Below, piece after piece: positions 1 to 64,000 of a stretch of 64,000 nucleotides of DNA (positions within the stretch are counted from its first letter, which is position 1; each line of letters begins with the position of its first letter). A model generated the notes under the pieces. The model was given only the letters and a program-made list of their open reading frames with translations. It did no database searches and was not told where the DNA came from. Source of the DNA: an uncultured Acidobacteriota bacterium. GTDB lineage: Bacteria > Acidobacteriota > Terriglobia > Acidiferrales > UBA7541. The position numbers and the translations under genes were made by a program. Where the stretch lies: positions 270,196-334,195 of the forward strand of contig CAWJSH010000009.1 in NCBI GenBank assembly GCA_963845465.1. The letters run 5' to 3'.

Positions 1-1698
1 CGCCGTGTACACGTCGCGATCCCAAATCGCGATGTCCGCATCTTTCCCGAGCTCGATCGATCCCACGGTGCCGTCCAAGAATAGTTGGTGCGCCGCCCAC
101 TCCGTGTACGAGCGAAGCGCAACGCGCGCATCGACCGACTCCGCCGTCCCAAACGGATGCGCTCCATACACGCCCTTCAAAGTTTCCCGCGCCACCGATG
201 CCCAAATCCCGTATCGCGCCGCAAACGGCGTCACAAAATAATCCGACCCGCCGCCCCACACGATCCCCCGCGTCAGCATCGTCTTCAACGGAATCAATCG
301 CGCCGCCCGCTGCGGACCAAACGTCCCGGCGTACGTGTCGCCGAGCCACCACATGAACGGCGCTTGCAACTCGGGATATCCCGCGTCGTATTGCTTCTGC
401 AGCGCCGCCATCGTGTCCAGCGCATGATCCGTCGGAATGTTCGAATGAATGATGCTGTGGCGCAGCCCGTGCGTCGGAGTCTCTTTCAGCACTTCAGCAT
501 ACGTATCGACCACCATATCGATCGCGCGATCGCCGACAGCATGCGTGCCTACGTGAATTCCCGCCTGGTGATACATGCGCACCAATTGTTTGTACGTATC
601 CACATCCATCGCCGGATAGCCCTTGTTGCCTTTATCGATCTCCGTCGATTTCACGTGCCAATCGTCGTAGAGCCACGCGGTGCGCCCGCCGCCGCTGCCA
701 TCCATGTAAAGTTTCCCGCCGCCCGAGAGCAGCAGGCCATCGCCGAGCGAGCGCGGCGGCAGCGGCAGCGCCTTGATGCGTGCCAGCGTCGCGCGACCCG
801 AGTCCATCGTCGTCCCGACGTCCCACAGCGTAAACACGCGCACTTTCAACTTGTTTTCGTCGAGCACGCGCTTGTACGCGTCCCAGGTGTGTGGCTGGAT
901 GTCGCCTTCCTTGATCGCGGTCATCCCCTCTGCGTGCAGCTCGTCGATGATGCGCAAAATCGCCGCATGCTCCTGTTCGGGCGTCACCGGGGGAATGAGA
1001 TTCGTGACCGCGAGCATCGCGTCCTCTTTGAGCACGCCGGTCGGTTTGCCTTCAGGGTCGCGATCGATCGTTCCTGCTTTTGGATTTTTTGTCGCGCGCG
1101 AAATGTGCGCGAGCTTCAGCGCCACGCTGTTCGCCACGCCGTAGTGTCCCGTCGTGTGCTGCAGCCAGACCGGATTTTTGGGAGTGACCTTATCCAGATC
1201 GGCCGCATGTACATAGCGCAGTTCAGCGAGCTTGCTTTCGTCCCAGCCGGTGCCTTGAATCCACTCGCCGGGTTTCGCCGTTTTTACGCGCTCCGCGATC
1301 TTTTGCACGACGTCCGCGATGCTCGTCGCGTCGCGCAGATTCACGTCGTTGAGCTCTTCGATCCCGCCATCGGCGAAATGCCCATGGCTGTCGATCAATC
1401 CGGGCGTGGCCGTTCGCCCGTGAAGATCGATGACCTTCGTGTTCGGGCCGATGTGCGTGCGAATTTCGGCGTTCGATCCGATGGCGAGAAATCTTCCGTC
1501 GAACCCGATGGCCACCGCTTCCACGACGGAGTCGTGCGGATCGACGGTCAATATCTTGCCGTCGACCAAAACGAGTTCAGCCGCCGGAACAGGCGCCGCA
1601 CCGTGCGCCGCAATCTTTTGCGGACGCTTCAGCGTCGCCATCCAAATGAGCGCACCGACAAAGATTGCCGCCAAGACAAAAAAGGAGAAGCCCTTCAC
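1..1698 (-). CDS. Amidohydrolase family 3 (YtcJ-like), with N-terminal signal/anchor; 3' end runs off the window
   Basis: Manual minus-strand translation gives VKGFSFFVLAAIFVGALIW..., GRTATPGLIDSHGHF (HxH metal motif), IDRDPEGKPTGVLKE, THAVGDRAID, GSIELGKDADIAIWD. It is missing from the ORF track because there is no stop in the window. Confidence 0.9.
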   Translation of the reverse strand, partial: MKGFSFFVLAAIFVGALIWMATLKRPQKIAAHGAAPVPAAELVLVDGKILTVDPHDSVVEAVAIGFDGRFLAIGSNAEIRTHIGPNTKVIDLHGRTATPGLIDSHGHFADGGIEELNDVNLRDATSIADVVQKIAERVKTAKPGEWIQGTGWDESKLAELRYVHAADLDKVTPKNPVWLQHTTGHYGVANSVALKLAHISRATKNPKAGTIDRDPEGKPTGVLKEDAMLAVTNLIPPVTPEQEHAAILRIIDELHAEGMTAIKEGDIQPHTWDAYKRVLDENKLKVRVFTLWDVGTTMDSGRATLARIKALPLPPRSLGDGLLLSGGGKLYMDGSGGGRTAWLYDDWHVKSTEIDKGNKGYPAMDVDTYKQLVRMYHQAGIHVGTHAVGDRAIDMVVDTYAEVLKETPTHGLRHSIIHSNIPTDHALDTMAALQKQYDAGYPELQAPFMWWLGDTYAGTFGPQRAARLIPLKTMLTRGIVWGGGSDYFVTPFAARYGIWASVARETLKGVYGAHPFGTAESVDARVALRSYTEWAAHQLFLDGTVGSIELGKDADIAIWDRDVYTA

Positions 1699-1829
1699 CC
1701 GTCACACCTAGCCTGGTTTCAATCGGAGAGGACCCGATTGGCCGGGTAAGTATTCCAGTCTGGCGCGCGAAAATCCAGCGGACTGTAGAGCGAAACGCTC
1801 GGGCTTCTTGCATCAAGTGATGCGGCGGA

Positions 1830-2411
1830 TTATTTCGGGGCGAGTTCGTCGCGGCCCACACCGAGAGCATCGGCGACTCGGTTGATGTAGTTGAACCACG
1901 AGGCAATCAGCGTGATTTGCAAAATGCCGCGGTCATCGAATCCGACGGCTCGCAACGCCTCATGATCTTTCGGCGAACATTTCGTCGCGTCTTTGGTCAG
2001 CTTCACGACGTAGTCGAGCATCACGCGTTCCTGCTCGGTGATAGGAGCGGTGCGGTAATCCTCACGCAGCGCCGCAATCAGTCCATCATCCAACGTCACC
2101 CTACGCAGAAACTCTGCGTGTGATTCGATTCAATAGTGGCACTTGTTTGTGACCGACACCATCGTGGCGATCATCTCGTGCTGACGGCGTTGCAGCGGCA
2201 AATCGGGCGCCATCATCGCGCCGAACGCGCTGAAGGAATGAAACATCGCGTCAGGAATCAGCGAGTGTGAAGCCGTAATGCTCTCTTTCGGCCCGCGATC
2301 GACGGCCGGCACCGGCGTGGAGTATTCCGGCGGATAAAAAGCGCGTTGATCCATCATCGCTTTCTTCACGCGGTCGTCTTCGTCCATGCCGATCGTTTTG
2401 ATCCAGGTCAT
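1830..2411 (-). CDS. AhpD/carboxymuconolactone decarboxylase-like peroxidase-related protein, probable selenoprotein (TGA at 2130-2132 read as Sec)
   Basis: ORFs 2130-2462 and 1830-2099 are in the same frame, joined as ...[21 protein letters not shown].... ATG at 2411 has GGAGG upstream. AhpD-like motifs [12 protein letters not shown] and [13 protein letters not shown] are present. A hairpin follows the TGA. Confidence 0.85.
2096..2123 (-). promoter_or_regulatory. Putative bacterial SECIS element
   Basis: The minus strand after the TGA reads ATCGAA TCAC ACGCAGA GTT TCTGCGT AGG GTGA: a 7-bp perfect upper stem, a G-leading loop about 17 nt after UGA, and a TCAC/GTGA lower stem. Confidence 0.75.
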
Positions 2412-2608
2412 TGCGCCTCCGCGTGTAGCCCAGACACTCGTGTCTGGCTTTTCTCTTCGCACTTCGTAGCGATTTCAATTCTGCCATCAGCCGCCGCGCC
2501 GAAAAAGTCTGCGTAAAATATCAGCGGCCGGATGGGTGTGCATCCGGCCGCAAGTTGTTTGGGGTGCTTCCGGGGGTGTCGTTCCTGGAAGCAATGTCAG
2601 TTGAACCC

Positions 2609-2637
2609 TTTATAAAGAAAGCCCAAATTGATGACAA
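2609..2637 (-). promoter_or_regulatory. sigma70-type promoter upstream of the AhpD-like gene
   Basis: TTGTCA-17 nt-TATAAA on the minus strand, in an AT-rich patch. Confidence 0.55.
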
Positions 2638-2666
2638 TAATGTAAAAGAATTACTTCAGCGATTTC

Positions 2667-4425
2667 TTATCGATCCTCTTTAAGTCCTTTATCCTCTGTG
2701 CATTGCAGGCGCTTTCCAGCTTCGACCGATTTGAACTCCTGCGTCTGCCCGCTCGGCCAATTCACGACGACGCGATCGACTTTGTCTCTTTTGCCGACGC
2801 CGAAGGTCAGCGGCAGCTCCGATTGCGACAAATAGCTCGAGCCGCCGCGCACGACGCGCGATTGCGTGACGCCTTCAGTCGTGACGTGTACGGTCGCGCC
2901 GACCGCGTCGCGATTCGATTTCGTTCCGATCAAGCGCAGACGCAGGCTGCGATTTCCGTTTGTGAGGTCGTTGCGATACAGATACGCGGGGCCGTGATTC
3001 GTCGTCAGCAGAAGATCGGCGTCGCCGTCGTTGTCGAAATCTCCGTAGGCGAGGCCACGCCCTACTTTTGGCATGTCAAAACCGCCGCCGACTTCGCTCG
3101 CGACGTCGTGAAATTTTCCGTTGCCGCTGTTGAGAAATAATTGCGGCGCCTGCGCGTAGCCGACGTTGCCGCGAATGTTGCGCACGGTTTCGTCGATGTG
3201 GCCGTTGGCGACGACCAGATCGAGCAGGCCGTCGAGATCGGCATCAACGAAGGTGCATCCGAAGCCGAGCGAATTGCGCGATGGGATGCCGACACCCGAT
3301 GCGGTTGCGATGTCGTCGTAAACGCCCGTCCGCGACGCACGGTAAAGGCCGATCATCTCGTTGTCGAAATTTGTGATCGCGATTCCGGCGCGGCCGGAAT
3401 TTTCGAAGTCGCCGACATCGACGCCCATACCGGCGCGCGCCTTGCCGTCGGCGCTGAAGGCGAGGCCGGCTTCCACCGCGACATCCTTGAATTTTCCGTT
3501 GCCGAGATTGCGATAGAGCTTATTTGGCTGCGTGTCGTTCGCGACGAGCAGATCGGGCCAGCCGTCGTTGTCGAAATCAAGCATGGCCACGCCGAGCGAT
3601 TTCGAGCTGCTGTCGAAAATTCCGCTGCTCGCGGTGACGTCTTCGAAGGTGCCGTCGCCTTTGTTATGAAAGAGCCAGCTTGTGTCGCCGCGATACGCTT
3701 CGGGCGTGCAATAGGATTTGTGCGTCGCGTCGAGGCTGCAGAAAACGTCGTGCTCGGGCGACCAGCGCACGTAGTTGCAGACGAAAAGATCGAGCAGGCC
3801 GTCGCGATCGTAGTCGAACCAGATCGCGGACGTGCTGAAGGCCGAGCGGCCGGCGAGCCCAGCGGCTTTTGTGACATCGACGAACGTGCCTTTGCCGGTG
3901 TTGCGGAAGAGGCGATTCTGGCCGACGCAAGTGATCAGCAGATCGGGGAAGCCGTCGTTGTTGTAGTCGCCGACGGCGACGCCCATGCCGTACATTTCGA
4001 TGTCGAGTCCGGCGCTCTTCGTCACGTCGGTGAATGTGCCGTTGCGATTGTTGTGATAGAGGCGCAGCGTGGTGCGCTGTTGCTTGTGGCCCGGCCAGTC
4101 CATCGCGTTGACGAGCAGGATGTCTTGCCAGCCGTCGGCGTCGTAATCGAGAAAAGCGCAGCCTGAGCCGAGCGTTTCGGGAAGGAGTTTGCCGCCGTAG
4201 GCGCCGCTGTTGTGTTGGAAATGAATGCCGGCTTGCGCGGTGACATCGACGAGCTGAAACCCCGGCCCGCTTTGGAGTGCGGCGCTCCCGCGCCGCTTTT
4301 CACCAGCGAGCCCAACTTCAAACGCATCCGCCGAATCATGCCGAGCTCGGCCGCCGGATCAGACTCCCTGCGAAGTCCAAGCAGCCGGTACCGGCCGCTC
4401 CGCTTAAAAAATCCCGCCGCTTCAC
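2667..4425 (-). CDS. CRTAC1-family / ASPIC-UnbV protein 1 (FG-GAP-like repeats), Tat-like signal, one frameshift near 4360
   Basis: Repeated DYDxDGxxD motifs and C-terminal GGSSYLSQSELPLTFGVG. GTG at 4425 starts MKRRDFLSGAAG in a neighbouring frame and overlaps the response regulator stop (GTGA). Confidence 0.85.
4274..4300. repeat. REP-like family A (GGAGTGCGGCGC-N4-GCGCCGCTTT); other copies at 6471-6498, 15659-15685 (reverse), 32039-32065, 37667-37693
   Basis: Five near-identical 27-bp palindromic copies read directly. Confidence 0.9.
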
Positions 4426-5051
4426 GGCAAAGTGACCAGACCGTTGCGAATCGCGTAGACGACGAGCTCCGCCGTCTTGTGGATGCCGAGCGCATCCATG
4501 ATATTCGCGCGATGCACCGCGACGGTGTTCGCGCTCAGGCCGAGGTCGGCCGCGATTTCCTTGTTCGATTTTCCCCCGACGATGTGTTGCAAAATTTCGA
4601 GTTCGCGCGCGGTCAGTCCCGATTCGCGCTCGCCTTTCAACGCTTCGGGCTTGACGAGTTGCGGATCGAGAACGGTTTTGCCTTCCGCGACGCCTTTCAC
4701 GGCATTTAACAAATCGAGATCCATCGCGTTTTTTAAAATGTACCCGCGCGCGCCCGCTTCGAGCGCCTGGCGGATCAGCGTATCTTCGGAGTGCATGCTC
4801 AACATCAAAATCGCCGCGTCGGCCCACTTCGCGCGTATCTGGCGCGAAGCCTCGATGCCGCTGATGCCGGGGAGCGCGCAATCCATAACGGTGACGCGCG
4901 GCTTGAGCTGCAGCGCCAGCTTCACCGCGTCGTTGCCGTCGTTCGCTTCGCCGACGACGGTGATCGCGGGATCGTCTTCGAGCATCCGCCGAAATCCTTT
5001 GCGCACCAGCGAGTGATCGTCCACCAGCAAAACCGTGATTTTATCCGCCAT
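4422..5051 (-). CDS. NarL/LuxR-family response regulator
   Basis: Receiver domain (VLLVDDH, VTVMDCALPGISG) plus LuxR HTH (LTARELEILQHIVGGKSNKEIA). Confidence 0.95.
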   Translation of the reverse strand: MADKITVLLVDDHSLVRKGFRRMLEDDPAITVVGEANDGNDAVKLALQLKPRVTVMDCALPGISGIEASRQIRAKWADAAILMLSMHSEDTLIRQALEAGARGYILKNAMDLDLLNAVKGVAEGKTVLDPQLVKPEALKGERESGLTARELEILQHIVGGKSNKEIAADLGLSANTVAVHRANIMDALGIHKTAELVVYAIRNGLVTLP

Positions 5052-6407
5052 GCGCTGCCTCTGCCCGCTCCCGTGGCACTGTCAATCGCACCAGCGTTCC
5101 CCCTTCGTCCGGCTTCAGTAATTCCAGTGTGCCGCCGATCAACTCCGCGCGTTCTCGCATGCCGACAAGCCCGATTCCTTGTGATGAACGTTGTGACATT
5201 TGTCCCGAGCCGTTCGTCGAAAATCCTTTGCCGTGATCTTCGACGTCGAGGCCGAGGTCGTCGCCCGAAAATTTCAGCCGCACCCAAGCTTCGCGCTCAC
5301 CGGAATGGCGGCTGACATTATTCAACGCTTCCTGCAGCACCCGATAGATCTGAACGCCCGCGACCGTCTCGACCGGAAACGTCGCAGCCCGACTTTTCAT
5401 AATGCAACGAAAGTCCCATTTGATGCGAGGCCGTGGGAATGTACCAGTCGAGCGTGCTTTCGAGGCCTTGCTCCTCGAGCAGCACGGGATGCAGCGCTTG
5501 CGAGAGGCCGCGAATGTTGTTCAGTGTCGATTGCGCGATTTCGCGCACTTCTTGCAAGTCTGCGCGAAGCGGTGAGCCTTCGGGGGCTTGCTTTCCAAGG
5601 CGGCCCAGCAGGGAACCGATCGCCGTGAGCACCTGGCCGAATTCGTCGTGCAGTTCGCGCGAGATATGACGCAGCGTCGATTCCTGCGTCGAAATCAGTT
5701 TTTGCGCCAGCTCGCTGCGTTGCTCAGAAAGCGCCGCGAGCCGCGCGAAGATTTCGCGATTCGTGCGGATGAGATAAAGACTGGTGAGCACGATCGCGAC
5801 GAGCGTCGCGGCGAAGAAGAGATACACATTTCGCTGAACGCGCGTGTAGATCTCGCCGATCTGCGCTGCGGCGCGCTGCTCGCCTTCGTTATTTTCGACG
5901 AGTAAGCGCGAAACAGCGGTGCTGAGCGCCGCTTGTCGCGCTTGTAGCGACAGGCGAATCTGCTCTTTCGCTTCGGCTTCTTTTCCGTTGCTTGCGAGCG
6001 CGAACATCCGGTCCATCGCGTCCCAGAATTGGGTCAATTGATGACGCAAGATAATCGCGCTGTTCCTCGGTGCGCTGCGCCGATGCGTTTTGTTCTTCGA
6101 GAGTGAGCGCCGCGTCGATGTCTCCGCGCAGCCGCTCAAATTGCGCTGCCCATGCGCTCATCGGATACGGCTCGCTCGAATCGAGCATGTCGCGCATCGC
6201 CAGCGCCACGGAATTCAGATCGTTTTGCAACCGCAGCAATTCCAGCGAGTCGCGCCGATTGCGATCGACCATCTCGCTCTGCAATTTGCGCAGCCCGGAA
6301 ATCTGCACCGTGATGTACGCCGAATACGCCACGACGGCGGCAAGTGTAATGATCAGTCCAAAGAGAAGCGCCCGCGTCGGCGACCGTTGCTCCTCCGCTC
6401 GCCGCAT
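5041..6407 (-). CDS. Membrane sensor histidine kinase (HisKA_3), two frameshifts (~6040, ~5395)
   Basis: Two TM segments, H-box ISRELHDEFGQVLT, N-box YRVLQEALNNV and G-boxes DHGKGF / GIGLVGMRERA, spread over three consecutive ORF fragments. Confidence 0.88.
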
Positions 6408-6616
6408 CCCACGCTGGCTTGTAGCCGCTTTCAGCACGCCGAAAGAATACCCCAGAGCGCCAATCGATATGGAGTGCGGCGCTCCCGCGCCGCTTTTTGA
6501 GGCGTAAGCCACCTAGGCAACGTTCGCCCTCGATGGCCGCACGGCTCTTGCGGCGGCGACTTTACGTCGCATCGAGCCACCAGCTCCATCGTCCCGCTGC
6601 TCGCGAATCCGCACTC

Positions 6617-7813
6617 TCACAACATCTGCAAGCCGCGTTTGCGCAAAACCGTAACAAAAATCGCCATCGCGAGAATTCCCGCGAGCGGCACGAGAAACCC
6701 AATCGGCAAGCTGTTTGTTTTCGTCGAAACAAATCCCACCAGCCAAGGCAACGCCGAACCTCCCAGCGACGCCATTGAGAAAACAACTCCACCGAGGCGC
6801 CGTGCCGCCGGTCCGTACCACTGCGAAAACCAGGAAATATAGATCGGATAGATCGTGGCGCATCCCAGGCCCGCAATCGTGAAACCCGCGATCGCCACCT
6901 GCGTGCTGTGCGCCGACGATGATGATCGCGATGCCGAGAATCGACAGCGAAAACGCAGCGATGATGAAGCGCAGAGACCCAATGCGCGGCAGCAACAACG
7001 ACGCAAGTCCGCGCCCGACCATCAAACCGGCGTAGAAAAACAGTGGACTCATCGTCGTCAGCTCCGTTGCGTGTCCGGCGAGCCGCTTCGCGTGTTCTGC
7101 CGCCCATCCGCCAATGCCGGCTTCACTCCCGACGTACAGAAAAAATATCGCTGCAACGATCACGGTGATCCGGACCGGTGGAATGCCTGAGCGCGGCGGC
7201 GGAATTCGCCTGTGCTGCGTCGCCATCTTTGTGTCGTTCGGGAAGTTTCGCGAAGATGAAACTTACAGCCAACGCGATCGCCACGGCGGCGAGAATCCAC
7301 AAGAATAGCGTGAGTGAATGGTGCCGCAGCGAAACGCTAAGCAGAGGAGCGCATGCCACCGCGCCAATGCCCCAGGCAAAATTCAGCAGGCTCACGCCGC
7401 CTGCGCCGCCGGCTTCGGCTCCCGCCAAGTTTGTCGGCGGCACCACGAGGCCGTATCCCATTCCGTAAAACGCGACGGCGGCGAGCGCGATCCCATGCGT
7501 CGGCGCATTCAACATCGCGAGGCCGATTCCCGTCAACACGTATCCGATCACGAGTCCCGGCCGGTAGCCGCGCCATGCGGTTAGACCTGTCGTGATCCAA
7601 ACGGCGGCGAGCGACGCGGCGAACTGCACGGTGAAGAACAATCCCGCTTGCGAGTCGCGTCAGATTCCATCGCGAAATAAATGTGGGCAGGATCGGCCCC
7701 GCGATGATCGTCGGGAATCCCGTCAGAATAAATCCGGCAGAAAGCAGCGCGATCAGACCCACATGCTTGCGCTTTGTCTCTGTCGCTGAAATTGTCGCCG
7801 AGCGCGCCATCAC
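6617..7813 (-). CDS. MFS transporter (sugar permease-like), three frameshifts (~7660, ~7185, ~6915)
   Basis: Hydrophobic helices are split across ORFs 7337-7813, 7123-7641, 6513-7226 and 6617-7006; motifs FLYVGSEAGIGGW and GLGCATIYP. Confidence 0.8.
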
Positions 7814-7985
7814 TCTCCGAAAAATTCGTCGCTGATCGGTCGCTGCGTTTCTTCATCTTCGCTTGTCGCGAAGCGTTAGCGATGCATTCAATGAATCAGC
7901 TATTCATTTTGAGGCAGCAATTCATTCTGGGATAGAGCGCAATTCGCGGTTAGCGGCGGCAAGATCACCTCTATAATCTTTCGTC

Positions 7986-9033
7986 ATGATCAACGTCGGA
8001 CTCATAGGATTTGGTCTCGCCGGGCGCGCGTTTCACGCCCAAGTGATTTCTCGCGTGCCGGGCATGCGCCTCGCCGCGATTCTGCAGCGCACGGGCGACG
8101 AGGCAGCCAAAGCGTATCCCGATGCGAAAATCGTGCGCTCGCTCGACGAGCTTCTCGCGCTGCCGGATATTCGGCTCATCGTGATCGCGAGCCCGAATGA
8201 CACGCACGCTCCTTTCGCTCGCGCTGCGCTCGCTTCGGGCCACGATGTCGTCGTCGATAAACCGTTCACGACGTCGTACGCCGAAGCCGTCGATCTCGTG
8301 AACTTCGCCGAAAAGTCCGGGCGATTCTCTGACGGTGTATCAGAATCGCCGCTACGACGGCGATTTCCAGGCGATTCGTGAACTCGTCGCCGAAGGAACG
8401 CTCGGCCGCATCGTTCGCTTTCAGACCAACTACGATCGCTTTCGCCCGAATTTCAAACCGAACGCATGGCGCGAAAAACCGGCTCCAGGCGCCGGAATTC
8501 TTTTCGATATCGGGCCGCACCTGATCGATCACGCGATGGTGCTTTTTGGCAAACCCGAAGCCGTGACTGCCGACGTTCGCATCGAGCGTCAAGGCGGGCT
8601 CGTCGACGATGCGTTCGACATCCTGTTTCACTATCCCGAAAGCATGCGCGCCGTTCTCAGCTCCAGCATTCTCGCGGTGTCGCAGCGTCCTCGATTTCTG
8701 CTGTTCGGCACGAAAGGCTCGTTCGTGAAGCAGACGGTCGATCCACAGGAAAATAATCTGCGCTTCGACAAAATTCCCAAGAAAGGTCCCTGGGGCGCCG
8801 AGCCGGTCGAAAACTGGGGCATCCTCACGCTTTCGGACGGCACGAATTCCACGCAGCGCAGCATCCCCTCGGGCAACGGCGACTATCGCGATTTCTACGC
8901 GAACGTTCGCGATGTCCTCGAGGGCGACGCGAAGCCGTTCGTGAGCTTGCCGTACGCGCTCGACGTGATGCGCGCTCTCGAAGTCTGCCGCGCCAGCAGC
9001 GATCAGCAACGCACGCTGCCCTGGCCGACGTAA
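7986..9033 (+). CDS. Gfo/Idh/MocA oxidoreductase (YdgJ/IolW-like), frameshift ~8330
   Basis: INVGLIGFGLAG Rossmann motif, VVVDKPF, YQNRRYDGDF, GILFDIGPHLID. Confidence 0.92.
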
Positions 9034-9184
9034 TCGCCGCGAAATCATCGACCGCCGAGCGTTACGAAAATTTCACGGTAGCTGCGGCTGGCGCGCTCGC
9101 ATCGAAATCATCGACATCGCCGCTGACATTTTTGGCGGGGTGTCGGCGCTTCCGCGTATACTGGGCCTACAAACGAGGAGCATC

Positions 9185-9866
9185 GTGCAAATCGAACTGG
9201 CACCATCGATCCTTTCCGCGGATTTTTCCCGCCTCGGCGAGCAAGCGCGAGCCGCGATCGAAGGCGGCGGCACCGTGCTGCACGTGGACATCATGGACGG
9301 CCACTTCGTGCCGAATATCACGATCGGTCCGCCGGTTGTGGCGTCGCTGCGCAAAGCGGTTCCCGACATTCCGTTTGACTGCCACTTGATGATCGAAAAT
9401 CCCGACGAATTTATTCCTGCGTTCGCCGAAGCCGGCGCGACGTGGATGTCGGTGCATCAGGAAGTCTGCATGCATCTCGATCGCACTTTGCATTTGATCG
9501 AGTCGCATGGATGCAAGCCCGGAGTGGTGATCAATCCCGCGACTCCCGTTGCGATGCTGGATGAAGTGCTCGACATCGTGCATCACGTTCTGGTGATGTC
9601 GGTGAATCCGGGATTTGGCGCGCAACGATTTATTCCCAACGCGTCTGCGGAAGATTGAGTCGCTGGCGCGGATTCGCGAGAAGCGCGGGCTGTCGTATCG
9701 CATCGAGGTCGATGGCGGCGTCGATATGGTGACGGTCGGCGAAGTTGTGCGGGCCGGAGCGGATTTGCTCGTCGCGGGGAACGCGGTGTTTGGTCACGGC
9801 GATCCGAAGCAGAATGCGGCGGAGTTGTTGCGCGCGGCGCGGGCGAATACGTTGGCGCGGGCGTAG
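9185..9866 (+). CDS. rpe: Ribulose-phosphate 3-epimerase, frameshift ~9645
   Basis: APSILSADF, LHVDIMDGHFVPNIT, DCHLM, VMSVNPGFG, IEVDGG; GAGGAG RBS upstream of GTG 9185. Confidence 0.95.
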
Positions 9867-10894
9867 CGAGTTTTAGAAGTTCCTTTCGGCGGTAAATTTC
9901 CCTTCGAAATTTTAATTTGCGATTGGGTCGCAGAAGGCGAAGAGCCTTTGTGTTGCGTCGGCGTCGCGATAGGAGCCCGCCTTTGAAAGGGCGCAGCAGG
10001 GTAGGCCCCTGCGCGTCCTCTGAGGCAAGACTGTTGCACGTCGGCGCAGACTGCTACGAAGGTGGCGGCGTGGCGTTGGAGGATGAATTTTTCCATGGCG
10101 TTGGCGAAGCCTTCGTCTTCGCTGGAGGTGGTGACGTAGGTCGCGGATTTTTGCACTTCGGGGCTGGCTTGGCCCATGGCGATGCTAACGCCGCTTTTCA
10201 CGAACATGAGGACATCGTTGGGTTGATCGCCGATAGTGGCGATTTCGTCGGGCGGAATTTTTAGCAGATCCGACATGATTTTCACGACTTCGCCCTTGTT
10301 CGCTTTCGGATGCGTGACATCGAGATAGTACGGTTGCGAACGGGCGGCGGAGACGCTGTCGCCGCAGGCTTGCTGCACATCTTTTTCGCATTTGGCGACG
10401 CCTTCGAGATCGTCGCTGACGCCAACTACCTTTGCGACTTTATCGACGATGGATTCGAGTTTGTCGGTGACGACCGGCTCGAATTTTACGGTCCATTGTT
10501 CGCGCGCGACGTGAGCAGCTTTGACGTCGCGGACGAACCAGTCTTTGTCGGTGTAAATCCAGGCGTCGAGTTTGTGATCGAGGATCAGCTTCACGACTTT
10601 TTTAACGACGTCGGGAGGCAGGACATTTTGCTGCAGCACGGTTTTTAGATCGGGCTCGATGACGACGCCGCCGTTGAATGCGGCGATGGGCTCGTTGAGC
10701 TTGAGCGGCTCGATGAGCATGGCCATGCCTTTGGGCGGGCGGCCGCTGGTGATGGCGAATTGGATTCCGGCGTCGCGCATTTTCATGACGGAGTCGATGG
10801 CGCGCTGGGTGAGAATTTTGTCGTGCGTGACGAGAGTGCCGTCAACGTCGGCGATGACGAGTTTGATGGGCTTGTTCGAGGCTTGCGGCGGCAT
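9794..10894 (-). CDS. Cof-type HAD-IIB hydrolase; true stop probably near 10050
   Basis: IADVDGTL, ITSGRP, LDVTHPKANKG, IGDQPNDVLMF. About 80 aa of non-homologous-looking tail suggests a missed stop caused by an indel. Confidence 0.88.
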   Translation of the reverse strand: MPPQASNKPIKLVIADVDGTLVTHDKILTQRAIDSVMKMRDAGIQFAITSGRPPKGMAMLIEPLKLNEPIAAFNGGVVIEPDLKTVLQQNVLPPDVVKKVVKLILDHKLDAWIYTDKDWFVRDVKAAHVAREQWTVKFEPVVTDKLESIVDKVAKVVGVSDDLEGVAKCEKDVQQACGDSVSAARSQPYYLDVTHPKANKGEVVKIMSDLLKIPPDEIATIGDQPNDVLMFVKSGVSIAMGQASPEVQKSATYVTTSSEDEGFANAMEKFILQRHAATFVAVCADVQQSCLRGRAGAYPAAPFQRRAPIATPTQHKGSSPSATQSQIKISKGNLPPKGTSKTRYARANVFARAARNNSAAFCFGSP

Positions 10895-11044
10895 CGGGTT
10901 CCTTTATCGCGATGAATCGCGTTGTGGCCAGGAGGCAACGATTCAAAACAGAGATTAGCGCAAGATTTGGTGACGCTAGCCAGTTGGGGCGCAGCGTGCT
11001 GCGCCCCTACAAATTCGATGCGAGGCAGGCGTTTTGCTTGCGGG

Positions 11045-11818
11045 TCATTGCTCTTGGTAGTCCCAGGTTAGGCCGCCGTCGACGACGACGGTGGTGCCGG
11101 TCATGTAGTCGGAGTCGGAGGAGGCGAGGAATGCGGCGATGCCGGCTACGTCTTCCGGTTTGCCCAGGCGATTGAGCGGGATATTTTCGAGCAGCGGGCC
11201 CAGCTTTGCCGGATCGTTGAGCAAATTTTTGTTGATGGGGGTTTCGATCGCGCCGGGGGCGATGTTGTTGATGGTGATGCCGAGCGGCGCGAGCTCGATG
11301 GAAAGATTTCGCGTGAACATTTTGATGCCGCCTTTGCTGGCGCAGTAGGAAGTGAAATGCGGGAAGGGAAGCTCTTCGTGGACGCTGCTGATGTTGATGA
11401 TTTTTCCGCCGGCTTTGGCCTGGCGGCGATGATTGACGAAAGCTTGCGTGACGAAGAACGGGCCTTTGAGATTCACGTCGAGCACGAGATCGTAGTCGGC
11501 TTCGGTGACGTCCCAGAAATCGGCACGGCGTTCGAGGCCGGCGTTGTTGACGAGGATGTCGATGCGGCCGAGCGCGGCGACGGCTTCGGTGATGAATTTT
11601 TGGCCTTGCTCGACTTTGCCGACGTCGGCCTGGAACGCGGCGGCTTTGCGACCTAGCTTTTGCACGACACCGACGACTTCGTCGGCGCCGGCTTTGTTGG
11701 AGCGATAGCAGAGCGCGATGTCGGCGCCTTCATTCGCGAGACGTTCGACGATGGCGCGGCCGATGCCTTGGTCACCGCCGGTGATTGCCGCTACTTTTCC
11801 TTCAAGCCGATTGGCCAC
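11045..11818 (-). CDS. SDR oxidoreductase, glucose 1-dehydrogenase-like
   Basis: TGGDQGIG, VNNAG, INISSVHEELPFPHFTSYCASKGG. Confidence 0.9.
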   Translation of the reverse strand: MANRLEGKVAAITGGDQGIGRAIVERLANEGADIALCYRSNKAGADEVVGVVQKLGRKAAAFQADVGKVEQGQKFITEAVAALGRIDILVNNAGLERRADFWDVTEADYDLVLDVNLKGPFFVTQAFVNHRRQAKAGGKIINISSVHEELPFPHFTSYCASKGGIKMFTRNLSIELAPLGITINNIAPGAIETPINKNLLNDPAKLGPLLENIPLNRLGKPEDVAGIAAFLASSDSDYMTGTTVVVDGGLTWDYQEQ

Positions 11819-12160
11819 GTGGGTCTCCCGTGAAATCGTTATTCAGCAGTTCAGATGCGCGGTGGGGCAAATTGTTTCTGTGAATCTGAGCCGCTGCGAG
11901 GGTAATGGGCTCGCCGCATTGGAAGGTTGCGGCGTCGTTGCTGGCGCGTGAAGAAGGTGATTGGGTTCGCGGGGCTGTGGACTTCGCTTTGGATTCGCCT
12001 TCTGGGGGTATACCCCCTATGTTTTTGAAAGAGTGCGCAAGGCGTTTCGATTGAACAGGTTGCAGATCTACAGAAAACGGGAGTGTGGAAGTTGTTGAAA
12101 GGACGGGAGTAAGAGCGGGGCGTGGATGCGGTTTGAGTGGGAGGCGGGAGGTCATTTTGA

Positions 12161-12189
12161 AGCATAGCATGGAAAGTGTACTTTGTCAA
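12161..12189 (-). promoter_or_regulatory. sigma70-type promoter
   Basis: TTGACA-17 nt-TATGCT on the minus strand. Confidence 0.6.
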
Positions 12190-12406
12190 TAGCATTTAGC
12201 GAGTAGTACATTCGAATGGGGGTGAAATTGTTACGCGTTCGAATGGATAACGAAGAGAAAAGATAACGCAGAGGCGCGGAGGTCGCTGAGGAGCACGGAG
12301 AGCTGGCGGCCTTGCGAAAGACTTGAGGGGAAACCTTGCGGACATGGGGCGCAGCAGTGCTGCGCCCGTACGAAGATGGCGGGGTAAACCCGCCCCTACA
12401 AAACCA

Positions 12407-13477
12407 TCAGAGGCGGACGAGTTCGACGCGGCGGTTTTTGGCGCGTCCGTCCTCGGATTTGTTGGAGGCGATGGGGCGAGATTCGCCGTAACCTTTCGAA
12501 CTGAGGCGGCTGCGGTCGATGCCGTGGTCGGCGAGCCAGTTGGCGACGGCTTCGGCGCGGTCGGCGGAGAGTTTTTCGTTGGCTTCTTGGCCGCCGACGT
12601 TGTCGGTGAAGCCTTCGACGCGGATTTTCCAGTCGGGATTATTTTTCAGCGAAGTCAGGACGGTGTTCAGAGTGGCTTCGGAGTCGGGGGTGATGTCGGC
12701 TTTGCCGGTTTCGAAATGGAGATCATTGAGCGTCACGCGCGATTTTTTGGTGAGAGAGGCGTCGATATCGGCGCCTGTGCCGCGGCGGTATTTATTTAAC
12801 TCGGCGACCAGGGGTTTGGCGGCCGGAGGAGTTGCGGCTTCGCCGGAAAGAATCTGGCGATTCGAAATCTTCTGGCCGTAGAGCTTTTCGTTTTCGCTGT
12901 TGTCGGGGCGGAGGGTCGAGCCTTCGAGAGAGACGCCGGCGAAGAGGCCGCGCGAGCGTGACCACGAGATGATTTCGGAGTGGAGAAGGATGTCGGTGTT
13001 GGCGCTGGCGTTGCGGCCGACGGGACCAGCGGTGGCTTGGGCTTCGCCGCCGATGGTGAATTTGTCGGAGAGCAGTTTTCTCATGCCGCTCTTATTCATG
13101 ATGAGCATGTAGACGTCGGTCGAAGAGCCGCCGATTTGGAGGCCGTAGCTGCCGCCTTCGATACGGATCGAGGCTGGAGAGCCGAAACGGCCTGAGCTGT
13201 TGCGGCAGGAGACGTAACCGCGGCCATATTTGCCGCCGACGATAAAGGCGGCCTTTAACACGTCGGGAATAATGACGACGCAGCGGGCTTTATTGTAGAG
13301 GTCGCGCGGGATGCCTTTGTCGGGGGCGTTCATGACTTCGTCGATGGAGGCGGTGGCGTTTTCGAGGCGCTTGTCGGGCGTCATTGCGGCGTCCTGGGCT
13401 TTGGCAGGCGCGGCGACGACAAGTGCTATTGCGAGAGAGATTAGAGATGCGACGGTTCGGATGTCTGTTTTGGGCAT
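12407..13477 (-). CDS. Exported SYLF/Ysc84-like domain fused to a C-terminal OmpA-like peptidoglycan-binding domain
   Basis: Signal peptide; KAAFIVGGKYGRG, GGSYGLQIGG, SRSRGLFAGVSLEG; then LHFETGK, VEGFTDNVG, LSADRAEAV, NRRVELV. Confidence 0.88.
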   Translation of the reverse strand: MPKTDIRTVASLISLAIALVVAAPAKAQDAAMTPDKRLENATASIDEVMNAPDKGIPRDLYNKARCVVIIPDVLKAAFIVGGKYGRGYVSCRNSSGRFGSPASIRIEGGSYGLQIGGSSTDVYMLIMNKSGMRKLLSDKFTIGGEAQATAGPVGRNASANTDILLHSEIISWSRSRGLFAGVSLEGSTLRPDNSENEKLYGQKISNRQILSGEAATPPAAKPLVAELNKYRRGTGADIDASLTKKSRVTLNDLHFETGKADITPDSEATLNTVLTSLKNNPDWKIRVEGFTDNVGGQEANEKLSADRAEAVANWLADHGIDRSRLSSKGYGESRPIASNKSEDGRAKNRRVELVRL

Positions 13478-13641
13478 TAGAGCTCCTCAGGGTTGCTGAA
13501 TGATAGATGATTGGCGGCGCTTGGCGGATAGGTTGTTCCATGTAGATTTGATGGGGTTGCGTTCTGGAGGGGGGAAGAAAAAGATAACGCAGAGGCGCAG
13601 AGGGCGCGGAGTTACGCGGAGGCACTGTGGGAGATTGCGGG

Positions 13642-15429
13642 TCAGCGCTTGGAGATTGGTTGTGGGGAGAGTTGGGAGCGGGATTCGGTGATTTCGTAGA
13701 AGTGGTCGGCGGGGACGTTTTGAAAGGTCTGGTGGGCGCCGCTGGGCCAGGTGACTTCGACGGTTTCGATTTTGGTGGCGTCGCCGAGGCCGAAGTTGGC
13801 GCGGAGATCGCTTTGGGACAAGTAGCTGCCGCCGCCGGCGATTTCGCGGATCTGGTTTATGCCGCCCAGCAGTGATTTTGATACGGGCGCCGATGGCGTC
13901 GCGATTGGATTTTGTGCCGACCAATTTGAAATTCGCGAAATGATTTTTGTGTAGCGCGTTGTTGTGGAGGAGTGTCGGCGGATCGCCGTTGTTGGCGACC
14001 AGGACGTCGATGTAGCCATCATTGTCGAAATCGCCGAAGGCGACGCCGCGCGCGGCGCGCGGGGAACGGCGGTCAGGCCGCCGGGGATGGTGACGTCGGT
14101 GAATTTGGTCCCTCCGAGTTCGTTGTGAAAGAGAGAATTGTGCTGCTTGTAGCGCGTCTCGGTGGAGACTTGTTCGATCTCGGGATAGACGTGGCCGTTA
14201 CCGATGAAGATGTCGAGCCAGCCGTCGTTGTCGTAGTCGAGAAAGCCGCCGCCAAAGCTGAGAACGTCTTTCGTGGCAAGGGTGATGCCGGTTTCATCGC
14301 TGACTTCGTCGAAGTAGCCTTTGCCGGAGTTGCGCCAGACGTGATCTGAATTTTTCTGGAAGTCGGAAATGTAGAGGTCGAGCCAGCCGTCGTTGTTGAA
14401 GTCGCCGAGCGAGATGCACATCGAGGCCATCATCTGGCCGTGCGTGTTGTAGGCCATGCCAGCGATCTCTGCCATTTCTCGAAATTTGCCGTTGTGGAGA
14501 TTTTCGTAGAGATAGGCGGGCTGACCGTCGTTGGCGACGAAAATATCCTGCCAACCTTGATTGTCCCAATCGGCTGCGCCGACGGAGAGATTTTTGCCGT
14601 CGGGCTGAAAAACTTTGGAAGATGCGGTGACGTTGGTGAAGGTGCCGTTTCCATTGTTGTGGTAGAGCGCGTTGGGGCTGCCGTGGTAGACGGCTGGAGC
14701 GCAACTGGATTTAATGCCGCCGATGTCGCAATAACGCTGCGCCTTTGGGCCGAGATCGACGTAGCTGCCGACGTAGAGATCGAGTTTGCCGTCGTGATCG
14801 TAGTCGAGGAAAACGGCGCCCGCGTGGAATGCGCCGGCTTCCAGGCCGGCGACTCCGGCCTTTTTCGTGACGTCGGTGAACGTGCCGTCGCCATTGTTGT
14901 GATAGAGGACGTTGGCGCCGAACTGCGAGACGAAGAGATCGGGATAGCCGTCGTTGTCGTAGTCGCCCCAGACGCAGCCGAGTCCGTAATTGGTGCCGGG
15001 AACGCCGGCGGCGTCGGTGACATCGGTGAAGGTGCCGTCGCCATTGTTGCGATAGAGCGCGTTTTTGACGGAGATGCCGCGGTTGTAGCGATCGCGTCCG
15101 TTGACGAAGTAGATGTCTTGCCAGCCGTCTTTGTCGTAGTCGGAGACACAAGCGCCGGGGCCGAATTCCTCGAGATTGATGGAGACGCCGTCGTTGCCTT
15201 TGAAGTGGGTGAAGTGGATTCCGGCGGCGGTGGTTATGTCGGTGAATTCGGGTGGGAGGCGGACTGGTCCTGCGGCTGCGTCGCGGCGGGAAGTGCTGCG
15301 AGCAGAACGGATGTCGCCGAAAGCACGACACAAAAAAATGAAAGCGTGCATGGCAAGAATGACTTGCCACGCGAGTTGAATTTCAATTTGGGCCCGTGCG
15401 TTACCTGCGAGGTCTCTCCGGATGCGCAA
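13642..15429 (-). CDS. CRTAC1-family / ASPIC-UnbV protein 2, with compensating frameshifts (~14055, ~13870); start uncertain
   Basis: DYDKDGWQD and DYDNDGYPD repeats; GGGSYLSQSDLRANFGLG. The segment VGTKSNRDAIGARI lies in the alternative frame. Confidence 0.85.
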   Translation of the reverse strand: MRIRRDLAGNARAQIEIQLAWQVILAMHAFIFLCRAFGDIRSARSTSRRDAAAGPVRLPPEFTDITTAAGIHFTHFKGNDGVSINLEEFGPGACVSDYDKDGWQDIYFVNGRDRYNRGISVKNALYRNNGDGTFTDVTDAAGVPGTNYGLGCVWGDYDNDGYPDLFVSQFGANVLYHNNGDGTFTDVTKKAGVAGLEAGAFHAGAVFLDYDHDGKLDLYVGSYVDLGPKAQRYCDIGGIKSSCAPAVYHGSPNALYHNNGNGTFTNVTASSKVFQPDGKNLSVGAADWDNQGWQDIFVANDGQPAYLYENLHNGKFREMAEIAGMAYNTHGQMMASMCISLGDFNNDGWLDLYISDFQKNSDHVWRNSGKGYFDEVSDETGITLATKDVLSFGGGFLDYDNDGWLDIFIGNGHVYPEIEQVSTETRYKQHNSLFHNELGGTKFTDVTIPGGLTAVPRAPRAASPSAISTMMATSTSWSPTTAIRRHSSTTTRYTKIISRISNWSAQNPIATPSAPVSKSLLGGINQIREIAGGGSYLSQSDLRANFGLGDATKIETVEVTWPSGAHQTFQNVPADHFYEITESRSQLSPQPISKR

Positions 15430-15798
15430 ACGATTGCGACGCCGTGAAGGCGTGGTCGTGGGCGAATCCCCTGGCGGGAACGCTAGTTCAGAATTTTAGG
15501 TACGACACCCAACTGCGAGGTAATGGGTGAGATATAGCGAAGGCGCGGGGAGATATCAAGCGGGATTTTGATGTGGCGGTGATTTCGGGCGCCGGGCTGG
15601 GCGTGGTCGAGGCGATCGGTGGTGACTCGACGTGGTGAGGCGGTGCGGATAGTGTTGCAAAAGCGGCGCGGCAGCGCCGCACTCCATATTGATCATGCCG
15701 GAGGATGGATCGGAGGGCTTCGCGATGCGGCGGCGAAGGTCAGGTGAAACGCTTGTTGAATGAATCGAAAAGTTAAATAGGAAATTTGTTGAATGCAC

Positions 15799-15826
15799 TT
15801 GACTCGATTGCGCGCGGCGCTAGAGT
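15799..15826 (+). promoter_or_regulatory. sigma70-type promoter of an orphan small transcript
   Basis: TTGACT-16 nt-TAGAGT, preceded by an AT-rich UP-like tract. Confidence 0.5.
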
Positions 15827-15832
15827 GAGCTT

Positions 15833-15943
15833 GTGGTATCCACGTTCCTGTGGAGACAGGAGGTGATCCCTGAGGTATAAGTCGAATTAGGATGTAGGTT
15901 GAGGGGCGCTCGTGAGTTTGACCGAGCGCCCTTCGGCTTTTTC
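15833..15943 (+). ncRNA. Candidate small RNA or micro-ORF transcript
   Basis: Lies between a promoter and a terminator-like hairpin; both flanking genes are on the minus strand. Contains AGGAGGTGATCC (15858-15869) and a TCCTGT-GGAG-ACAGGA hairpin. Confidence 0.4.
15901..15943 (+). terminator. Intrinsic terminator-like hairpin
   Basis: GAGGGGCGCTCG / CGAGCGCCCTTC stem followed by GGCTTTTT. Confidence 0.55.
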
Positions 15944-16011
15944 TGAGGATGTAGCGCGCGGATCGTTTTATTTGTTCCAGCGACCGCAAAACCGCCGGCA
16001 GGATGCTGGCG

Positions 16012-17603
16012 CTACCAAGCGCCTTCTTTGCGGCCCCACCACCAGAGTAAGCCTACCGTGGCGGTTGTCTGATGCTTCAAGAGCAAGCCTTGTGTGTCGG
16101 ATAAAAATGACGGCTGATTCGAATAGTCGCGGCGCCATTCATAGCGCATGAGGAAGCCGTCGGCGAATTTGTAGTCGAAGGTGACGGTGTTCTCTTTGAG
16201 CGCTTGCGTGATGCCGCTGAAGAGGCCGCCGCGGTCGGAGAGATATTCGGCGCGCGTGGCGAAGGTCATGCGCGGCGTGAATTGATATTGAAGATAGGCG
16301 GCGCCGCCGACGACGTGTTGAGGCGCGGCGGATTCGCCGGGCGCTTGATCGCGCCAGAGTCGCTGGAGGAAGTAGTCGCCTTCGAGGGCGACGGTGAGTT
16401 TTGGCGTGGGCTGCCAGGTGACGTAGTTGTCGAAGATGTGCGTGCGGCCGTTGGGCGCAGGGCGGATGGCGATGAAATCGAGACCGGGCTGGACGGGGAT
16501 CGGATTTGTGGGAGTCGCGGAGACTTCGCGATCGGGATGCTCCTGGCCGAGATAGTAGTTTGAGGTCCAGGTGATCGTTTTCGTGGGTTTGTAGACGAAG
16601 CCGAAGAGTTCGTCTTTGAAGCCGTTGGTGGCTTCGACCTGATTGGTGCCGTTGACGACCCAATAGTTGATCGTGAATTTGTCGGAAACCGGGAGGCTCG
16701 CGCGAATGCCCATGTGATAGAAGGGCAGGAAGTCGAAGAAGAACGAGCGCGAGTAGTTCATTTGGTCTTTGGTGTAGTTGCCTTCGATGCCGAGCGAGCT
16801 GCCCCATTTTCCGAAATCGATTTCGAGGCCTTTGCCGATCGGCGCGATGTAGGTGCCGTAGGCCTGGAAAATGTTGCGATAGATGTCGGGGCGCGGCTCG
16901 TTGTTGGGGTTGCCTTGCAGCGTGTCGGTGGCCTGGCCGAATTGGAGGTCGAGGCGTCCGCCCCAGCGGCGGCCGTCGGCGACGTCGGCGGGATGATCGA
17001 AGATGACGTCGGCTTGGTTGAGGCTGAACTCGTTGCTGAGGACGTCGTAGGCGCGGAGGAGATTGACGCGGCCGACGGGGGCGTTGAAGTTGTAGTCGTA
17101 GTAGCCGTCGAGCGCGACATTGATGGTGGTGCCGTGGAGGAAGGAGAGAGTTTTGGAGTCGTCGGGCAAGAGGGCGGATGTCGTTGGGGCGGCGGCTTGA
17201 GTAGGCGACGCGGCTGGATACTGCGGCGTAACTGGTGCCGCTGTGGCGGCGGAGATGGTTGCGATCGGGTCTGGTGTTGGAGCTGCGGATTCGGGGGGCG
17301 TTGTGGGCAAGACGGGCGCTGAAGCGAGAACCAGGCGTGGTTGAGACGTGGAGGCCGGGGCATTCGCTTGCAGTTGATGAACGGCGGCTTTGAGCTCAGC
17401 GACTTCGGCTTCGAGCGTGGAGATGCGTTGCTGCATGGATTGCGGGGATTCCGCGGTGGTGTCGGGCGAATTTGCCGGCCGGGTTTGTGCGTTCGCGGAG
17501 GCGGCCACGAGAAATAGTAGGGTGGCTGCCGCTTGCAGCGCTCTCGCCAGTGCGTGCGAACGTAGCTCGTCCGATTGAGCGGATGCGCAGTCTGATTTCT
17601 CAC
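16012..17603 (-). CDS. Outer-membrane beta-barrel porin (BBP2/OmpL-like) with coiled-coil and Pro/Ala-rich N-terminus; start uncertain
   Basis: DGYYDYNFN, GRLDLQFG, IFQAYGTY, DFGKWGSSLGIEG, RYEWRRDYS, aromatic C-terminal W. GGAGG-GTG at 17603 is in a neighbouring frame; the in-frame GTG is at 17508. Confidence 0.8.
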
Positions 17604-17757
17604 AACGTCCTCCAGGCTGGCCGTTCTTCGCGAGAGCGAAGAGGCACTCAGTGTGCTTGCCAGCCTACGCCGAATGACATAAAGAAACCGATAGGTTCCG
17701 CCGGATTTTCGAGGCGATTCCTGTGGCAGGGTTCGTAAACCGGGGTAACCTCGCAGC

Positions 17758-17792
17758 AAAAAAAAGCCCCGCCGTAATACATCGGGCGGGGC
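17758..17792 (-). terminator. Intrinsic terminator after the fasciclin gene
   Basis: GCCCCGCC...GGCGGGGC stem followed by a T8 run on the minus strand. Confidence 0.8.
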
Positions 17793-17811
17793 CTTGCTGC
17801 GTTGGGGGAAC

Positions 17812-18324
17812 TTACTTTGGCATGAGGACGGTGTCGATCACGTGGATCACGCCGTTGGAGCACATGATGTCGGCCTTCGTTACGGTCGCATCATTGATCT
17901 TCACCATGCCGCCGTCGGTGCTGATGGCGAGCGACTGGCCGTTTACGGTCTTTGCGGAATTCAGCTTCATGGCCTGAGCTGCAGTCACTTTGCCGGCAAC
18001 GACGTGATAGGTGAGGATGGCGATGAGTTTCTGCTTATTTTCCGGCTTGAGGAGCTCGTCGACGGTGCCTGCGGGAAGCTTTGCGAAAGCGTCGTCCGTA
18101 GGCGCGAAGACCGTGAACGGGCCTTTGCCCTTTAGAGTATCGACAAGCCCCGCCGCTTTTAGCGCGGCGACGAGAGTCTTGAACGAGCCAGCGGCGACGG
18201 CAGTGTCGACGATATCCTGCGAACCGGGTTTGGGATTGGCGTACGCTGCGGTTGAGAGGACCAAGAGCAGGGCTGCTGCCGCCAACGAAACCAACCTTCT
18301 CACTACATTTGAACCTGCGATCAT
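17812..18324 (-). CDS. Secreted fasciclin (FAS1) domain protein
   Basis: Signal peptide; [33 protein letters not shown]. Confidence 0.95.
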
Positions 18325-18551
18325 TCTGTTTCTCCTTTGTGATGCGAATCTGGTTTAAAACCCGGCGCTAGCCTCCAGCGGAGCGATGCGCCTTGGAGTT
18401 CGGCTCGCCCGAGCCGTCCCGATGGATAGTACGTTTAACTTAAGAGAAAAGATGTTTGACAGATGAGAAAAACAGCAAGACACTGAAAGTCGAGTGAGCG
18501 CAGGTCAAAATTTGCGGACTGGCTTTTCGCGCTGGTTAAAAGGGAGATCCG

Positions 18552-19142
18552 ATGCTGTCGGAGTCGCTGAAAAAGGGAATTCAGAGATACGCGATCGGAG
18601 ACAAGCTGCGTGCGCTACGTCTGAAGAAAAAAATGGGGTTGGTCGAGCTGGGCGGACACACGGGACTTTCGGCGGCCATGCTTTCCAAGGTCGAGCGAGG
18701 GAAATTGTTTCCGACGCTGCCGACGCTATTACGCATCGCCATGGTATTCAGCGTCGGGCTGGAATATTTTTTTGCGGACGAATCGAAACGGCACGTGCTG
18801 GCGATCGTGAGGCGCAAGGAGCGGAAGCGATTTCCGGAGCGGCCGGACGGACGGGACATTTCGTTTCACTTTGAATCGCTGGATTTCGCGGCGGTAGATC
18901 GCAAGCTGGACGCCTATTACGCGGAGTTCCAGCCGCTCCCGCCGGGCAGGGCGCGAAGACATCACCATGGCGGAGTGGAGTTTTTGTCGGTGTTGCACGG
19001 GCAGCTAGAGATGCGGGTCGGGAACGAAGACCATGTGCTCGACGCGGGGGATTCGATTTATTTCGACTCCTCGCAGCCTCACTCGTATCGGCGCATCAGC
19101 AAGAAGCGATGCTCGGCGATCGTGGTGACTACGGCAGGGTGA
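18552..19142 (+). CDS. XRE-family HTH + cupin transcriptional regulator
   Basis: IGDKLRALRLKK...LSAAMLSKVERGK; C-terminal HHGGVEFLSVLHG, GDSIYFDSSQPHSY. Confidence 0.92.
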   Translation: MLSESLKKGIQRYAIGDKLRALRLKKKMGLVELGGHTGLSAAMLSKVERGKLFPTLPTLLRIAMVFSVGLEYFFADESKRHVLAIVRRKERKRFPERPDGRDISFHFESLDFAAVDRKLDAYYAEFQPLPPGRARRHHHGGVEFLSVLHGQLEMRVGNEDHVLDAGDSIYFDSSQPHSYRRISKKRCSAIVVTTAG

Positions 19143-19208
19143 GGCCGATGCGCTAGTCAGCCAACGCTGAAAGACATAGGGAAACTGATAGGTTGCAGGT
19201 GGAATTTT

Positions 19209-19691
19209 TTAGCTGTTTTCCAATAGTTTGAGGAAGTCTCGCTCAAGTCGTGGAGTCGTTCGAAAGTTGGTCTCGGAGGTCAATCGGCGATATGCGTCGA
19301 GAGCCTTGACTAGTCCCCGTTGATCAGCTTGAGCCAACACGCCGAGCGTTCCCATGGCCCTCAATCGTCTTCGGGCAGCTTCGGCTCGGCCTCGCTTTTC
19401 ATCCATAAGGAGTAGATTTGCACTCAGCTCCTCCGCGAGGAGGATCGCTTCACGCTCCCCGTCTCCCAGATTCTGAAGGTAAGGATCGTCGGATGCCGAC
19501 GCACGCTTCAACTCGACCCATCCAGGCAGATTTGTCGCCCAATCAAGAACGACTTGCGGAGCCGCACCATGCGTAAGCTCGAGCAAAACAGTTTTTGGAA
19601 TAATTACACGCGAGAATAGCGCCTGAAGGAGCGCATCGCACTTAATCTGGATGAGATAGTTTAAAGGACCGGTATCGGCGACAACGATCAT
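19209..19691 (-). CDS. DUF3368-like PIN-domain toxin
   Basis: IVVADTGPLNYL, LGDGEREAILLA, LLMDEKRGR, GTLGVL. Confidence 0.85.
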   Translation of the reverse strand: MIVVADTGPLNYLIQIKCDALLQALFSRVIIPKTVLLELTHGAAPQVVLDWATNLPGWVELKRASASDDPYLQNLGDGEREAILLAEELSANLLLMDEKRGRAEAARRRLRAMGTLGVLAQADQRGLVKALDAYRRLTSETNFRTTPRLERDFLKLLENS

Positions 19692-19954
19692 CGCTGGTGC
19701 GGGAATTTACCTTCCAGTTCGCGGAGAGTCTTCATATCTTGCTGAAAGTCCTCGACATCGTACGCGTGTTCGGTGACGCCTCGTTCTTTCAGAAAGCCGT
19801 CGAATTGGAGACGCCCCATTCCGAGGAGCTGCGCGGCTTGGTAATGAGAGAAGGCGCCCGAACGAAAGCCTTCTATCACGAGAGCCTCGAGGGCCTCGCG
19901 GCCTGGATTCTGGTGGTGTGCCAGATCGTCGGGCAGCTTTACGGTGATTTCCAT
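19688..19954 (-). CDS. UPF0175-family antitoxin
   Basis: ALVIEGFRSGAFSHYQAAQLLGMGRLQFDGFLKERGV; ATGA overlap with the toxin gene. Confidence 0.82.
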   Translation of the reverse strand: MEITVKLPDDLAHHQNPGREALEALVIEGFRSGAFSHYQAAQLLGMGRLQFDGFLKERGVTEHAYDVEDFQQDMKTLRELEGKFPHQR

Positions 19955-20013
19955 AGGTCCAACATAGCACTTTTGGCGGGAGAACGCGTAGCGTAGGTCG
20001 GGGTGATAAAGCG

Positions 20014-20047
20014 AAAGGGCACGGCGGTTGCCGTGCCCTTTTGTTTT
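20014..20047. terminator. Intrinsic terminator downstream of fbaB, possibly bidirectional
   Basis: AAAGGGCACGGC-GGTT-GCCGTGCCCTTT with T-rich tails on both strands. Confidence 0.8.
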
Positions 20048-20093
20048 GCGATGCGAATAACTCGGCTCCGATGCGACGCGAAGTGCGGCGCGG

Positions 20094-21173
20094 TTAGGCG
20101 ATGGTGACTTCGGGGCTGAGGTAGACGTCCTGGATGGCGTTGAGGAGTTGGACGCCTTCGGCCATCGGGCGCTGGAAGGCTTTGCGGCCGGAGATGAGGC
20201 CGGTGCCGCCGGCGCGCTTGTTGATGACGGCGGTGGTTACGGCTTCTTCGAAGTCGTTGGCTCCCGAGGCGCCGCCGCTGTTGATCAGGCCGCTGCGGCC
20301 GATGAAGCAGTTGGTAACCTGATAGCGGCAGAGATCGATCGGGTGATCGCTGTTGAGCTCGGTGTAGATGCGCTTGTCGAATTTGCCGTAGCTCGAGTTG
20401 CCCATGTTGAGCGCTTCGTAGCCGCCGTTATTTTCGGCGAGCTTCTGCTTGATGATGTCGGCCTGAATCGTAACGCCGAGATGGTTCGCCTGGCCGGTGA
20501 GGTCGGACGAAAGGTGGTAGTCCTTGTCCTTTTTGAAGGCGCTGTTGCGGAGGTAGCACCAGAGAACGGTGGCCATGCCGAGTTCGTGCGCTTGCGCAAA
20601 GCACTGGCTGATTTCGATGATCTGGCGGTCGGCGCCTTCAGAGCCGAAATAGATTGTGGCGCCGACGGCGGCCGCGCCCATGTCGTAGGCTTCCTTGACG
20701 GTGCCGAACAAAATTTGATTGGCCTGGTTGGGGAAGGTGAGGAGTTCGTTGTGGTTGATCTTTACGATGAACGGAATCTTGTGCGCGTATTTGCGCGCGA
20801 CGGAGCCGAGCACGCCGAAGGTTGACGCGACGGCGTTGCATTCGCCTTCGATGGCGAGCTTGACGATATTTTCGCCGTCGAAATAGTCGGGATTCTTCGC
20901 GAAGCTCGCGCCGGCGGAGTGCTCGATGCCCTGATCGACGGGCAGAATCGAGAGGTAACCGGTGTTGCGCAGGCGGCCGTGGCCGAACATGCGCTGGAGA
21001 TTGGTGAGCACACGGACGTTGCGGTCGGTGATTCCGTAAACCTGATCGATGAAGTTCGGACCGGGAAGGTGCAGGAGGTCCTTGGAAATTTTCGGATTCT
21101 TGAATCCGAGGAGCGACTCGGCTTTGGCGCCGAGTAGAGTTTCGATCTTGCTTCCGCTGGTGGATGTTGCCAT
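20094..21173 (-). CDS. fbaB: Class I fructose-bisphosphate aldolase (DhnA/FbaB type)
   Basis: [42 protein letters not shown]. Confidence 0.95.
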
Positions 21174-21368
21174 TGCTTCTCCTTAGTTTTGTGCCGGACT
21201 AAGTTTACATCGGGTTGAGGGGAAGTGCGAAAGGGACAGGAAATTTTTAAAGGACTCTAACCATCGCGCGGATCACCGAATGTTGCAGCCGAGGCGATGC
21301 GAGGAGGCTTGAATCATTGCGATCGCGCCAAGCTGGGGCGCAGCCTGCTGCGCCTCTACAAAGCTTTC

Positions 21369-22151
21369 TCAGGGCTTGCTGACGGTGCTTGGGTCGAGTT
21401 TTTCGGCGGCGGCGATGTCGACGAGCCACACAACTCTCCCGTTCGTTGGCTGCAAGAGTTGCGAGGGAAGCTGCTCGGGCTCGTATGGGCCTTCGAGCAC
21501 GCCCTTGAGCGCGAGCGCTTTGTCGGTCTTCGTGACCATGAAAATCACGAGGCCGGAGTTGTTGGCGACGGGAGCGGTCACGGTGACGCGCCATGTATAA
21601 AGCTTGCCGACCCAGTTCGATTTCACGAGCCGGCCACCGTCTTGGAGCGCTTTCGTGCCTGGGAAAAGCGAAAGCATGTGGCCTTCGTCGCCCATGCCGA
21701 TCAAAGTGACGTCGAAACGCGGAAGCTGACCGGACGAGAGGCCGAAAAACGAAGTGAGGAGCTGTTCGTATTCCTGCGCGGCTTTTTCGGGATCGGGATT
21801 TTCCGCCTTGATGCGATGCACTTGCTCGGGCTTGAGCGAGAGCTTCGTCAGCATCGACTCGCTGGCCATGCGAAAGTTGCTGTCTTTGTCGTCGGGTGGG
21901 ACACAGCGCTCGTCGCCGAAGAAAATGTAAGTCTTGTCCCACGGCATGACGGAAAAATACGGCTCGCTGGAAAGAAGGGAATAAAGAGTCTTGGGAGTCG
22001 AGCCGCCCGCGAGCGCGATAGTGAAGCGGCCGTTTTGCTGAACGGCGGTGTTCGCGGCGGCGAGGATGAGTTCAGCGGCGCGTGAGGCGATGTCGGCAAC
22101 GTCGCGGAACACTTGAATTTCGCGGTTGGAGTGCGGTGCGGGAGTTGCCAT
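21369..22151 (-). CDS. pgl: 6-phosphogluconolactonase
   Basis: ALAGGSTP, FFGDERCVPPDD, FDVTLIGMGDEGH; pentose phosphate context. Confidence 0.95.
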   Translation of the reverse strand: MATPAPHSNREIQVFRDVADIASRAAELILAAANTAVQQNGRFTIALAGGSTPKTLYSLLSSEPYFSVMPWDKTYIFFGDERCVPPDDKDSNFRMASESMLTKLSLKPEQVHRIKAENPDPEKAAQEYEQLLTSFFGLSSGQLPRFDVTLIGMGDEGHMLSLFPGTKALQDGGRLVKSNWVGKLYTWRVTVTAPVANNSGLVIFMVTKTDKALALKGVLEGPYEPEQLPSQLLQPTNGRVVWLVDIAAAEKLDPSTVSKP

Positions 22152-22170
22152 TGGCTTTCCTTTCGCGATG

Positions 22171-22232
22171 CTTCAGGGGCTGAAGCCCCGGACTTCTGCG
22201 GCTGGATGTCGCGGTCAAAACCGCGACACACA
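22171..22232. repeat. About 62-bp two-hairpin repeat E; second copy (reverse orientation) at 36042-36104
   Basis: GTCGCGG-N-CCGCGAC hairpin plus GGGCTTCAGCCCCTGAAG, conserved in both copies. Confidence 0.85.
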
Positions 22233-22244
22233 GACCGACGCTGG

Positions 22245-23841
<1,597 letters not shown>

Positions 23842-23922
23842 GAGAGGGTTCCGTGTGTTCGCGCCTGGACCTACCCGCTCAGGTCCGCGCACGCAAGCCA
23901 AGTCTAAGCGAAATGGGCGATT

Positions 23923-24937
23923 TCAGCCCTTCTTTTCGAGGTGCCCGCCGAACTGGAAGCGCATCGCCGAAAGAATCTTGCATGCGAAATCGGTTCTCGC
24001 CGCGCGACGTGAAGCGCTCGTAGAGAGCTTCGGTCAATACGGGTGAAGGAGCGCCGGATTCGATACCTGCCAGAATGGTCCATCGTCCTTCGCCGGAATC
24101 GGAAACGCGGCCGGAGTATTTATCGAGGTTGGGCTGCTCGGTGAACGAGATTGCGGTGAGATCGAGCAGCCACGATGCGATCACGCTGCCGCGGCGCCAC
24201 ACTTCGCTGACGTCGGCAAGATTGAAATCGTACATATAGTGCTCGGGGTTGCGCAGCGGCGTGGTCTCGGCATCGATCTCCTGCTGATGTTTGCCGACGT
24301 TGGCGTGCCGAAGAATGTTGAGCCCTTCGGCGTAGGCGGCCATCAGGCCGTACTCGATGCCGTTGTGCACCATCTTGACGAAATGACCCGCGCCCGACGG
24401 TCCGCAGTGGAGATAGCCTTCTTCCGCGGTGCCGCCAAGTTTGTCGCGGCCCGGCGTGCGATCGATATTGCCTCGACCCGGAGCCAGCGACTTAAAAATC
24501 GGATCGAGATGCTTCACGACGTCGGTTTCGCCGCCGATCATCTGGCAGTAGCCGCGCTCGAGTCCCCAAACGCCGCCGCTGGTGCCGCAATCGACGTAGT
24601 GAATGCCTTTCGCGCTCAGTTCTTTCGCGCGGCGAATGTCGTCGATGTAATAGGAGTTGCCGCCATCGATGATGATGTCGCCGACGTCGAGCTTGGACGA
24701 AAGCTCATGGAGCGTGCCGTCCACCACGGCCGCCGGGACCATCAGCCAGATCGCGCGCGGCTTGTTGAGCTTCTTGACGAAGTCGTCGATCGAGGAAGCG
24801 CCCGTCGGGCCTTCTTTCGCGAGCGCGGCGACCGTCGCGGGAGTGCGATCGAAAATCACGCACTGATGTCCGTTTTTCTCCAGGCGCCGCACCATGTTGG
24901 CGCCCATTCTGCCTAGTCCGATCATGCCTAGCTGCAT
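23923..24937 (-). CDS. gnd: 6-phosphogluconate dehydrogenase (decarboxylating, short type), +1 indel near 23990
   Basis: [42 protein letters not shown]. The corrected end reads [16 protein letters not shown]. Confidence 0.95.
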
Positions 24938-25074
24938 TTGCGTCGCTCCTCAGTGGTGCGGTGTGAGTGATGAAGAAACTTTCGGTGGCGCATCTCTATG
25001 CAAGCTGCGTAACCGTTTGCGGTGTTCGCGGATGCGAATTGCGGACGATCGCGAATTTCGAGTTTTCCCTGCTG

Positions 25075-26793
25075 CTACTTCAACGCCTGCTGAATCGCCG
25101 AATCGAGCGTCTTCAGGTCCTTCGCAACGTTCTTGCTGAGATGGACGCGCAGCGCCCGGCGCCCGCGTTCGGCCAACACGGAGAAATCACCGCGAGCCTG
25201 CGCGGCCTTTACCACGCTGAAAGAGTATTTCTGCTCCGGCACTTCGATATTGACCGCGTCGTCGCACGTGATCTGAAGGAATACGCCAGAGTTCGGTCCG
25301 CCCTTATACGCTTGGCCCGTCGAGTGCAAAAAGCGCGGGCCGAATTCCGCCACGGTCGCAACCTTCTTGTTGTCGCGCACGAAGAGCCGAATTTTCTGTA
25401 GCGCCTTCTCATTGGCTTCGTTCATCGTGATGTAGCCGAGAACGCCGAAGTAATCGCCGGCGTGGATGCGGCCGAGATGCGTGCGTAACACGTCCGCGAG
25501 TTTCGAGCCGCCCTTGAGCGCGGCGGCGTTCTTCTCGTCGGCGTAAAGCTTGATGCCGCTGCCTTCGAAGAACGGAGTTTCGGCCGGCAGCGATCCCTTT
25601 TGCTCGTATTCACTGGTCAGCTTGCGCGTTTCGACCTTGCTGGCTTCCACGTCGGGCTGATTGAACGCGTTGATCCCGATAATCGAGCCGGCGACCGCCG
25701 TCGCGATTTCCCAGCGGAAAAATTCCTGGCCGAGGCTATAGATGTTGGCGACCTCAATACGCACCACAGGCTGACCGGCCTTTTCGAGCGCGGCGACTGC
25801 GGCATCTTGCGCCTTGTTCGGCTTGGTCTTCAAGCGCAGGTACGCGAACACGCGATCGTTGCCGTAGACCGCCGGCTTGCCGAGCGTTTCGCGATCGACT
25901 GGGACGATGCCCTTGCCGACTTTGCCGGTCGATTCGGCGAGAAGCTGTTCGAGCCACGCGCCGAGATCGTGAATTCCCGGCGACGCGATGATCGTGACTT
26001 TGTCGCGTCCGTGAACCGCGGCGGTTCCGAGAATTGCGCCCAGCAGCACGCCGGGATTCTTATCCGCAGCGACGCCGGAGCCGCACGCCTTCACCATCTC
26101 GTGCGTGACCTTGAGGAATTTCGGAATGTCGATGCCCATGACCGCGCCGGGCACCATGCCGAAATCCGAGAGCGCGGAGTAGCGTCCGCCGATGCTCGGC
26201 ACGCCGAAGAAAACTTTGCGGAAGTGATCGCCTTCCGCGACGGTTTGCATCTTCGAGCCGGGATCGGTGATGGCGATGAAGCGATTGCCGACTTCCTTGT
26301 CGCCGACCTTCTTGCGAACCTGCTCGAAGAAATATTGTTTGTAGATGTTCGGTTCGAGCGTGCTGCCCGATTTGCTGGAGACGATGCAGATCGTGCTCTT
26401 GAGGTCGAGCTTTCGCCTGAAGCGCCTTGATCTGCGCAGGATCGGTGGAATCCAGCACATGCATCTCAGGGAAGCCCTTGATCTTGCCGAACGTGAGACG
26501 CAGAACTTCCGGGCAGAGGCTCGATCCGCCCATGCCGAGCAGCAGCGCGTGCTTGAACTTCGCCTTCTTGATATCGGCGGCGATGTCTCTTCAGCGTCGC
26601 GATTTCGCCAAGCTGATCATCGACGATGCTCGAGCCAGCCGAGCCACTTCGCTTCGTCATCGTTCGTCCAAAGGGAAGCGTCGTGCTCCCAAAGGCGCGA
26701 GACTTTGTTGTTCTTTTTCCAGTCGTCGATCGACGCCTGGACGGCGCCAGAGAGTTCGGCGGGGAGTTTGTAGCTCTGGCGATTCAGGCTCAC
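25075..26793 (-). CDS. pgi: Glucose-6-phosphate isomerase (Tal-Pgi-type domain), frameshifts ~26630, ~26585, ~26410
   Basis: LWTNDDEAKWLGWL, GMGGSSLCPE, SSKSGSTLE, IGGRYSALS, QLLAESTGK, NQPDVEASK. GTG 26793 overlaps the tal stop and has AGGAG upstream. Confidence 0.88.
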
Positions 26794-27956
26794 GCGTGCA
26801 CTCCTGCGGTTTTTCCGGTGGCTTCGAGCAGTTTGTCAAAAGCTTCGGCGAAGAGCTTCACGCCATCGACGACGAGCTTCTCAGTGACTTGCTTCATCGA
26901 AATGCCGGCCTTCTCAAGGTCCGACATTGTCTTGGCGGCCGCATCGACGTTTTCGGTCAGGCTCTTGCGCAGCTTGCCGTGATCGCGGAAGGCATCGAAG
27001 GTGGCCGGCGGAATCGTGTCCACGGTGTCGGCGCCAATCAGCTCTTCGACGTAGAGCACATCCCGATACTTCGGATTCTTGGTGCTCGTGCTGGCCCACA
27101 GCAAACGCTGCGTGTGCGCGCCTTTGTCCGCGAGCGCCTTCCAGCGCGCTCCGCCGAACAGCTCCTGGTACTTCTTGTAGGTCAGCTTGGCGTTGGCGAT
27201 CGCGACCTTGCCTTCGATCGACTGGAGCAACGCTTTCTTGCTCGCGTCCCTCTCGGTCTTGAGCTGCTCCTCGATTTTGCCGTCGATCAGCGTGTCGATG
27301 CGGCTGACGAAGAAGCTGGCGACGCTGGCGATCTTGCTGATGTCCTGCCCCTTTTTCGCGCGGGCTTCGAGGGCGGCGAGATACGCTTCCGCAACCTGCT
27401 CATAGGCCGACTGCGCGAACAGCAGCGTGATGTTGATGTTGATGCCGTCTTCCAGAAGTGTGCGAATCGCCGGAATGCCTTCCGGAGTCGCGGGAACCTT
27501 GATCATCACGTTCGGGCGGTTGACGGACTTCCACAGACGGCGAGCTTCTTCGATCGTGCCCTGCGTGTTGTTCGCCAGCAGCGGCGAAACTTCCAGGCTG
27601 ACGTAGCCGTCGCGGCCCTTCGTGTCCGCGTAGACGCCCTTGAAAATGTCGGCCGCGTCCTGCACGTCCCGAATCGCAATCTTTTCGTACACGCCCTTGG
27701 CGTCGAGTTTCTTGGCGTCAGGCGAGTCCGTGATGTCGGAATAGAATGTGCCGCCGGTGATCGCCTTCTCGAAAATCGTTGGGTTCGACGTCATGCCGCG
27801 CAGGCCGTCGTTGTCGATCATTTTCTTCAGTCCGCCGCCGGTCAGCAGGTCGCGGCGAATGTAGTCCATCCACGGCGATTGTCCGAAATCGTTCAAAGCC
27901 TTGATTGGATTGGTTCCAGTCGCTCCAGGATTGGGGAGCGTGCTCGTTGTAGTCAT
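26790..27956 (-). CDS. tal: Transaldolase (long type)
   Basis: GMTSNPTIF, GYVSLEVSP, NVMIKVPAT (catalytic Lys), SFFVSRID, RLLWASTSTK. Confidence 0.95.
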   Translation of the reverse strand: MTTTSTLPNPGATGTNPIKALNDFGQSPWMDYIRRDLLTGGGLKKMIDNDGLRGMTSNPTIFEKAITGGTFYSDITDSPDAKKLDAKGVYEKIAIRDVQDAADIFKGVYADTKGRDGYVSLEVSPLLANNTQGTIEEARRLWKSVNRPNVMIKVPATPEGIPAIRTLLEDGININITLLFAQSAYEQVAEAYLAALEARAKKGQDISKIASVASFFVSRIDTLIDGKIEEQLKTERDASKKALLQSIEGKVAIANAKLTYKKYQELFGGARWKALADKGAHTQRLLWASTSTKNPKYRDVLYVEELIGADTVDTIPPATFDAFRDHGKLRKSLTENVDAAAKTMSDLEKAGISMKQVTEKLVVDGVKLFAEAFDKLLEATGKTAGVHA

Positions 27957-28072
27957 GAAAAATCTCCTTTTCGTTCGAAACTTGAGTTACTCGAAACTTT
28001 GTCTTCTATAAGAAGATTGTACGCCCGGCCGTCATTGCCGTTCTGCACGGGCCGTAACACACTGAATCGCAG

Positions 28073-30175
28073 CTACTTGCCGGCGACCTGCTTGGCAGCC
28101 GCAACGATATTTTCAACGGTGAAGCCAAACTTCTTCATCACGTCCTTGATCGGAGCCGAAGCGCCAAAGCTGTGCATCCCGATCATTTTGCCCTTCGGCC
28201 CGACGTAGCGATCCCAACCAAACGTCGCCGCCATCTCGACCGAAACACGCGCCGTGATCGCCGCCGGCAGTACGCTCTCTTTGTAAGAAGCGTCCTGCTT
28301 CTCGAACAGATCCCACGAAGGCATGCTCACCACGCGCGCCTTGATGCCTTCCGCGGCGAGTTTTTCGCGCGCTTCGACGCAGAGATACACTTCGCTGCCC
28401 GTCGCCAGCAAAATCACGTCGGGCTTACCGCCTTCCGCGTCGATCAATACGTACGCGCCCTTCGCCACACCCGAGGCCGGCGCAAATTTCGTCCGGTCGA
28501 AGGTCGGCAACGGCTGCCGCGTCAGGACGAGCGTCGAAGGCGAAAGCCGCGACTGCACCATGATTTTGTACGACTCGACCACTTCGTTCGCGTCCGCCGG
28601 CCGGAACAACATCATGTTCGGCATCGCGCGCAAGCCGGCAAGCTGCTCGATCGGCTGGTGCGTCGGCCCATCTTCGCCGAGCCCGATCGAATCGTGCGTG
28701 AAGATGAACATCGACGGCGTCTCTTCGAGCGCCGCGATGCGCATCGCCGGCTTCATGTAGTCGCTGAAATTGAAAAACGTAGCGCTGAACGCGCGCAGTT
28801 TCGAAACACTCAGTCCGTTCACCGCCGCGCCCATCGCATGTTCGCGCACGCCGAAGTGCAGATTGCGCCCTTTAAACGCGTCCTCAGGGAAGAAATCGCC
28901 TGCCCCTTCGAACGTCAGATTCGTCTTGTTCGAATGCGCCAGGTCCGCCGAGCCGCCGATCATCCACGGGATATTCTTCGCCAGCGCATTCAAAACCTTG
29001 CCCGACGAATCGCGTGTCGCCATCCCTTTCGCATCGGCAGGGAAGTTCGGCAAATCCTTGTCCCAGCCCTTCGGGAGCTCTTCCTTTTGCATCGTCTGGA
29101 TCTGCTGATCGAGCTCAGGAAACTTCGTCTTGTACTCGTTGTAGACCTTCGTCCACGCCGCGTGATTTTCGCCGCCGCGCTTGCCGATGCCATTCTTGAA
29201 TCGGTCGTACACGCCGTCCGGCACGAGGAACTGCGCATCTTCCGGCCACCCGTAAAACTTTTTCGTGAGTTTTACTTCTTCCGGCCCCAGCGGTTCGCCG
29301 TGCGAATCCGACGAATCATGCTTGTTTGGCGACCCATACCCGATGTGGCTATCGACGACGATCAGCGTCGGCTTATCATTCGTCTTCAAAAACGTCTCGT
29401 ATGCCCGTCCAAGCATCACGAGATCGTTCGCATCCGAAACCCGCGTAACGTTCCAGCCCAGCCCCACATACTTCGTCATCACGTCTTCGTCGTACGACCA
29501 CTTCGCCGGTCCGTCGAGCGTCACGCTGTTGTGATCGTAGATCCAACAAAGATTCGAAAGTTTCAGATGCCCAGCGAGCGACGCAGCTTCGTTGCCGACG
29601 CCTTCCATCATGTCGCCGTCGCCGCACATCGCGAACACGTTGAAGTCGAAAACGGTGTATCCCGGCCGGTTGTAATTCGCGCCCAGCCACTTGCTGGCGA
29701 TCGCCATGCCGACGCTGTTCGCCACGCCCTGGCCCAGCGGCCCCGTCGTCGTCTCGATCCCCGTCGTCATGTGCGATTCCGGATGCCCCGGCGTCACGCT
29801 ATCCAGCTGGCGAAACGATTTCAGATCGTCCAGCGACACAGCCGGCTTGTCCGTGATCTTCCCGTCGTGATCCACGCGCTTCACGCCGGTCAAATGCAGC
29901 ATCGAGTACAGCAGCATCGACGCGTGCCCGTTCGAAAGCACAAACCGATCGCGATTCGGCCACGTTGGATCGGCCGGGTCGTACCGCAAATAGTTTTGCC
30001 AAAGCGCGTACACCACCGGCGCCAGCCCCATCGGCGCGCCCGGATGGCCTGAATTCGCCTTCTGCACTCCATCGATCGCCAGCGTTCGAATCGTATCGAC
30101 GCTGAGAAGGTCGATATCCGATTGCAATTGCGGTGAAAACTTCGCTTGCGTCGTGCTCGTCTGCGTCGTGCTCAC
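28073..30175 (-). CDS. tkt: Transketolase
   Basis: ANSGHPGAPMG, FVLSNGHAS, TTGPLGQG, GDGDMMEG, HFGVREHAM, THDSIGLGEDGPTHQP. Confidence 0.98.
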   Translation of the reverse strand: MSTTQTSTTQAKFSPQLQSDIDLLSVDTIRTLAIDGVQKANSGHPGAPMGLAPVVYALWQNYLRYDPADPTWPNRDRFVLSNGHASMLLYSMLHLTGVKRVDHDGKITDKPAVSLDDLKSFRQLDSVTPGHPESHMTTGIETTTGPLGQGVANSVGMAIASKWLGANYNRPGYTVFDFNVFAMCGDGDMMEGVGNEAASLAGHLKLSNLCWIYDHNSVTLDGPAKWSYDEDVMTKYVGLGWNVTRVSDANDLVMLGRAYETFLKTNDKPTLIVVDSHIGYGSPNKHDSSDSHGEPLGPEEVKLTKKFYGWPEDAQFLVPDGVYDRFKNGIGKRGGENHAAWTKVYNEYKTKFPELDQQIQTMQKEELPKGWDKDLPNFPADAKGMATRDSSGKVLNALAKNIPWMIGGSADLAHSNKTNLTFEGAGDFFPEDAFKGRNLHFGVREHAMGAAVNGLSVSKLRAFSATFFNFSDYMKPAMRIAALEETPSMFIFTHDSIGLGEDGPTHQPIEQLAGLRAMPNMMLFRPADANEVVESYKIMVQSRLSPSTLVLTRQPLPTFDRTKFAPASGVAKGAYVLIDAEGGKPDVILLATGSEVYLCVEAREKLAAEGIKARVVSMPSWDLFEKQDASYKESVLPAAITARVSVEMAATFGWDRYVGPKGKMIGMHSFGASAPIKDVMKKFGFTVENIVAAAKQVAGK

Positions 30176-30414
30176 GATGACTCCCGCGGGATTTTCGCGC
30201 CCGCTGCTGTCTCTCTAGATTTGGATGCACCACATTTCGCGGTGGATGACGGAAATCTCATTCTGAAAATGAATTCACAGACTCGGTGCCATCGCTGCTT
30301 CTGGGGTTCGGAGCTGCTGCGGCTACCTCCGAGCGGTGCCTCCCCGTGGGAATTATCGGCCAGCCTTGCAATCCTGTGAGGGGACAAGGTCCACCGGCGA
30401 AGGGAGGGCGTCCA

Positions 30415-30443
30415 AACTAACGCGGCGTCCCGCTATCTGTCAA
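30415..30443 (-). promoter_or_regulatory. sigma70-type promoter for the tkt operon
   Basis: TTGACA-17 nt-TTAGTT, about 240 nt upstream of tkt. Confidence 0.5.
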
Positions 30444-30649
30444 TTCTGTTGCGGCAAATTCACAATCGCCGCTCGGTTGGCCAGGTCGCGTCGAGCCTTC
30501 AATCGTCTGCCATCAGTCTTTGGATGTGAGTTCGCTTAGGTTTGATACGAAAATCATTTCGGCGCTCCGTCCATCAGGCTGCCTAAGTGAAGTCCCGGCA
30601 AATTTTGCCGTGCGTTCCCCTCGTAACCCTGTACAATCTCCGCCGGTCC

Positions 30650-31975
30650 ATGGCACTCAACGCTACGCTGATTAAAAGCACTGGAGTTGCCGCGCTCGGC
30701 GGCCTGCTCTTCGGCTTCGACACCGCCGTCATCTCCGGCACAACCCAGTCGCTGACCCAGGTCTACCACCTCACCCCGTATCTCCTCGGCGTCACCGTCT
30801 TTAGCGCCATCCTCGGCACGATCTTCGGTTCGATGTTCGCCGGAATCCCCGGCGAAAAATACGGCCGCCGCGACAGCCTGCGCGTCCTCGCCATCCTTTA
30901 TCTCGTCTCGTCGCTTGGTTGCGCGTTCGCCTGGAACTGGTACGCGCTCGTCTTCTTCCGCTTCATCGGCGGCCTCGGCATCGGCGGCTCGTCGGTACTG
31001 GGCCCAACTTACATCGCCGAGCTCGCTCCCGCCAAATTTCGCGGCCGCCTCGTCGGACTTTTCCAGTTCAATGTCGTCCTCGGCATCCTCCTCGCGTATT
31101 TTTCGAATTACATCGTCGGCTTATTCAATTTCGGCGCCGACGAATGGCGCTGGAAGTTCGCTGTCCCCGCCGCGCCCGCCCTTTTGTTTTTTGTCCTCCT
31201 TTTCGCTATCCCGCGAAGCCCGCGCTGGCTCGCCAAACAAAAACGTGTCGATGAAGCCCGCGAAGTCCTGAAACAAGTCGGCGAGCCCGACTACGAGCAA
31301 GAGCTTCAGGAGATCGTCCAATCGATCGACAGCGAACATGCTGAGAGCGACAAACTCTTCTCATGGAAATATCGCTTCCCGATTTTTCTCGCCGTCACCA
31401 TCGGCATGTTCAATCAGTTCAGCGGCATCAACGCCATCCTCTATTACATCAACGACATTTTCGCGGCCGCCGGCTTCAGCAAAGTGTCCGGTGATCTCCA
31501 GTCCGTTGCCATCGGCGCCACAAACTTGTTCTTCACGATGCTGGCCATGACCGTCATCGACAAAATCGGCCGCAAAACGCTGCTGCTGATCGGCTCGGTT
31601 GGCACCGCGCTATGCCTCGGCGGCGTCGCCTACATTTTTTTCGCGCACCAGCACCAGAGCCTTCTCGTCTGGCTCCTCGTTGGCTTCATCGCCTTCTTCG
31701 GGTTTTCCCAGGGCGCCGTCATCTGGGTTTACATCGGCGAAGTTTTCCCCAATCAGGTGCGCGCGAAAGGCCAGAGCCTCGGCAGCTTCTCGCACTGGTT
31801 CATGAACGGCGCGATCTCGCTCGTCTTCCCGGTCATCGCCCACTCCAGCGGCGCCTACCCGTTCGTCTTTTTCTCCGTCATGATGGTCGTGCAATTCATC
31901 GTCGTCGGCGCCTTCTACCCCGAGACGAAAGGCGTCTCGCTCGAAGAGATGCAACACAAACTCGGAATCGCATAA
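30650..31975 (+). CDS. Sugar porter family MFS transporter (XylE/GalP-like)
   Basis: GGLLFGFDTAVISG, YIAELAP, PRSPRWL, QFSGINAILYY, DKIGRK, PETKG. Confidence 0.95.
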   Translation: MALNATLIKSTGVAALGGLLFGFDTAVISGTTQSLTQVYHLTPYLLGVTVFSAILGTIFGSMFAGIPGEKYGRRDSLRVLAILYLVSSLGCAFAWNWYALVFFRFIGGLGIGGSSVLGPTYIAELAPAKFRGRLVGLFQFNVVLGILLAYFSNYIVGLFNFGADEWRWKFAVPAAPALLFFVLLFAIPRSPRWLAKQKRVDEAREVLKQVGEPDYEQELQEIVQSIDSEHAESDKLFSWKYRFPIFLAVTIGMFNQFSGINAILYYINDIFAAAGFSKVSGDLQSVAIGATNLFFTMLAMTVIDKIGRKTLLLIGSVGTALCLGGVAYIFFAHQHQSLLVWLLVGFIAFFGFSQGAVIWVYIGEVFPNQVRAKGQSLGSFSHWFMNGAISLVFPVIAHSSGAYPFVFFSVMMVVQFIVVGAFYPETKGVSLEEMQHKLGIA

Positions 31976-31990
31976 ACTCTTCCTGGGCCC

Positions 31991-33940
31991 ATGTATCCTC
32001 CGCAAGCCAGAAACCGACCCACCGCCGACCACGTCTTTGGAGTGCGGCGCTGCCGCGCCGCCTTTCGATGCGTAAGCCCGAACACAAAGCTTGTCTCTTC
32101 TAGCAGCATTGACTCGGCCCTGGCGAGTCTCCCTCTCTCGCAGCCGCCCAACAGTCAACGCAGGCCACTGCCCAACAAAGTCCCACGACCGCGCCGCAAA
32201 AAGCTCCTGCTGCCTCAAAACGCGCTAACAACGGCAGCCAGCCGCCACGATCCCCCCGGCAACGAAGCCTGCGCCAAATGCCACTCCGCCATCGCCGCCT
32301 CCTACTCCCAAACCGCCATGTCCGGAGCCAGCGGCCAAGCGATCGACCAACTTACGCCCGCCGATTTCACCCACGCCGCCTCCGGCGTCCACTATCGCGT
32401 GTACGCGGAAAACAACGCCGCCATGCTCTCCTTCGATCGCCCCGACGATCCCACGATGCACGGCACGCGCCGCCTCCAATACTTCATCGGCTCCGGCCAC
32501 CGCGGCCGCACCTATCTCTTCTCGCTCGACGGTTTCTTCTTCGAATCCCCCATCAACTGGTACGCTCAGAAAAAAGTCTGGGACACCGCGCCCGCCTTCC
32601 AGGATGCGAAGTTCATGCCGATGAATCTCCCCGCCTATCCCGGCTGCCTCAATTGCCACACCAGCGCGTCGCGCGCGCCCATCGCTGGCACCGAAAATAG
32701 ATACGACACGCCGCTCTTCGCGCACGACGGCATCACCTGCGAACGCTGCCACGGCGACAACGCCGCGCACATCGCCACCGGCAAAGGCGAAATCGTCAAT
32801 CCTTCAAAGCTCGCGCCCGCGCGCCGCGACGACGTCTGCATGCAATGCCACCTCGAAGGCAACGTCGCCATCGAGCAGCCCCACCGCAAGCTCGCCAACT
32901 ATCACCCCGGCGAAGATCTCGGCGACGATGTCCACTACTACATCTATGTCGATCAGGAATCACAACAGATTCGCGCGCTCGGCCAGTCCGAAGCGCTCTG
33001 GCAAAGCGTCTGCAAAATCAAATCCGGCGACAAGATGACCTGCACCACGTGCCACGATCCGCATTCGACGCCCGCACCCGAAAAGCGCGTCGCCTTCTAT
33101 CGCGCGAAATGCCTCACGTGTCACACCGACGCGTTCGGTGCGCAGCATCACGCCGATCAGCCCGACTGCACCTCATGCCACATGCCGCGCACCAACACCT
33201 CAAACGTCGCGCACACGCAGGCCACCGATCACCGCATCCTCAAATTGCCGATGATGCCGCTGCAAAGTTTGCAGACCGGCGCCCCAGCACAGCTCGTCCG
33301 CTTCCCGCCGCCGTCGCAGCAGACAGAAATACCGAGCGCAGACGCAAACGTATCCTCATCTACTCCCGCAAAGCCTCCAGCGCAAACGAGCGCCGCGCAA
33401 TCGGATCTCTCCGCTGCCATGCCGTCCGCAACACCGGAGAAAACCGCGCCCGCAGGCGACGCGCGCGATCTCGCCCTGGCCTGGGAAGCGATCGCGCAGG
33501 AAGGCCACTCCTCAGCCGCCATCGAAGCCGAGCGCTATCTCAATCAAGCCATCCTCGAACATCCCGACGATCCCGTACTGCTCGACAGCCTCGCCTTCAT
33601 CGCGCAGCGACGCGGCGATCTCGCCAAAGCGCGCCAACTCTACGAACACGCGCTCCAGGCCGATCCGCAGATGATCGACGCCGCCGCAAATCTCGGCGTC
33701 ATCGAAGCCCGCGCCGGAAATTACAGTCGCGCCGCCGACCTCTGGGGCCCCGCTTTCGCCCGCGCTCCCGGCCGCAGCGCCATTGGCATGAACCTCGCCC
33801 ACATCTCCTGCGACACCGGCCAGTTCGACAAAGCCCGCGCCTACGTCGCCCGCGTCCTCCAATTCAACCCCGATTCCCCCAGCGCCAAAAATTTCGCCAA
33901 AGCCCTCTCCGCCGACCCACCCAACTGCAAATCCCGCTGA
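31991..33940 (+). CDS. Multiheme c-type cytochrome (7 CxxCH) with C-terminal TPRs; N-terminus probably frameshifted (likely start ATG ~32068)
   Basis: CAKCH, CLNCH, CERCH, CMQCH, CTTCH, CLTCH, CTSCH; TPR-like repeats (ARQLYEHALQADP, AYVARVLQFNP). Confidence 0.85.
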   Translation: MYPPQARNRPTADHVFGVRRCRAAFRCVSPNTKLVSSSSIDSALASLPLSQPPNSQRRPLPNKVPRPRRKKLLLPQNALTTAASRHDPPGNEACAKCHSAIAASYSQTAMSGASGQAIDQLTPADFTHAASGVHYRVYAENNAAMLSFDRPDDPTMHGTRRLQYFIGSGHRGRTYLFSLDGFFFESPINWYAQKKVWDTAPAFQDAKFMPMNLPAYPGCLNCHTSASRAPIAGTENRYDTPLFAHDGITCERCHGDNAAHIATGKGEIVNPSKLAPARRDDVCMQCHLEGNVAIEQPHRKLANYHPGEDLGDDVHYYIYVDQESQQIRALGQSEALWQSVCKIKSGDKMTCTTCHDPHSTPAPEKRVAFYRAKCLTCHTDAFGAQHHADQPDCTSCHMPRTNTSNVAHTQATDHRILKLPMMPLQSLQTGAPAQLVRFPPPSQQTEIPSADANVSSSTPAKPPAQTSAAQSDLSAAMPSATPEKTAPAGDARDLALAWEAIAQEGHSSAAIEAERYLNQAILEHPDDPVLLDSLAFIAQRRGDLAKARQLYEHALQADPQMIDAAANLGVIEARAGNYSRAADLWGPAFARAPGRSAIGMNLAHISCDTGQFDKARAYVARVLQFNPDSPSAKNFAKALSADPPNCKSR

Positions 33941-33961
33941 CCTTTCGCCATCATTTTCTGT

Positions 33962-33987
33962 GTAGGGGCGCAGCATGCTGCGCCCCA
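33962..33987. repeat. GTAG/GTAC-tagged REP family B (GTA(G/C)GGGCGCAGCA..GCTGCGCCCC); other copies at 10985-11010, 12345-12371, 21334-21359, 35927-35953, 59121-59147, 60174-60200, 62064-62090
   Basis: Eight copies with a shared stem; five are followed by a conserved (T/G)G(T/C)CCGCA tail. Confidence 0.9.
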
Positions 33988-34017
33988 TGTCCGCACGATT
34001 GCTCTGGTGCGAGATCT

Positions 34018-34107
34018 GTCATTTCGACCGGAGCGAGTCGACGCTTTTTCTTCGCGTTCACTTCCTGTGAACGCGTCGGCTCGCGCAGTGGAGAAATCTC
34101 TCTTCGA
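34018..34107. repeat. About 90-bp structured repeat; second copy at 37759-37848
   Basis: The copies align end to end (GTCATT...AATCTCTCTTCGAT) with nested inverted repeats. Confidence 0.88.
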
Positions 34108-34212
34108 TTGATCGCGGAGCCGCGAGAACTTGTTGTCATCCGGCGTCGCCCCCAATCTACCCATTCCCCTCATCCCCGCATCCAACACCGGACAAATTTA
34201 AGGGAGCTTAAA

Positions 34213-34965
34213 ATGAATCTCACCGGCAACACCATCTTCATCACCGGCGGCACCTCCGGCCTCGGCCGCGCCTACGCCGAAGCCTTCCACAAGCTCGGCA
34301 ATCAAGTCATCATCTCCGGCCGTCGCAAAGGCCATCTCACCGAAATCACCAACGCCAATCCCGGCATGAAAGCCGTCGAACTCGACGTCGCGAATCCCGA
34401 CAACATCGTCGCGGTCTGCAAGAAACTCATCGCCGACTATCCGAAGCTCAACGCCGTCATGAACAACGCCGGCATCATGCAGCTCGACGACACTTCCACC
34501 GTGATGGACGACGCGCAAGCAACTTCGATCATCACCACCAATCTCCTGGGCCCGATTCGCGTCACTTCCGCTCTCATCGAGCACTTCAAAAAGCAGCCCG
34601 CCGCCTACGTCATGACCGTTTCTTCCGGCCTCGGCTTCACTCCCATGAACGCCACCGCCATCTACTGCGCCACCAAAGCCGCAATTCATTCCTATTCGCT
34701 GACCACCCGCTACAAACTCAAGGACACCAACGTGAAACTCATCGAAATCGTCCCGCCCTGGGTCCAGACCGATCTCCTCAACAGCAAAGACAATCCCAAC
34801 GCCATGCCGCTCGCCGATTTCATCGCCGAATCGATGAAGCTGCTCGGCACCGACGCCGACGAAATCCTCGTCGAGCGCGTCAAAGTGCTCCGCAACAACC
34901 CCGGCCCCAACGAGCACGCCTTCTTCAACAAATTCCAGGAAATCATCGCCCAAGCCACGCACTGA
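34213..34965 (+). CDS. SDR oxidoreductase (DltE-like)
   Basis: ITGGTSGLG, MNNAGI, YCATKAAIHS; GGGAG RBS upstream of ATG 34213. Confidence 0.92.
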   Translation: MNLTGNTIFITGGTSGLGRAYAEAFHKLGNQVIISGRRKGHLTEITNANPGMKAVELDVANPDNIVAVCKKLIADYPKLNAVMNNAGIMQLDDTSTVMDDAQATSIITTNLLGPIRVTSALIEHFKKQPAAYVMTVSSGLGFTPMNATAIYCATKAAIHSYSLTTRYKLKDTNVKLIEIVPPWVQTDLLNSKDNPNAMPLADFIAESMKLLGTDADEILVERVKVLRNNPGPNEHAFFNKFQEIIAQATH

Positions 34966-34967
34966 TT

Positions 34968-34997
34968 CTCTGTGCTCTCTGCGTCCTCTGTGGTGAA
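34968..34997. repeat. Repeat family D (CTCTG(T/C)G-rich, ending CTCTGTGGTGAA); other copies at 60343-60373, 63328-63358; related reverse-type copies at 12258-12301, 13579-13625
   Basis: Internally repetitive CTCTG units, located just downstream of genes. Confidence 0.8.
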
Positions 34998-35041
34998 TTC
35001 TCTTTTCTGATTCCGCTCGCTCGCGTCCTTCAAGCAACCTT

Positions 35042-35068
35042 GTCATCCTGAGCGAAGCGAAGGATCTC
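35042..35068. repeat. Repeat family C (GTCATCCTGAG...GGATCTC); other copies at 59055-59081 and a variant at 60265-60301
   Basis: Two identical copies and one with an internal extra hairpin. Confidence 0.85.
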
Positions 35069-35203
35069 AGAAATCAGCCGCGCCACCAATTTGCCAAAAA
35101 TTGACATGGCTTTGCCCTAACAGATTCGACTTTTCTCAATCGTTTCGGGATAATTTCCCGCACGAATCCCCGCTTTGATTCGACAGGTCAGGAGATCAAC
35201 AGA

Positions 35204-35860
35204 ATGCTGCGCATCAACGACGAAGCTCCCAATTTCACTGCCGAAACCTCGCAAGGAAAAATCAATTTCCACGAATGGATCGGCGATAGCTGGGCCATCC
35301 TTTTTTCTCACCCGAAAGACTTCACGCCCGTCTGTACCACTGAGCTCGGCTACATGGCCGGTCTCGAGCCCGAATTCAAAAAGCGCAACGTGAAGATCAT
35401 CGGCCTCAGCGTCGATCCCGTCACGTCGCACAGCAAGTGGATTGAAGACATTCAGGAAACGCAGGGCCATCGCGTCAATTACCCGATGATCGGCGACCCG
35501 ACGCTCGAAATCGCCAAGCTCTACAACATGCTCCCCGCCGAAGCCGGCAATACTTCCGACGGCCGCACCGCCGCCACCAACGCCACGGTTCGCACCGTGT
35601 TCGTCGTCGGCCCCGACAAGAAAATCAAATTGATGCTCAGCTATCCGATGAGCACCGGCCGCAACTTCGACGAAGTCCTCCGCGTCGTCGATTCCATGCA
35701 GCTCACCGCCAAGCACAAAGTCGCGACGCCGGTGAATTGGAAAGACGGCGATGACGTCATCATTCTCCCGTCCGTTTCCGAAGACGAGGCGAAACAGAAG
35801 TATCCCGGCGGCTGGAAGGCCCCGCGCCCGTATCTGCGCATCGTGAAGCAACCGAAGTAA
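35204..35860 (+). CDS. 1-Cys peroxiredoxin (Prx6 type)
   Basis: FSHPKDFTPVCTTELG, YPMSTGRNFDE, ATPVNWKDG. Confidence 0.96.
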   Translation: MLRINDEAPNFTAETSQGKINFHEWIGDSWAILFSHPKDFTPVCTTELGYMAGLEPEFKKRNVKIIGLSVDPVTSHSKWIEDIQETQGHRVNYPMIGDPTLEIAKLYNMLPAEAGNTSDGRTAATNATVRTVFVVGPDKKIKLMLSYPMSTGRNFDEVLRVVDSMQLTAKHKVATPVNWKDGDDVIILPSVSEDEAKQKYPGGWKAPRPYLRIVKQPK

Positions 35861-36114
35861 CAATCTATGATCTCGGCAAGCCCATGTAGCGGCCTAGTCG
35901 AAGCCTCATGATCTCGGCAAGGTCATGTAGGGGCGCAGCACTGCTGCGCCCCAGCTTGCCCGGGCGTAAAGTTTCGGCACGCTTTGTTTTTTCTTCCCGT
36001 GCCGTTGACTTCAATTGCGACGCAGCGGACCGCCATCGATTTGTGGGTCGCGGTTTTAACCGCGACGTTAATCCACGAGAAAGAAAGGGCTTCAGCCCCT
36101 GAAGGTTCGCCGCC

Positions 36115-37548
36115 ATGATCCTCAAACAGTTCTACCTCGCCTGCCTCGCCCACGCCTCCTACCTCATCGGCGACGAACAAACCGGCGTCGCCGCCGTCGT
36201 CGACCCCCAGCGCGACATCGACCAATACATCGCCTTCGCCGCCGAGCACCACCTCCACATCAAGCACGTCTTCCTCACCCATCTCCACGCCGACTTCATC
36301 GCCGGCCACCTCGAGCTCCGCGATCGGGTCGGCGCCAAAATCTATCTGGGCGCCTCCGCCAAAGCGAAATACGCCTTCACTCCGTTAAAAGATGGAGAGG
36401 GAATCGAATTCGGCAAAGTCCGTCTGAGGGTCCTCGAAACTCCCGGCCACACGCCCGAATCAATCTCGATTCTCGTCTATGACCTGGCCGCGAGCGATTC
36501 AAAACCAAACGCCGTCCTTACCGGCGACACCCTCTTCATCGGCGATGTCGGCCGCCCCGACTTCCGCGCCGCCCTCGGTTGGTCCGCCACGCAACTCGGC
36601 GGCATGCTCTACGAATCCCTCCACAACAAACTTCTTCCGCTCCCCGACGCCAGCCTCGTCTATCCCGCTCACGGCGCCGGCTCGCTCTGCGGCAAAGCCA
36701 TCAGCAAAGAAACCGTCTCCACCATCGGCGAACAGCGCCGCGTCAACTACGCGCTCCAGCCGATGACCAAAGACGCCTTTATCCAGGTCGTCACCGCCGA
36801 TCAGCCCGAAGCTCCCGACTACTTCACCTACGACGCCGTCCTCAACAGCGAGGAGCGCCCCACGCTCGATCAAGCCCTCGAACAAGGCCTGAATCCGCTC
36901 CCACTCGATTCCGTCCTCGGTTTACAGTCCGCCGGCGCGCAAATCCTCGACACGCGCGATCCCGCCGAATTCGCCGCCGCTCATCTCAAAGGCAGCATCA
37001 ACATCGGTCTCGGCGGCCAATACGCCACTTGGGCCGGCACCATCCTCAATCGCGAGGATCCCATCGTCATCATCGCCGCTCCCGGCCGCGAAAAAGAATC
37101 CGCCGTCCGCCTCGGCCGCATCGGCTTCGACCACATCGTCGGCTACCTCCGCGACGGCCTCCGCAGCCTGGACTCTCGTCCCGACTTAGTCACGACCACC
37201 AAATCGTTCAGCCCGCAGTACGCCCTCGAAGCGATGGCTGGTTCAAAAACATCGCTCGACCCCAACGCCACGGTCGATCTGAACCCGCCGCTGGTGATCG
37301 ACGTCCGAAATCCCGGCGAACGCACCCGCAAATACATCGACAATAGCGAAAGCATCCCCCTCGCTCACCTCGTCGAGAACTCCGCCAAGCTCCCGCACGA
37401 CCGCGACATACTCGTCTACTGCGCCGGCGGCTATCGCTCCTCTATCGCCGCCAGCCTCCTTCAACGCTCCGGCTTCACAAAAGTCGCCGAAATCGCCGGC
37501 GGCCTAGCCGCATGGGAATCCGCCCACCTCCCCGTTCGAACTCCGTAG
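36115..37548 (+). CDS. MBL-fold hydrolase with tandem rhodanese domains (persulfide dioxygenase/sulfurtransferase-like)
   Basis: THLHADF, TPGHT, GDTLF, YPAHGAGSLCG; rhodanese motifs DTRDPAEFAAAHLKGS and VYCAGGYRS. Confidence 0.92.
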   Translation: MILKQFYLACLAHASYLIGDEQTGVAAVVDPQRDIDQYIAFAAEHHLHIKHVFLTHLHADFIAGHLELRDRVGAKIYLGASAKAKYAFTPLKDGEGIEFGKVRLRVLETPGHTPESISILVYDLAASDSKPNAVLTGDTLFIGDVGRPDFRAALGWSATQLGGMLYESLHNKLLPLPDASLVYPAHGAGSLCGKAISKETVSTIGEQRRVNYALQPMTKDAFIQVVTADQPEAPDYFTYDAVLNSEERPTLDQALEQGLNPLPLDSVLGLQSAGAQILDTRDPAEFAAAHLKGSINIGLGGQYATWAGTILNREDPIVIIAAPGREKESAVRLGRIGFDHIVGYLRDGLRSLDSRPDLVTTTKSFSPQYALEAMAGSKTSLDPNATVDLNPPLVIDVRNPGERTRKYIDNSESIPLAHLVENSAKLPHDRDILVYCAGGYRSSIAASLLQRSGFTKVAEIAGGLAAWESAHLPVRTP

Positions 37549-37574
37549 GTAGCACCGGCACTCCTGCTTGTGCT
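37549..37574. repeat. Repeat family F (GT(A/G)GCAC(A/C)GGCACTC(C/T)TGC(C/T)TGTGCT); second copy at 63481-63506
   Basis: Two near-identical 26-bp imperfect palindromes next to gene ends. Confidence 0.75.
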
Positions 37575-37894
37575 CCTTATCCCCACCCTTCACCGCCAAT
37601 TCGAACAGACACCTCCCCTCAAACTGCAAGTTCGAACAGACAGTTCTCTTCAATCACGATTTATTTGGAGTGCGGCGCTGCCGCGCCGCTTTTACAATCG
37701 CCGCAAGCTCTCACGACTTCCTCTAAGGCGCCCAAACCATGTCGCGCCATAAGCCACTGTCATTCCGACCGAGCAAGCCGACGCTTTTTCTTCGCGTTCG
37801 CTTCCTGCGAACGCGTCGGCCTTGCGCAGCCGAGGAATCTCTCTTCGATGTATCGCGGCAGCCTCGACACCGAGCGCCCACCCGGGAAAACCAC

Positions 37895-37923
37895 TTGACA
37901 AACGTTATCAAATAAGGTAATAT
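37895..37923 (+). promoter_or_regulatory. sigma70-type promoter with no downstream plus-strand gene
   Basis: TTGACA-17 nt-TAATAT. Confidence 0.55.
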
Positions 37924-38091
37924 GCCGCTTGTAGAAACTCGCGCCCAAGCGCTTCCTAGACAACAACTCCATTAGAATCACATCCTTAGCAACTCAGCGC
38001 GCATAACCGCTTTATTTTCATATCCTTAGGAAAAGCACCCGGGGGGGTGGGCAGCGGCCCAACCTAAATTCCCAAAATGAAACTCGACCGG

Positions 38092-39869
38092 CTACCGCAA
38101 GCGAGAGTCGATCTTCGCCACGTAAACTCCATAAGGCTCGAGACTTATCGTCGCCGTATCTCCCGGCGAAGCTTTCGCCCCGACAGCAATTAAAGTCGCT
38201 GCCCTCGCCGAAGGCGCCGCAACCTTTCCAAGCTCCAGCTTCACGCTCTGCGCCGATTCCGACATATTCAGCGCCACGATCACAGTCTGTCCGCCGAAGT
38301 CTTGCCGCGCAAACGCCAGCACGTTCGGATCGTTGCCATTCAACTCGACGTACTTGCCTTCGCGCAACGCCGGTTCGCTCGCCGCGCAGCGCAATGATCT
38401 TCCGATACAAACTCAAAATCGAGTTCGGATCTGTTGCTCTCCGTCGCAACATTGTGCGTCTTAAAATTCGGCGCCACCGGCAACCACGGCTTCCCGGTTG
38501 TAAATCCCGCATTCGCGGCATCGCTCCACTGCATCGGCGTCCGCTCGCCGTCGCGCCCAATCTCCTTCGGCCAGCCACGCCGCCCCTGAGGATCCTGCAC
38601 ATCCTCTTTGCGCTTCGGATCGTTGTTCTCCATGCCGATCTCTTCGCCGTAATACATGATCGGCGTGCCGCGCAGCAGCATGTACATCGTCGCGGCCAGC
38701 TTCGCGATCTGATCGTTGTTCTTGCCGTCGCCCCAGCGCGTGTACGAACGCACGATGTCGTGATTGCTGATCACAAAAACCGGCCAGCCGCCCGCATCTT
38801 CCAGCGCCGTGATGTGCTCGCGAAATTGCGGCGCCGAAAGTTTCGGAAACTGCGTGAGCATCAGATCCATCGGCATTTGCAGCTCGTCATTTTTTTCGCC
38901 GTAGTAATCGCGAAGCTCCGACACGTTCGCCGTCCACGTTTCGCCGATCAGCACCGCATTGTATTCGTCGGCCAGCTTGCGCATATCGCGCATCACGTCG
39001 TGAACTTCCGGCAGCTTCTTGTTGTAAATCTCGTGCTCGTTCGGAAATCCGAATTTATCCAGCCCCGGCAGCAGCGGATTGTCTTTCAGATCGGGATCTT
39101 CAAACAGCGTATCGACCGCATCGAGCCGGAATCCCGCCACGCCGCGCTTGTACCAGAAGCGCATGCAATCCAGCATCGCCTTGCGCACTTCCGGATTGCG
39201 CCAGTTCAAATCAGGCTGCTGCGCGTAGAAATAGTGGTAGTAATACTGTCCCGTCGTCGGATCGAGAGTCCACGTCGATCCGCCAAACGTCGAAGTCCAG
39301 TTGTTTGGCGGTTTCCCGTCTTTGCCGTCGCGCCAGATGTACCAGTCGCGCTTCGGATTCGTCTTCGACGATTTCGATTCCAGAAACCATTTGTGCTGAT
39401 CCGAAGTGTGATTCGGCACGAAGTCGAGAATGATTTTGATGTTGTGCGCTTTGGCTTTCGCAACAAGTTCATCAAAGTCGGCGAGCGTCCCATACATCGG
39501 ATCGATTGCTTCATAGTCCGAAACGTCGTAACCGAAATCCACCTGCGGAGAAGGGAAGCACGGCGTTATCCAGATGGCATCGACGCCGAGATGCTGCAAA
39601 TAATCGAGCTTCGACGTGATGCCTTTCAAATCTCCGACGCCGTCGCCGTTGCTGTCCGCAAAACTCCGCGGATAAATCTCATAAAACACCGCGTGGTTGA
39701 ACCATTCGTGCCCCGCGGCATCCTTCGTGCCTTTCGCTTGCGCGCCTGCGTCCTGCTTCTGCCCGGATACAGCGGCATCTTTCTTCTGTTCTTCTTGCGC
39801 GCCGCCCCGCGGCGTAAGAGCACACATAGCGATCACCAATATTCCCGCGAGGACCCAGGCCTTGGTCAT
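38092..39869 (-). CDS. Exported GH13 alpha-glucosidase (oligo-1,6-glucosidase/MalL-like), frameshift ~38390
   Basis: Signal peptide MTKAWVLAGILVIAMCAL; YEIYPRSF, DFVPNHTSDQH, QPDLNW, GFRLDAV, IGETW, SNHD, RDGERTPMQW. Confidence 0.93.
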
Positions 39870-39931
39870 GGAAGCCTCCTCATCGGTCAAGTTCAACGAC
39901 GGGCCGAATGCAATTACACCATCAGCTTGTC

Positions 39932-42547
39932 TTACTTTCGGCTGTTTGAAAAATGCAGCACGATCTTTCGATGCGCGTACTCGCCGGAATTCTCCGCCGG
40001 AAACGCGATTTTGATTTTTTCTTCGCCGAGCTTCGTTGCGATGCGATCGCCGCCTTCGACCGAAGCCAGCACGCTTTGCCCCGACATCAAGCTTTTGCCG
40101 TTGTCGAAGACGCCGATTTCGTACTCGCGGCCGCCTCTGCCGGCAACGTCGAGCGTCAGCGTATCGCGTGCCGCGCTCCACGTTTGCGACACGATACGCA
40201 GTCCTTCACTCGGGCTCCCCAGCGGCGGCAACGTCGCGTCATAGGCAACGCCGATGTTGTCGCGCAGCAAAATCGTGATGACCGCTTTGCTCGAACCCTT
40301 CGTCTGAATCTCGACATGCTGATCGTCGTCGTTCGCCGTGACGTGAAACGGAATCGCTCTGCGACTCGCGGTCGGCCCCGAAGTCACGGAAGCAACGCGC
40401 GCGCGCAAACTGATCGCTGGCTTGAAGACAATGTTGCAAGGCGCGCTGCCGGCGCACTCCGTCTCCAGGACGATCGCTCCTGGCTTCGCGGTGTACGTCA
40501 GGTTCAGCCGCGAATCTCCGGCGCGAATGTTGCGCACAGAGAACGAACTCCAATCGGCAGGAACGTGAGGCGAAAACGTCACGGTGTTCGTCTTCGCGTC
40601 GCTCGAAAGTCCAAGCATTCCGCGCAGAATCGGACTGACCACCATCGCCGCCGACCAGATCTGATGCGGCGAACTCGTCGAGAGAGGTTCGTACACATCG
40701 CCCGACAAAACCTCGGTCACGTGTCCGAGCGAGCCATCAAGCGCGAGCAGCGCATTCGCTCGCAAATTCTCGTAAGCGGGAATCGCGCGGTGATACCGAT
40801 ACTCGCCGACCGACGCCCAGCCCGTGAAAAGCGGCCACACCGAGCCGAAGTGATATCCGCCGCCGCTGAAGCGCGGCGCGCGGTCCGAAATAATGCGCAT
40901 GCCCCAATCGCTCAGATGATCCGAATCCGCGAGCTGCGTGATCGTCGCCGCCGCGTTGTGCTCGTCGAGCAACCCGAACCACATCGGCACCGTCGCGAGC
41001 ACGCTAAGTTCATCCACCGGCTTGCCTTCGCGATCGAGCGCGAACGCATAGCGATTCTTCTCGGGCAGCCAGAACGCCTTTTCGATCAGCGGTTGATGCT
41101 GATCGAATTCCTGCCGCAACGGCCCGCTCAAATCGCCGTGGCCCGTCGCGTCAGCAAGATTCGCAAGCGCGCCGAGCGCGACCGCGCCGAGCCCCGTCTG
41201 ATACAGCTCCGTTTTCACCGGCAGCAACGGTCCGCCTTCGACCCAGCCATGCCCGATGCCGAAATTCTGCGGAAATCCTTGCGCGTCGTACGTCGATTGC
41301 AAAAATTGATACGCCTTCCACAAGCTGTCCCATTTTTGTTTCGCGAAATCGACGTCGCCGCTCTGCACGACGTAATCATTCGTCGCGATGATGTAAAGCG
41401 GCGTCGCATCGGCCGACGCATAGCCGTACTGAAATTTCTTGAACCAATCGACCAGGCTCGCCGTCTGCGAAATTTCGTGTGGGATTTTCCCGTCGTCGCG
41501 CTGAAATTTGCTGACGAAATCGATTGCCGTTCGCGTGTCGGCAAAATCCCCGACGGAATTCAGCGCGAATGAAGTCCACATCGAATCGCGCCCAAAAAAC
41601 CACGCATATCCCGGCCGCGCGCTTTCTCCTGAGGTTCGATAGCCCGCGACCAGTCCGGTGCCGAGATACGGATTCGCCACCATGCCTTGCAACACGCTGA
41701 CGCGCGACCAGTCATACGCTTGCTGCAACTGCTCGTCTGGAAGCGAAACGCTGACTGTGTCTTGCAGATAGTCTTCGTAATATTTCGCGGACTCTTGCTG
41801 AAGCTCTTCGTGGTCCTGGAGCAAGTGTAGATACGTTGCTTCTGCTTCCGCATGCCCGTTCATCGAGCCGGAAATCACGACCAGCTTCTGATCTTTGCCC
41901 TTGTTCGTGACACCAAGGCGAATCGTGTTCGTCTGGGAATCGAAATAGTTTGTGTCGAACTCGAGTCCCGGATCGCCAGCCGCCGTCGGCGACCCGACGA
42001 GCCCGACAAATTTGCGTGTCTCTTCTCCCAACGCGAATGCGTGCAGATTTTTGTCCCAATCGATGAACGTGCCGCCGATCGCCGCCGGCCATTCGAGTTG
42101 AAAATCCCTGATGAAGCGCGCTTCGATTTCCAGCGGTTGCTCGGTCTGAATATCGAACGAAATCACCGCGCCTTGTTCTTTGACCGGAACAAAAAACGTC
42201 TCGCGGACGGTGAACGTATCGCTGCTGTAGACGATCGTCGCCGATTCCGGACGAACAATGATCGTCCGCGCCAGAACCTCGGCAGGAATCGCGTGATCGC
42301 TTTCGTGAAATATCAATCGAAAATCACGCAGCAGTTTCAGCGGATAAATCCACGCTTCCATCTGCCCCGATTCATTCCCAAAAAGCGCCGCTCGCGTGCC
42401 CGTCACGGGCAGAAACTCCCAAGGGCGAATTGGCCGCGAAAGCTCGAGTGAGCGCGGACCGGTCGGAGCCTCTTGTGCCGTCGATGAAGCCGCAAAAATC
42501 ATGAGCGCAGCGATGGCGACAAGGCAAAAACGCGCGTGGAATCGCAT
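39932..42547 (-). CDS. Exported amylo-alpha-1,6-glucosidase-like (alpha/alpha)6 glycoside hydrolase
   Basis: Signal peptide MRFHARFCLVAIAALMIFAASS; AWFFGRDS, GKIPHEI, ADATPLY, GYHFGSVWPLFTG, QIWSAA. Confidence 0.8.
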   Translation of the reverse strand: MRFHARFCLVAIAALMIFAASSTAQEAPTGPRSLELSRPIRPWEFLPVTGTRAALFGNESGQMEAWIYPLKLLRDFRLIFHESDHAIPAEVLARTIIVRPESATIVYSSDTFTVRETFFVPVKEQGAVISFDIQTEQPLEIEARFIRDFQLEWPAAIGGTFIDWDKNLHAFALGEETRKFVGLVGSPTAAGDPGLEFDTNYFDSQTNTIRLGVTNKGKDQKLVVISGSMNGHAEAEATYLHLLQDHEELQQESAKYYEDYLQDTVSVSLPDEQLQQAYDWSRVSVLQGMVANPYLGTGLVAGYRTSGESARPGYAWFFGRDSMWTSFALNSVGDFADTRTAIDFVSKFQRDDGKIPHEISQTASLVDWFKKFQYGYASADATPLYIIATNDYVVQSGDVDFAKQKWDSLWKAYQFLQSTYDAQGFPQNFGIGHGWVEGGPLLPVKTELYQTGLGAVALGALANLADATGHGDLSGPLRQEFDQHQPLIEKAFWLPEKNRYAFALDREGKPVDELSVLATVPMWFGLLDEHNAAATITQLADSDHLSDWGMRIISDRAPRFSGGGYHFGSVWPLFTGWASVGEYRYHRAIPAYENLRANALLALDGSLGHVTEVLSGDVYEPLSTSSPHQIWSAAMVVSPILRGMLGLSSDAKTNTVTFSPHVPADWSSFSVRNIRAGDSRLNLTYTAKPGAIVLETECAGSAPCNIVFKPAISLRARVASVTSGPTASRRAIPFHVTANDDDQHVEIQTKGSSKAVITILLRDNIGVAYDATLPPLGSPSEGLRIVSQTWSAARDTLTLDVAGRGGREYEIGVFDNGKSLMSGQSVLASVEGGDRIATKLGEEKIKIAFPAENSGEYAHRKIVLHFSNSRK

Positions 42548-42780
42548 TCGGTTCGATATGGCCGCACCTTTCAGATTCGCTCTGGGTGAAATGTGCTCGA
42601 ACGATGGGCGGGGAATTTGCATGTCGATCGGCCGCGACTTTGCGGCTGTAGGCATTGAAGATTCACAGCGCGCTTACGTTAAGATACAAAAAGATGCAAA
42701 AGCGCTCCGTTGCTGGGGCGGCGCGCAAGATGGCGAATACGCGGTAGCAGGCACTCGGCACTCACCACCGAACAGCGCCA

Positions 42781-44630
42781 GTGCGGGAAGGTACCACAGA
42801 TTTGTTTCGATCGCGGCGGTCATTCCTTCGCTCGTTGAGCCGGTCCGCGCTCGTTCTCTCCTTTGAAAATGTGATTTCGCTGGCTCGCCCGCTCTTCGGG
42901 CGTGGAAAATTGCAAGCCACCTCACAGGCTCCTGCTGTCCGCGAAATCGGCCGATCTCGGCATCAGCTTCATCAACGTCGCGAAAGAAGCCGGGCTCAAC
43001 GTCAAGACGCTCTTCGGCGGCGAACACAAAAACAAATATCTGCTCGAAACCACCGGCTGCGGCGTCGCTTTCTACGATTACGACAACGACGGCTGGCTCG
43101 ATATCTTTCTCGTGAACGGCTCGCGACTCGAAGGTTTCCCCGCGGGCCAAGCCCCGATGTCGCATCTCTTCAAAAATAATCGCGACGGAACTTTTACCGA
43201 CGTCACCGCGAAAGCCGGAGTCGGCCACGCCGGTTGGGGCCAGGGCGTTTGCATCGGCGATTACGACAACGACGGCTACGAAGATCTTTTCGTCACCTAT
43301 TTCGGCAAAAACATCCTCTATCACAACAATGGAAACGGAACGTTCACCGACGTCAGCGAAAAAGCCGGCGTCGCCGGAAGCGGCAAACGCTGGAACACCG
43401 GCTGCGCGTTCGTCGACTACGATCGCGACGGCAAGCTCGATCTGTTCGTCGCCAACTACATCGATCTCGATCTCGCCACCGCGCCCGTTCCCGAATCGGG
43501 CCCGTGCCTCTACAAAGGCGTGATGGTCGCCTGCGGCCCGCCCGGCTTGAACGGCGGAAAAAATATCCTGTATCACAACAATGGCGACGGCACGTTTTCC
43601 GATGTGAGCGAAGCCGCCGGCCTGTTTCAGGCGAACGGCACCTACGGCCTCGGCGTGCTGACCGCCGATTTCGACAACGACGGCTGGCCCGACATCTACG
43701 TCGCGAACGATTCCACCGCGAGCGCGCTCTATCAAAACAAGCACAACGGAAAATTCGTCGATGTCGCGATGGAATCTGGCTGCGCGCTCAGCGCCGACGG
43801 CAAACCGCAAGCCGGAATGGGCATTTCCGCCGGCGATTACGATCTCGACGGGAATCTCGATATCGTGAAGACGAACTTCGCCGGAGACACTCCGTCGCTC
43901 TATCACAATCTCGGCGGCATGACGTTTGAAGACACGACATTCGCCGCGGGCCTCGGCCGCCACACGCAATATCTTGGCTGGGGTGTCGGATTTTTCGATA
44001 TGGACAACGACGGCTGGCCCGACATTTTGATTTGCAACGGCCACGTTTATCCCGAGGTCGAGCAGCTTCGCACCGAAGCCGGCTATCCGCAGCAGAAATT
44101 GCTCTACAAAAATTTGCGCGACGGCCGATTCGACGATGTCTCGTCTGCAAGGCGGACCAGGAATCACCGCGCCGGTCGCCTCGCGCGGCTGCGCGTTCGG
44201 CGATTTCGACAACGACGGCGATCTCGACGTCGTCGTGAATACCGTCAACGATTTCCCGCAGTTGCTGCGCTGCGATTCCACGACGAAAAATAATTGGCTC
44301 AAAGTGCGAACGATCGGAGTGAAGTCGAATCGCAGCGGCATCGGCGCGCGCCTACGCTGCGTGACGACCGTTTCCGGCGAGCAGAAACCGCATTCGCAGA
44401 TCGACGAAGTCCGCAGCGGCGGCAGCTACATCTCGCAAAACGATCTGCGCATTCACTTCGGCATCGGCAAAGCGGAGAAAGTCGATCTCCTCGAAATTCG
44501 CTGGCCCAGCGGGCAGATCGACACGCTGAAAGACATCAAGGCGAACCAGTTGATTTATGTGAAAGAAGGGCAAGGCATCGATCGGACAATTTCGTTTGAT
44601 AAAACGACGCCATCGAAATCCTCGAAATGA
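42781..44630 (+). CDS. CRTAC1-family / ASPIC-UnbV protein 3, Tat-like signal (SRRSFL), frameshifts ~42900 and ~44150
   Basis: YLLETTGCGVAFYDYDNDGWLD, FG-GAP-like repeats, SGGSYISQNDLRIHFGIG. Confidence 0.88.
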
Positions 44631-44719
44631 ATTTGCCCTCGTGTAGTATCGTTTTTGGCGTTTCGACCGCAACGCGCAACTGAAGCGCCGCAATCCACGG
44701 GCCCCGGAGGATTCTCTCA

Positions 44720-45706
44720 ATGAAGCTGTTTTTCTCGCTCCTCACTGCCTCGCTAGCGATTCTGGTTCTCACGCAAACACAAACTCACGTGCGCGCCGCC
44801 GAAGACAAACCCGATCGCACGATCGCCATCACCATCGACGACCTCCCAGCCGGCGCGGCCAACTCGATGACCGCAGCCGAAATCACGTCGATGACCAAGC
44901 AACTGACCGACACGCTGCGCGATCAAAAAGTTCCCGTCGTCGCGTTTGTCAACGAACGCAAGCTCTACTACAACTGGGACGAAGTGAATGAACGCATCGC
45001 CGCGCTCAACATGTGGCTCGACGCGGGCTTCGAGCTTGGCAATCACACCTACGCGCACACTTCGCTCAACGGGCCCGGCGGCCTGAAAGCCTTTGAAGAC
45101 GGCGTGATCCAGGGCGAAAACGTCACGCGCTTGCTGATGACGCAGCATCACCAGACGCTGCGGTATTTCCGCCACCCGTACCTCGACACCGGCCGCGACC
45201 TGAAAACTCGGCGCGAAGCGGAGCAATTCTTGGTCGAGCGTGGCTATCGCATCGCACCGGTCACGATGGATGCCTGGGACTGGATGTTTGCCGGAATTTA
45301 CGACGATGCAAAAAAACGCGGCGATACCGCGCTCCAGCAACAAGTCGTGAAATCCTATATCGACTACACCGACCAGGTGTTCATTTACTTCGAGAAGCTG
45401 TCACGCAATCTGTTCGGTTATGAACCGAGCCAGATCTTGCTGATGCACGCCAATAACCTGGAAGCGGAACACATCGGCGAAGTGCTCGACTTGTTGCGCA
45501 AGCGCGGTTACAGATTCATTCCGCTGGGCCAGGCGTTGAGTGACGCGGTCTACAGCTTGCCGGACGACTTTGTTGCCGAAGGCGGCGGAAGCTGGATCGA
45601 GCATTGGGCGATCACGATGGGCAAGCCGCCGTTGAGCGAGCCTTCGGCGCCCAAGGACATGCGCGATCGCGCGGCGGCGTTGCCGCATCCGCAGACGCAG
45701 CCGTGA
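44720..45706 (+). CDS. Exported polysaccharide deacetylase (NodB-like)
   Basis: Signal peptide; AITIDD, LGNHTYAH, YFRHPY, ILLMH. Confidence 0.9.
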   Translation: MKLFFSLLTASLAILVLTQTQTHVRAAEDKPDRTIAITIDDLPAGAANSMTAAEITSMTKQLTDTLRDQKVPVVAFVNERKLYYNWDEVNERIAALNMWLDAGFELGNHTYAHTSLNGPGGLKAFEDGVIQGENVTRLLMTQHHQTLRYFRHPYLDTGRDLKTRREAEQFLVERGYRIAPVTMDAWDWMFAGIYDDAKKRGDTALQQQVVKSYIDYTDQVFIYFEKLSRNLFGYEPSQILLMHANNLEAEHIGEVLDLLRKRGYRFIPLGQALSDAVYSLPDDFVAEGGGSWIEHWAITMGKPPLSEPSAPKDMRDRAAALPHPQTQP

Positions 45707-45838
45707 GAATCTTTTGCCACCGCAAACGCAAAACGCCATACGCAAAACGCGAGCATTCTGACGCGGTGACGTAAATCACCGCGCGAGTTCAGCGCTCTAA
45801 AATTTCAGGCCAATCTGGAAAAAATCTGCGGAGGCGAA

Positions 45839-46330
45839 ATGACTCAGAAATATTTTTCTAAGTTTGTGTTGGCAGGACTCTGCGTCGCGACGTTGGTGCT
45901 CGGCACATCGGCGCAGATGCCGAATCCCTACGGCGCGCCGATCACGCTGGAGCAAGCGAAGAAAGTCGCCGCTCCCGCGCTCGCGGAAGCTGCGAAGAAC
46001 AATTGGAACATGGCCGTCGCGATCGTCGACCCGTCTGGAAATCTCGTTTACTACGAAAAGATGGACGCGACGCAACTCGGCAGCGCAAACCTCGCTGTCG
46101 AAAAAGCCCGAACGGCAGCCCTTTTCAAGCGCCCATCGAAAACTTTTCAGGATGCCCTGGCCGGCGGCGGTGATGGCTTGCGTGTGCTAAAAGTTCCCGG
46201 CGCAATTCCAATCGAAGGTGGCCTGCCGCTGATGGTGGACGGAAAAATCGCCGGCGCGATCGGCGTTTCCGGCGGCCAAAGCACGCAGGACGGCCAGTGC
46301 GCCAAAGCCGGCGCCGACGCGATCAAGTAA
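45839..46330 (+). CDS. Exported GlcG/HbpS-family heme-binding protein
   Basis: AVAIVDPSGNL, KARTAALF, GGLPL, GAIGVSGG, DGQCAKAG. Confidence 0.9.
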   Translation: MTQKYFSKFVLAGLCVATLVLGTSAQMPNPYGAPITLEQAKKVAAPALAEAAKNNWNMAVAIVDPSGNLVYYEKMDATQLGSANLAVEKARTAALFKRPSKTFQDALAGGGDGLRVLKVPGAIPIEGGLPLMVDGKIAGAIGVSGGQSTQDGQCAKAGADAIK

Positions 46331-46548
46331 ACTCGCTCCAGTCGGAGTCACACGAACAAATCAATCGCTCGCTTGGCATTCAATGCCCCGCGAGCGATTT
46401 TCATTTTTATCGTCGCTCATCGCGAAAACGCGACGTAGTACGAAATTGAGCCTACCTTCTTCATTAGAACAGGTCGATTCTCCTTGCCTCCCCTTTCGGC
46501 AGCGCTTTTGCGCTCGCAACCCCTTTTGGTACGCCCTGGAGGTTCGGA

Positions 46549-46950
46549 ATGGAACATTTTGTCGAAAAACTCGACCATGACCGCCGTTTGTCTCTTCGCC
46601 ACTCCGTTAGCACAGACTTGCGCGTCCGCATGCGCAAGTTCGACGCGCCGGAGCAACGTGCGCGCTCGGAAAATCTTTCGCAGCGCGGCGTGTTTTTCAC
46701 GACCGACTTGCCGCTTAGCAAAGGCTCGTCACTCGATCTGCTCGTCGAAATGCCCGAGCAGGTCACCGGCGTTCCGTCCGCGCAGTGGCTCTGCACGGGC
46801 CACGTGGTGCGCGTTGTGCCGGCGGAGCAGGAGGGCCAGCGCGGCGTCGGCGTGCAATTTGACTTTTACGAAGTGTCGCGGCCGGAACGGCCGCGGTGGG
46901 CGGTAGGCGCGGGCTTGCGCGGACCGCTGGCGGTGCCCGTCGGCCGGTAA
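46549..46950 (+). CDS. Stand-alone PilZ domain protein
   Basis: RxxxR (RLSLR) and NxSxxG (NLSQRG); GGAGG RBS. Confidence 0.82.
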   Translation: MEHFVEKLDHDRRLSLRHSVSTDLRVRMRKFDAPEQRARSENLSQRGVFFTTDLPLSKGSSLDLLVEMPEQVTGVPSAQWLCTGHVVRVVPAEQEGQRGVGVQFDFYEVSRPERPRWAVGAGLRGPLAVPVGR

Positions 46951-47023
46951 CGGCGTTGAGCCGATGAACCTTGGCTCGCGATTGCCATTTCGAGTTGCTG
47001 CATGAAATTTCTGCCGCGCCACG

Positions 47024-47686
47024 TTGCAACGTCGCGAAGGAGACCCTGTGAATCGAGCGAAAAAGACTTTGCCGCATTCAGTGCAGCCAGCTCCCGTCGT
47101 TGCTTCCAAATCATTTTTGGTGCGCCCGACATCGTTTGTATTTTTCGAGAAAAAATCCGGGGTTCGGCGATTCGACGTCCGCGCCGGCGACGACGGGCGC
47201 ATGCCGACGGAGCAGGCAGCGAGTTTGTTGGCGATTCACTGCGTCGCGCGCCAGCAACAGCCGCGTGATTTCGACGTGATGATCGCGGCGGGAGACGACC
47301 TCGTCGAGGGCATCGTGGGCCGCGCGAATAAATTGATTCGCAGTTGCTCAGGCTTCAAGGTGGCCGGCATGCCTTTGAGCCGGCGTCAGCACGAGGTATT
47401 GGCGGCGATCTCGCAGAATCTCAGCAATAAAGAAATCGCGGCGAGGCTGAACGTGTCGGTGCGCACGGTGAAGTTTCACGTTTCCACGCTGCTGGAAAAA
47501 TTTGAGGTGCGCGGCCGCGTGGACTTGATGCTTGAGGCGGCGGAGTTTTTGCCGATCGAAGGCGTGCACAAACGTCCGCCTGGCAAGGCGGCATCGGCTG
47601 CGGCAGCGGGCGCGTTGTTGCCTTTGGCTCCAGCCGCGGCGCGGCTGCGCATCGCGGAGTCGCTCGACCGTCGCGCGGGAGATTGA
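47024..47686 (+). CDS. LuxR-type HTH regulator with an unrecognised N-terminal domain
   Basis: LSRRQHEVLAAISQNLSNKEIAARLNVSVRTVKFHVSTLL; start may be 47051. Confidence 0.85.
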   Translation: MQRREGDPVNRAKKTLPHSVQPAPVVASKSFLVRPTSFVFFEKKSGVRRFDVRAGDDGRMPTEQAASLLAIHCVARQQQPRDFDVMIAAGDDLVEGIVGRANKLIRSCSGFKVAGMPLSRRQHEVLAAISQNLSNKEIAARLNVSVRTVKFHVSTLLEKFEVRGRVDLMLEAAEFLPIEGVHKRPPGKAASAAAAGALLPLAPAAARLRIAESLDRRAGD

Positions 47687-47689
47687 ACG

Positions 47690-48451
47690 GTGAGCGAAAG
47701 TCTGCTTTCGCCTCATCTTAGACAGGTCATTGAACGCGCACGAAAGCGAGCGAAATCACCGATGCAAAAGCGAGCTTTGATCGTCGATACCGAATCCGAA
47801 ACGTGCGACCTCATCGAAAAAGTGCTGACGTCGGTCGGGATCGACTCGCTCACGCTCAATCGCAGCTCCGAAGCGCCGGAGATTTTGCGCGAAGGAAAAT
47901 TCGCCGTCGCGTTCTTCGCGCTGCGGATGACTTCTCCCGACGGGCCGGAGCTCACGCGGCAAATGCGCGACTCAACATTCAACCGCATGACGCCGGTGGT
48001 TTTGATCAGCGACGATCAGCGGCCGACCGCCGTGTCGCAGGGATTTGAAGCAGGCGCGAGTTTCTTCCTCTACAAGCCGGTCGACAAAGAGCGGCTGCTG
48101 CGGCTGGTGCGTGCGACGCAGGCTTCGGCGGAGCACGAACGCCGGCGAACGCGGCGGGTTCCAGTGAAGTCGCGCGTGTCGCTGTCACACGGCTCGCAAC
48201 AGATCGACGGCGAGAGCGTGGACGTCAGCATGGAAGGCGTGCTGGTCAAAGCGACGAAGGCGTTTCCCGTCGGCTCATCCGTCAATGTCGCGATGCATTT
48301 GTCCCAGGGCATGCGACCGGTTGTCGGCGCTGGTTGTGTTGTGCGGCTAAGCGCGGGGAATCAGATGGGGATTCATCTCGGGCGTCTGGAAATGGCGGAG
48401 AGCCAGCGCTTACAGGAGTTTTTGCTGCCGCTTATTCCCGGTGTGAAGTGA
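47690..48451 (+). CDS. Atypical receiver domain + PilZ domain protein
   Basis: REC-like LIVD...FFALRMTSPDG...FFLYKP; PilZ motifs RRTRR and DVSMEG. Confidence 0.82.
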   Translation: MSESLLSPHLRQVIERARKRAKSPMQKRALIVDTESETCDLIEKVLTSVGIDSLTLNRSSEAPEILREGKFAVAFFALRMTSPDGPELTRQMRDSTFNRMTPVVLISDDQRPTAVSQGFEAGASFFLYKPVDKERLLRLVRATQASAEHERRRTRRVPVKSRVSLSHGSQQIDGESVDVSMEGVLVKATKAFPVGSSVNVAMHLSQGMRPVVGAGCVVRLSAGNQMGIHLGRLEMAESQRLQEFLLPLIPGVK

Positions 48452-48496
48452 AATTCTATGAAGTGAATTGCGCGAATTGTATTGAGCGAAGTTAAA

Positions 48497-50338
48497 CTAT
48501 TTCACCGCGATTCCAGTTCCTTCTTTAATCTCGTTGAATTTGTCGATCGAAATCTTTGAAAAATTCTCGACGAGCCCGCTCGGCCACCGCACCTCGACGG
48601 AATCGATCTTCGTCGCCGCGCCCAGTCCGAAGTGAACGCGCATGTCGTTGTTGGAAATGAAGCTCGAACCGCTGCGAACTTCATCAACCAACACTCTTCC
48701 ACCGGCTTTCACTTTGATTCGCGCCCCGATCGCATCGCGCGTCGATCGCAAAGTTTGCGATTGCGCCGGCTGCGTTGTCGAATTCTCCGCATTCGATTTC
48801 GGCGCATACGCTCCCGTCAGATGAAACGCCACCCAATGATTCGGCGTGCGAACCTGATTCACAAGCAAACTCGGCGCCGCGTTCATATTGCTCACGACGG
48901 CCGAAAGCTTCCCGTCGTTCCACAAATCGCCGATCGCCAGCCCGCGCGATGAGCTCGCGTTCGTGATCCCCGGCCCCGCGCTCGCAGAAATATCGGCAAA
49001 CGTCCCGTTGCCGTTGTTGTGATACAGAATTCGCGGCTCCTGAAAATTGCTACCGAGATGCTGCGTATCCACCTCGGGATACACGTGGCCGTTCACCAGA
49101 ATCAGATCGGGCCAGCCGTCGTTGTCGAAATCGAAAAACATCGTGCCCCAACCGAGATATTGCGTGTGCAGTCCGAGTCCAGCGGCGAAAGTGACGTCGT
49201 CAAAAGTTCCGTCGCCATTGTTGCGATAGAGTGTCGCGGTATCGTCGGAAAAATTTGTCTTAAAAATGTCCAGACGACCATCGCCGTTAAAGTCCGCGGT
49301 GGTCGATCCCATGCCGGCCTGCGCGTGTCCGTCCTCGTTGAACGCTGCGCCCGCGGTCACCGCTACATCTTTAAATGTCCCGTCGTGATTGTTGTGATAG
49401 AGGATGCTCGCCGTCGAATCGCACGCCACATAAATATCGGGCCAGCCGTCGTCGTCATAATCGAGCGTCGTCACGCTGAAGCCGTACGCCGCGCTGGTCT
49501 TGTCGATCTGCGCTTTTTTCGTGACGTCTTCAAACGTCCCGTCGCCGCGATTGTGATAAAGAATATTGCTCGCGGTCGGCAATCCTTGCGGGCCGCACAT
49601 CACGGGCACACCCTTCCACAAACAATTCACGCGTTCGCCCGGCGCCGGCGTGCTCGCCAGATCGAAATCGACGTAGTTCGCGACCATCAAGTCGAGATGG
49701 CCGTCGCGGTCGTAATCGACGAACGCGCAGCCCGTGCCCCACGCCTTGCCTGTGCCGGCGACCCCGGCCTTTTCGCTGACGTCGGTAAACGTCCCGTCCC
49801 CGTTGTTGTGATACAGCACATTTTTGCCGTAGTAGGTGACGAACATGTCGGGCCAGCCGTCGTTGTCGTAATCGCCGACGCACACGCCCTGTCCCCAACC
49901 GGTATGGACGAGGCCGGCTTTGCGCGTGATGTCGGTGAACGTGCCGTCGTGATTGTTGTGATAGAGATGATTCGACGGCGCCGCGCCATCAGCGCTCTTG
50001 CCGCCGTTTGCGGCCGGCGCTTTTTCGTCGAGCTTCGTTCCATTCACGATGAAAATGTCCGGCCAGCCGTCGTTATCGGCGTCAAAAATCGCCACGCCCG
50101 TCCCCGTCGTCTCGATGATGTATTTTTTCGTCGCGACGCCGCCGAACGTATTCACCATCGTCAGCCCAGCTTTTTTCGCAACGTCTATAAAGTAAGCGAG
50201 AGGTTTCGACGGCTGTTTCTGTTCCGCGTTTTGATGCGTCTCGGCCGCCAGAGCCGCACACGCGAAACACAACATCGCGAAAAAGATGCGAGACCAGCGC
50301 GCAACTCCGCGCCTTCGGCGACGATCGGCACTTTCCAT
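48497..50338 (-). CDS. CRTAC1-family / ASPIC-UnbV protein 4
   Basis: Arg-rich signal peptide; YIIETTGTGVAIFDADNDGWPD; SGSSFISNNDMRVHFGLG. Confidence 0.92.
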   Translation of the reverse strand: MESADRRRRRGVARWSRIFFAMLCFACAALAAETHQNAEQKQPSKPLAYFIDVAKKAGLTMVNTFGGVATKKYIIETTGTGVAIFDADNDGWPDIFIVNGTKLDEKAPAANGGKSADGAAPSNHLYHNNHDGTFTDITRKAGLVHTGWGQGVCVGDYDNDGWPDMFVTYYGKNVLYHNNGDGTFTDVSEKAGVAGTGKAWGTGCAFVDYDRDGHLDLMVANYVDFDLASTPAPGERVNCLWKGVPVMCGPQGLPTASNILYHNRGDGTFEDVTKKAQIDKTSAAYGFSVTTLDYDDDGWPDIYVACDSTASILYHNNHDGTFKDVAVTAGAAFNEDGHAQAGMGSTTADFNGDGRLDIFKTNFSDDTATLYRNNGDGTFDDVTFAAGLGLHTQYLGWGTMFFDFDNDGWPDLILVNGHVYPEVDTQHLGSNFQEPRILYHNNGNGTFADISASAGPGITNASSSRGLAIGDLWNDGKLSAVVSNMNAAPSLLVNQVRTPNHWVAFHLTGAYAPKSNAENSTTQPAQSQTLRSTRDAIGARIKVKAGGRVLVDEVRSGSSFISNNDMRVHFGLGAATKIDSVEVRWPSGLVENFSKISIDKFNEIKEGTGIAVK

Positions 50339-50433
50339 GTCGTCGTTCGATGGTAGGTGCGCAGCTTGACCCGGTCAAGACAGTCGCTCGGCGAGACGCT
50401 CGCGGAGTCCGCCTTGCGTGTTACGATTTTTGG

Positions 50434-52371
50434 GTGAATCCACGATCCAATTTTTCGGTCCACCGGTCGCTCATCTTAGGCGCCGCTCTAGCCGGCGTTC
50501 TCGCGCTGCCTCTCCGCGCACCGGCCCAGAACTCCGCTGCGCAGGCCGACCAAATCTATGCGCAGGGAATTACGGCCCTGCAGCAAGGCGATCTCGCTGT
50601 GGCAAAGGCCGACTTCGAGCGAGTTATCGCGATCCAACCACGTAGCGCCGACGCGCACAATTCCCTCGGCTGGGTTCTGCTCGCGCAAAAACAGGTCGAT
50701 CCCGCAATCAAACAATTCGGCGCCGCGCTCGATCTTCGTCCCGATTTTTTTCAGGCGCACATCAATATGGCCAACGCGTACCTCGCGAAGGGCGATCCGA
50801 AGCAGGCATCGCGTTCCGCGCGCGAAGCGATTCGCTTTGCCCCTACGGAGTCCGAAGCCTATCGCACGCTGGCGCGCTGCCTCGACGCAGCGGGCGACAC
50901 CCCCGGCGCCATCAGGCAGATGCAAAAGGGGCTCGAACTCGATCCCGGTCGCATCGATCTGCTCGATGAAATGGGTACGTTGATCGTTCGCCAGGTTTCG
51001 CTGCAAGCGGCGGCTGCGTCTGGCGCGAACACGCCGCCGGTGATGGAAGAAAAAATCGGCGGCGGCACAGGACCAAAGTCCGCAACAAGCCCGTCTCCAA
51101 ATCCCGACTCTGGCGCGAACGCCACCAAGGCGGATGCGACCCCGGCCGCGCCTCCCGTCACACTGAAAGACGCTCAAAAGGATTACACCGAGGCGCTTCG
51201 CATCAACCCCAACTACGCGCCGGCGCAGCTACATCTCGGCGTCCTGCAATATCAGGACAAAAATCTCGAAGAAGCGATCCCGCATCTCGAGAAGGCGACC
51301 GAACTCATGCCCGCCGAGCCTCAAGCGCATCTCTATCTCGGCAGAGCGCTACGTGATAAAGGCGATCCGGACGGAGCTTTGCGTGAATTCGCCGCTGCTG
51401 TCGATCTCGACCCCAGCCTCGTCGATGCGCAAAGCGCGCTCGGCGTCGTTGAGCAGCGCCGCGGCAATGTGGATGACGCTCTCACATCGTTCCGCCACGT
51501 CATCAAGGCACAGCCCAACAATTCCGACGCGCACAACAACCTCGGCTTGGCGCTGCTCCAAACCGGCGACGCCGACGGCGCGATCAGCGAATTTCAAGCC
51601 GCGCTGAAGATCCGGCCCGACAATCCCGGCTACCAGACCAATCTCGGCGTCGCCTACCTGCAAAAGACCGATTTCGTTGCTGCCGCGACCCAGTTTCAAA
51701 CCGCATTGAAGGCCACACCGCAGGACCCGACGCTTCACTACGATCTCGGCCTCGCCCTCAAACTGCAAGACAAGCTTCCCGAAGCCACGGCCGAATTTCG
51801 CGTTGCGGAACAAATCGATCCGCTTCAGGCCGACGTCCACTACACGCTCGGCGTCACCCTCTGGCAGCAGGGCGATTTTCAGCCGGCCGCGGACGAATTG
51901 CAGAAAACGGTTCAGGTGAAGCCCGACTACGCCGAGGCGTACTACACGCTCGGCACCGTGCTGAAGCAACAAAACAAGCTCCAGGACGCCGCTGCCGCGC
52001 TTCGCGAGGCGATCCGTTTGCAACCCGACTTCGCAGGCGCGCACACCACGCTCGCTGCCGTGCTTCGCCAACTCGGAGACACCGAAGGCGCCGCGCGCGA
52101 AGCCAAGGCCGGAATTGAAATCGGGAAAGAGAAAACGAATCAGCAAGCCGCTTTATTCGCCACAAATTCCGGCAAGCGCCTGCTCAACGCTGGGGATTTC
52201 GACGGCGCGATCTCGCAGTTTCGCTCCGCGATCAACGCCACGCCAAACTACGCGCCCGCTCACTATCAATTGGGATTGGCGCTACAGCGAAAAGGCGAAA
52301 AAGACGAAGCTACGAAGGAATTTCAGCGCGCCGCGGAATTGGACCCCAAGTCCGCCCCCGCGTCGCACTGA
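50434..52371 (+). CDS. Exported multi-TPR protein
   Basis: Signal peptide from GTG 50434; many TPR repeats (DAHNSLG, EAYYTLG, PAHYQLG). Confidence 0.9.
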   Translation: MNPRSNFSVHRSLILGAALAGVLALPLRAPAQNSAAQADQIYAQGITALQQGDLAVAKADFERVIAIQPRSADAHNSLGWVLLAQKQVDPAIKQFGAALDLRPDFFQAHINMANAYLAKGDPKQASRSAREAIRFAPTESEAYRTLARCLDAAGDTPGAIRQMQKGLELDPGRIDLLDEMGTLIVRQVSLQAAAASGANTPPVMEEKIGGGTGPKSATSPSPNPDSGANATKADATPAAPPVTLKDAQKDYTEALRINPNYAPAQLHLGVLQYQDKNLEEAIPHLEKATELMPAEPQAHLYLGRALRDKGDPDGALREFAAAVDLDPSLVDAQSALGVVEQRRGNVDDALTSFRHVIKAQPNNSDAHNNLGLALLQTGDADGAISEFQAALKIRPDNPGYQTNLGVAYLQKTDFVAAATQFQTALKATPQDPTLHYDLGLALKLQDKLPEATAEFRVAEQIDPLQADVHYTLGVTLWQQGDFQPAADELQKTVQVKPDYAEAYYTLGTVLKQQNKLQDAAAALREAIRLQPDFAGAHTTLAAVLRQLGDTEGAAREAKAGIEIGKEKTNQQAALFATNSGKRLLNAGDFDGAISQFRSAINATPNYAPAHYQLGLALQRKGEKDEATKEFQRAAELDPKSAPASH

Positions 52372-52421
52372 ACTCGCGCGAATGAATCCGATGAAAAAGT
52401 AGAAGGGGCGATCTCTAGCGA

Positions 52422-53672
52422 TCAGTTCGTGGTGCGCAGTGCCACCAACTCCGTCGAGACCGGCACGCCCCGCGTCACTTTGACGCGAATCACCGCTTCA
52501 AACGGCTTCAACTGCCCCGTCTGTGCGACCGACAGCCTCAGCAACAGCTGCTCCACCGAATTCTTGTTGCAAACGTATTCGACCGCTGCTTGCGTCCCAA
52601 TCGTCGTCTCGCCCGCCAGGATAAGCACCGCCTGACTCGGTTCCAGGCCCTTCACCGCCGCGATCACGGCGTAGTCTTCCGTCAGCGGATCATCTTGTGG
52701 TGTTCCCAGGAACTCTTTCGGCTCTCCGGGCTGCGGATGCACGTTCAAAATCTCCGGATCGCCTTTACGCGCCCCGGCCGTAACTCGATGAAATACAAAA
52801 TCTTCCGTGCCGGGAATCTCAAGAAGCGTCAGATTTTCCAGCGGCGAGCCTACAAAGATCAGATTGTTGTTTTTCGCGTCGTCGAGGGAAAACAAACTGC
52901 CACGCTTCACTCGAATCCCGTGATGAAAACTCTCGAACAAGTGATCCAGCTCGTGAACCGCCAAGACCTCTCCGACTCCGGTGTAGTGGTCGAAAATGAT
53001 CGGGTTCTTGTCTTTGCTCGATTCGTAGTACCGCAACCCCACGTCCGGCCGCCCGACAAACTTCGCATTGCTGAAAATTACCCAGGGCTCGTCCTGACCT
53101 GAGACAAATCCGTTCCAGAACACCCTCATGGCTTCAGGAGGCGTGTTCACGTCGTGCGAAATTCCCGCCTGCGCCGAGTTCCGATTTGATACCAGGCTCA
53201 AAATCACGACGGCAGCCACAGCCAGCAGAAACGTCAGCGTCGCGATCGCAAAGATCCATTTTCCCCGAGGGGCGGCCACTTCTAGCGCGGGCTGTGCCGT
53301 CCCGCCTGCATTCGCGGGGGCCGCAGATCGAACCGGCGCCGGGGCACGATGATGGAACGCGAGGACATACGTTCCCTTTGGCAGCTCAACAATGATTGGG
53401 TCCTCAGCGCCGTCCCCTGCGTAGTATTCCGAAAGCTTTACGCGCAGCCGTCCCGCTTGGACGCGCACCATGGAATCGAGCTGCGGATCGAAGTCCGCCG
53501 ATCGCCCAAACACTTCCGTCGCAATTTGATATTCCTTAATGGAAGTCCCTGGGTGATCAAGGACGTGGCGGGCCAAATACCTGAGCAGTTTGCACAGGGA
53601 TTCCGACCCGTGCAGCACATGGCTGTTCGTTAGCCGATCGATTTGACTTAAATTTTGCTCGCGTTCTGTCAA
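52422..53672 (-). CDS. Membrane-anchored putative transcriptional regulator: cytoplasmic HTH-like domain, one TM, periplasmic domain
   Basis: N-terminal LLRYL...IKEYQIATEVFGRSADFDPQLDSMVRVQAGRLRVKLSEYY; TM WIFAIATLTFLLAVAAVVIL; divergent from the TBDR. The DNA-binding assignment is inference. Confidence 0.7.
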   Translation of the reverse strand: MTEREQNLSQIDRLTNSHVLHGSESLCKLLRYLARHVLDHPGTSIKEYQIATEVFGRSADFDPQLDSMVRVQAGRLRVKLSEYYAGDGAEDPIIVELPKGTYVLAFHHRAPAPVRSAAPANAGGTAQPALEVAAPRGKWIFAIATLTFLLAVAAVVILSLVSNRNSAQAGISHDVNTPPEAMRVFWNGFVSGQDEPWVIFSNAKFVGRPDVGLRYYESSKDKNPIIFDHYTGVGEVLAVHELDHLFESFHHGIRVKRGSLFSLDDAKNNNLIFVGSPLENLTLLEIPGTEDFVFHRVTAGARKGDPEILNVHPQPGEPKEFLGTPQDDPLTEDYAVIAAVKGLEPSQAVLILAGETTIGTQAAVEYVCNKNSVEQLLLRLSVAQTGQLKPFEAVIRVKVTRGVPVSTELVALRTTN

Positions 53673-54117
53673 CTGCCCCTCGTGACACCCATGGTTAACC
53701 GGAGTGTAACAACCCTCACATGTGCTTGCAAGCCGGGGCTTTATGAACTGTAACAGTATCAGACGCGCTGAGACTTCAATCTAACATAGAAAAAATTTTA
53801 ATAGTAGACACCGTGATTTCCCGGTCCGGCCTGTCGAGGGCCGGACCTCTCGTTTGCGCTTTTTGTTGCACGCTGCACCGCAAGCGACGTGCTTTTTGGG
53901 GTGCATTTCGTCGAGGCAGTTGTCCGGCTGGGAGGGTGTCCCGATGTACATGCCATTCGCTGGGCGTGTCTGCCGTCCATTTCTCCCTCAACCATTCTGT
54001 TCTACGTTCATCACATAACAATTGTTTCCGTCACGCGGCGGGGTGTCTTCGTCGAGACCGCGCATCGGAATCATCTTCACTGTTTGGGGTTTCGGGTTCG
54101 TTCCGCAAGGAGGAGAG

Positions 54118-57100
54118 ATGGTGAGGCGATCTTTTTGGGTGGGATTGCTCGTTGTGTCTTTAGCAGTGGGCTTGCACGTTCCTCAAGCGGTTGCGCAAGC
54201 TGTGTTTGGCAGCATTTTCGGTACGGTCACTGATCCTCAGGGTGCCGGCGTTGTCGGCGCGAAGGTGACAATTACAGACGTCGCCAAAGGCACAGTCGAA
54301 GAAACGACCACCAACGATAGCGGCAACTTTACAGTCACGCACTTGATTCCGGACCTCTACAACGTCCGGATCGAAGGCGCCGGTTTCAAAGTATTTGAAG
54401 TCAAGAACATCCAGGTTTCCGCGGACGCTTCGGTGCGCCAGGATGCCACGCTGACCGTCGGCGACGTTACACAAACCGTCGAAGTCAGCGGCGAGGTCGA
54501 GCAACTCAAGACCGACCGCGCCGACGTTTCCATCGAATTCAACTCGAAATACGTCGAAGACCTGCCGATTCTCAATCGCAACTTCACCAACTTCGAGCTT
54601 CTCTCCCCCGGCACGCAGAAAATCGTCGGATGGAGCCACGCCGCGACTGAGAACCCTCAGGGCGCGCAGCAGATCTTCGTGGACGGCCAGCACTTCAGCG
54701 GCACTTCCTTCCAGCTCGATGGCACCGACAACCAGGATCCCATTTTGGGAATCATCGTCGTCAACCCGAACCTCGACGCCATCCAGGAAACCAAGATCGC
54801 GCTTCAGAACTACGACGCGGAGTTCGGCAAAGCCACCGCTGGCGTGATCACCGTCCAGACCAAGTCCGGCACCAACGAACTCCATGGCAGCGGCTTCTAC
54901 AACTATCGTGGCGATGGCCAACAGGCTCGCGATCCGTTTACTCAACCCGCCTCCGTCCCACTGCCACTCTTTAGTTACAAAGACTTCGGCGTCGCCGCAG
55001 GCGGCCCGATCATCAAGGACAAACTCTTCTTCTTTGGCGACTATCAGGGTGTTCGCGAAGTCAGCGGCGAGTCCAACCAGCAGACAATCCCGACGGCCGA
55101 GGTTCTCAGCACTTGCAACCCGGCCACAAACCTCACCAGCGCCACCCCGGGCTTCTGCGACCTCAGCCAATATCTCGGCAACGTTCCGGGCGGTGGTCAA
55201 ATTTACAATCCGAACACCGGGAACCCCCTTACCGGCACTGGCCGCACCGCCTTCGTCAACAACATGATTCCCATCGGCATGATCTCGTCGCAGGCCGCTG
55301 CGGTCCTGGCTGAGTTTCCCGCGCCGCAGAACTCCGCGCTGACGAACAACTTCGTCGGATCCGGTTCGGGCAATTTCAACCAGAACGCCTTCGACACCCG
55401 CATCGATTACAACGCGCCGCATGGCTTTCAAGTCTTCGGGCGCTTCAGCTTGGATTACTTCAATCTGAACGGCAAAGGCAGCCTCGGTTCTCTCGGCGGT
55501 CTCGGCTTCGGGCCCGGCGGCCTCAACGGCCAGTCCACCGTTCACAACTACAGCTTGGCCACCGGCTTCGACAAAGCGATCGGCACCAACTTGCTGACCG
55601 ACTTCCGCTTCGGATACTTCAAATACAATCCGCAAACCGCCTATTCCGATGCGAGCAGCAACCCGATGACCGCGTTCGGCATTCCCGGAATGAACCTCGG
55701 CACCCCCGAGACCGGCGGCTTGTCCTCGTTCTTCCCGACAATCAACGGCAGCAACAGCGGCACCGCTCAGCAGGAAGGCCTGCCGAACTTTGGCGACGGC
55801 CTCAACGTCGGCCGCTGCAACTGCCCGCTCACCGAGAGCGAACAGCAATTCCAGTTCGTCAACAACTGGACCAAGATCAAGGGCAACCACCAGTTCAAGT
55901 TCGGCGCCGACATCCGTTACGCGATGAACCTCCGTGTACCGTCCGACGCGAACCGCACCGGTGAGCTCAACTTCGACCAGAACGGCACTTCGCTCGCCGG
56001 CAACGGCGGCTTGGTGCTCGGCACCTTCCTGCTCGGTGACGTAAACGAACTTCAGCGTTTCGTCAGCACCAGCTTGAACGCGGCAGAGCGGCAGAAGCGC
56101 TGGTTCTTCTATGGCCAGGACACCTGGCGCGTCAGCACCAAGCTGACCTTTAACTACGGCTTGCGCTGGGAAATCTACGATCCCGAATACGTCAACGGTA
56201 AGGGCCAGGGCGGTTTCGCCAACCTCGACCAAGGCGTCATCCGCGTCGCCGGCTACGGCAACGTCGGACTCAACGGCAATATCGACAATACCTACAAGGC
56301 GTTCGCGCCTCGCATCGGTATCGCTTACCAGTTCGATCCCAAGACCGTCGTTCGCCTCGGCTATGGCCGCAGCTTCGACATCGGCGTCTTCGGCTCCAAC
56401 TTCGGTCACGTCGTGACGCAGAACCTGCCGGTTCTTGCCAACCAGACGATTCAGGACACCAACCTGAATTCTGCCGCGACCAATAACCTGAGCCCAGTGT
56501 TCACTCTTGCGCAGGGCGCACCGGCGTTCGACTTCGCTCCGGTGATCTCGGGCATTTCGTCTGCCGGTACGCTTCCGCTCCTCGGTCCCGACGGCACATC
56601 GAGCTCCAGAATCCGTCCCACGATCCAGCGTTTGCCGACTCTCGACGCGTGGAACGCTACCATCCAGCGCCAAGTCACTTCGAACATGTCGGTCGAAATC
56701 GCGTACATCGGCAACAAGGGCACGCATACGTTCAACACCGACGGCCCGTCCTACAACATCAACGCACCGGCCGCCGGCGGTGGCACCAACCTCATTACGT
56801 GTCCGACAGCGACCACCTGCGCACCGAGCGGATTCGTTCCGTTCGTGCCGCAAGCCGATCGCCGTCCGTTCTTCCAGAACGGCGTGCCGTCGTTCACTTA
56901 CCCGGGCTACACGACCCCGTTGGGCGCTCCTCTCACTTGCTGCGCGGTTGACCTGACGTACTTCGGCAACGACGCCAGCAGCAACTACGAAGCTCTTCAG
57001 ATGAAGGTGGATCGCCGCTTCAGCCACGGCCTACAGTTCTTGGCCCACTACACCTACGGCCATTCCAACGCGTACAACTCCAACTACTACTCCGTCAATC

Positions 57101-57798
57101 CGAAGCTTGCGTACGGTCCCGACCAGTACAATCGCCGCAACGTCTTCGTGATCAGCACGGTGTACGAGCTCCCGATCGGCCAAGGCAAGTGGCTGCTCGG
57201 TAGCGCCAACCGTTTGGAGAACCTGTTGGTCGGTGGATGGCAAATCACCAATACGCTCAACTACAGCAGCGGCCTCCCGTGGACTGCTTCGATCGGCGAA
57301 TGCGGCTTGATCGAAGATACCGGCCCATGCCGCCCGAATATGATTCCAGGCCAGGGATTCAACGTCGGTCCCAAGAAAATCAACGGCCAGTGGTATGAGT
57401 TCACTCCCGTCGCTCCGTTGACCTACAACGTCGGTCCGGCAGATGCGGGCGTTGACTCCTGCACGTTGGCTCGTCCGACATCTGGCCCGTTCGCGCTGCC
57501 CGGTTGCGGTCAGATCGGTAACGCCGGCTTCGACACCTTCTTCGGTCCACGAGGCTTCTTCTCCGACATGGCCCTCTCGAAGACCTTCGGGATCACGGAG
57601 CGCATCAAGGCGCAGTTCCGCTTCGATGCCTTCAACGTGTTCAACCATCCTGTGTTGGGCTTCAACGCCAACCAGGGCAACACCTGCGTGGACTGCACGG
57701 GCAATGCCGGTCAGATTACCGACATTGAACAGGACGGCTCGCCAGGTTCGCCGACCGGCATGCGCCAGTTGCAGTTCGGTCTGCGCGTGACTTTCTAA
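54118..57798 (+). CDS. TonB-dependent receptor, Oar-like, with N-terminal carboxypeptidase-regulatory-like domain
   Basis: Signal peptide; GTVTDPQGAGVVGAKVT, LPILNRNF, KSGTNELHGS; C-terminal QLQFGLRVTF; AGGAGG RBS. Confidence 0.93.
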   Translation: MVRRSFWVGLLVVSLAVGLHVPQAVAQAVFGSIFGTVTDPQGAGVVGAKVTITDVAKGTVEETTTNDSGNFTVTHLIPDLYNVRIEGAGFKVFEVKNIQVSADASVRQDATLTVGDVTQTVEVSGEVEQLKTDRADVSIEFNSKYVEDLPILNRNFTNFELLSPGTQKIVGWSHAATENPQGAQQIFVDGQHFSGTSFQLDGTDNQDPILGIIVVNPNLDAIQETKIALQNYDAEFGKATAGVITVQTKSGTNELHGSGFYNYRGDGQQARDPFTQPASVPLPLFSYKDFGVAAGGPIIKDKLFFFGDYQGVREVSGESNQQTIPTAEVLSTCNPATNLTSATPGFCDLSQYLGNVPGGGQIYNPNTGNPLTGTGRTAFVNNMIPIGMISSQAAAVLAEFPAPQNSALTNNFVGSGSGNFNQNAFDTRIDYNAPHGFQVFGRFSLDYFNLNGKGSLGSLGGLGFGPGGLNGQSTVHNYSLATGFDKAIGTNLLTDFRFGYFKYNPQTAYSDASSNPMTAFGIPGMNLGTPETGGLSSFFPTINGSNSGTAQQEGLPNFGDGLNVGRCNCPLTESEQQFQFVNNWTKIKGNHQFKFGADIRYAMNLRVPSDANRTGELNFDQNGTSLAGNGGLVLGTFLLGDVNELQRFVSTSLNAAERQKRWFFYGQDTWRVSTKLTFNYGLRWEIYDPEYVNGKGQGGFANLDQGVIRVAGYGNVGLNGNIDNTYKAFAPRIGIAYQFDPKTVVRLGYGRSFDIGVFGSNFGHVVTQNLPVLANQTIQDTNLNSAATNNLSPVFTLAQGAPAFDFAPVISGISSAGTLPLLGPDGTSSSRIRPTIQRLPTLDAWNATIQRQVTSNMSVEIAYIGNKGTHTFNTDGPSYNINAPAAGGGTNLITCPTATTCAPSGFVPFVPQADRRPFFQNGVPSFTYPGYTTPLGAPLTCCAVDLTYFGNDASSNYEALQMKVDRRFSHGLQFLAHYTYGHSNAYNSNYYSVNPKLAYGPDQYNRRNVFVISTVYELPIGQGKWLLGSANRLENLLVGGWQITNTLNYSSGLPWTASIGECGLIEDTGPCRPNMIPGQGFNVGPKKINGQWYEFTPVAPLTYNVGPADAGVDSCTLARPTSGPFALPGCGQIGNAGFDTFFGPRGFFSDMALSKTFGITERIKAQFRFDAFNVFNHPVLGFNANQGNTCVDCTGNAGQITDIEQDGSPGSPTGMRQLQFGLRVTF

Positions 57799-57824
57799 CA
57801 ACGAAAAGCAACCACACCCCAAAC

Positions 57825-57858
57825 AAAACGGGGAGCCCTCGCGGGCTCCCCGTTTTTT
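57825..57858 (+). terminator. Intrinsic terminator after the TBDR
   Basis: AAAACGGGGAGCCC-TCGC-GGGCTCCCCGTTTTTT. Confidence 0.88.
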
Positions 57859-57896
57859 ATGTTCTAATCTTGGTTCGATTTATTTTGAGATTCGCA

Positions 57897-59027
57897 ATGT
57901 CGAAGTTCGATTTCCGATCAAAGTTTCAATTTCGCTGCCCACTTTGCTTTCTTGTTGGCTTGCTCCTCGTTGGTCTCGGCTCGCCGCTCGCCTTCGGTCA
58001 GACTCAAACCGCGCCCAAGCCAAACGCGCCTGTGCCGCGTTCCACCGGCTCCGCCGCTGATGCGCCGGCAGCAGCCACCGGCGAAGACCCGGCTTCCTCG
58101 CCATTCGGTACACCGCGCAAGCTCCTCCGCGAAGGAAAATTCGACGACGCCATCGCCACTCTCGAGGATCTTCAAACAAAAAATCCCGCGATGCCCGGTC
58201 TTTCTCACGAACTCGGCGTCGCCTACTACAAAAAGGGCGACTATCTCAAAGCCATCGCCGCCTTACAGAAAGCGGAAAAGGAAAATCCAAAAGACGGCGA
58301 GTCCACCCAGCTTCTCGGAATCTCTGCGTATCTCGCCGGTCGCCCCAATGAAGCGATTCCGCCGCTCGAAAAAGTGCAGACGTGGTTTCCGAACGCCAAC
58401 GTTGACGCTGCCTATATCCTGGGCGTCTGCTACATCCAGACGCGAGACTATCCAAAGGCCCGCGGCGCGTTCGCCAAAATGTTCAGCGTCCCGCCAGACT
58501 CTGCCGCGGCCTATCTTTTCACCGCCCGCATGTTGCTCCGCCAGGATTTCGGCCCCATCGCCGAAGAGTATGCGCAAAAAGCCGCGTCCATCGATCCCAA
58601 GCTGCCGCTCGCTCACAATCTGCTCGGCGAGATTTATCTGTTTCACTCCCGGATTCCAGAAGCTATCGCCGAATTTCAAAAAGAGCTCGCGCTCAATCCT
58701 GGTTACGCGCCCGCATACTACAAACTCGCCGACGCCTATTCACACATTCAAAAATTCGATGAGGCCGAGAAGCTTCTTCAGCGCTCCATTTGGCTCGACG
58801 CAACCTCCACTGGTCCGTATATATTGATGGGCAAGGTTTTGCAGAAAAAGGGAGAGTCCGAATTGGCCGTTCGTTCGCTGCAGCGCGCTGTCGCGATGGA
58901 TCCCAACAATCCGATGACGCACCACTTGCTCGGTCAGGCCTACCGCGAAATGGGCCGCGAAGAAGACGCCGCGCGAGAACTCAGCGCCGCCGGCCAACTC
59001 GAAGACCGCCAAAACCCCAAGCCATGA
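57897..59027 (+). CDS. Exported TPR protein
   Basis: Signal peptide and TPR repeats (LAHNLLGEIY, AYYKLADAY, THHLLGQAY). Confidence 0.88.
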   Translation: MSKFDFRSKFQFRCPLCFLVGLLLVGLGSPLAFGQTQTAPKPNAPVPRSTGSAADAPAAATGEDPASSPFGTPRKLLREGKFDDAIATLEDLQTKNPAMPGLSHELGVAYYKKGDYLKAIAALQKAEKENPKDGESTQLLGISAYLAGRPNEAIPPLEKVQTWFPNANVDAAYILGVCYIQTRDYPKARGAFAKMFSVPPDSAAAYLFTARMLLRQDFGPIAEEYAQKAASIDPKLPLAHNLLGEIYLFHSRIPEAIAEFQKELALNPGYAPAYYKLADAYSHIQKFDEAEKLLQRSIWLDATSTGPYILMGKVLQKKGESELAVRSLQRAVAMDPNNPMTHHLLGQAYREMGREEDAARELSAAGQLEDRQNPKP

Positions 59028-59240
59028 CCTCGTTATCCCAATTTATTGCCGATTGTCATCCTGAGCGAAGCGAAGGATCTCAGCCGCTGCCCACTGCGCC
59101 GATCGCGTGTGCGAATCCGCGTACGGGCGCAGCATTGCTGCGCCCCAGGCCCGCACGATCAGCCCGACTCGGCTGGACCTGGTTTTTCTTCTTCGGCCCA
59201 CGCCACAACACCCTCGTTCCTACTGGAGCGAACTGCCGCC

Positions 59241-60158
59241 ATGCCTCATAAGTCCTACAACATCGTCGGCCTCGGCGAACTCCTCTGGGACGTCCTCCCC
59301 AAAGGCAAAGAACTCGGCGGCGCTCCCGCCAACTTCGCCTACATGACCAGCCTTCTCGGCGATCACGGCATCGTCGCCAGCCGCGTCGGCAGCGATGCGC
59401 TGGGCCGCACCGCCGGACGCCGCCTCGAACGTATCGGCCTGCGCAGCAAATTCCTCCAGATCGACACGAAGCACCAGACTGGCATCGCCAACGTCGCTGT
59501 CGATCCCGCCGGTCAGCCCACTTTTGAAATTGTCGAAAACGTCGCGTGGGATTTTTTCGAGTGGACTCCCGAATGGCAGAAGCTCGCGGCCACCGCCGAC
59601 GCGGTTTGCTTCGGCACGCTCGCGCAGCGCGCGCCGCAATCGCGCTCCACCATTCGTTCTTTTCTTCAGGAAGTTGGCCGCGGCACCACGCGCATCTTCG
59701 ACATGAATCTGCGCCAGAATTTTTATTCGCCCGAAATGATCGACGAATCGTTCAAGCTTTCCGACGTCGTCAAACTCAATGAAACCGAATTGCCGATCGC
59801 GGTCAAATCGCTCGGCGGCACTTTCACCGATGAGGAGCGTTCCGCTCGCTGGCTGCGCGACAAATACGGTCTGCGCCTCGTCTGCATCACGCGCGGCGCG
59901 AAGGGCAGCCTGCTCGTCAGCTCCACCGAAGTTCACCAGCACAGCGGCGTTCGCATTGTCGTCGCCGATACCGTCGGCTCCGGCGACGCCTTCACCGCCG
60001 CCCTCATCTACCACTACCTGCGCCGCGCCTCGCTCGCCACGATGAACGAAGCCGCCAATCGCATGGGTGCCTGGGTCGCCAGCCAAACCGGCGCCACCCC
60101 TCCGCGCGACGACTACTACCTCCAGCAAATCCGCAGCGCCATCACCGCCGAAGAATAA
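59241..60158 (+). CDS. PfkB-family carbohydrate kinase (fructokinase-like)
   Basis: GLGELLWD, GGAPAN, VKLNETE, DTVGSGDAF. Confidence 0.93.
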   Translation: MPHKSYNIVGLGELLWDVLPKGKELGGAPANFAYMTSLLGDHGIVASRVGSDALGRTAGRRLERIGLRSKFLQIDTKHQTGIANVAVDPAGQPTFEIVENVAWDFFEWTPEWQKLAATADAVCFGTLAQRAPQSRSTIRSFLQEVGRGTTRIFDMNLRQNFYSPEMIDESFKLSDVVKLNETELPIAVKSLGGTFTDEERSARWLRDKYGLRLVCITRGAKGSLLVSSTEVHQHSGVRIVVADTVGSGDAFTAALIYHYLRRASLATMNEAANRMGAWVASQTGATPPRDDYYLQQIRSAITAEE

Positions 60159-60382
60159 TTCGACCACAAACATGTACGGGCGCAGCACTGCTGCGCCCCA
60201 TGTCCGCACTATCGTCGCGTCTTGCGTCGTAAGAGTTTCTATCAGAGTCAAATAGGAAACCGTTGTCATCCTGAGGCGTCCGAACGACGCCTCAGGATCT
60301 CAACGTAAAGTCCAAGCGCGAAATTCCAATCCGCTGGTCCGCCTCTGTGCTCTCTGCGTCCTCTGTGGTGAAATCCCTCTTT

Positions 60383-62105
60383 CTATTCCTTCCCCAACTT
60401 CTCCACCACTCCCTCCGGCAACTCATGCGACAAAACCAAAAACACCCCGTTCGTCCACCCAAACCCCACAATATTCACCTTATACCCCGCCGTAACCGCC
60501 GTCTCCGACGACCGCGTCACCGCGTTATATTTCTCACGTATCGTCCCGTCTCGCCGAAAGTTTTCCAGCACATTCGACAAAAACGCCAGCGAAACCCGAT
60601 CCGCCACCTCGGTAAATCCATACTTCCGAATCCCGTCGTCCGCCATCAACTGATTCGGTGCCCACGCATACGGCGCGTCCCACTGCCCGCCACTCTCTTT
60701 CGGGCTCATCATCAATCCGCCCGGCCGCTCGAAAATTCCTACATTCTTCACAACCGCCGCCGCTTGCTCCTTCGTCGCCAGTCCCGTCCACAGCGGCAAA
60801 AATGTCGTCACATATTCATAAGTCGATTGCTGGTTCTTCGTGAAGTCCCAATCGAAAAACATCCCGGCCTTCGCGTTCCACAAATATTTATTGATCGCAT
60901 CCTTCCGCTTCTTCGCGCGCTCATGCCATTCCTCGGACTCCTTCTTCTTCCCCAGCATGTCCGCCATCCGCGCCAGATCTTCTTCCGCCTTGTAGAGCAG
61001 GCTGTTCAAACAAACCGGCGCGTAGTGATGCGTCGCCACTCCGTACGGCCCAAATCGAAACGCGATGTCGTAACCCGATTCGCGCATCGACCGGTCACCC
61101 TTGTAATAATCCGCGCTCAACGAAACTCCGCCGGCCGACGCGCAATCCGATTTCGCCATCGTTGTCGCAGTGCTTTCGCAAACCTGCATCGCAAACAGCG
61201 GGCCGACGTAATCCTTCCGCATCATCTCCCGATTTTTTCTGGATCAAATACTCTCGCCCCATATCCGGGTGCGCCAAAAAGTACGCCGCAACTTGCGCCA
61301 GATGTCCCGTCTCATCTTTCAAACTTTCCGGCGCCGGCCCGGTTCCGAAATCGAAATAGCGAGACAGCCCGGTGTTTCCCGCCAGGTGCGGCTCGAGCGT
61401 CCACAAATTGTGATCGCGCACCGCATAGCCGTAAGCCTTCTCCAGCCACGCGCGATCTTCCTGTCCCGCTTCTTTCTTCGCGTCGTAAACATCCAGAATC
61501 ATCGACGTCAAAAACGGCGGCTGTGATCGCGTCAAGTAATACGTCCGGTTCGCGTTCAAAATCGCGCCGTAGTGTTCGATCTCAAAGAAAAAATTCTCGA
61601 CCATCCCCTGCGCCAGTTCGATCCGCTTGTCGCGCACCAATCCGCGAATGATGAAGTAGCTATCCCACCCGTACATTTCATTGAATCGTCCGCCCGGCAC
61701 GACATACTTGTGCGGCAGATACAGAAGTCCCGCCGGATCGATCTTCGACTCATCGATTTCGCCGAGGTTGTGAATCACCATCGGCAATTTTTTCGCCTGC
61801 ACATTGCATTGCGCCTGAAGGTTCTGCACCGCGGGTGGAACATCAAAATCGGCAGGGAGGTACAACACAGAAGTCGTCGTGACCTTCGTATCGACGACCG
61901 ACTTACATTCATCCAGCGAGCGCGTCAGCGTGTCCCACCCCTCCGCAATATATTTCCGAATCGGCGCAAGCCCGGGCTGCGTCGCAGCCGAAGTCGCCGA
62001 AGCTTGCGCACCGGCGCAAGGCGCGAACGCCGATATCACGCACATCAAAACAACCACGACTTTGTACGGGCGCAGCACTGCTGCGCCCCAGGTCCGCACG
62101 CTCAT
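60383..62105 (-). CDS. Exported trehalase (GH37), frameshift ~61200
   Basis: YVVPGGRFNEMYGWDSY, NANRTYYLTRSQPP, ESGYD, VCLNSLL, QWDAPYAWAPNQ, GFGWTNGV. Confidence 0.93.
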
Positions 62106-62298
62106 TGGGTCTTGAAGTCCCGCCGCTTTGAACGACCGTCCCCCACCCACACCCCACCCCAAAATGCCCGCAAAAGGGACCCGAACTTTCGCAAATTTTG
62201 GCATTTGCCCCTCAGGTGAAAAAAGACCTATCTCGTTTAGCTAGAGCAGTATAGCACTGCCGCCGCACCCCGAAATGCCTCAATCTCAGGAACCCATC

Positions 62299-62307
62299 TG
62301 TTATAAT
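62299..62307 (+). promoter_or_regulatory. Extended -10 promoter with no downstream plus-strand gene
   Basis: Perfect TGnTATAAT. Confidence 0.45.
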
Positions 62308-62730
62308 GATGCTGTAGAAAGCTGCGCCTGCCGGAACTTCCGATTCCCCCAAAATCCTTGGTTTTTGAATCGTTCGCAAACATCGATTTGCAAATCTCCA
62401 CCGGCTTCACGAACCGACCCACCCACTACCAAAATAGCAGGAGCACCGTGTGTCCAAAGAGTTAACATCGCCCGCAGGGTCGCAGAATTTCTCCGGCTCG
62501 CCGCGCAACTCATTCGTGTAAGCCCTTTAGAATCTGCACTTGCAAATGTATATGAAAACAAACAACTTCAAACCCAGCAGAATCCGCACTTACGCGAAAC
62601 CCGGGGGGTACCCCGGCTCCTTTCGCCAACCCGCAACCCGTCAATCTTGCTCCATCCCAAACGAAAAGCGCGTCGGCCGAAACCGACGCGCCCAAAGCAG
62701 TTTTGATAGATCGTGTAAAACCCGCTGAAC

Positions 62731-63186
62731 TTACACGACTCCAGCGCGTGCCGCCGCGACCTTGGTGCCTGTTCCGACCTGCTTCATCGGACTCCCGCAG
62801 AGACACGTCGGCGATGCAGTCAAGTTCCGCGTCACCGGAGCGCTTCGACTGGTTTCCGCCGGCGTCCGCTTGATGAAGTTCCCCGGAGTATCGTAGCGCC
62901 CGCTCATCATCGACGATCCTCCGCCAGTGCTCGACGTGCCGAATGTGCCTTCGCCGGTAGCGCCTTGCGCGCCGAAATCGCCCGGCGTTGAAGTCGTTTC
63001 GCGGCGAAAATTTCCGGTCAACGATCCGGAATTCTCGCTGCCCAATTCTTGATCGCGCTCTGCAACGTTGCTTTCGCTGCTGTAGTCGCTCACTGCCGAA
63101 ACAGAATTGCTCGGTCGTTCGATCCGAATCTCACAGCCGCAGTTCGGATCCGTGCATGTATAACGATCGCCAGTCTGGTTGCTCAT
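62731..63186 (-). CDS. Small Cys-motif protein: split desulforedoxin-like motif around a Ser/Gly/Thr-rich insert
   Basis: GDRYTCTDPNCGCEIRIE ... PTCLCGSPMKQV; GAAAGGAAG RBS. Confidence 0.65.
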   Translation of the reverse strand: MSNQTGDRYTCTDPNCGCEIRIERPSNSVSAVSDYSSESNVAERDQELGSENSGSLTGNFRRETTSTPGDFGAQGATGEGTFGTSSTGGGSSMMSGRYDTPGNFIKRTPAETSRSAPVTRNLTASPTCLCGSPMKQVGTGTKVAAARAGVV

Positions 63187-63509
63187 GTAGCTTCCTTTCG
63201 GGCGGCGGCCGGGTCGATCCGCGTGATTTCACTTGCGATGTTCGCGCGCGAAATCACCCCACGCAATCAGGTCATTACCCCACTCCGGCGCAACTAAATC
63301 GGGCATGCGAGCCTGCGATTCGCAGTTCTCTGTGAACTCTGTGCTCTCTGTGGTGAAATCTCTTTGGCTTTTAGACGTTGAACGCACTGAACCTAAGCGT
63401 TCGTGCTGGATTCGCCTTAGTACGACCCGCGATTAGCTACGGCATGCTTTGGTAAGGACTGGAGCATCGCTGGCACAGGTGTGGCACAGGCACTCTTGCC
63501 TGTGCTGCC

Positions 63510-64000
63510 TTAACTCGCAGCAATCATTGCGCTGAGAAGGGAAGCCGCGTCGGAATCACCGGAATACAACGCAGGACCGATCGGCGATCCAACAAAAATG
63601 AGACTTCCCGCGCCGAGCGATTTGCGCCACGCGACGGGAATTTCTCCCCAGCGCGCAATCGCTCGGCCCTTTGCTGCCGAAACTGGAATTACGCGGCTAA
63701 AGTCTCGAATGCGCGTTTCGCGCGGCCAGCGATACTCAACATAGGGAATTCGCTCGTGTCCGATCGCGCGCACGTTGCGAGCGCTCTGATTTTTCGCTTC
63801 AGCATTTAATCTTTGCGATGCAGAGCGTGACCACACATCGATCGGTTGCGCCATCGAGACTCCGAAATGTTCGAGCGTCAGCGCTTGCTGCCGCGCAAAA
63901 TCGCTTGGTTCCAAAAACGCTGCGCCCGACTCCCACAAGACTGTTGTTCCGTGCTCGATCAATTTGCGAACACTGTCAAACGTTTCGGCTTGCACCGCGC
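63510..64000 (-). CDS. C-terminal part of a hypothetical protein entering from the window edge
   Basis: Open frame to the edge, ending ...GAGSLIFVGSPIGPALYSGD...; no family recognised. Confidence 0.6.
   Translation of the reverse strand, partial: AVQAETFDSVRKLIEHGTTVLWESGAAFLEPSDFARQQALTLEHFGVSMAQPIDVWSRSASQRLNAEAKNQSARNVRAIGHERIPYVEYRWPRETRIRDFSRVIPVSAAKGRAIARWGEIPVAWRKSLGAGSLIFVGSPIGPALYSGDSDAASLLSAMIAAS

Follow-up and report, generated by a model that had tools for sequence, protein, structure and literature searches.

The window, a stretch of 64,000 nucleotides of contig CAWJSH010000009.1 from an uncultured Acidobacteriota bacterium (assembly GCA_963845465.1), contains an AhpD-like gene on its minus strand. 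The upstream neighbor is an FG-GAP/UnbV_ASPIC gene, and the downstream neighbor encodes an Amidohydro_3 protein (Table 1). The initial annotation, which named no strand, had described the AhpD-like gene as two ORF halves lying in one frame and separated only by a TGA at 2130-2132, and had proposed that read-through of this codon gives a product of 193 aa. Both statements were confirmed by translation. The gene caller reported a 110-aa ORF, which begins at an upstream GTG, and an 89-aa ORF, and these share a common frame on the minus strand. When 2411..1830 was translated with TGA as U, a single product of 193 residues was obtained, and its sole internal stop was U94. The residues around this position read SVTNK-C91-H-Y-U94-I-E-S-H98-AEFLRR. 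The MTWIKT N-terminus is common to all orthologues, and the sequence 5' of MTWIKT is not conserved. The exact read-through protein was absent from a collection of 15 billion proteins, as expected since gene callers split such genes.

Table 1. Features of the AhpD-like locus in the window; coordinates on the minus strand run from 5' to 3' where the higher number comes first.
Feature	Coordinates	Strand	Evidence
FG-GAP/UnbV_ASPIC gene (upstream neighbor)	2667-4103	-
Terminator-like hairpin, 11 bp (9 GC) with T-rich tail, ending the FG-GAP/UnbV_ASPIC gene	2551..2524	-	sequence
Caller ORF, 110 aa, from upstream GTG	2130..2462	-
Shine-Dalgarno-like GGAGG, 4 nt upstream of ATG 2411	2420..2416	-	read from sequence
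Predicted complete AhpD-like selenoprotein CDS, 193 residues and stop	1830..2411	-	translation, TIGR01926, CMD, dN/dS, AlphaFold
Start codon ATG	2411..2409	-	MTWIKT N-terminus conserved in orthologues
UGA predicted to be read as Sec (U94), second position of C91-x-x-U94, followed by H98	2132..2130	-	translation, TGA column conservation, Cys alignment
Putative SECIS core hairpin ACGCAGA-GUU-UCUGCGU, 17 nt	2119..2103	-	covariation, frozen codons, Cys-form contrast
5' arm ACGCAGA	2119..2113	-
Loop GUU	2112..2110	-
3' arm UCUGCGU	2109..2103	-
Caller ORF, 89 aa	1830..2099	-
Terminal stop TAA	1832..1830	-	translation

Since the terminator-like hairpin ends the upstream gene, the selenoprotein gene is suggested to have its own transcription start in 2412-2523, although a simple scan did not find a sigma-70-like promoter. 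The selenoprotein gene appears to be monocistronic. The palindrome at 2524-2551 has T-rich tails on both strands, making it a bidirectional terminator-like site. ASPIC/UnbV (CRTAC1-like) paralogues were found within 1.5 kb in 86 of the 109 related loci (L018-L147), and the upstream ASPIC/UnbV gene was therefore considered as a conserved operon partner. Comparison of the orientations revealed that the paralogue usually lies 3' of the selenoprotein gene on the same strand and in some loci 5' of it, and these varying sides do not support a fixed operon. As ASPIC/UnbV genes are, in addition, very numerous in these genomes, we claim no operon.

A six-frame search of 60 related genomes detected 31 close orthologues (66-95% identity), which are present in most of the same-genus genomes, and every one of these 31 matches contained an in-frame TGA. 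Most of the homologues with 35-43% identity, which belong to other families of the order and class, likewise contained an in-frame TGA. In the same-genus loci that were fetched, which have 68-95% identity, the TGA occupied the identical column within C-x-Y-TGA-IESH (30/30), and paralogues with 35-43% identity also had it at this column. A scan with one genome per species yielded 80 further loci of 69-94% identity, all 80 of which had TGA at the U94 column. The two orthologue sets together comprise at least 94 distinct gene sequences from other Acidobacteriota genomes. Over all orthologue pairs, the Nei-Gojobori method gave a median dN/dS of 0.14 before the UGA (codons 2-93) and of 0.09 after it (codons 104-188). 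Purifying selection thus acts on both halves, which indicates that the stretch after the UGA is translated in frame and is under selection at least as strong as that before the UGA. It could be argued that the gene is a pseudogene inactivated by a nonsense mutation, as this assembly does hold broken genes, for example an fdhA-like gene on contig C6 that extends over several frames. However, a decaying gene would keep neither the TGA column, which is identical throughout this set of distinct orthologous genes, nor dN/dS values near 0.1 both before and after the codon. The comparative data thus effectively refute a pseudogene, and we regard its probability as negligible. It is also scarcely credible that a sequencing or assembly error made the TGA out of TGC, TGT, or TGG. 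It is true that the closest relatives were assembled in long-read MAG projects, which are not free of errors, but long-read errors are mainly indels rather than substitutions, and independent assemblies, made in several projects and with several technologies, share the identical codon.

Among the 120 best proteins retrieved from a database of 5.8 billion clusters, the U94 column contained Cys in 43 proteins and was printed as W in 75. One of the W proteins (P0003) was traced to a 2.6-kb contig, and the contig reproduced this protein only when TGA was translated as W, which indicates that the W in P0003 is a TGA read under code 4. The remaining W forms have the same flanking block, and they are most likely TGA codons read under code 4 as well. 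Thus, the column is occupied by Cys or TGA in homologues, as had been predicted, and the codon aligns with the second Cys of the CxxC motif, in agreement with the earlier proposal that the TGA is at the exact catalytic position.

The W given by public gene callers for 75 of the 120 homologues might be taken to mean that the UGA is decoded as Trp or Cys, either by near-cognate read-through or under an alternative code, with the hairpin merely stimulating the read-through. However, these calls come mostly from short metagenome contigs, as exemplified by P0003, and the homologues with a genuine sense codon at the U94 column have Cys, never Trp. The decoding capacity of the genome also argues against it. 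Profile searches of its own 5.73-Mb assembly detected selA on contig C7 (464 bits) and both selB (366 bits) and selD (349 bits) on contig C4, and a canonical tRNA-Sec of 99 nt with the anticodon UCA, a 6-bp D stem, and a long variable arm was found on contig C6. All four were above the curated cut-offs, and the machinery on which the Sec proposal of the initial annotation depended (selA, selB, selC, and selD) is thus complete in the genome. The tRNA-Sec is the sole tRNA with a UCA anticodon. When stop codons were counted in stop-to-stop ORFs of at least 400 codons (n=2142), TGA ended 939 of them and was the commonest ordinary stop, which indicates that TGA is not a reassigned codon. Decoding of the UGA as Trp or Cys is therefore very unlikely.

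The same assembly contains an fdhA-like formate dehydrogenase alpha gene at C6:879196-882189 on the minus strand, which has the canonical Sec site NQARI-TGA-HSSTVPGLG. A GUGCCC-GGUCU-GGGCAC hairpin lies downstream of its TGA (C6:881741..881739). In the assembly, the gene is divided among three or more frames, which may be due to indel errors or to real frameshifts.

A perfect 7-bp hairpin with a G-leading loop had been noted about 17 nt after the TGA of the AhpD-like gene. The hairpin is real; its arms form seven perfect pairs, and G is the first nucleotide of the loop. The stem begins at the 11th nt after the UGA, leaving a spacer of 10 nt, and the loop G is the 18th nt, so that the reported distance fits the loop but is wrong for the start of the stem. 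As in the AhpD-like selenoprotein family, the stem-loop is directly downstream of the UGA and has a G in a small apical loop. It shares these properties and its location in the coding region with the E. coli fdhF-type SECIS, but its sequence is different, it lacks an evident bulged U, and its loop has 3 nt, or 5 nt once the closing A-U pair is open. Its size of 17 nt and its distance of about 11 nt from the UGA match the minimal functional element reportedly defined in work on the E. coli minimal SECIS. A lower stem of the SECIS, formed by columns 13-18 and 37-42 of the alignment described below, was also considered; it pairs well in the sister-family genes and is mostly unpaired in this genus, and is therefore not counted in the element here. 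An Rfam scan of 1700-2600 with E <= 10 matched no family, SECIS families included, and gave chance matches only (snoRNA, miRNA, Xoo8).

The fold energy of the hairpin compared with shuffled sequence was no better than chance (z = -0.27), and its significance must therefore be drawn entirely from comparative data. For this comparison, 54 distinct sequences were aligned without gaps, with the UGA as the anchor (A1). The six inner pairs of the hairpin were formed in 54/54 sequences. The C-G pair at columns 23-33 was replaced by G-C in 13 sequences, and the A-U pair at columns 24-32 by G-U in 10. The covariation score of the hairpin was 0.131 versus 0.068 in column shuffles, none of 500 of which reached 0.131, and it was above the scores of all slid registers. 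Since the compensatory cells separate two paralogue types, most of them represent one or a few ancestral events. The compensated hairpin, ACGGGGA-GGA-UCUCCGU, is found in the paralogue type with HGEDLR instead of HAEFLRR; the Leu codon of this type is changed from CTG to CTC, which is synonymous and keeps the pair.

The codons that overlap the hairpin show a corresponding constraint. Codons 98-102 (CAC GCA GAG TTT CTG) had zero synonymous diversity in the same-genus genes (32/32) and are the only frozen run of degenerate codons in the gene, whereas flanking codons such as Ser97 use all four synonymous codons. In the 80 extra genomes, three rare core variants were observed, comprising A>G and C>T, in which G-U pairing is kept, and one change of the loop-closing pair. 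When Cys-form genes encoding the same SHAEFLRR peptide were compared as a control (n=3 genes only), CAT, GCC/GCG, and TTC were found at the hairpin codons, and two of the three genes lose the hairpin, while the Cys-form gene L149 still folds a similar one. The comparison of Sec and Cys forms thus makes visible the constraint that a compact 17-nt SECIS imposes on the overlapping peptide. These comparisons support the view that the hairpin is conserved as an RNA structure.

The conservation downstream of the UGA also bears on whether the UGA simply terminates translation. In that case the gene would give an N-terminal fragment of 93 residues, and perhaps also a separate C-terminal fragment started at GTG 2099, and standard ORF calling yields exactly these two pieces. 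Termination would, however, cut the C-x-x-[U]-x-x-x-H motif and its helix in half, and the Cys-form homologues are single full-length proteins. Moreover, nucleotide conservation within the gene is highest in the 30 nt from the UGA to GTG 2099, and these stay in frame, while GTG 2099 itself is the codon of V105, a column that is not conserved (Val in 26/32, encoded by GTG, GTC, GTT, or GTA). It is thus extremely unlikely that the UGA acts as a terminator.

The AhpD-family identity given by the initial annotation was upheld by both sequence and structure comparisons. The protein scored 104 bits against the NCBIfam family TIGR01926 'peroxidase-related enzyme' over residues 53-186 (cut-off 81.8) and 32.8 bits against the Pfam CMD domain (cut-off 23). 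A sequence search of the PDB found 2pfx, 3c1l, 2oyo, 2prr, and 6k40, and U94 aligned with the second Cys of C-x-Y-C-x-x-x-H in 2pfx, 3c1l, and 2oyo. The AlphaFold model, for which 49 homologues were used, was all-helical (pLDDT 87.4, pTM 0.84) and placed C91 just before helix 92-106. The best PDB matches of this model in Foldseek were 6k40, 2oyo, and 2prr (TM 0.78-0.82), and the matches to the AhpD fold also included non-peroxidase enzymes such as the debrominase Bmp8. The protein thus resembles DR1765 (6k40) and the structural-genomics entries 2oyo, 2prr, 2pfx, and 3c1l ('uncharacterized peroxidase-related protein') in its fold, its length of about 190 aa, and the C-x-Y-C-x-x-x-H block. It differs from them in having a Cys-Sec pair where they have Cys-Cys, and the identity is about 25-34%. 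An invariant Glu, E79, is located 12 residues before C91. Six other CMD-domain paralogues are encoded in the same genome, and they contain no TGA.

Several narrower assignments were considered and rejected. The protein shares with M. tuberculosis AhpD (1knc/1gu9) the CMD/AhpD helical core, the CxxC(U)xxxH motif, and a Glu 12 residues before the first Cys, and we take E79, C91, U94, and H98 to correspond to E118, C130, C133, and H137 of the M. tuberculosis enzyme. However, the score against AhpD sensu stricto (TIGR00777) was far below the cut-off (19.3 versus 191.95 bits), 1knc/1gu9 were matched in Foldseek with a TM of only ~0.5 (E ~0.05), and ahpC is not a neighbor here. NCBI models two AhpD-superfamily families as (seleno)proteins with C-x-x-U, namely NF041238 (AhpD_rel_CFYUT) and NF053654 (YciW-related (seleno)protein), but the scores were far under the cut-offs in both cases (59.5 versus 175 bits and 34.1 versus 310 bits). 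The motif is CHYUI in the present protein, and NF041238 proteins are about twice as long, the present protein having about half the length of that 357-position profile. Carboxymuconolactone decarboxylase (PcaC) was represented by generic CMD domain matches only, and there were no pca genes among the neighbors; the CxxU redox motif points to an oxidoreductase and not to a decarboxylase.

With these results, it is very probable that 2411..1830 on the minus strand is one functional AhpD-like (COG2128/TIGR01926) selenoprotein gene, whose UGA would be decoded as Sec via the hairpin. From the reading frame, the conserved UGA, the structured RNA, the machinery, the family, and the fold, we infer that Sec is inserted at this codon. 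In the proposed mechanism, SelB with Sec-tRNA(Sec) would bind the 17-nt hairpin when the ribosome is at the UGA, so that codon 94 would be read as Sec and translation would not terminate there. The product would be an all-helical thiol/selenol oxidoreductase of the AhpD fold with a Cys-Sec pair, in which the active site C91-x-x-U94 is placed at a helix N-terminus with the conserved H98 and E79 nearby. By analogy with the AhpD family, the selenolate of U94 would replace the second Cys as the attacking nucleophile. Family knowledge further suggests that C91 may resolve the intermediate as a selenenylsulfide and that H98 and E79 may assist proton transfer.

The initial annotation had called the product a Sec peroxidase-like protein. 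The Sec part of this description is supported by the conserved UGA, the hairpin, and the machinery, while the peroxidase part follows from family membership. Loss of the AhpD-like DR1765 (PDB 6k40) sensitizes Deinococcus radiodurans to H2O2 (PMC8945050), and on the basis of this mutant phenotype our best guess is that the present protein likely has a role in peroxide or oxidative-stress defense. No peroxiredoxin partner and no ahpC were found as adjoining genes. Alternatively, the Acidiferrales-like Sec enzyme might be a selenol-dependent reductase that acts on another substrate instead of a peroxiredoxin or peroxide partner, which we consider unlikely. Such a reductase could, for example, catalyze reductive dehalogenation as in Bmp8 or have a role tied to the FG-GAP/UnbV_ASPIC genes. 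If it existed, the obligate Sec form and the nucleotide-invariant mini-SECIS would reflect a lineage-specific chemistry.

Whichever substrate is used, the probable selenoprotein belongs to a family that is already catalogued. The Sargasso Sea study introduced the 'AhpD-like protein' (COG2128, CxxU) as a selenoprotein family, which has been catalogued since 2005 (PMC1088965). In the GOS data, AhpD-like ('AhpD-like 1') was one of the most abundant families and comprised 299 Sec and 902 Cys sequences (PMC2398784). A 2026 review lists 'AhpD-like protein, TIGR01926, CxxU' (PMC13188914), and the AhpD-like selenoprotein is a browsable family in BSepDB. That AhpD-like selenoproteins are a recognized class, as the initial annotation had said, is borne out by these three papers. 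Since its family, motif, and mechanism have all been catalogued, the locus is a further member of the AhpD-like selenoprotein family, and the present result is an annotation fix and not a discovery. The likeness includes a TIGR01926 score above the cut-off, a CxxU motif with Sec in place of the second Cys, a hairpin directly 3' of the UGA with a G in a small apical loop, and widespread Cys homologues. In contrast to the family as known mainly from marine metagenomes, the present gene is from soil-type Acidobacteriota (Terriglobia, Acidiferrales). It also differs in that this lineage seems to have fixed the Sec form, with a nucleotide-invariant 17-nt SECIS core. The locus points to Acidiferrum/Acidiferrales-type soil Acidobacteriota with an active Sec-decoding trait.

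For annotation, the consequence is that standard callers either split the gene or, on short metagenome contigs, change to code 4, so that the catalytic residue appears as Trp. The expectation that standard callers would miss the protein therefore held for the split ORFs of the window as well as for the database homologues with W. The W printed at this residue seems to be a systematic error in the annotation of the AhpD-like selenoprotein.

Tyr codon 93 (2135..2133, minus strand), which is directly 5' of the UGA, was TAT in 32/32 orthologues and never TAC. This preference may be a context constraint on Sec decoding.

Seven of the orthologous loci, with 73-80% identity (L070, which is the same as L020 of genome G020, L072, L076, L081, L095, L115, and L117), have record titles that name unrelated phyla. 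The unrelated groups in these titles include Dormiibacterota, Saccharimonadales, Verrucomicrobiia, and Planctomycetota. The sequence of L070 is identical to that of a genome placed in the window's own genus. The submitter taxon labels of these seven loci look unreliable.

In six genomes of 1.6-3.2 Mb from a sister family in the same order (G040, G048, G039, G044, G046, and G042), two AhpD-like paralogues are adjacent and oppositely oriented (L048, L049, L050, L053, L054, and L057). Both genes of these pairs have TGA at the CxxU column. Within each pair, one gene is of the HAEFLRR type and the other is of the HGEDLR type with the compensated stem, forming a putative two-selenoprotein gene pair.

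Follow-up and report, generated by a model that had tools for sequence, protein, structure and literature searches.

What is encoded in the 580-bp gap that separates an FG-GAP/ASPIC gene (13,642-15,429, minus strand) from a BBP2 beta-barrel porin gene (16,012-17,508, minus strand) in the 64,000-nucleotide stretch of acidobacterial DNA analysed here (the window), where the plus strand carries a perfect complement of the 16S rRNA 3' tail followed at once by a reading frame of only six codons? Every feature that the first-pass annotation had described on the plus strand at 15,799-15,943 (promoter, 12-nt 16S complement, hairpin and terminator, with minus-strand genes on both flanks) was recovered at the same positions. 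The sigma-70-like promoter (15,799-15,826) consists of TTGACT (15,799-15,804), a 16-nt spacer and TAGAGT (15,821-15,826); it is the sole promoter-like site within 15,000-17,000 and suggests a transcription start near 15,833. Promoters scoring at least 9/12 were found in 102 of the 144 distinct upstream regions of homologues, and in most upstream regions the end of the -10 box lies 26-35 nt 5' of GGAGG, a position that would place the transcription start at the foot of the 5' hairpin, here called P1. From these signals we infer that a small mRNA of ~110 nt (roughly 15,833-15,942, plus strand) is encoded here by a free-standing gene, convergent with the porin gene. The window RNA (112 nt) has a fold z of -3.9 relative to shuffled sequences and beats all 200 of them. 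Coding on the minus strand at this locus was considered and rejected, since the two ORFs that overlap the region there (15,693-15,989 and 15,556-15,798) had no match in a Pfam search and the covariation described below favours an RNA on the plus strand.

BLAST searches against relatives returned copies with the parts in the same order, and when one genome per species was scanned for exact GGAGGTGATCC(N)CTGAGGTA, more than 119 stretches came up, nearly all of them in MAGs labelled Acidobacteriota, Terriglobia, or Ca. Acidiferrales/Acidoferrales/Acidiferrum, with a few under the names of other phyla. A covariance model, R1, was built from 64 non-redundant copies; it matches the window copy with 86.7 bits (E ~1e-18) over all 105 model positions (15,834-15,939). 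The search for homologues with such a model, which had been proposed as a check on the locus, showed that the unit recurs: out of 401 genomes sampled from the window's family (Acidobacteriota, Ca. Acidiferrales) R1 matches 239, distributed over 10 of 29 genera, and out of 287 high-quality genomes of this family it matches 188, mostly with one copy per genome and occasionally with two or three. When the phylum was sampled evenly, true matches were found in 2 of 401 genomes, both from the window's family. A comparison with Rfam, likewise proposed at the outset, matched no described family, neither for the whole window at gathering score nor for 15,500-16,200 at E values up to 10. That the locus is a genuine, conserved gene for a small RNA is thus almost certain; the RNA family to which it belongs is uncatalogued and restricted to a single family of uncultured soil Acidobacteriota (Terriglobia, Ca. 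Acidiferrales), a clade apparently known from MAGs alone. The genomic neighbourhood differs between copies: flanking proteins cluster across 9 of 138 loci at most, about half of these loci (about 50/50) have a co-oriented gene downstream, and no conserved synteny, transporter, modification gene or other partner was found near the 138 loci. Because neighbours are unshared and downstream orientation is close to even, the unit appears to be free-standing and not a leader or attenuator.

The extended Shine-Dalgarno (SD) sequence AGGAGGUGAUCC / AGGAGGTGATCC (15,858-15,869, plus strand) is a perfect 12-nt complement of the 16S 3' tail. The 16S rRNA of the same genome ends in ...GGATCACCTCCTTTCT, so that AGGAGGTGATCC is its exact reverse complement, and with one mismatch permitted 15 of 16 nt are complementary at the window locus. 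The consensus SD of the family is AAGGAGGUGAUCC (13 nt), and that of a second group of copies (subfamily 2) is AAGGAGGUGAUCCAG (15 nt). On the family tree each position of AAGGAGGUGAUCC shows 0-1 changes, except for the first A, which changed 3 times; the window lineage has a C in its place. In the window's genome the exact 12-mer is found at just two sites, this locus and the antisense strand of the 16S gene. Across the 5.7 Mb of this genome the anti-SD complement is matched 47, 19, 6 and 3 times at lengths of 9, 10, 11 and 12 nt, respectively (there are three 12-nt matches in other registers), and because these counts fall smoothly with length the 12-mer is not significant within one genome. 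Its significance is its conservation across hundreds of genomes, not the single 12-mer match. The predicted duplex between the SD and the 16S tail has roughly -28 kcal/mol (an overestimate, as helix-45 bases are included), compared to about -12 for plain GGAGG. For the CCCUGAGGUA part no other target of at least 9 nt was found in the rRNA operon besides the 16S tail, and within the rRNA operon the conserved core is complementary to this tail alone. A phylum-wide scan for AAGGAGGTGATCC outside rRNA gave ~100 matches versus ~8 for the reversed control; many of these matches represent in-frame Lys-Glu-Val-Ile coding, and the enrichment is therefore not a clean SD signal.

The consensus fold of the family comprises two helices, the 5-bp P1 and the terminator, and the region from the SD through the stop codon is unpaired. 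P1 (15,840-15,853, plus strand) has a CCAC/GUGG stem and the anti-SD-like loop GUUCCU. The intrinsic terminator (15,896-15,942, plus strand) has a GC-rich core stem formed by 15,904-15,912 (GGGCGCUCG) and 15,923-15,931 (CGAGCGCCC), an extended lower stem that reaches to about 15,938, and a U tract at 15,938-15,942. Compensatory changes were observed in 3 of the 5 pairs of P1 (e.g., A-U in 41 and G-C in 22; 96.9% of cells paired) and in 9 of the 13 pairs of the terminator (94.2% of cells paired), i.e., in 12 of 18 pairs for both helices together (94.9% of cells paired). The observed values were reached by 0 of 500 shuffles, and slid controls fell to 42-60% paired.

In the window RNA P1 is weak (-5.2 kcal/mol), and the minimum-free-energy fold contains an alternative hairpin, UCCUGU-GGAG-ACAGGA (15,846-15,861, plus strand; -8.5 kcal/mol), which ties up the 5' part of the SD and cannot form together with P1; in this lineage the masked-SD hairpin is thus the stabler form. 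It is this hairpin that the first-pass annotation had drawn, and it holds as the minimum-free-energy fold of this lineage, whereas the covariation backs P1. The P1 loop has the consensus G-Y-U-C-Y-U and pairs with A-GGAG of the SD in 89% of cells (slid controls 56-81%). Because this complementarity is family-wide, a refolded hairpin that masks the SD is generally possible; the SD itself is invariant, which makes covariation uninformative on such a hairpin. In full-length thermodynamic folds the GGAGG core is paired in 86% of members, often with CCUCU of the terminator 3' arm, and accessibility of the SD may therefore be limited or conditional. The linker between stop codon and terminator contains GUAG (15,894-15,897, plus strand), a copy of a GUAR motif: GUA[AG] was found within 18 nt 3' of the stop in 91 of 135 members (~23 are expected from shuffled linkers), in no fixed frame. 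An ATG-TAG mini-frame that had been listed among the possible coding units has no conserved start-stop, its sole recurrence being this motif.

The six-codon frame (15,870-15,890, plus strand) reads CUG AGG UAU AAG UCG AAU followed by UAG, and would specify fMet-Arg-Tyr-Lys-Ser-Asn if initiated at CUG. Of 132 distinct homologues, 131 have exactly six codons and a stop (the other one has TCA), and the stop in the 131 is TGA in 71, TAA in 34 and TAG in 26. On a maximum-likelihood tree computed without the stop codon and base 1 of the start codon, the stop type changed at least 26 times, and 25 of these changes gave another stop. Only one or two of the nine single-base neighbours of a stop codon are themselves stops. 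UGG was never found at this position, where independent purine variation would predict ~10%. Within the frame, 76 distinct sequences contain 25 out-of-frame stop triplets and 0 in-frame; its 21 nt are free of indels, whereas the adjoining linker and the hairpin loops vary in length. The spacer between SD and start differs by 0 or 1 nt among homologues with the frame intact: the complement ends at -1 of CUG in the window and in subfamily 1, and 1 nt intervenes in 7 copies. In subfamily 2, which was detected by the model, the sequence is AAGGAGGTGATCC-A/T-GTG AGG TWY nnn TTA CnT stop, that is, a different start codon and a spacer longer by 1 nt are again followed by six codons and a stop (one degenerate copy has ATG); its central region is near-invariant throughout.

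The start codons of the 132 homologues are CTG (105), GTG (24), TTG (2) and ATG (1), always NUG, and as any NUG is a possible start, variation of the first base says little about initiation. CUG is a poor start codon. The remaining two frames are not conserved among homologues: the UGA inside NUGAGG closes one of them immediately, and in the other the first stop ranges from codon 3 to beyond codon 14. A second mini-frame of the first-pass annotation, GTG-ATC-CCT-GAG-GTA-TAA, fared no better, as its length varies widely among homologues. We conclude that the six-codon frame is very probably under selection as a frame.

The distribution of constraint within the frame was assessed by parsimony counts of changes per nucleotide on the family tree. 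The U-G of the start, A-G-G and the following U-A show 0-2 changes each. Codon 2 is AGG without any change on the tree, Arg being never encoded by any of the five synonyms; in this genome AGG accounts for 2.9% of Arg codons (1.9 per 1000 codons), and tRNA-Arg(CCU) is encoded by one gene. The wobble base of the Tyr codon changed at least 12 times, with UAC and UAU both common, and Phe or Leu takes the place of Tyr in subfamily 2. Frame nucleotides 10-17 show 11-22 changes each, without three-base periodicity, and nucleotide 18 (the U before the stop) shows 4. Residues 4-6 thus drift, with 55 different peptides among 131 homologues, and conservation is limited to residues 2-3. Variable residues 4-6 together with an invariant AGG suggest that selection acts on translation with a fixed geometry and a given early codon, not on a defined hexapeptide. 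The invariance of AGG-UA could equally reflect a contact at the RNA level (GAGGU is a 5-nt SD-like match), and AGG-UA, the U before the stop and the central region of subfamily 2 point to RNA-level constraints beyond coding.

A similar layout has been described for rreB of Bradyrhizobiaceae, a stand-alone mRNA of 165 nt (Hahn et al. 2016/2017, RNA Biol 14:1353, PMC5711450). [quoted passage not shown] The rreB RNA co-sediments with 30S subunits and is translated weakly, the cause being the over-long SD and the GTG start; conversion of the start codon into a stop stabilised the RNA about four-fold; rre mRNAs lose stability through being translated; overexpression left growth unaffected, and the RreB and RreR peptides are conserved within their respective clades (PMC5711450). 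These mRNAs were recovered by a search that required 16 nt or more of perfect complementarity to the 16S 3' end (PMC5711450).

The acidobacterial unit is likewise stand-alone, with its own predicted promoter and terminator at conserved positions. In both systems the SD covers the whole single-stranded 16S 3' tail, a short conserved frame is present together with a 5' hairpin able to mask part of the SD, and the genomic context is not conserved between lineages; as in rre, the acidobacterial complementarity reaches up to, or takes in, the first base of a non-AUG start. Subfamily 2 shares with rreB the layout AAGGAGGTGATCCAG-TG with 7 nt between AGGAGG and GUG, and its 15-nt complement, AAGGAGGUGAUCCAG-UG, also takes in the G of GUG. 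On the other hand, the two belong to different phyla and show no sequence or Rfam homology. Complementarity of 16-17 nt in rre compares with 12 (window), 13 (subfamily 1) and 15 nt (subfamily 2) in the acidobacterial family, all below the 16 nt required in the rre search. The frame is shorter, at 6 codons versus 14 or 18, CUG and not GTG is the usual start, the peptide is unconserved beyond residue 3 whereas the rre peptides are conserved by clade, and the RNA is predicted to have about 100-110 nt compared to 165 nt in rreB. For rreB, 30S binding and translation were demonstrated experimentally, whereas their acidobacterial counterparts are deduced from sequence. Since homology is lacking and complementarity stays below 16 nt, the family is best filed as rre-like in its working and not as a member of rre. 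By analogy, we regard it as a minimal, phylogenetically independent variant of the rre-type ribosome-docking mRNAs and as their smallest known relative by design.

Building on the family, its structure, the invariance of the SD, the conservation of the frame and the absent synteny, we consider it reasonably likely that the unit gives rise to an rre-type small mRNA that docks on the 30S subunit and is translated, with selection acting on the translating and not on the C-terminal half of the peptide. The RNA would dock through a 12-13-bp duplex that spans the whole single-stranded 16S 3' tail and runs right up to a weak start codon (CUG in the window, whereas relatives have GUG, UUG or AUG). From there the ribosome would read exactly six codons, fMet-Arg-Tyr/Phe-x-x-x, and translation would stop about 5-15 nt 5' of the terminator hairpin. 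What selection would retain is the act and the geometry of translation, namely the SD, the start, AGG, Tyr/Phe at codon 3, the length and the stop. The 5' hairpin with its anti-SD-like loop may refold such that the SD is masked, the masked form being predicted as the stabler one in the window lineage.

Several other explanations were weighed against this one. If the locus were a micropeptide gene, whose product is an N-formyl hexapeptide (fMet-Arg-Tyr-x-x-x) that acts, for instance, on the ribosome or as a signal and whose expression is set by the super-SD, then the conservation of frame, start and stop, of residues 2-3 and the synonymous exchange of UAC and UAU at Tyr would be accounted for. 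However, residues 4-6 vary at all three codon positions without periodicity (the 55 peptides in 131 homologues), Arg is always AGG, which points to a codon- or RNA-level constraint, and no conserved transporter, modification gene or partner lies nearby; a weak CUG start behind an over-long SD is also a poor design for production (PMC5711450). Of the micropeptide mRNA that the first-pass annotation had considered, the frame itself (CTG-AGG-TAT-AAG-TCG-AAT-TAG) stands, being intact in 131 of 132 homologues, but with codons 4-6 unconserved a specific peptide is doubtful, and we think a micropeptide gene unlikely. An untranslated 30S decoy, or an sRNA that base-pairs via GGAGGUGAUCCCUGAGGUA, in which the frame features would be by-products of RNA constraints, agrees with the invariance of the SD and the next 8 nt at the nucleotide level, with a P1 loop complementary to the SD and thermodynamic folds that often mask it, and with rRNA complementarity restricted to the 16S tail. 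Such an RNA leaves unexplained why the stop type changed at least 25 times at a fixed position and never to UGG or sense in intact copies, why out-of-frame stops are tolerated (25) and in-frame ones are not (0), and why 21 nt are free of indels beside an indel-rich linker. Simple titration is also disfavoured by the analogous system, where growth was not slowed by overexpressed rreB (PMC5711450). The earlier suggestion of a 30S-binding decoy probably holds for the binding, to judge from the 13-nt invariance and the rre layout (PMC5711450), but an untranslated decoy does not account for the frame, and we regard this explanation as improbable.

A short frame closely followed by an intrinsic terminator is also the layout of an attenuator, in which a leader peptide would control a downstream gene by translation-coupled read-through. 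In the window, however, the downstream porin gene is convergent, and over the 138 loci orientation is ~50/50 and a neighbour family is common to at most 9 loci; the absence of a conserved co-oriented downstream gene largely refutes this explanation, which we hold to be very unlikely. Least probable, to the point of being negligible, is the proposal that the RNA is a GGA-rich sponge for a CsrA/RsmA-like protein. The RNA does contain a few GGA motifs, but there are just 2-3 of them and they lie in the unpaired SD/frame region of the consensus and not in hairpin loops, the invariant UGAUCC does not belong to a CsrA site and is left unexplained, and no match to PF02599 was found in the 93.5%-complete genome, although control genomes score; the failure to find a CsrA gene in this genome removes the sponge from consideration.

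The combination of a short frame, a strong SD and an early rare Arg codon is also known from toxic minigenes (phage lambda bar and synthetic minigenes of 2-8 codons with rare AGA/AGG near the start), for which peptidyl-tRNA drop-off and tRNA sequestration are reported when the rare Arg codon is the second, and from "hungry codon" effects (PMC2490762). The acidobacterial frame resembles the minigenes in falling within 2-8 codons, in its strong SD and in its rare AGG at position two, and differs in its weak start codon; the minigenes come from phage or were engineered, and were studied in E. coli under limiting peptidyl-tRNA hydrolase, whereas the acidobacterial frame belongs to a conserved, single-copy chromosomal gene. 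By analogy, we hypothesise that drop-off or tRNA sequestration could be caused by the acidobacterial frame. In the stronger form of this idea, which we judge quite unlikely, the locus would be a natural chromosomal minigene directed at the translation machinery and sensing free 30S subunits and tRNA-Arg(CCU): a near-irreversible 13-bp SD lock, together with the weak start and AGG, would cause ribosomes to stall or to drop fMet-Arg-tRNA(CCU), and the RNA would serve as a tunable brake on, or a gauge of, free 30S and the single tRNA-Arg(CCU). The length of six codons would then be set by ribosome geometry, with GAGGU 8-9 nt upstream of the P-site codon while the A site holds the stop codon. Antibiotic-sensing leader peptides of similar size are known as well (the hexapeptide MsrDL, and ErmDL with its MRLR motif); they act in cis on resistance genes, and it is their translation that matters and not the product. 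The hexapeptide scale of the frame is common to both, and some subfamily-2 peptides begin with MRL or MRF, but MsrDL and ErmDL sit upstream of resistance genes, whereas the acidobacterial unit has no conserved downstream gene.

To return to the rre-type reading that we favour, super-SD mRNAs of this type are conserved and bind tightly to 30S subunits, and the acidobacterial family would represent an independent and much smaller version of them. Its last three codons are free, yet length, start, stop and the rare codon 2 are strictly kept, which argues that in this class the translation of the frame, and not a specific peptide, is kept by selection. The question of what selection keeps in super-SD mRNAs thereby becomes testable. 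Because the 16S tail of E. coli has the very same 13-nt complement, ribosome assays are feasible without culturing the host. As the element is absent from Rfam, 239 of the 401 sampled genomes of this acidobacterial family carry a gene that is missed by current annotation.

The linker that follows the stop codon of the six-codon frame (window 15891-15903) carries GUAG at 15894-15897, a copy of a GUAR motif that recurs in the homologous linkers without a fixed reading frame. GUAR lies 1-10 nt 3' of the stop codon in 91 of the 135 family members, compared to about 23 expected from shuffled sequences. At the 3' end, the copies of subfamily 2, the homologues with a GUG start (L143 and L180-L202), show CUCUCUCCUU instead of a plain U tract. 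The AAGGAG within the Shine-Dalgarno (SD) sequence of these copies has its complement in this segment, and the two are predicted to pair in the full-length folds (the segment may be either an anti-SD mimic built into the RNA or just an extension of the terminator stem).

Some of the element-bearing contigs come from records that are labelled as other phyla: among L042, L070, L076, L079, L083 and L088, the labels read Verrucomicrobiia, Binatus, Dormiibacterota or Methylomirabilota. Because at least L042 and L083 apparently match contigs of genomes placed in the window's genus (G011:C36 and G009:C113), the deviant labels suggest mislabelled metagenome-assembled genomes and not transfer between phyla.

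In the phylum-wide pattern scan of 401 Acidobacteriota genomes, the 13-nt word AAGGAGGTGATCC occurred about 100 times outside rRNA, compared to about 8 times for the reversed control, an enrichment that in its raw form overstates SD use because many of the matches are in-frame coding sequence for Lys-Glu-Val-Ile (e.g., L222, L223, L226, L227 and L231). In other acidobacterial genomes (L208-L210 and L232-L234), AAGGAGGTGATCC directly abuts ATG or A-GTG and is followed by a short frame of 14-18 codons (instances of this group are VDSYCRSRVEVASS / VLGDKSAAGEVASS and MNAGTLPGPASADTSRVR). These units look like additional, predicted small mRNAs of the type of the alphaproteobacterial rre genes, with sequences unrelated to those of the six-codon family.

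The window's own genome contains a second 12-nt complement of the anti-SD, AAGGAGGTGATC, on the minus strand of contig C7 (at about 1177468), followed by TT-GTG-ATG-ATC-GGA...; this complement has the appearance of an ordinary gene's ribosome-binding site. Three further genomes (L214, L215 and L225) have an ordinary long gene, the product of which begins ..LRIGVFVCECGLNIAGT.., preceded by the same 13-nt extended SD as in the phylum-wide scan; very long SD sequences in this phylum are therefore not confined to mini-frames.

Follow-up and report, generated by a model that had tools for sequence, protein, structure and literature searches.

A dispersed superfamily of promoter-led intergenic elements in an uncultured acidobacterium, most likely a very large set of small-RNA genes

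What does a strong promoter transcribe when no gene follows it? The question is raised by a sigma-70-type promoter in the window, the whole 64,000-nt stretch of an uncultured Acidobacteriota genome that was analysed here, where it is the sole promoter-like site within positions 37000-38600 (0.4 expected). A sequence-only reading of this DNA had pointed out that no plus-strand gene lies 3' of the TAATAT and that the 3' end of a GH13 gene faces the promoter. Both statements were borne out at this locus, hereafter element B: the minus-strand C-terminal ORF of the GH13 alpha-amylase stops at 38092-38094, and the 5' neighbour of B, at 36115-37545 on the plus strand, is a metallo-beta-lactamase/rhodanese protein (gene calls are from a crude codon-usage caller). 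The two sub-repeats described in that reading are also real, being 71% identical and 40 nt apart, and so is the AAA..GGGGG end. The coordinates are collected in Table 1. The GH13 gene itself (38095-40181, minus strand) is split over two frames, with a catalytic-domain ORF at 38343-40181 and a Malt_amylase_C ORF at 38095-38394 that overlap by ~50 nt, a split that a frameshift, pseudogene formation or an assembly error could explain.

Table 1. Positions in the window of the parts of element B and of the related elements A and C.
Feature	Positions	Strand	Remarks
Sigma-70-type promoter TTGACA-17-TAATAT	37895-37923	+	TTGACA 37895-37900, 17-nt spacer, TAATAT 37918-37923; consensus score 10/12; orthologous locus of the sister species G001 has TTGACG-17-TACAGT
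Predicted transcript 5' end GTAGAAACTCGCGCC	37931-37945	+	start inferred from distance to -10
T1 repeated core, 91 nt	37962-38052	+	unit 1, variable spacer, unit 2, A-run, C/G-run; nhmmer E = 1.5e-17
Unit 1: lead AACTCC and box TTAGAATCACATCCTT (37972-37987)	37965-37992	+	
Unit 2: lead AACCGC and degenerate box TTATTTTCATATCCTT (38012-38027)	38005-38032	+	
A-run (38031-38034) and C/G-run CCCGGGGGGGTGGG (38038-38051)	38031-38051	+	the AAA..GGGGG end, in full AAAAGCACCCGGGGGGGTGGG; intrinsic-terminator-like only on the minus strand
TTCCCAAAATGAAAC, one mismatch from mini-palindrome TCCCAAAAYGGAAC	38069-38083	+	TCCCAAAAYGGAAC trails the 3' hairpin in many sister-family copies
Two TTCGAA palindromes (37600-37605, 37631-37636) within GTTCGAACAGACA repeats	37600-37636	+	unit membership uncertain
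Element A (T2)	11995-12243	-	TTCGAA 12211-12216 and 12238-12243; promoter 12161-12189; core 11995-12110, ending GGGGGTATACCCCC
Element C (T3)	62299-62610	+	extended -10 TGTTATAAT 62299-62307; GTAGAAAGCTGCGCC 62314-62328; core 62520-62610

A BLAST search with 37895-38060 against the window's own genome (G000, 5.73 Mb, 9 contigs) returned 30 further matches, all confined to ~66-166 of the query, with a best E of 7e-19, and a profile of the 91-nt core retrieved 51 copies including B at E < 1e-9, on all nine contigs. The similarity is thus well beyond that of shuffled AT-rich DNA, and B belongs to a dispersed family, which we call T1. The repeated part of B is the core alone; the promoter and the 38 nt that follow it lie outside. 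The T1 consensus reads YRYAAC-YCC-YTT-AGAATCACAYYCTT-RC and, after ~14 variable nt, the same YRYAAC-YCC-YTT-AGAATCACAYYCTT-RC unit again, and its 3' part consists of AAAA(A)C, an optional C-run and G5-7 (A/T) G3-5. The units come in pairs and almost never singly. With up to 2 mismatches allowed, the 16-nt box occurs 92 times within the families and once outside them in the whole genome. The YY pair of the T1 boxes is TC, CT or TT, and CC was found in 0/102 where ~12 would be expected.

The elements at 11995-12189 and 62299-62616 had been put forward as siblings of B with a common ACAACT(T/C)C core, a claim that did not survive the profile search: the B family profile gives E > 1 for both, and the word stands at non-equivalent positions in the three families, so that it is not a conserved core. 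Searches seeded from elements A and C led to two sister families, with T3 membership filtered by a simple pattern. T2 has 55 copies, including element A, with boxes CTTSCRCACTCYY...AAAA and CTTGCGCACTCTTTGAAAAAC followed by a GGGGGTATACCCC hairpin and often then by TCCCAAAAYGGAAC, and T3 has ~42 copies, including element C, with the box YTTAGAATCYGCACTTRC twice and then AAAAC and a G-run. T3 has AAC-YCC-YTTAGAATC in common with T1 and GCACT(C)TT in common with T2, and this chained similarity, together with the common layout, unites the three in one superfamily of ~150 copies per genome. A 5' module of the GTAGAAACTCGCGCC type, located after the -10 in element C as in B, is also present in other copies of all three families. 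The TCCC/GGGA stem of the mini-palindrome TCCCAAAAYGGAAC is conserved and its A/T-rich centre varies in sequence; the palindrome stands 6-9 nt past the 3' hairpin in 23/55 T2 copies, always on the same strand, and its reading as a sigma-54 or ECF promoter was rejected, as the spacing to any -12/-10 element, judged by eye only, is inconsistent. Element A is adjoined by a GATAACGCAGAGGCGCGGAGG-type repeat (12255-12300) that fills other intergenic regions too.

The promoter is the feature that gives these elements a direction. For each copy the best sigma-70-like site was scored in the 200 nt on each side and strand (200-250 nt upstream overall), with a threshold of at least 9/12 and scores that count consensus matches only. 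A site upstream on the same strand, pointing into the element, was found for 25/51 T1 copies, as against 0/51, 2/51 and 0/51 in the other three configurations and 92 of 2576 random 200-nt intergenic stretches (3.6%; Fisher p = 1e-21). The corresponding numbers are 44/55 for T2 and 15/42 for T3 (0-4 in the other orientations), and the T1 link recurs in the sister species of the same genus, G001 (18/51), and in other MAGs (34/105). Promoter enrichment upstream of the family copies is therefore real and all but confined to one orientation, although about half of T1 has no recognisable promoter. The distance from the -10 to the T1 core ranges from 25 to 160 nt, and the intervening sequence is not conserved.

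These promoters also differ from the others of the genome. Intergenic matches to TTGACN-16..18-TAnnnT number 240 in G000, of which 66 lead into T1-T3; a TGn extended -10 is present in 54/66 of these and in 23/174 of the others, and a TTCGAA palindrome lies within 120 nt upstream of the -35 in 41/66 (62%) as against 10/174 (p = 1e-19), with 25/32 against 6/73 in other MAGs. The palindrome, of consensus cTCATTCGAAtg (also written TCATTCGAATGA), is commonest 20-29 nt upstream of the -35, is often present in 2-3 copies ~30 nt apart, and looks like the operator or activator site of a putative regulator. The common promoter class and the palindrome suggest a single regulon with one shared regulator. 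Element A has two TTCGAA palindromes at the normal distance from its -35. At B, TTCGAA is found only at 37535, 37600 and 37631, ~260-360 nt upstream. Two unrelated repeats intervene, of which one is absent from G001, and the 37600/37631 pair, ~260-295 nt upstream, may be a displaced copy of the usual upstream palindrome.

The first of these intervening sequences, 37655-37750, comprises ~95 nt that are present in G000 and absent from the same place in G001; it contains a hairpin, GGAGTGCGGCGCTGCCGCGCCGC, whose motif also adjoins other elements in the genome, and it is thus a separate small dispersed repeat. The second, 37757-37850, is a further dispersed repeat, GTCATTCCGACCG...GAGGAATCTCTCTTCG, which is conserved in G001. 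Two other groups of promoters came to light in G000. Several genes for paralogous Ser/Thr protein kinases have a consensus promoter 6-9 nt ahead of their ATG (C1:232437, C1:235558, C7:485263, C7:416406 and others), a leaderless layout, and three look-alike mini-units of promoter and terminator, at C7:933612(-), C7:504085(-) and C9:151393(+), consist of TTGACAAAGGGTAYC...TGTTAT and then a GGCCCGGCGAATTGCCGGGCC hairpin. These mini-units are unrelated to T1-T3 and form a candidate conventional small-RNA family.

Comparison between species indicates which parts of the element are held by selection. G001, in which the GH13 gene is 88% identical, has 55 T1 copies that are mostly syntenic with those of G000, and its B locus retains the promoter, the 5' stretch, both units, the G-run and the 3' palindrome. 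In a further genome, G010 (84% identical), the core at the B locus has no promoter and lies 65 nt past a co-directional gene, and in more distant species of the genus the core is absent from this locus. Over 36 orthologous G000-G001 pairs, identity was 0.89 in the -35, 0.87-0.88 in the boxes and 0.78-0.80 in the unit leads; it was about 0.70 in the promoter spacer, the -10 and the first 15 transcribed nt, 0.72 in the A-run, 0.70 in the C/G-run, 0.62 in the inter-box spacer, 0.57 in the 5' variable region and 0.56-0.62 in the flanks. The excess of the -35 and the boxes over the sequence between and around them points to selection on promoter and boxes and not on the intervening sequence. The G-run is retained between orthologues and the C-run is not. 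One copy is present in G001 only, with ~190 nt extra relative to G000 and ragged borders inside other repeats.

With a sequence-only covariance model, T1 was detected in 54/121 genomes and in 15/29 genera of the same taxonomic family, and in a class-wide sample 15/151 genomes matched, 12 of them (including G000) from the same taxonomic family and 3, from one other family, weakly. Exact-pattern matches were almost all to MAGs named Candidatus Acidoferrum, Acidiferrales, 'gp2' or uncultured Acidobacteriota, and all T1 carriers are uncultured MAGs.

The sequence-only reading could not assign these elements to any known class, and the covariance models of Rfam 15 likewise gave no match at the gathering score in the whole window. 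The best hits to 37500-38200 were RT-19 at 19 bits (cut-off 78.3) and Hairpin-meta1 at 17 (cut-off 40), and nothing at E <= 0.1 was obtained within 500 nt of 40 other copies. A literature search on the box sequence and on acidobacterial repeat or small-RNA families found nothing relevant. RNAalifold returned no consensus structure on either strand of T1, T2 or T3, and the predicted RNA of B folds like its shuffles (z = +0.37 for the plus and +0.05 for the minus strand). Several specific candidates were rejected: an AGAAT-CAC-AYYCT mini-hairpin is paired in 79.6% of cells as against 79.4% in shuffles, with 0 compensatory changes; a TTGC/GCAA inter-unit helix shows no covariation; GGA is present in just 43/102 boxes, which argues against a CsrA-type GGA sponge on the minus strand; and a chromosome-polarity signal finds no link to GC skew or replication strand. 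No site elsewhere in the genome is complementary to the box and could serve as a long antisense target, and Hfq gave only a sub-threshold match in G000.

We considered whether the elements are leaderless genes for small proteins, with transcripts that start at a GUG/AUG 5-7 nt past the -10 and are translated through the boxes. This RTG layout occurs in 14/25 promoter-led T1 copies, and in 14/14 of them the frame stays open from one end of the core to the other although spacer lengths differ, as it does in 8/9 copies of G001 and 15/19 of other MAGs; Acidobacteria do use leaderless genes (PMC3160421). Against this, codon periodicity is absent from the substitutions that separate orthologues (241/240/261 outside the core, 78/56/57 inside), orthologues differ by indels of 1, 2, 5 and 8 nt, the units, being 40 nt apart, would fall into two different frames, codons that end in A are invariant although rare, the ORFs end at non-conserved positions, and B itself has stops in all three frames. 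We thus rejected a protein-coding reading and find leaderless genes, already disfavoured, scarcely credible. In some copies a long ORF runs through the element because it happens to be in frame with a genuine gene downstream (der, thiolase, amine oxidase).

The 3' end of the elements looks in the other direction. The A-run is always 5' of the G-rich or GC hairpin and T-runs after the hairpin are rare (in T2, a mean of 4.8 A before and 1.1 T after), and in B a terminator scan calls the site on the minus strand only. The hairpin therefore looks like an intrinsic terminator of the opposite strand, for B that of the GH13 gene, and no canonical terminator is present at the end of the plus-strand RNA. 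With respect to the neighbouring genes, the four possible orientation classes hold 38, 39, 27 and 44 of 148 copies, and the elements are independent of gene direction; convergent intergenic regions are over-represented, at 44/148 (30%) as against 17% of intergenic regions, and in these the median distance from the 3' end of the element to the stop of the convergent neighbour is 43-133 nt. Other copies lie in leaders. Tandem T1 and T3 cores (G000 C7:1165269-1165490) occupy a ~400-nt leader between a consensus promoter and the gene of the der (engA) GTPase, and similar element-bearing leaders precede thiolase, amine-oxidase and DUF169 genes.

Such an arrangement could be that of a cis-acting elongation or termination module. 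Its core, poor in G and rich in C, would load Rho, or its CUCUU-type motifs would bring in Nus factors in the manner of boxA, and together with the hairpin it would punctuate transcription at gene ends and in leaders. The core is indeed 30% C and 13% G and unstructured, the A-run and GC hairpin are terminator-like for a convergent gene whose stop is close by, and some copies do lie in the long 5' leaders of der, thiolase and amine-oxidase genes. In the elements, as in the boxA of rrn operons and lambda, an A-rich stretch comes after a pyrimidine motif of the CUCUU(U) type, within RNA that is strongly transcribed (for the elements, by prediction) and not translated, and the T2 box CACTCTTTGAAAAAC matches the genome's own rrn boxA, GCTCTTTGACAAC, at 11/13 positions. 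The likeness is weak in T3 and in B's own family, T1, where nothing in boxA or rut sites corresponds to the best-conserved part of the box, TTAGAATCAC; B has ATATCCTTAGGAAAAGC, which is only loosely similar to the TGCTCTTTGACAAC of the rrn leader. Moreover, the orientation of the elements relative to flanking genes is random, and a dedicated strong promoter placed right before a terminator and facing the 3' end of a gene, as in B, would make no sense for a pure terminator. We consider a cis-acting module quite improbable.

The main rival to transcribed units is a dispersed repeat that acts as DNA, of the kind of REP/BIME, BOX or Correia elements, in which the boxes would bind a nucleoid protein, an IHF-like factor or a recombinase; the elements would then be selfish or structural DNA, and promoters and hairpin would have only cis effects on the neighbours. 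Conservation is limited to primary sequence, a promoter is missing from half of the copies, the elements favour convergent intergenic regions as described above, and the single difference in presence between G000 and G001 would also suit such an element. The consensus of E. coli IHF is WATCARNNNNTTR, and the T1 box AATCACAYYCTTR agrees with it at 12/13 positions; the IHF-like spacing is not kept in T2 and T3. Strictly one-way promoters and the joint conservation of -35 and boxes are not expected of a pure DNA site. Neither are there terminal inverted repeats, the only inverted repeat in B being a 10-nt pair, CCCACCCGGG/CCCGGGGGGG, nor is an inverted G-run enriched upstream: a C-run precedes the -35 in 6/25 promoter-led T1 copies and is found in 18% of intergenic 70-mers. 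Copy number and positions are stable between species, and no link to transposases other than RAYT was found. The suggestion of the sequence-only reading that these might be mobile units accordingly found no support, as the copies lack terminal inverted repeats, are mostly syntenic between species and give no sign of mobility.

Comparison with the known repeats leads to the same distinctions. Like T1-T3, REP/BIME of Enterobacteria and BOX of Streptococcus pneumoniae are non-coding elements of modular build that occupy intergenic regions in tens to hundreds of copies, often between convergent genes, and the internal units of BOX vary in number. A REP is a GC-rich palindromic hairpin, and REPs occur in inverted pairs and are tied to a RAYT transposase, whereas the T1 units are direct repeats with a 5-bp palindrome that has no covariation support; we know of no promoter association described for REPs. 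The Correia elements (NEMIS) of Neisseria come closest, with >100 dispersed intergenic copies of 100-200 nt and strong sigma-70-like promoters; they carry an IHF site as well and affect the transcripts of their neighbours (PMC10969869). Correia elements are, however, MITEs with terminal inverted repeats, target duplications and promoters that face outward, while T1-T3 have no inverted termini, have internal direct repeats, are syntenic between species, and have their promoter outside the core, at a variable distance (25-160 nt) and always pointing into it. A purely DNA-level role seems to us rather unlikely.

We observed a family, a promoter link of fixed orientation, conservation that singles out promoter and boxes, and neither a fold nor a coding signal. 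That the promoters point one way, that they are conserved jointly with the boxes and that the elements are indifferent to neighbouring genes all suggest small autonomous transcription units, and on this evidence T1 and its sisters are most probably small RNA genes, forming a very large family not described before. We put at roughly 0.5 the probability that B is transcribed independently as a small non-coding unit, which in practice would be a small-RNA gene of a superfamily of ~150 units. The proposal of the sequence-only reading, a family of independently transcribed small RNAs, thus stands in so far as the family is solid and many of its copies are promoter-led, and has to be amended in that there are three sister families and not one; transcription is predicted.

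The transcript itself, its 3' end and its partner we infer as follows. From a strong sigma-70 promoter, distinguished family-wide by a TGn extended -10 and an upstream TCATTCGAATGA palindrome, the putative site of one shared regulator, a G-poor and weakly structured RNA of ~125-160 nt would be made. Its working parts would be the two copies of the 26-nt box AAC-YCC-YTT-AGAATCACAYYCTT-RC, followed by the A-run and the G-rich or GC-hairpin end. The boxes would remain unpaired and be recognised by a protein specific for their sequence or through short pairing with Shine-Dalgarno-like, purine-rich stretches; as decoys or regulators, the RNAs would act in trans. At the 3' end, the hairpin and the A-run before it would serve mainly to stop transcription from the convergent neighbour, which at B is the GH13 gene.

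A precedent for part of this scheme is the alpha-r14 family (NfeR1) of rhizobia, which carries three CCUCCUCCC anti-Shine-Dalgarno motifs and, like the units predicted here, combines a regulated promoter of its own with a short RNA, an ultraconserved motif repeated amid a divergent rest and several paralogues per genome (PMC10746234). It differs in that its motifs lie in the loops of three conserved hairpins, its terminator is normal and its copies are few, whereas T1 has no conserved fold, a 26-nt motif, 50-150 copies and a 3' end that is not a plus-strand terminator. The T1/T3 unit lead ACUCCUUU and the box AAUCACAUCCUU resemble the 3' end of the genome's 16S rRNA, CCUCCUUU (tail GGAUCACCUCCUUU), and this likeness would fit either anti-Shine-Dalgarno-type pairing, as in alpha-r14/NfeR1 (PMC10746234), or mimicry of the 16S tail.

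Some observations weigh against small RNAs. Half of the T1 copies have no promoter, and neither has the core at the B locus of G010; there is no canonical plus-strand terminator and no long complementary target, and Hfq is matched only below threshold. Conserved sequence without structure suits a protein site on the DNA equally well. To our knowledge, ~150 paralogous small-RNA genes in one genome would be unprecedented. A bolder version of the small-RNA reading, in which ~150 unstructured 'box RNAs' per genome, transcribed co-ordinately and at a high level, would be a new class of abundant regulatory RNA and, switched by one TCATTCGAATGA-reading regulator, would mimic or decoy the 16S 3' tail or boxA and so globally tune translation or elongation via more than a quarter of the consensus promoters, we regard as unlikely.

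If these elements were instead to act at the DNA level, they would be dispersed repeats of a new type, linked to promoters and devoid of inverted termini. If the small-RNA reading is true, more than a quarter (66/240) of the best intergenic sigma-70 promoters of this genome would drive short non-coding units of three related families and not proteins, tRNAs or rRNA, and few known small-RNA regulons would equal the superfamily in size. The elements are carried by uncultured bacteria that are widespread in soil and whose non-coding RNAs have hardly been described; a defined box and operator would be usable for pull-down and reporter work, and they would offer a route to annotating hundreds of "empty" intergenic regions in Acidobacteriota MAGs.

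Follow-up and report, generated by a model that had tools for sequence, protein, structure and literature searches.

What are four genes for CRTAC1-like propeller proteins doing in one locus of a soil acidobacterium, and do those that lie among TPR, TonB-dependent receptor (TBDR) and membrane-regulator genes form a single system with them? A sequence-only reading of the window, by which we mean the whole 64,000-nucleotide stretch of DNA analyzed here, proposed these four copies and a gene order for positions 42781-59027, and Pfam bears out both: the copies combine FG-GAP propellers with UnbV_ASPIC domains, and the span runs from CRTAC1-b through a 4-kb insert, CRTAC1-a, a divergent TPR gene, the membrane regulator and the TBDR to a second TPR gene, with a PfkB kinase next. 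The genome holds 15 UnbV_ASPIC matches, 4 of them inside the window and a fifth 32 kb beyond it. The four copies (Pfam, with three-frame translation for CRTAC1-b and CRTAC1-d) are these:

42781..44630, plus strand, CRTAC1-b: Tat-type signal from 42781, propeller at 42902-44293 and UnbV_ASPIC tail at 44136-44630, in three frames
48497..50338, minus strand, CRTAC1-a: exported Ca2+-loop FG-GAP propeller plus UnbV_ASPIC, with an Arg-rich signal peptide
13642..15429, minus strand, CRTAC1-c: paralogue adjoining a Ysc84(SYLF)-OmpA gene
2667..4103, minus strand, CRTAC1-d: paralogue with a Tat-type signal, KRRDFLSGAAG, at ~4300-4400 in another frame

CRTAC1-a, -c and -d contain FG-GAP_3 repeats together with UnbV_ASPIC; the CRTAC1-b body has FG-GAP_3 alone, and its UnbV_ASPIC match lies in another frame at ~44337-44552 (C9:314532-314747). 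The copies at 42781 and 2667 are broken by +1 frameshifts, with one extra base in CRTAC1-b at ~42938 and another at ~44144-44146. The frameshifts in CRTAC1-b are probably assembly errors, since both extra bases are absent from a 96%-identical relative (L120) and from contigs of four soil metagenomes (runs X1-X4), and the L120 counterpart carries its own indels at other sites. The two twin-arginine signals that had been claimed exist as motifs (SRRSFLRSL at 42781 and, ahead of the 2667 copy, KRRDFLSGAAG), but each is out of frame with its propeller body.

The AF2 model of CRTAC1-a (pLDDT 89) finds murine CRTAC1 (9etn) as its best Foldseek match (E 1.2e-29, TM 0.67/0.73, 610 columns), and phmmer pairs the two at E 5e-17; the fold matches that follow are two GlcNAc lectins (AAL2, PVL), integrin alphaV and PL11 lyases. 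Among close homologues of the window's CRTAC1, most bear the automatic JGI name 'enediyne biosynthesis protein E4', after the UnbV protein from which UnbV_ASPIC takes its name. To our knowledge, no function has been established for UnbV in enediyne polyketide cassettes. In the larger ORFs of the window, Pfam found neither a polyketide synthase nor any further gene of an enediyne cassette, and the enediyne name is annotation carry-over rather than function.

The rest of the span centers on the receptor:

50350..52371, plus strand, TPRa: exported, divergent from CRTAC1-a, many TPR Pfam models
54022..57798, plus strand, Oar-type TBDR: Pfam CarboxypepD_reg and OMP_b-brl_4
57825..57856, plus strand, strong terminator-like hairpin that parts TPRb from the TBDR: 14-bp stem and T run
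57870..59027, plus strand, TPRb: exported, downstream of the TBDR, Pfam TPR models

TPRa has a Sec-type N-terminus and probably starts near 50434, and the TBDR probably starts at the ATG at 54118; its OMP_b-brl_4 match covers positions 2-838 of 838 (E 3.5e-182), and no NCBIfam SusC model matched it. The position of the hairpin counts against a reading of these genes as an uptake module. The TPR proteins had been cast as SusD-like partners of the receptor, a role that their sequences do not bear out: a profile search returned generic TPR models only and no SusD-family domain, and their N-termini are ordinary signal peptides with no lipobox cysteine. Neither is a lipoprotein of the SusD family, so nothing points to a SusD-like lid at the surface.

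The two propellers, two TPR proteins, Oar-type TBDR and regulator hold their order across related genomes. The entire order is found again in related Acidobacteriaceae, and L002, L043, L092 and L120 share it with orthologues position for position. TPRa is 43-53% identical to the TPR protein at the same position in L002, L004, L008, L043 and L092, TPRb is 60% identical to its positional equivalent in L092, and CRTAC1-b shares 79-85% identity with the second, convergent CRTAC1 in L002, L003, L005, L006, L028, L043 and L092. In L002 and L006, a heptahaem-TPR protein occupies the TPRb position, and the window carries a similar gene outside the span:

31991..33940, plus strand, heptahaem cytochrome c-TPR fusion: seven CxxCH motifs plus TPR

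This fusion is 50-51% identical, over its full length, to the gene directly after the TBDR in those two loci, and its counterpart is a module member in relatives. The ~4-kb insert sits between two convergent CRTAC1 genes, a pair that is directly convergent in L002, L003, L043 and L092:

44720..45706, plus strand, polysaccharide deacetylase, first gene of the insert (Pfam Polysacc_deac_1, E 1e-12)
45839..46330, plus strand, HbpS-like (GlcG/DUF336-type) protein (Pfam HbpS-like, E 5e-35)
47024..47686, plus strand, LuxR/GerE-type DNA-binding protein (Pfam GerE, E 4e-17), in the same place in L120
47690..48451, plus strand, response-regulator receiver plus PilZ protein (Pfam Response_reg, PilZ)

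The HbpS-like family also adjoins CRTAC1 in L008, L013 and L019. All the neighbors named in the sequence-only reading are present: the deacetylase and HbpS-like genes, a HisKA_3 kinase with a GerE-type regulator, and the Ysc84(SYLF)-OmpA gene.

Of the eight CRTAC1 clusters in the genome, seven have a TBDR no more than 10 kb away (random mean 1.85, p=2e-4) and six have a TPR gene no more than 2 kb away (random mean 0.46). Among 80 related loci, many of them orthologous and hence not independent events, and against a background of random positions in this genome alone, a TPR gene was found within 300 bp in 55% (background 3.7%), a TBDR within 10 kb in 62% (23%) and the two together in 51% (4.2%). 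At the scale of the phylum, CRTAC1 neighborhoods in 20 evenly drawn Acidobacteriota genomes were compared with matched controls from the same contigs: a TPR gene stood beside CRTAC1 in 14/20 (controls 1/19, p=3e-5), a TBDR within 10 kb in 7/20 (0/19, p=0.005) and a multihaem cytochrome nearby in 7/20 (0/19). With CRTAC1 and TPR genes enriched near TBDRs in the genome itself, the 80 loci and the 20 genomes, a multi-gene envelope system, the part of the original proposal that stands, is therefore well supported. Support of different kinds comes from TPR-CRTAC1 fusions (8 proteins, both domain orders), which show the two genes to be not only linked phylum-wide but repeatedly fused, and from the TBDR tree, where CRTAC1-linked receptors require 4 changes against 6.6 in shuffles (0/500 shuffles that low) and the window's TBDR falls in a starred, all-linked clade with two more CRTAC1-linked TBDRs of the genome.

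It could be argued that no functional link exists, and that three large families of exported proteins merely accumulate in paralogue-rich envelope and carbohydrate regions; the families are indeed large here (50 TBDR loci, at least 33 TPR loci, 13 CRTAC1 loci), and shared ancestry accounts for part of the 80-locus signal. But the matched same-contig controls are nearly empty, the permutation p is 2e-4 or lower, the fusions arose independently in both orders and the CRTAC1-linked TBDRs form a subclade, so that this explanation is already disfavored and, in our view, very improbable. CRTAC1 propellers, TPR proteins, a TonB-receptor branch and a membrane regulator constitute a genuine gene module, phylum-wide in Acidobacteriota, of which we found no description in the literature.

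What, then, is the working unit? Across the phylum, TPR is the constant companion of CRTAC1 (70%), with the TBDR (35%) and multihaem cytochrome (35%) frequent but optional. Since a TBDR stands at only 35% of CRTAC1 loci, and a cytochrome equally often, the core may be TPR-CRTAC1 with a redox instead of a binding role: an enzyme or redox complex that works on its own in the periplasm, in many cases along with a multihaem cytochrome, and to which the TBDR would be a co-regulated supplier of substrate, neither physically docked nor part of a SusD-like arrangement. TBDR and cytochrome indeed behave as alternatives around a constant TPR, the fusion partner of TPR is CRTAC1 and never the TBDR, and L002 and L006 have their heptahaem-TPR in place of plain TPRb. 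AhpC/redoxin genes recur close by, some CRTAC1 copies have Tat signals, typical of export in a folded state, and in Planctomycetota haem-protein genes flank CRTAC1 genes on either side (PMC12758564). At the same time, the subclade of CRTAC1-linked TBDRs suggests co-evolution, not casual neighborhood, tight same-strand TBDR-TPR-CRTAC1 strings occur (e.g. C1:61080-67534; L009, L031, L070) and CRTAC1 has no visible redox cofactor motif. We consider an autonomous pair possible but doubtful.

The regulator and a conserved element lie next to the TBDR:

52422..53672, minus strand, REG: 416 aa, candidate membrane-anchored one-component regulator
53748..53763, no strand, imperfect palindrome CTGTAAC-N-GTATCAG between REG and the TBDR, a candidate for an operator or promoter element

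REG has a winged-helix-like domain at its N-terminus, a single TM helix and a periplasmic domain of ~250 aa; Pfam at 0.01 gave nothing, and Trans_reg_C appeared at E 0.07 only. In its AF2 model (pLDDT 77) the N-terminus forms three helices and a hairpin, followed by a helix at 137-165, and a fold search gave weak matches only, the best for the periplasmic domain being an S-layer anchoring domain and BcsB. REG is divergent from a TBDR without exception, in 8 loci and one paralogue in its own genome. The palindrome, which occurs once in the window, is kept with <=4 mismatches and a similar offset in 7/9 orthologous intergenic regions, and matches in 0/20 shuffles.

Carbohydrate genes surround the module:

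59046..60158, plus strand, PfkB-family sugar kinase after TPRb (Pfam PfkB, E 1e-38)
38340..40181, minus strand, GH13 alpha-amylase near CRTAC1-b (Pfam)
39932..42655, minus strand, GH63/MGH1-like hydrolase adjoining CRTAC1-b (Pfam)

The window also has a trehalase and an MFS sugar transporter. PfkB holds the same position in L092 and L120, GH13 and GH63-like genes recur in 9 and 8 of 100 CRTAC1-centered loci (both in L120), and GH31, GH127, LacI and MalK recur among these loci as well. Catabolic neighbors of this kind (GHs, LacI, MalK, PfkB) fit import, and they speak against the converse proposal that the Oar-type TBDR might work outwards and carry periplasmic CRTAC1 and/or TPR proteins to the surface or medium. 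That proposal would draw on the CarboxypepD_reg plus OMP_b-brl_4 build of the receptor, on Sec or Tat signals that take CRTAC1 and TPR proteins no further than the periplasm, on the ease with which cargo genes adjoining their transporter would explain the linkage, and on the requirement for Oar in secretion of the protease PopC by Myxococcus xanthus (PMC6434023). PopC-type secretion is one case so far, however, and numerous CRTAC1-TPR loci have no nearby TBDR; we judge outward transport unlikely.

We favor a conserved Acidobacteriota envelope module for TonB-dependent uptake of a carbohydrate-type substrate, a reading to which we would give an even chance. Passage of the substrate, resembling an oligo- or polysaccharide, through the outer membrane would fall to the TBDR, and the TPR proteins would serve as adaptors on which the CRTAC1 propellers dock at the transporter or close to it, joined in some relatives by a heptahaem cytochrome. 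The Ca2+-loop face of the propellers may bind or process the substrate, as in the GlcNAc lectins and PL11 lyases among their nearest folds, and the products would reach the glycoside hydrolases encoded nearby, the PfkB kinase and sugar transporters of the inner membrane. REG, sensing substrate through its periplasmic domain, could control the divergent REG/TBDR promoter region via the conserved palindrome.

Several known systems resemble the module in part. Animal CRTAC1/ASPIC (9etn) likewise has an FG-GAP Ca2+-loop beta-propeller followed by UnbV_ASPIC, but identity is only ~19%, and the window's protein lacks the EGF-like domain, has a bacterial signal peptide and comes from multi-copy arrays that include TPR and TBDR genes. 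REG resembles ToxR/CadC-type regulators and SusR in its cytoplasmic winged-helix-like N-terminus, single TM helix and periplasmic C-terminal domain, and in being transcribed divergently from its likely target; it departs from them in its marginal Trans_reg_C match and in a periplasmic domain that belongs to no described family. Oar of Myxococcus xanthus presumably has the same build as the window's TBDR, CarboxypepD_reg plus a large Oar-type barrel, whereas the window encodes no PopC-like protease and its context is catabolic. The SusC/SusD PULs of Bacteroidota likewise pair a TonB-dependent transporter, whose N-terminal domain is of the CarboxypepD_reg type, with a helical-repeat protein encoded directly after it, and add further exported binding proteins, a membrane-spanning regulator and, close by, glycoside hydrolases and a sugar kinase. 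Unlike these, the window has an Oar-type (OMP_b-brl_4) receptor rather than SusC, and TPR proteins rather than SusD lipoproteins; the receptor is accompanied by CRTAC1 propellers and, in relatives, by heptahaem cytochromes. The module is best read as a PUL-like uptake system whose accessory proteins are new and whose mechanism we infer.

The association of CRTAC1-type (UnbV_ASPIC) propeller genes with TPR genes and Oar-type TonB receptors (TBDRs), which the sequence-only reading proposed for positions 42781-59027, is real and is conserved in the related genomes examined, CRTAC1 and TPR genes being in excess near TBDRs in the window's own genome, in related loci and in a 20-genome sample. In the own genome (5.73 Mb in 9 contigs) the 13 CRTAC1 loci fall into eight clusters. 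Seven of these are no more than 10 kb from a TBDR, against a random mean of 1.85 (p = 2e-4), and six have a TPR gene within 2 kb (random mean 0.46). Among 80 related loci, all Acidobacteriota by content and partly orthologous, 55% have a TPR gene at most 300 bp from CRTAC1, against 3.7% of random own-genome positions; a TBDR lies within 10 kb in 62% (random 23%), and the two occur together in 51% (random 4.2%), while among the 41 related loci with full flanks 31 carry a TBDR within 10 kb. Because these 80 loci are partly orthologous, we drew an independent phylum-wide sample of one CRTAC1 match from each of 20 Acidobacteriota genomes, with controls from the same contig where length allowed and otherwise from another contig of the same genome. 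Here a TPR neighbour is present in 14/20 CRTAC1 regions and 1/19 controls (p = 3e-5), the sole TPR-bearing control region also containing a CRTAC1 gene, and TBDR and multihaem cytochrome neighbours are each present in 7/20 CRTAC1 regions and 0/19 controls (p = 0.005 for each).

Pfam scans bear out the four CRTAC1-like paralogues and the gene content first read from the window; there are 15 UnbV_ASPIC matches in the whole genome, four of them inside the window. The genes concerned are as follows, with Pfam assignments marked.

Genes of the module and of its surroundings in the window
2667-4103, minus strand: CRTAC1-d
13642-15429, minus strand: CRTAC1-c
30587-31975, plus strand: MFS sugar transporter
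31991-33940, plus strand: heptahaem cytochrome c-TPR fusion
42781-44630, plus strand: CRTAC1-b (Pfam)
44720-45706, plus strand: polysaccharide deacetylase (Pfam)
45839-46330, plus strand: HbpS-like protein (Pfam)
46549-46950: small probable PilZ protein
47024-47686, plus strand: LuxR/GerE protein (Pfam)
47690-48451, plus strand: receiver-PilZ protein (Pfam)
48497-50338, minus strand: CRTAC1-a (Pfam)
50350-52371, plus strand: TPRa, exported TPR protein (Pfam)
52422-53672, minus strand: REG, 416-aa membrane protein
54022-57798, plus strand: TBDR, CarboxypepD_reg and full OMP_b-brl_4 barrel (Pfam)
57870-59027, plus strand: TPRb, exported TPR protein (Pfam)
59046-60158, plus strand: PfkB kinase (Pfam)

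Further enzymes in the window, by Pfam, are GH13, GH63-like and GH37 proteins, a transketolase, a DeoC aldolase, a HAD phosphatase and SDRs. CRTAC1-c is flanked (12407-17508, minus strand) by a Ysc84(SYLF)-OmpA fusion and a BBP2 (OmpL-like) porin, an envelope context unlike that of the TBDR module.

The closest CRTAC1 loci to those of the window come from Acidobacteriaceae/Terriglobales MAGs, and gene order is kept among them. Two related loci (L002 and L043) have, in order, a post-TBDR gene, the TBDR, REG, a TPR gene and counterparts of CRTAC1-a and CRTAC1-b; a third (L092) has the window's order without REG and with PfkB; and a fourth (L120) has the entire span, 4-kb insert included. Same-position orthologues are 43-53% identical for TPRa, 60% for TPRb, 66-72% for CRTAC1-a and 78-85% for CRTAC1-b. 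The gap from TPRa to CRTAC1-a is 11 bp in the window by longest ORFs, against some 900 bp in L120, where a small PIN-like ORF (L120:9284-9634, a weak match) lies within it. The 4-kb block between the convergent CRTAC1 genes (44720-48451: deacetylase, HbpS-like, PilZ, LuxR/GerE and receiver-PilZ) is present in the window and L120 and absent from L002, L003, L043 and L092; we read it as an insert because the CRTAC1 pair is directly convergent in relatives other than L120. Its c-di-GMP-type signalling parts might link the module to biofilm or matrix state. A larger array elsewhere in the own genome, spread over 36 kb of contig C1 (C1:31841-67534), combines four or more CRTAC1 genes and three Oar-type TBDRs with TPR genes and a TPR-UnbV fusion; within it, C1:61080-67534 is a compact single-strand TBDR-TPR-CRTAC1 string.

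A different kind of evidence for the association is that in at least eight cases TPR and CRTAC1 are joined in one protein, with the TPR part N-terminal (C1:47557, C2:575518 and L058) or C-terminal (C4:548816, L013, L019, L051 and L069). Such fusions would suit an autonomous periplasmic unit of TPR and CRTAC1 (and cytochrome), an alternative that we consider less likely. Cytochromes do recur in these neighbourhoods. When the unannotated ORFs of 100 CRTAC1-centred loci were clustered, the recurrent neighbours were a heptahaem cytochrome (12 loci), GH13, LacI and MalK ATPase (9 each), AhpC/redoxin and GH63-like proteins (8 each), and GH31 and GH127 (7 each), and an ORF with at least three CxxCH motifs is found in 19/80 related and 7/20 phylum-wide loci. 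The AhpC/TSA-redoxin family protein adjoins CRTAC1 at L095:13472-14122 and at seven other loci (8/100). Together, the AhpC/redoxin proteins and multihaem cytochromes beside CRTAC1 hint at redox chemistry. Within the window, the cytochrome-TPR gene 31991-33940 starts 16 bp after the MFS sugar transporter, and its product is 50-51% identical, over full length, to the post-TBDR gene of L002 and L006, which occupies the slot of TPRb; the post-TBDR slot therefore accepts either a TPR or a cytochrome-TPR protein.

The propellers themselves are the bacterial short form of CRTAC1: all four window copies carry five to six FG-GAP_3 stretches by Pfam (E 1e-45 to 1e-56), and the EGF-like Ca2+-binding domain of the animal proteins is missing from them. 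PF07593 (UnbV_ASPIC) scores over its cut-off in three window copies; in the 42781 copy it falls in the third frame. The DxDxDG columns of the Ca2+ loop are invariant among 47 homologues. The predicted structure of CRTAC1-a (pLDDT 89) has murine CRTAC1 as its top Foldseek match (9etn_A, E 1.2e-29, TM 0.67/0.73), followed by the GlcNAc lectins AAL2 and PVL, integrin alphaV propellers and PL11 rhamnogalacturonan lyases. A Tat-like signal is present on roughly one homologue in seven, and most of the others have a Sec-like one. The automatic JGI name for close homologues, 'enediyne biosynthesis protein E4' (the matches listed are all at least 74% identical), is an annotation carry-over, and in an NCBIfam search CRTAC1, REG and the TBDR were assigned to no specific family. 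With copies in 36 of 61 genomes sampled and up to 26 in one genome, CRTAC1/UnbV is among the largest paralogue families of Acidobacteriota; to our knowledge, no function has been established for these proteins in any organism, humans included.

CRTAC1-b is broken over three frames, which carry a Tat-type signal, the propeller body and the UnbV_ASPIC tail, by a single extra base near 42938 and another near 44144-44146. Our check of these frameshifts used related metagenome contigs and L120 in place of the strain's own reads; none of the public sequencing runs contains this genome (top word share 0.36, from soil metagenomes). Both extra bases are missing in contigs of four soil metagenomes and in L120, which is 96% identical in DNA and has its own, different indels in the same gene, so that two long-read-like assemblies interrupt CRTAC1-b at different places. 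The trehalase (60383-62204), the Tat signal of the 2667 copy (~4300-4400) and several TBDR loci of the own genome outside the window are also split. Since relatives are without the extra bases and other genes are split too, we read the frameshifts, by sequence comparison, as probable assembly errors and not decay. A true pseudogene is less likely, given the intact orthologues, to which the CRTAC1-b body is 79-85% identical, the differing breakpoints and the other split genes. Judging by its many single-base-split genes the assembly looks indel-prone, and 'pseudogenes' called in this genome are accordingly not to be trusted.

In each of the eight loci where it occurs, REG is divergent from a TBDR, and so is a paralogue of it in the own genome. 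Its AF2 model has helices at 24-39, 47-53 and 68-85 and a beta-hairpin at 93-108 in the N-terminal part, which matches Trans_reg_C below threshold (E 0.07, 13.7 bits, cut-off 26.2), then a hydrophobic helix at 137-165 and a folded domain of ~250 aa (pLDDT mostly 75-93). This layout of a single TM helix and a predicted periplasmic domain, kept in eight orthologues, is shared with ToxR/CadC-like one-component regulators, in which a single TM helix is followed by a periplasmic sensor domain. A fold search with REG gave no match at E<=0.001, and the weak resemblance of its periplasmic domain to an S-layer anchor and BcsB is a faint hint only; the polyubiquitin rows of a PDB sequence search were spurious, with no passing stretch. 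Between REG and the TBDR lies an imperfect palindrome, CTGTAAC-N-GTATCAG (53748-53763), kept in 7/9 orthologous regions and flanked by conserved TTGCAA and TGAAAC/TGAGAC blocks. It has no second copy in the window, the CRTAC1-a/TPRa promoter region included.

The window TBDR has the N-terminal CarboxypepD_reg domain (E 7e-19) and full barrel (PF25183, E 3.5e-182, positions 2-838 of 838) of Oar-type TonB-dependent transporters; Pfam lists no Plug model at E<=0.01, residues ~146-279 being the expected Plug position, and NCBIfam gives only a sub-threshold haem-receptor match. Of the 36 full-length Oar-type TBDRs in the own genome, seven are CRTAC1-linked; on a tree of all 36 these seven require 4 state changes, against 6.6 in shuffles (0/500 as low), and the window TBDR belongs to a clade, starred on the tree, of CRTAC1-linked receptors only. 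Oar-type export of CRTAC1 (cf. PMC6434023) would also pair these receptors with propeller genes, and strikes us as improbable. The stop codon of the TBDR and the start of TPRb are separated by a very strong terminator-like hairpin (57825-57856, plus strand), with a T run and a 14-bp stem containing 9 GC pairs, which suggests that the genes downstream are expressed less or separately.

A PUL-like uptake module is the most economical mechanism for the whole assembly. What the analysis shows is gene content, linkage, fusions, fold and conservation; the binding, docking, location, transport direction and regulation that we infer would be as follows: the Oar-type TBDR would import a glycan-type substrate, the TPR proteins would dock CRTAC1 propellers or cytochromes, and REG would sense substrate and control the TBDR promoter. 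Acidobacteriota rank with the most abundant bacteria of soils, and their polymer uptake is poorly understood. Tentatively, we raise the possibility of a form of nutrient capture of their own, in which a dedicated Oar-type TBDR clade and TPR adaptors, docking CRTAC1 propellers or, interchangeably, heptahaem cytochromes, couple uptake of soil glycans or organic matter to binding and possibly redox chemistry in the envelope. If true, this would place the CRTAC1/UnbV family in a biochemical context for the first time. We found no paper tying ASPIC/UnbV/CRTAC1-like proteins to TonB receptors, SusD or PULs; in the literature searched, the family appears only in a Solibacter paralogue list (PMC3174227) and, in Planctomycetota, next to hydrazine-synthase-like genes (PMC12758564). 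Its reproducible association with TPR proteins, one specific clade of TBDRs, a regulator and, in some cases, multihaem cytochromes makes the family a testable system, with candidate parts defined as transporter, adaptor, binder/enzyme, sensor and operator-like site.

Among the closest known systems is the SusC/SusD PUL, and the sequence-only reading cast the CRTAC1 and TPR proteins as SusD-like partners of the TBDR. That part is not borne out: TPRa and TPRb match generic TPR models only, their N-termini are Sec-type without a lipobox cysteine, and the defining SusD features that we checked are lacking in them, leaving the label an analogy at best. We know of no SusD in Acidobacteriota. A SusC/SusD PUL places a SusD-family lipoprotein next to a SusC-type transporter, whereas the window module has no such lipoprotein and its TBDR has, by Pfam, an Oar-type barrel. 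What the two do share is a dedicated regulator and carbohydrate-active enzymes encoded nearby, the span containing or adjoining GH13, GH63-like, GH37 trehalase, deacetylase, PfkB and REG.
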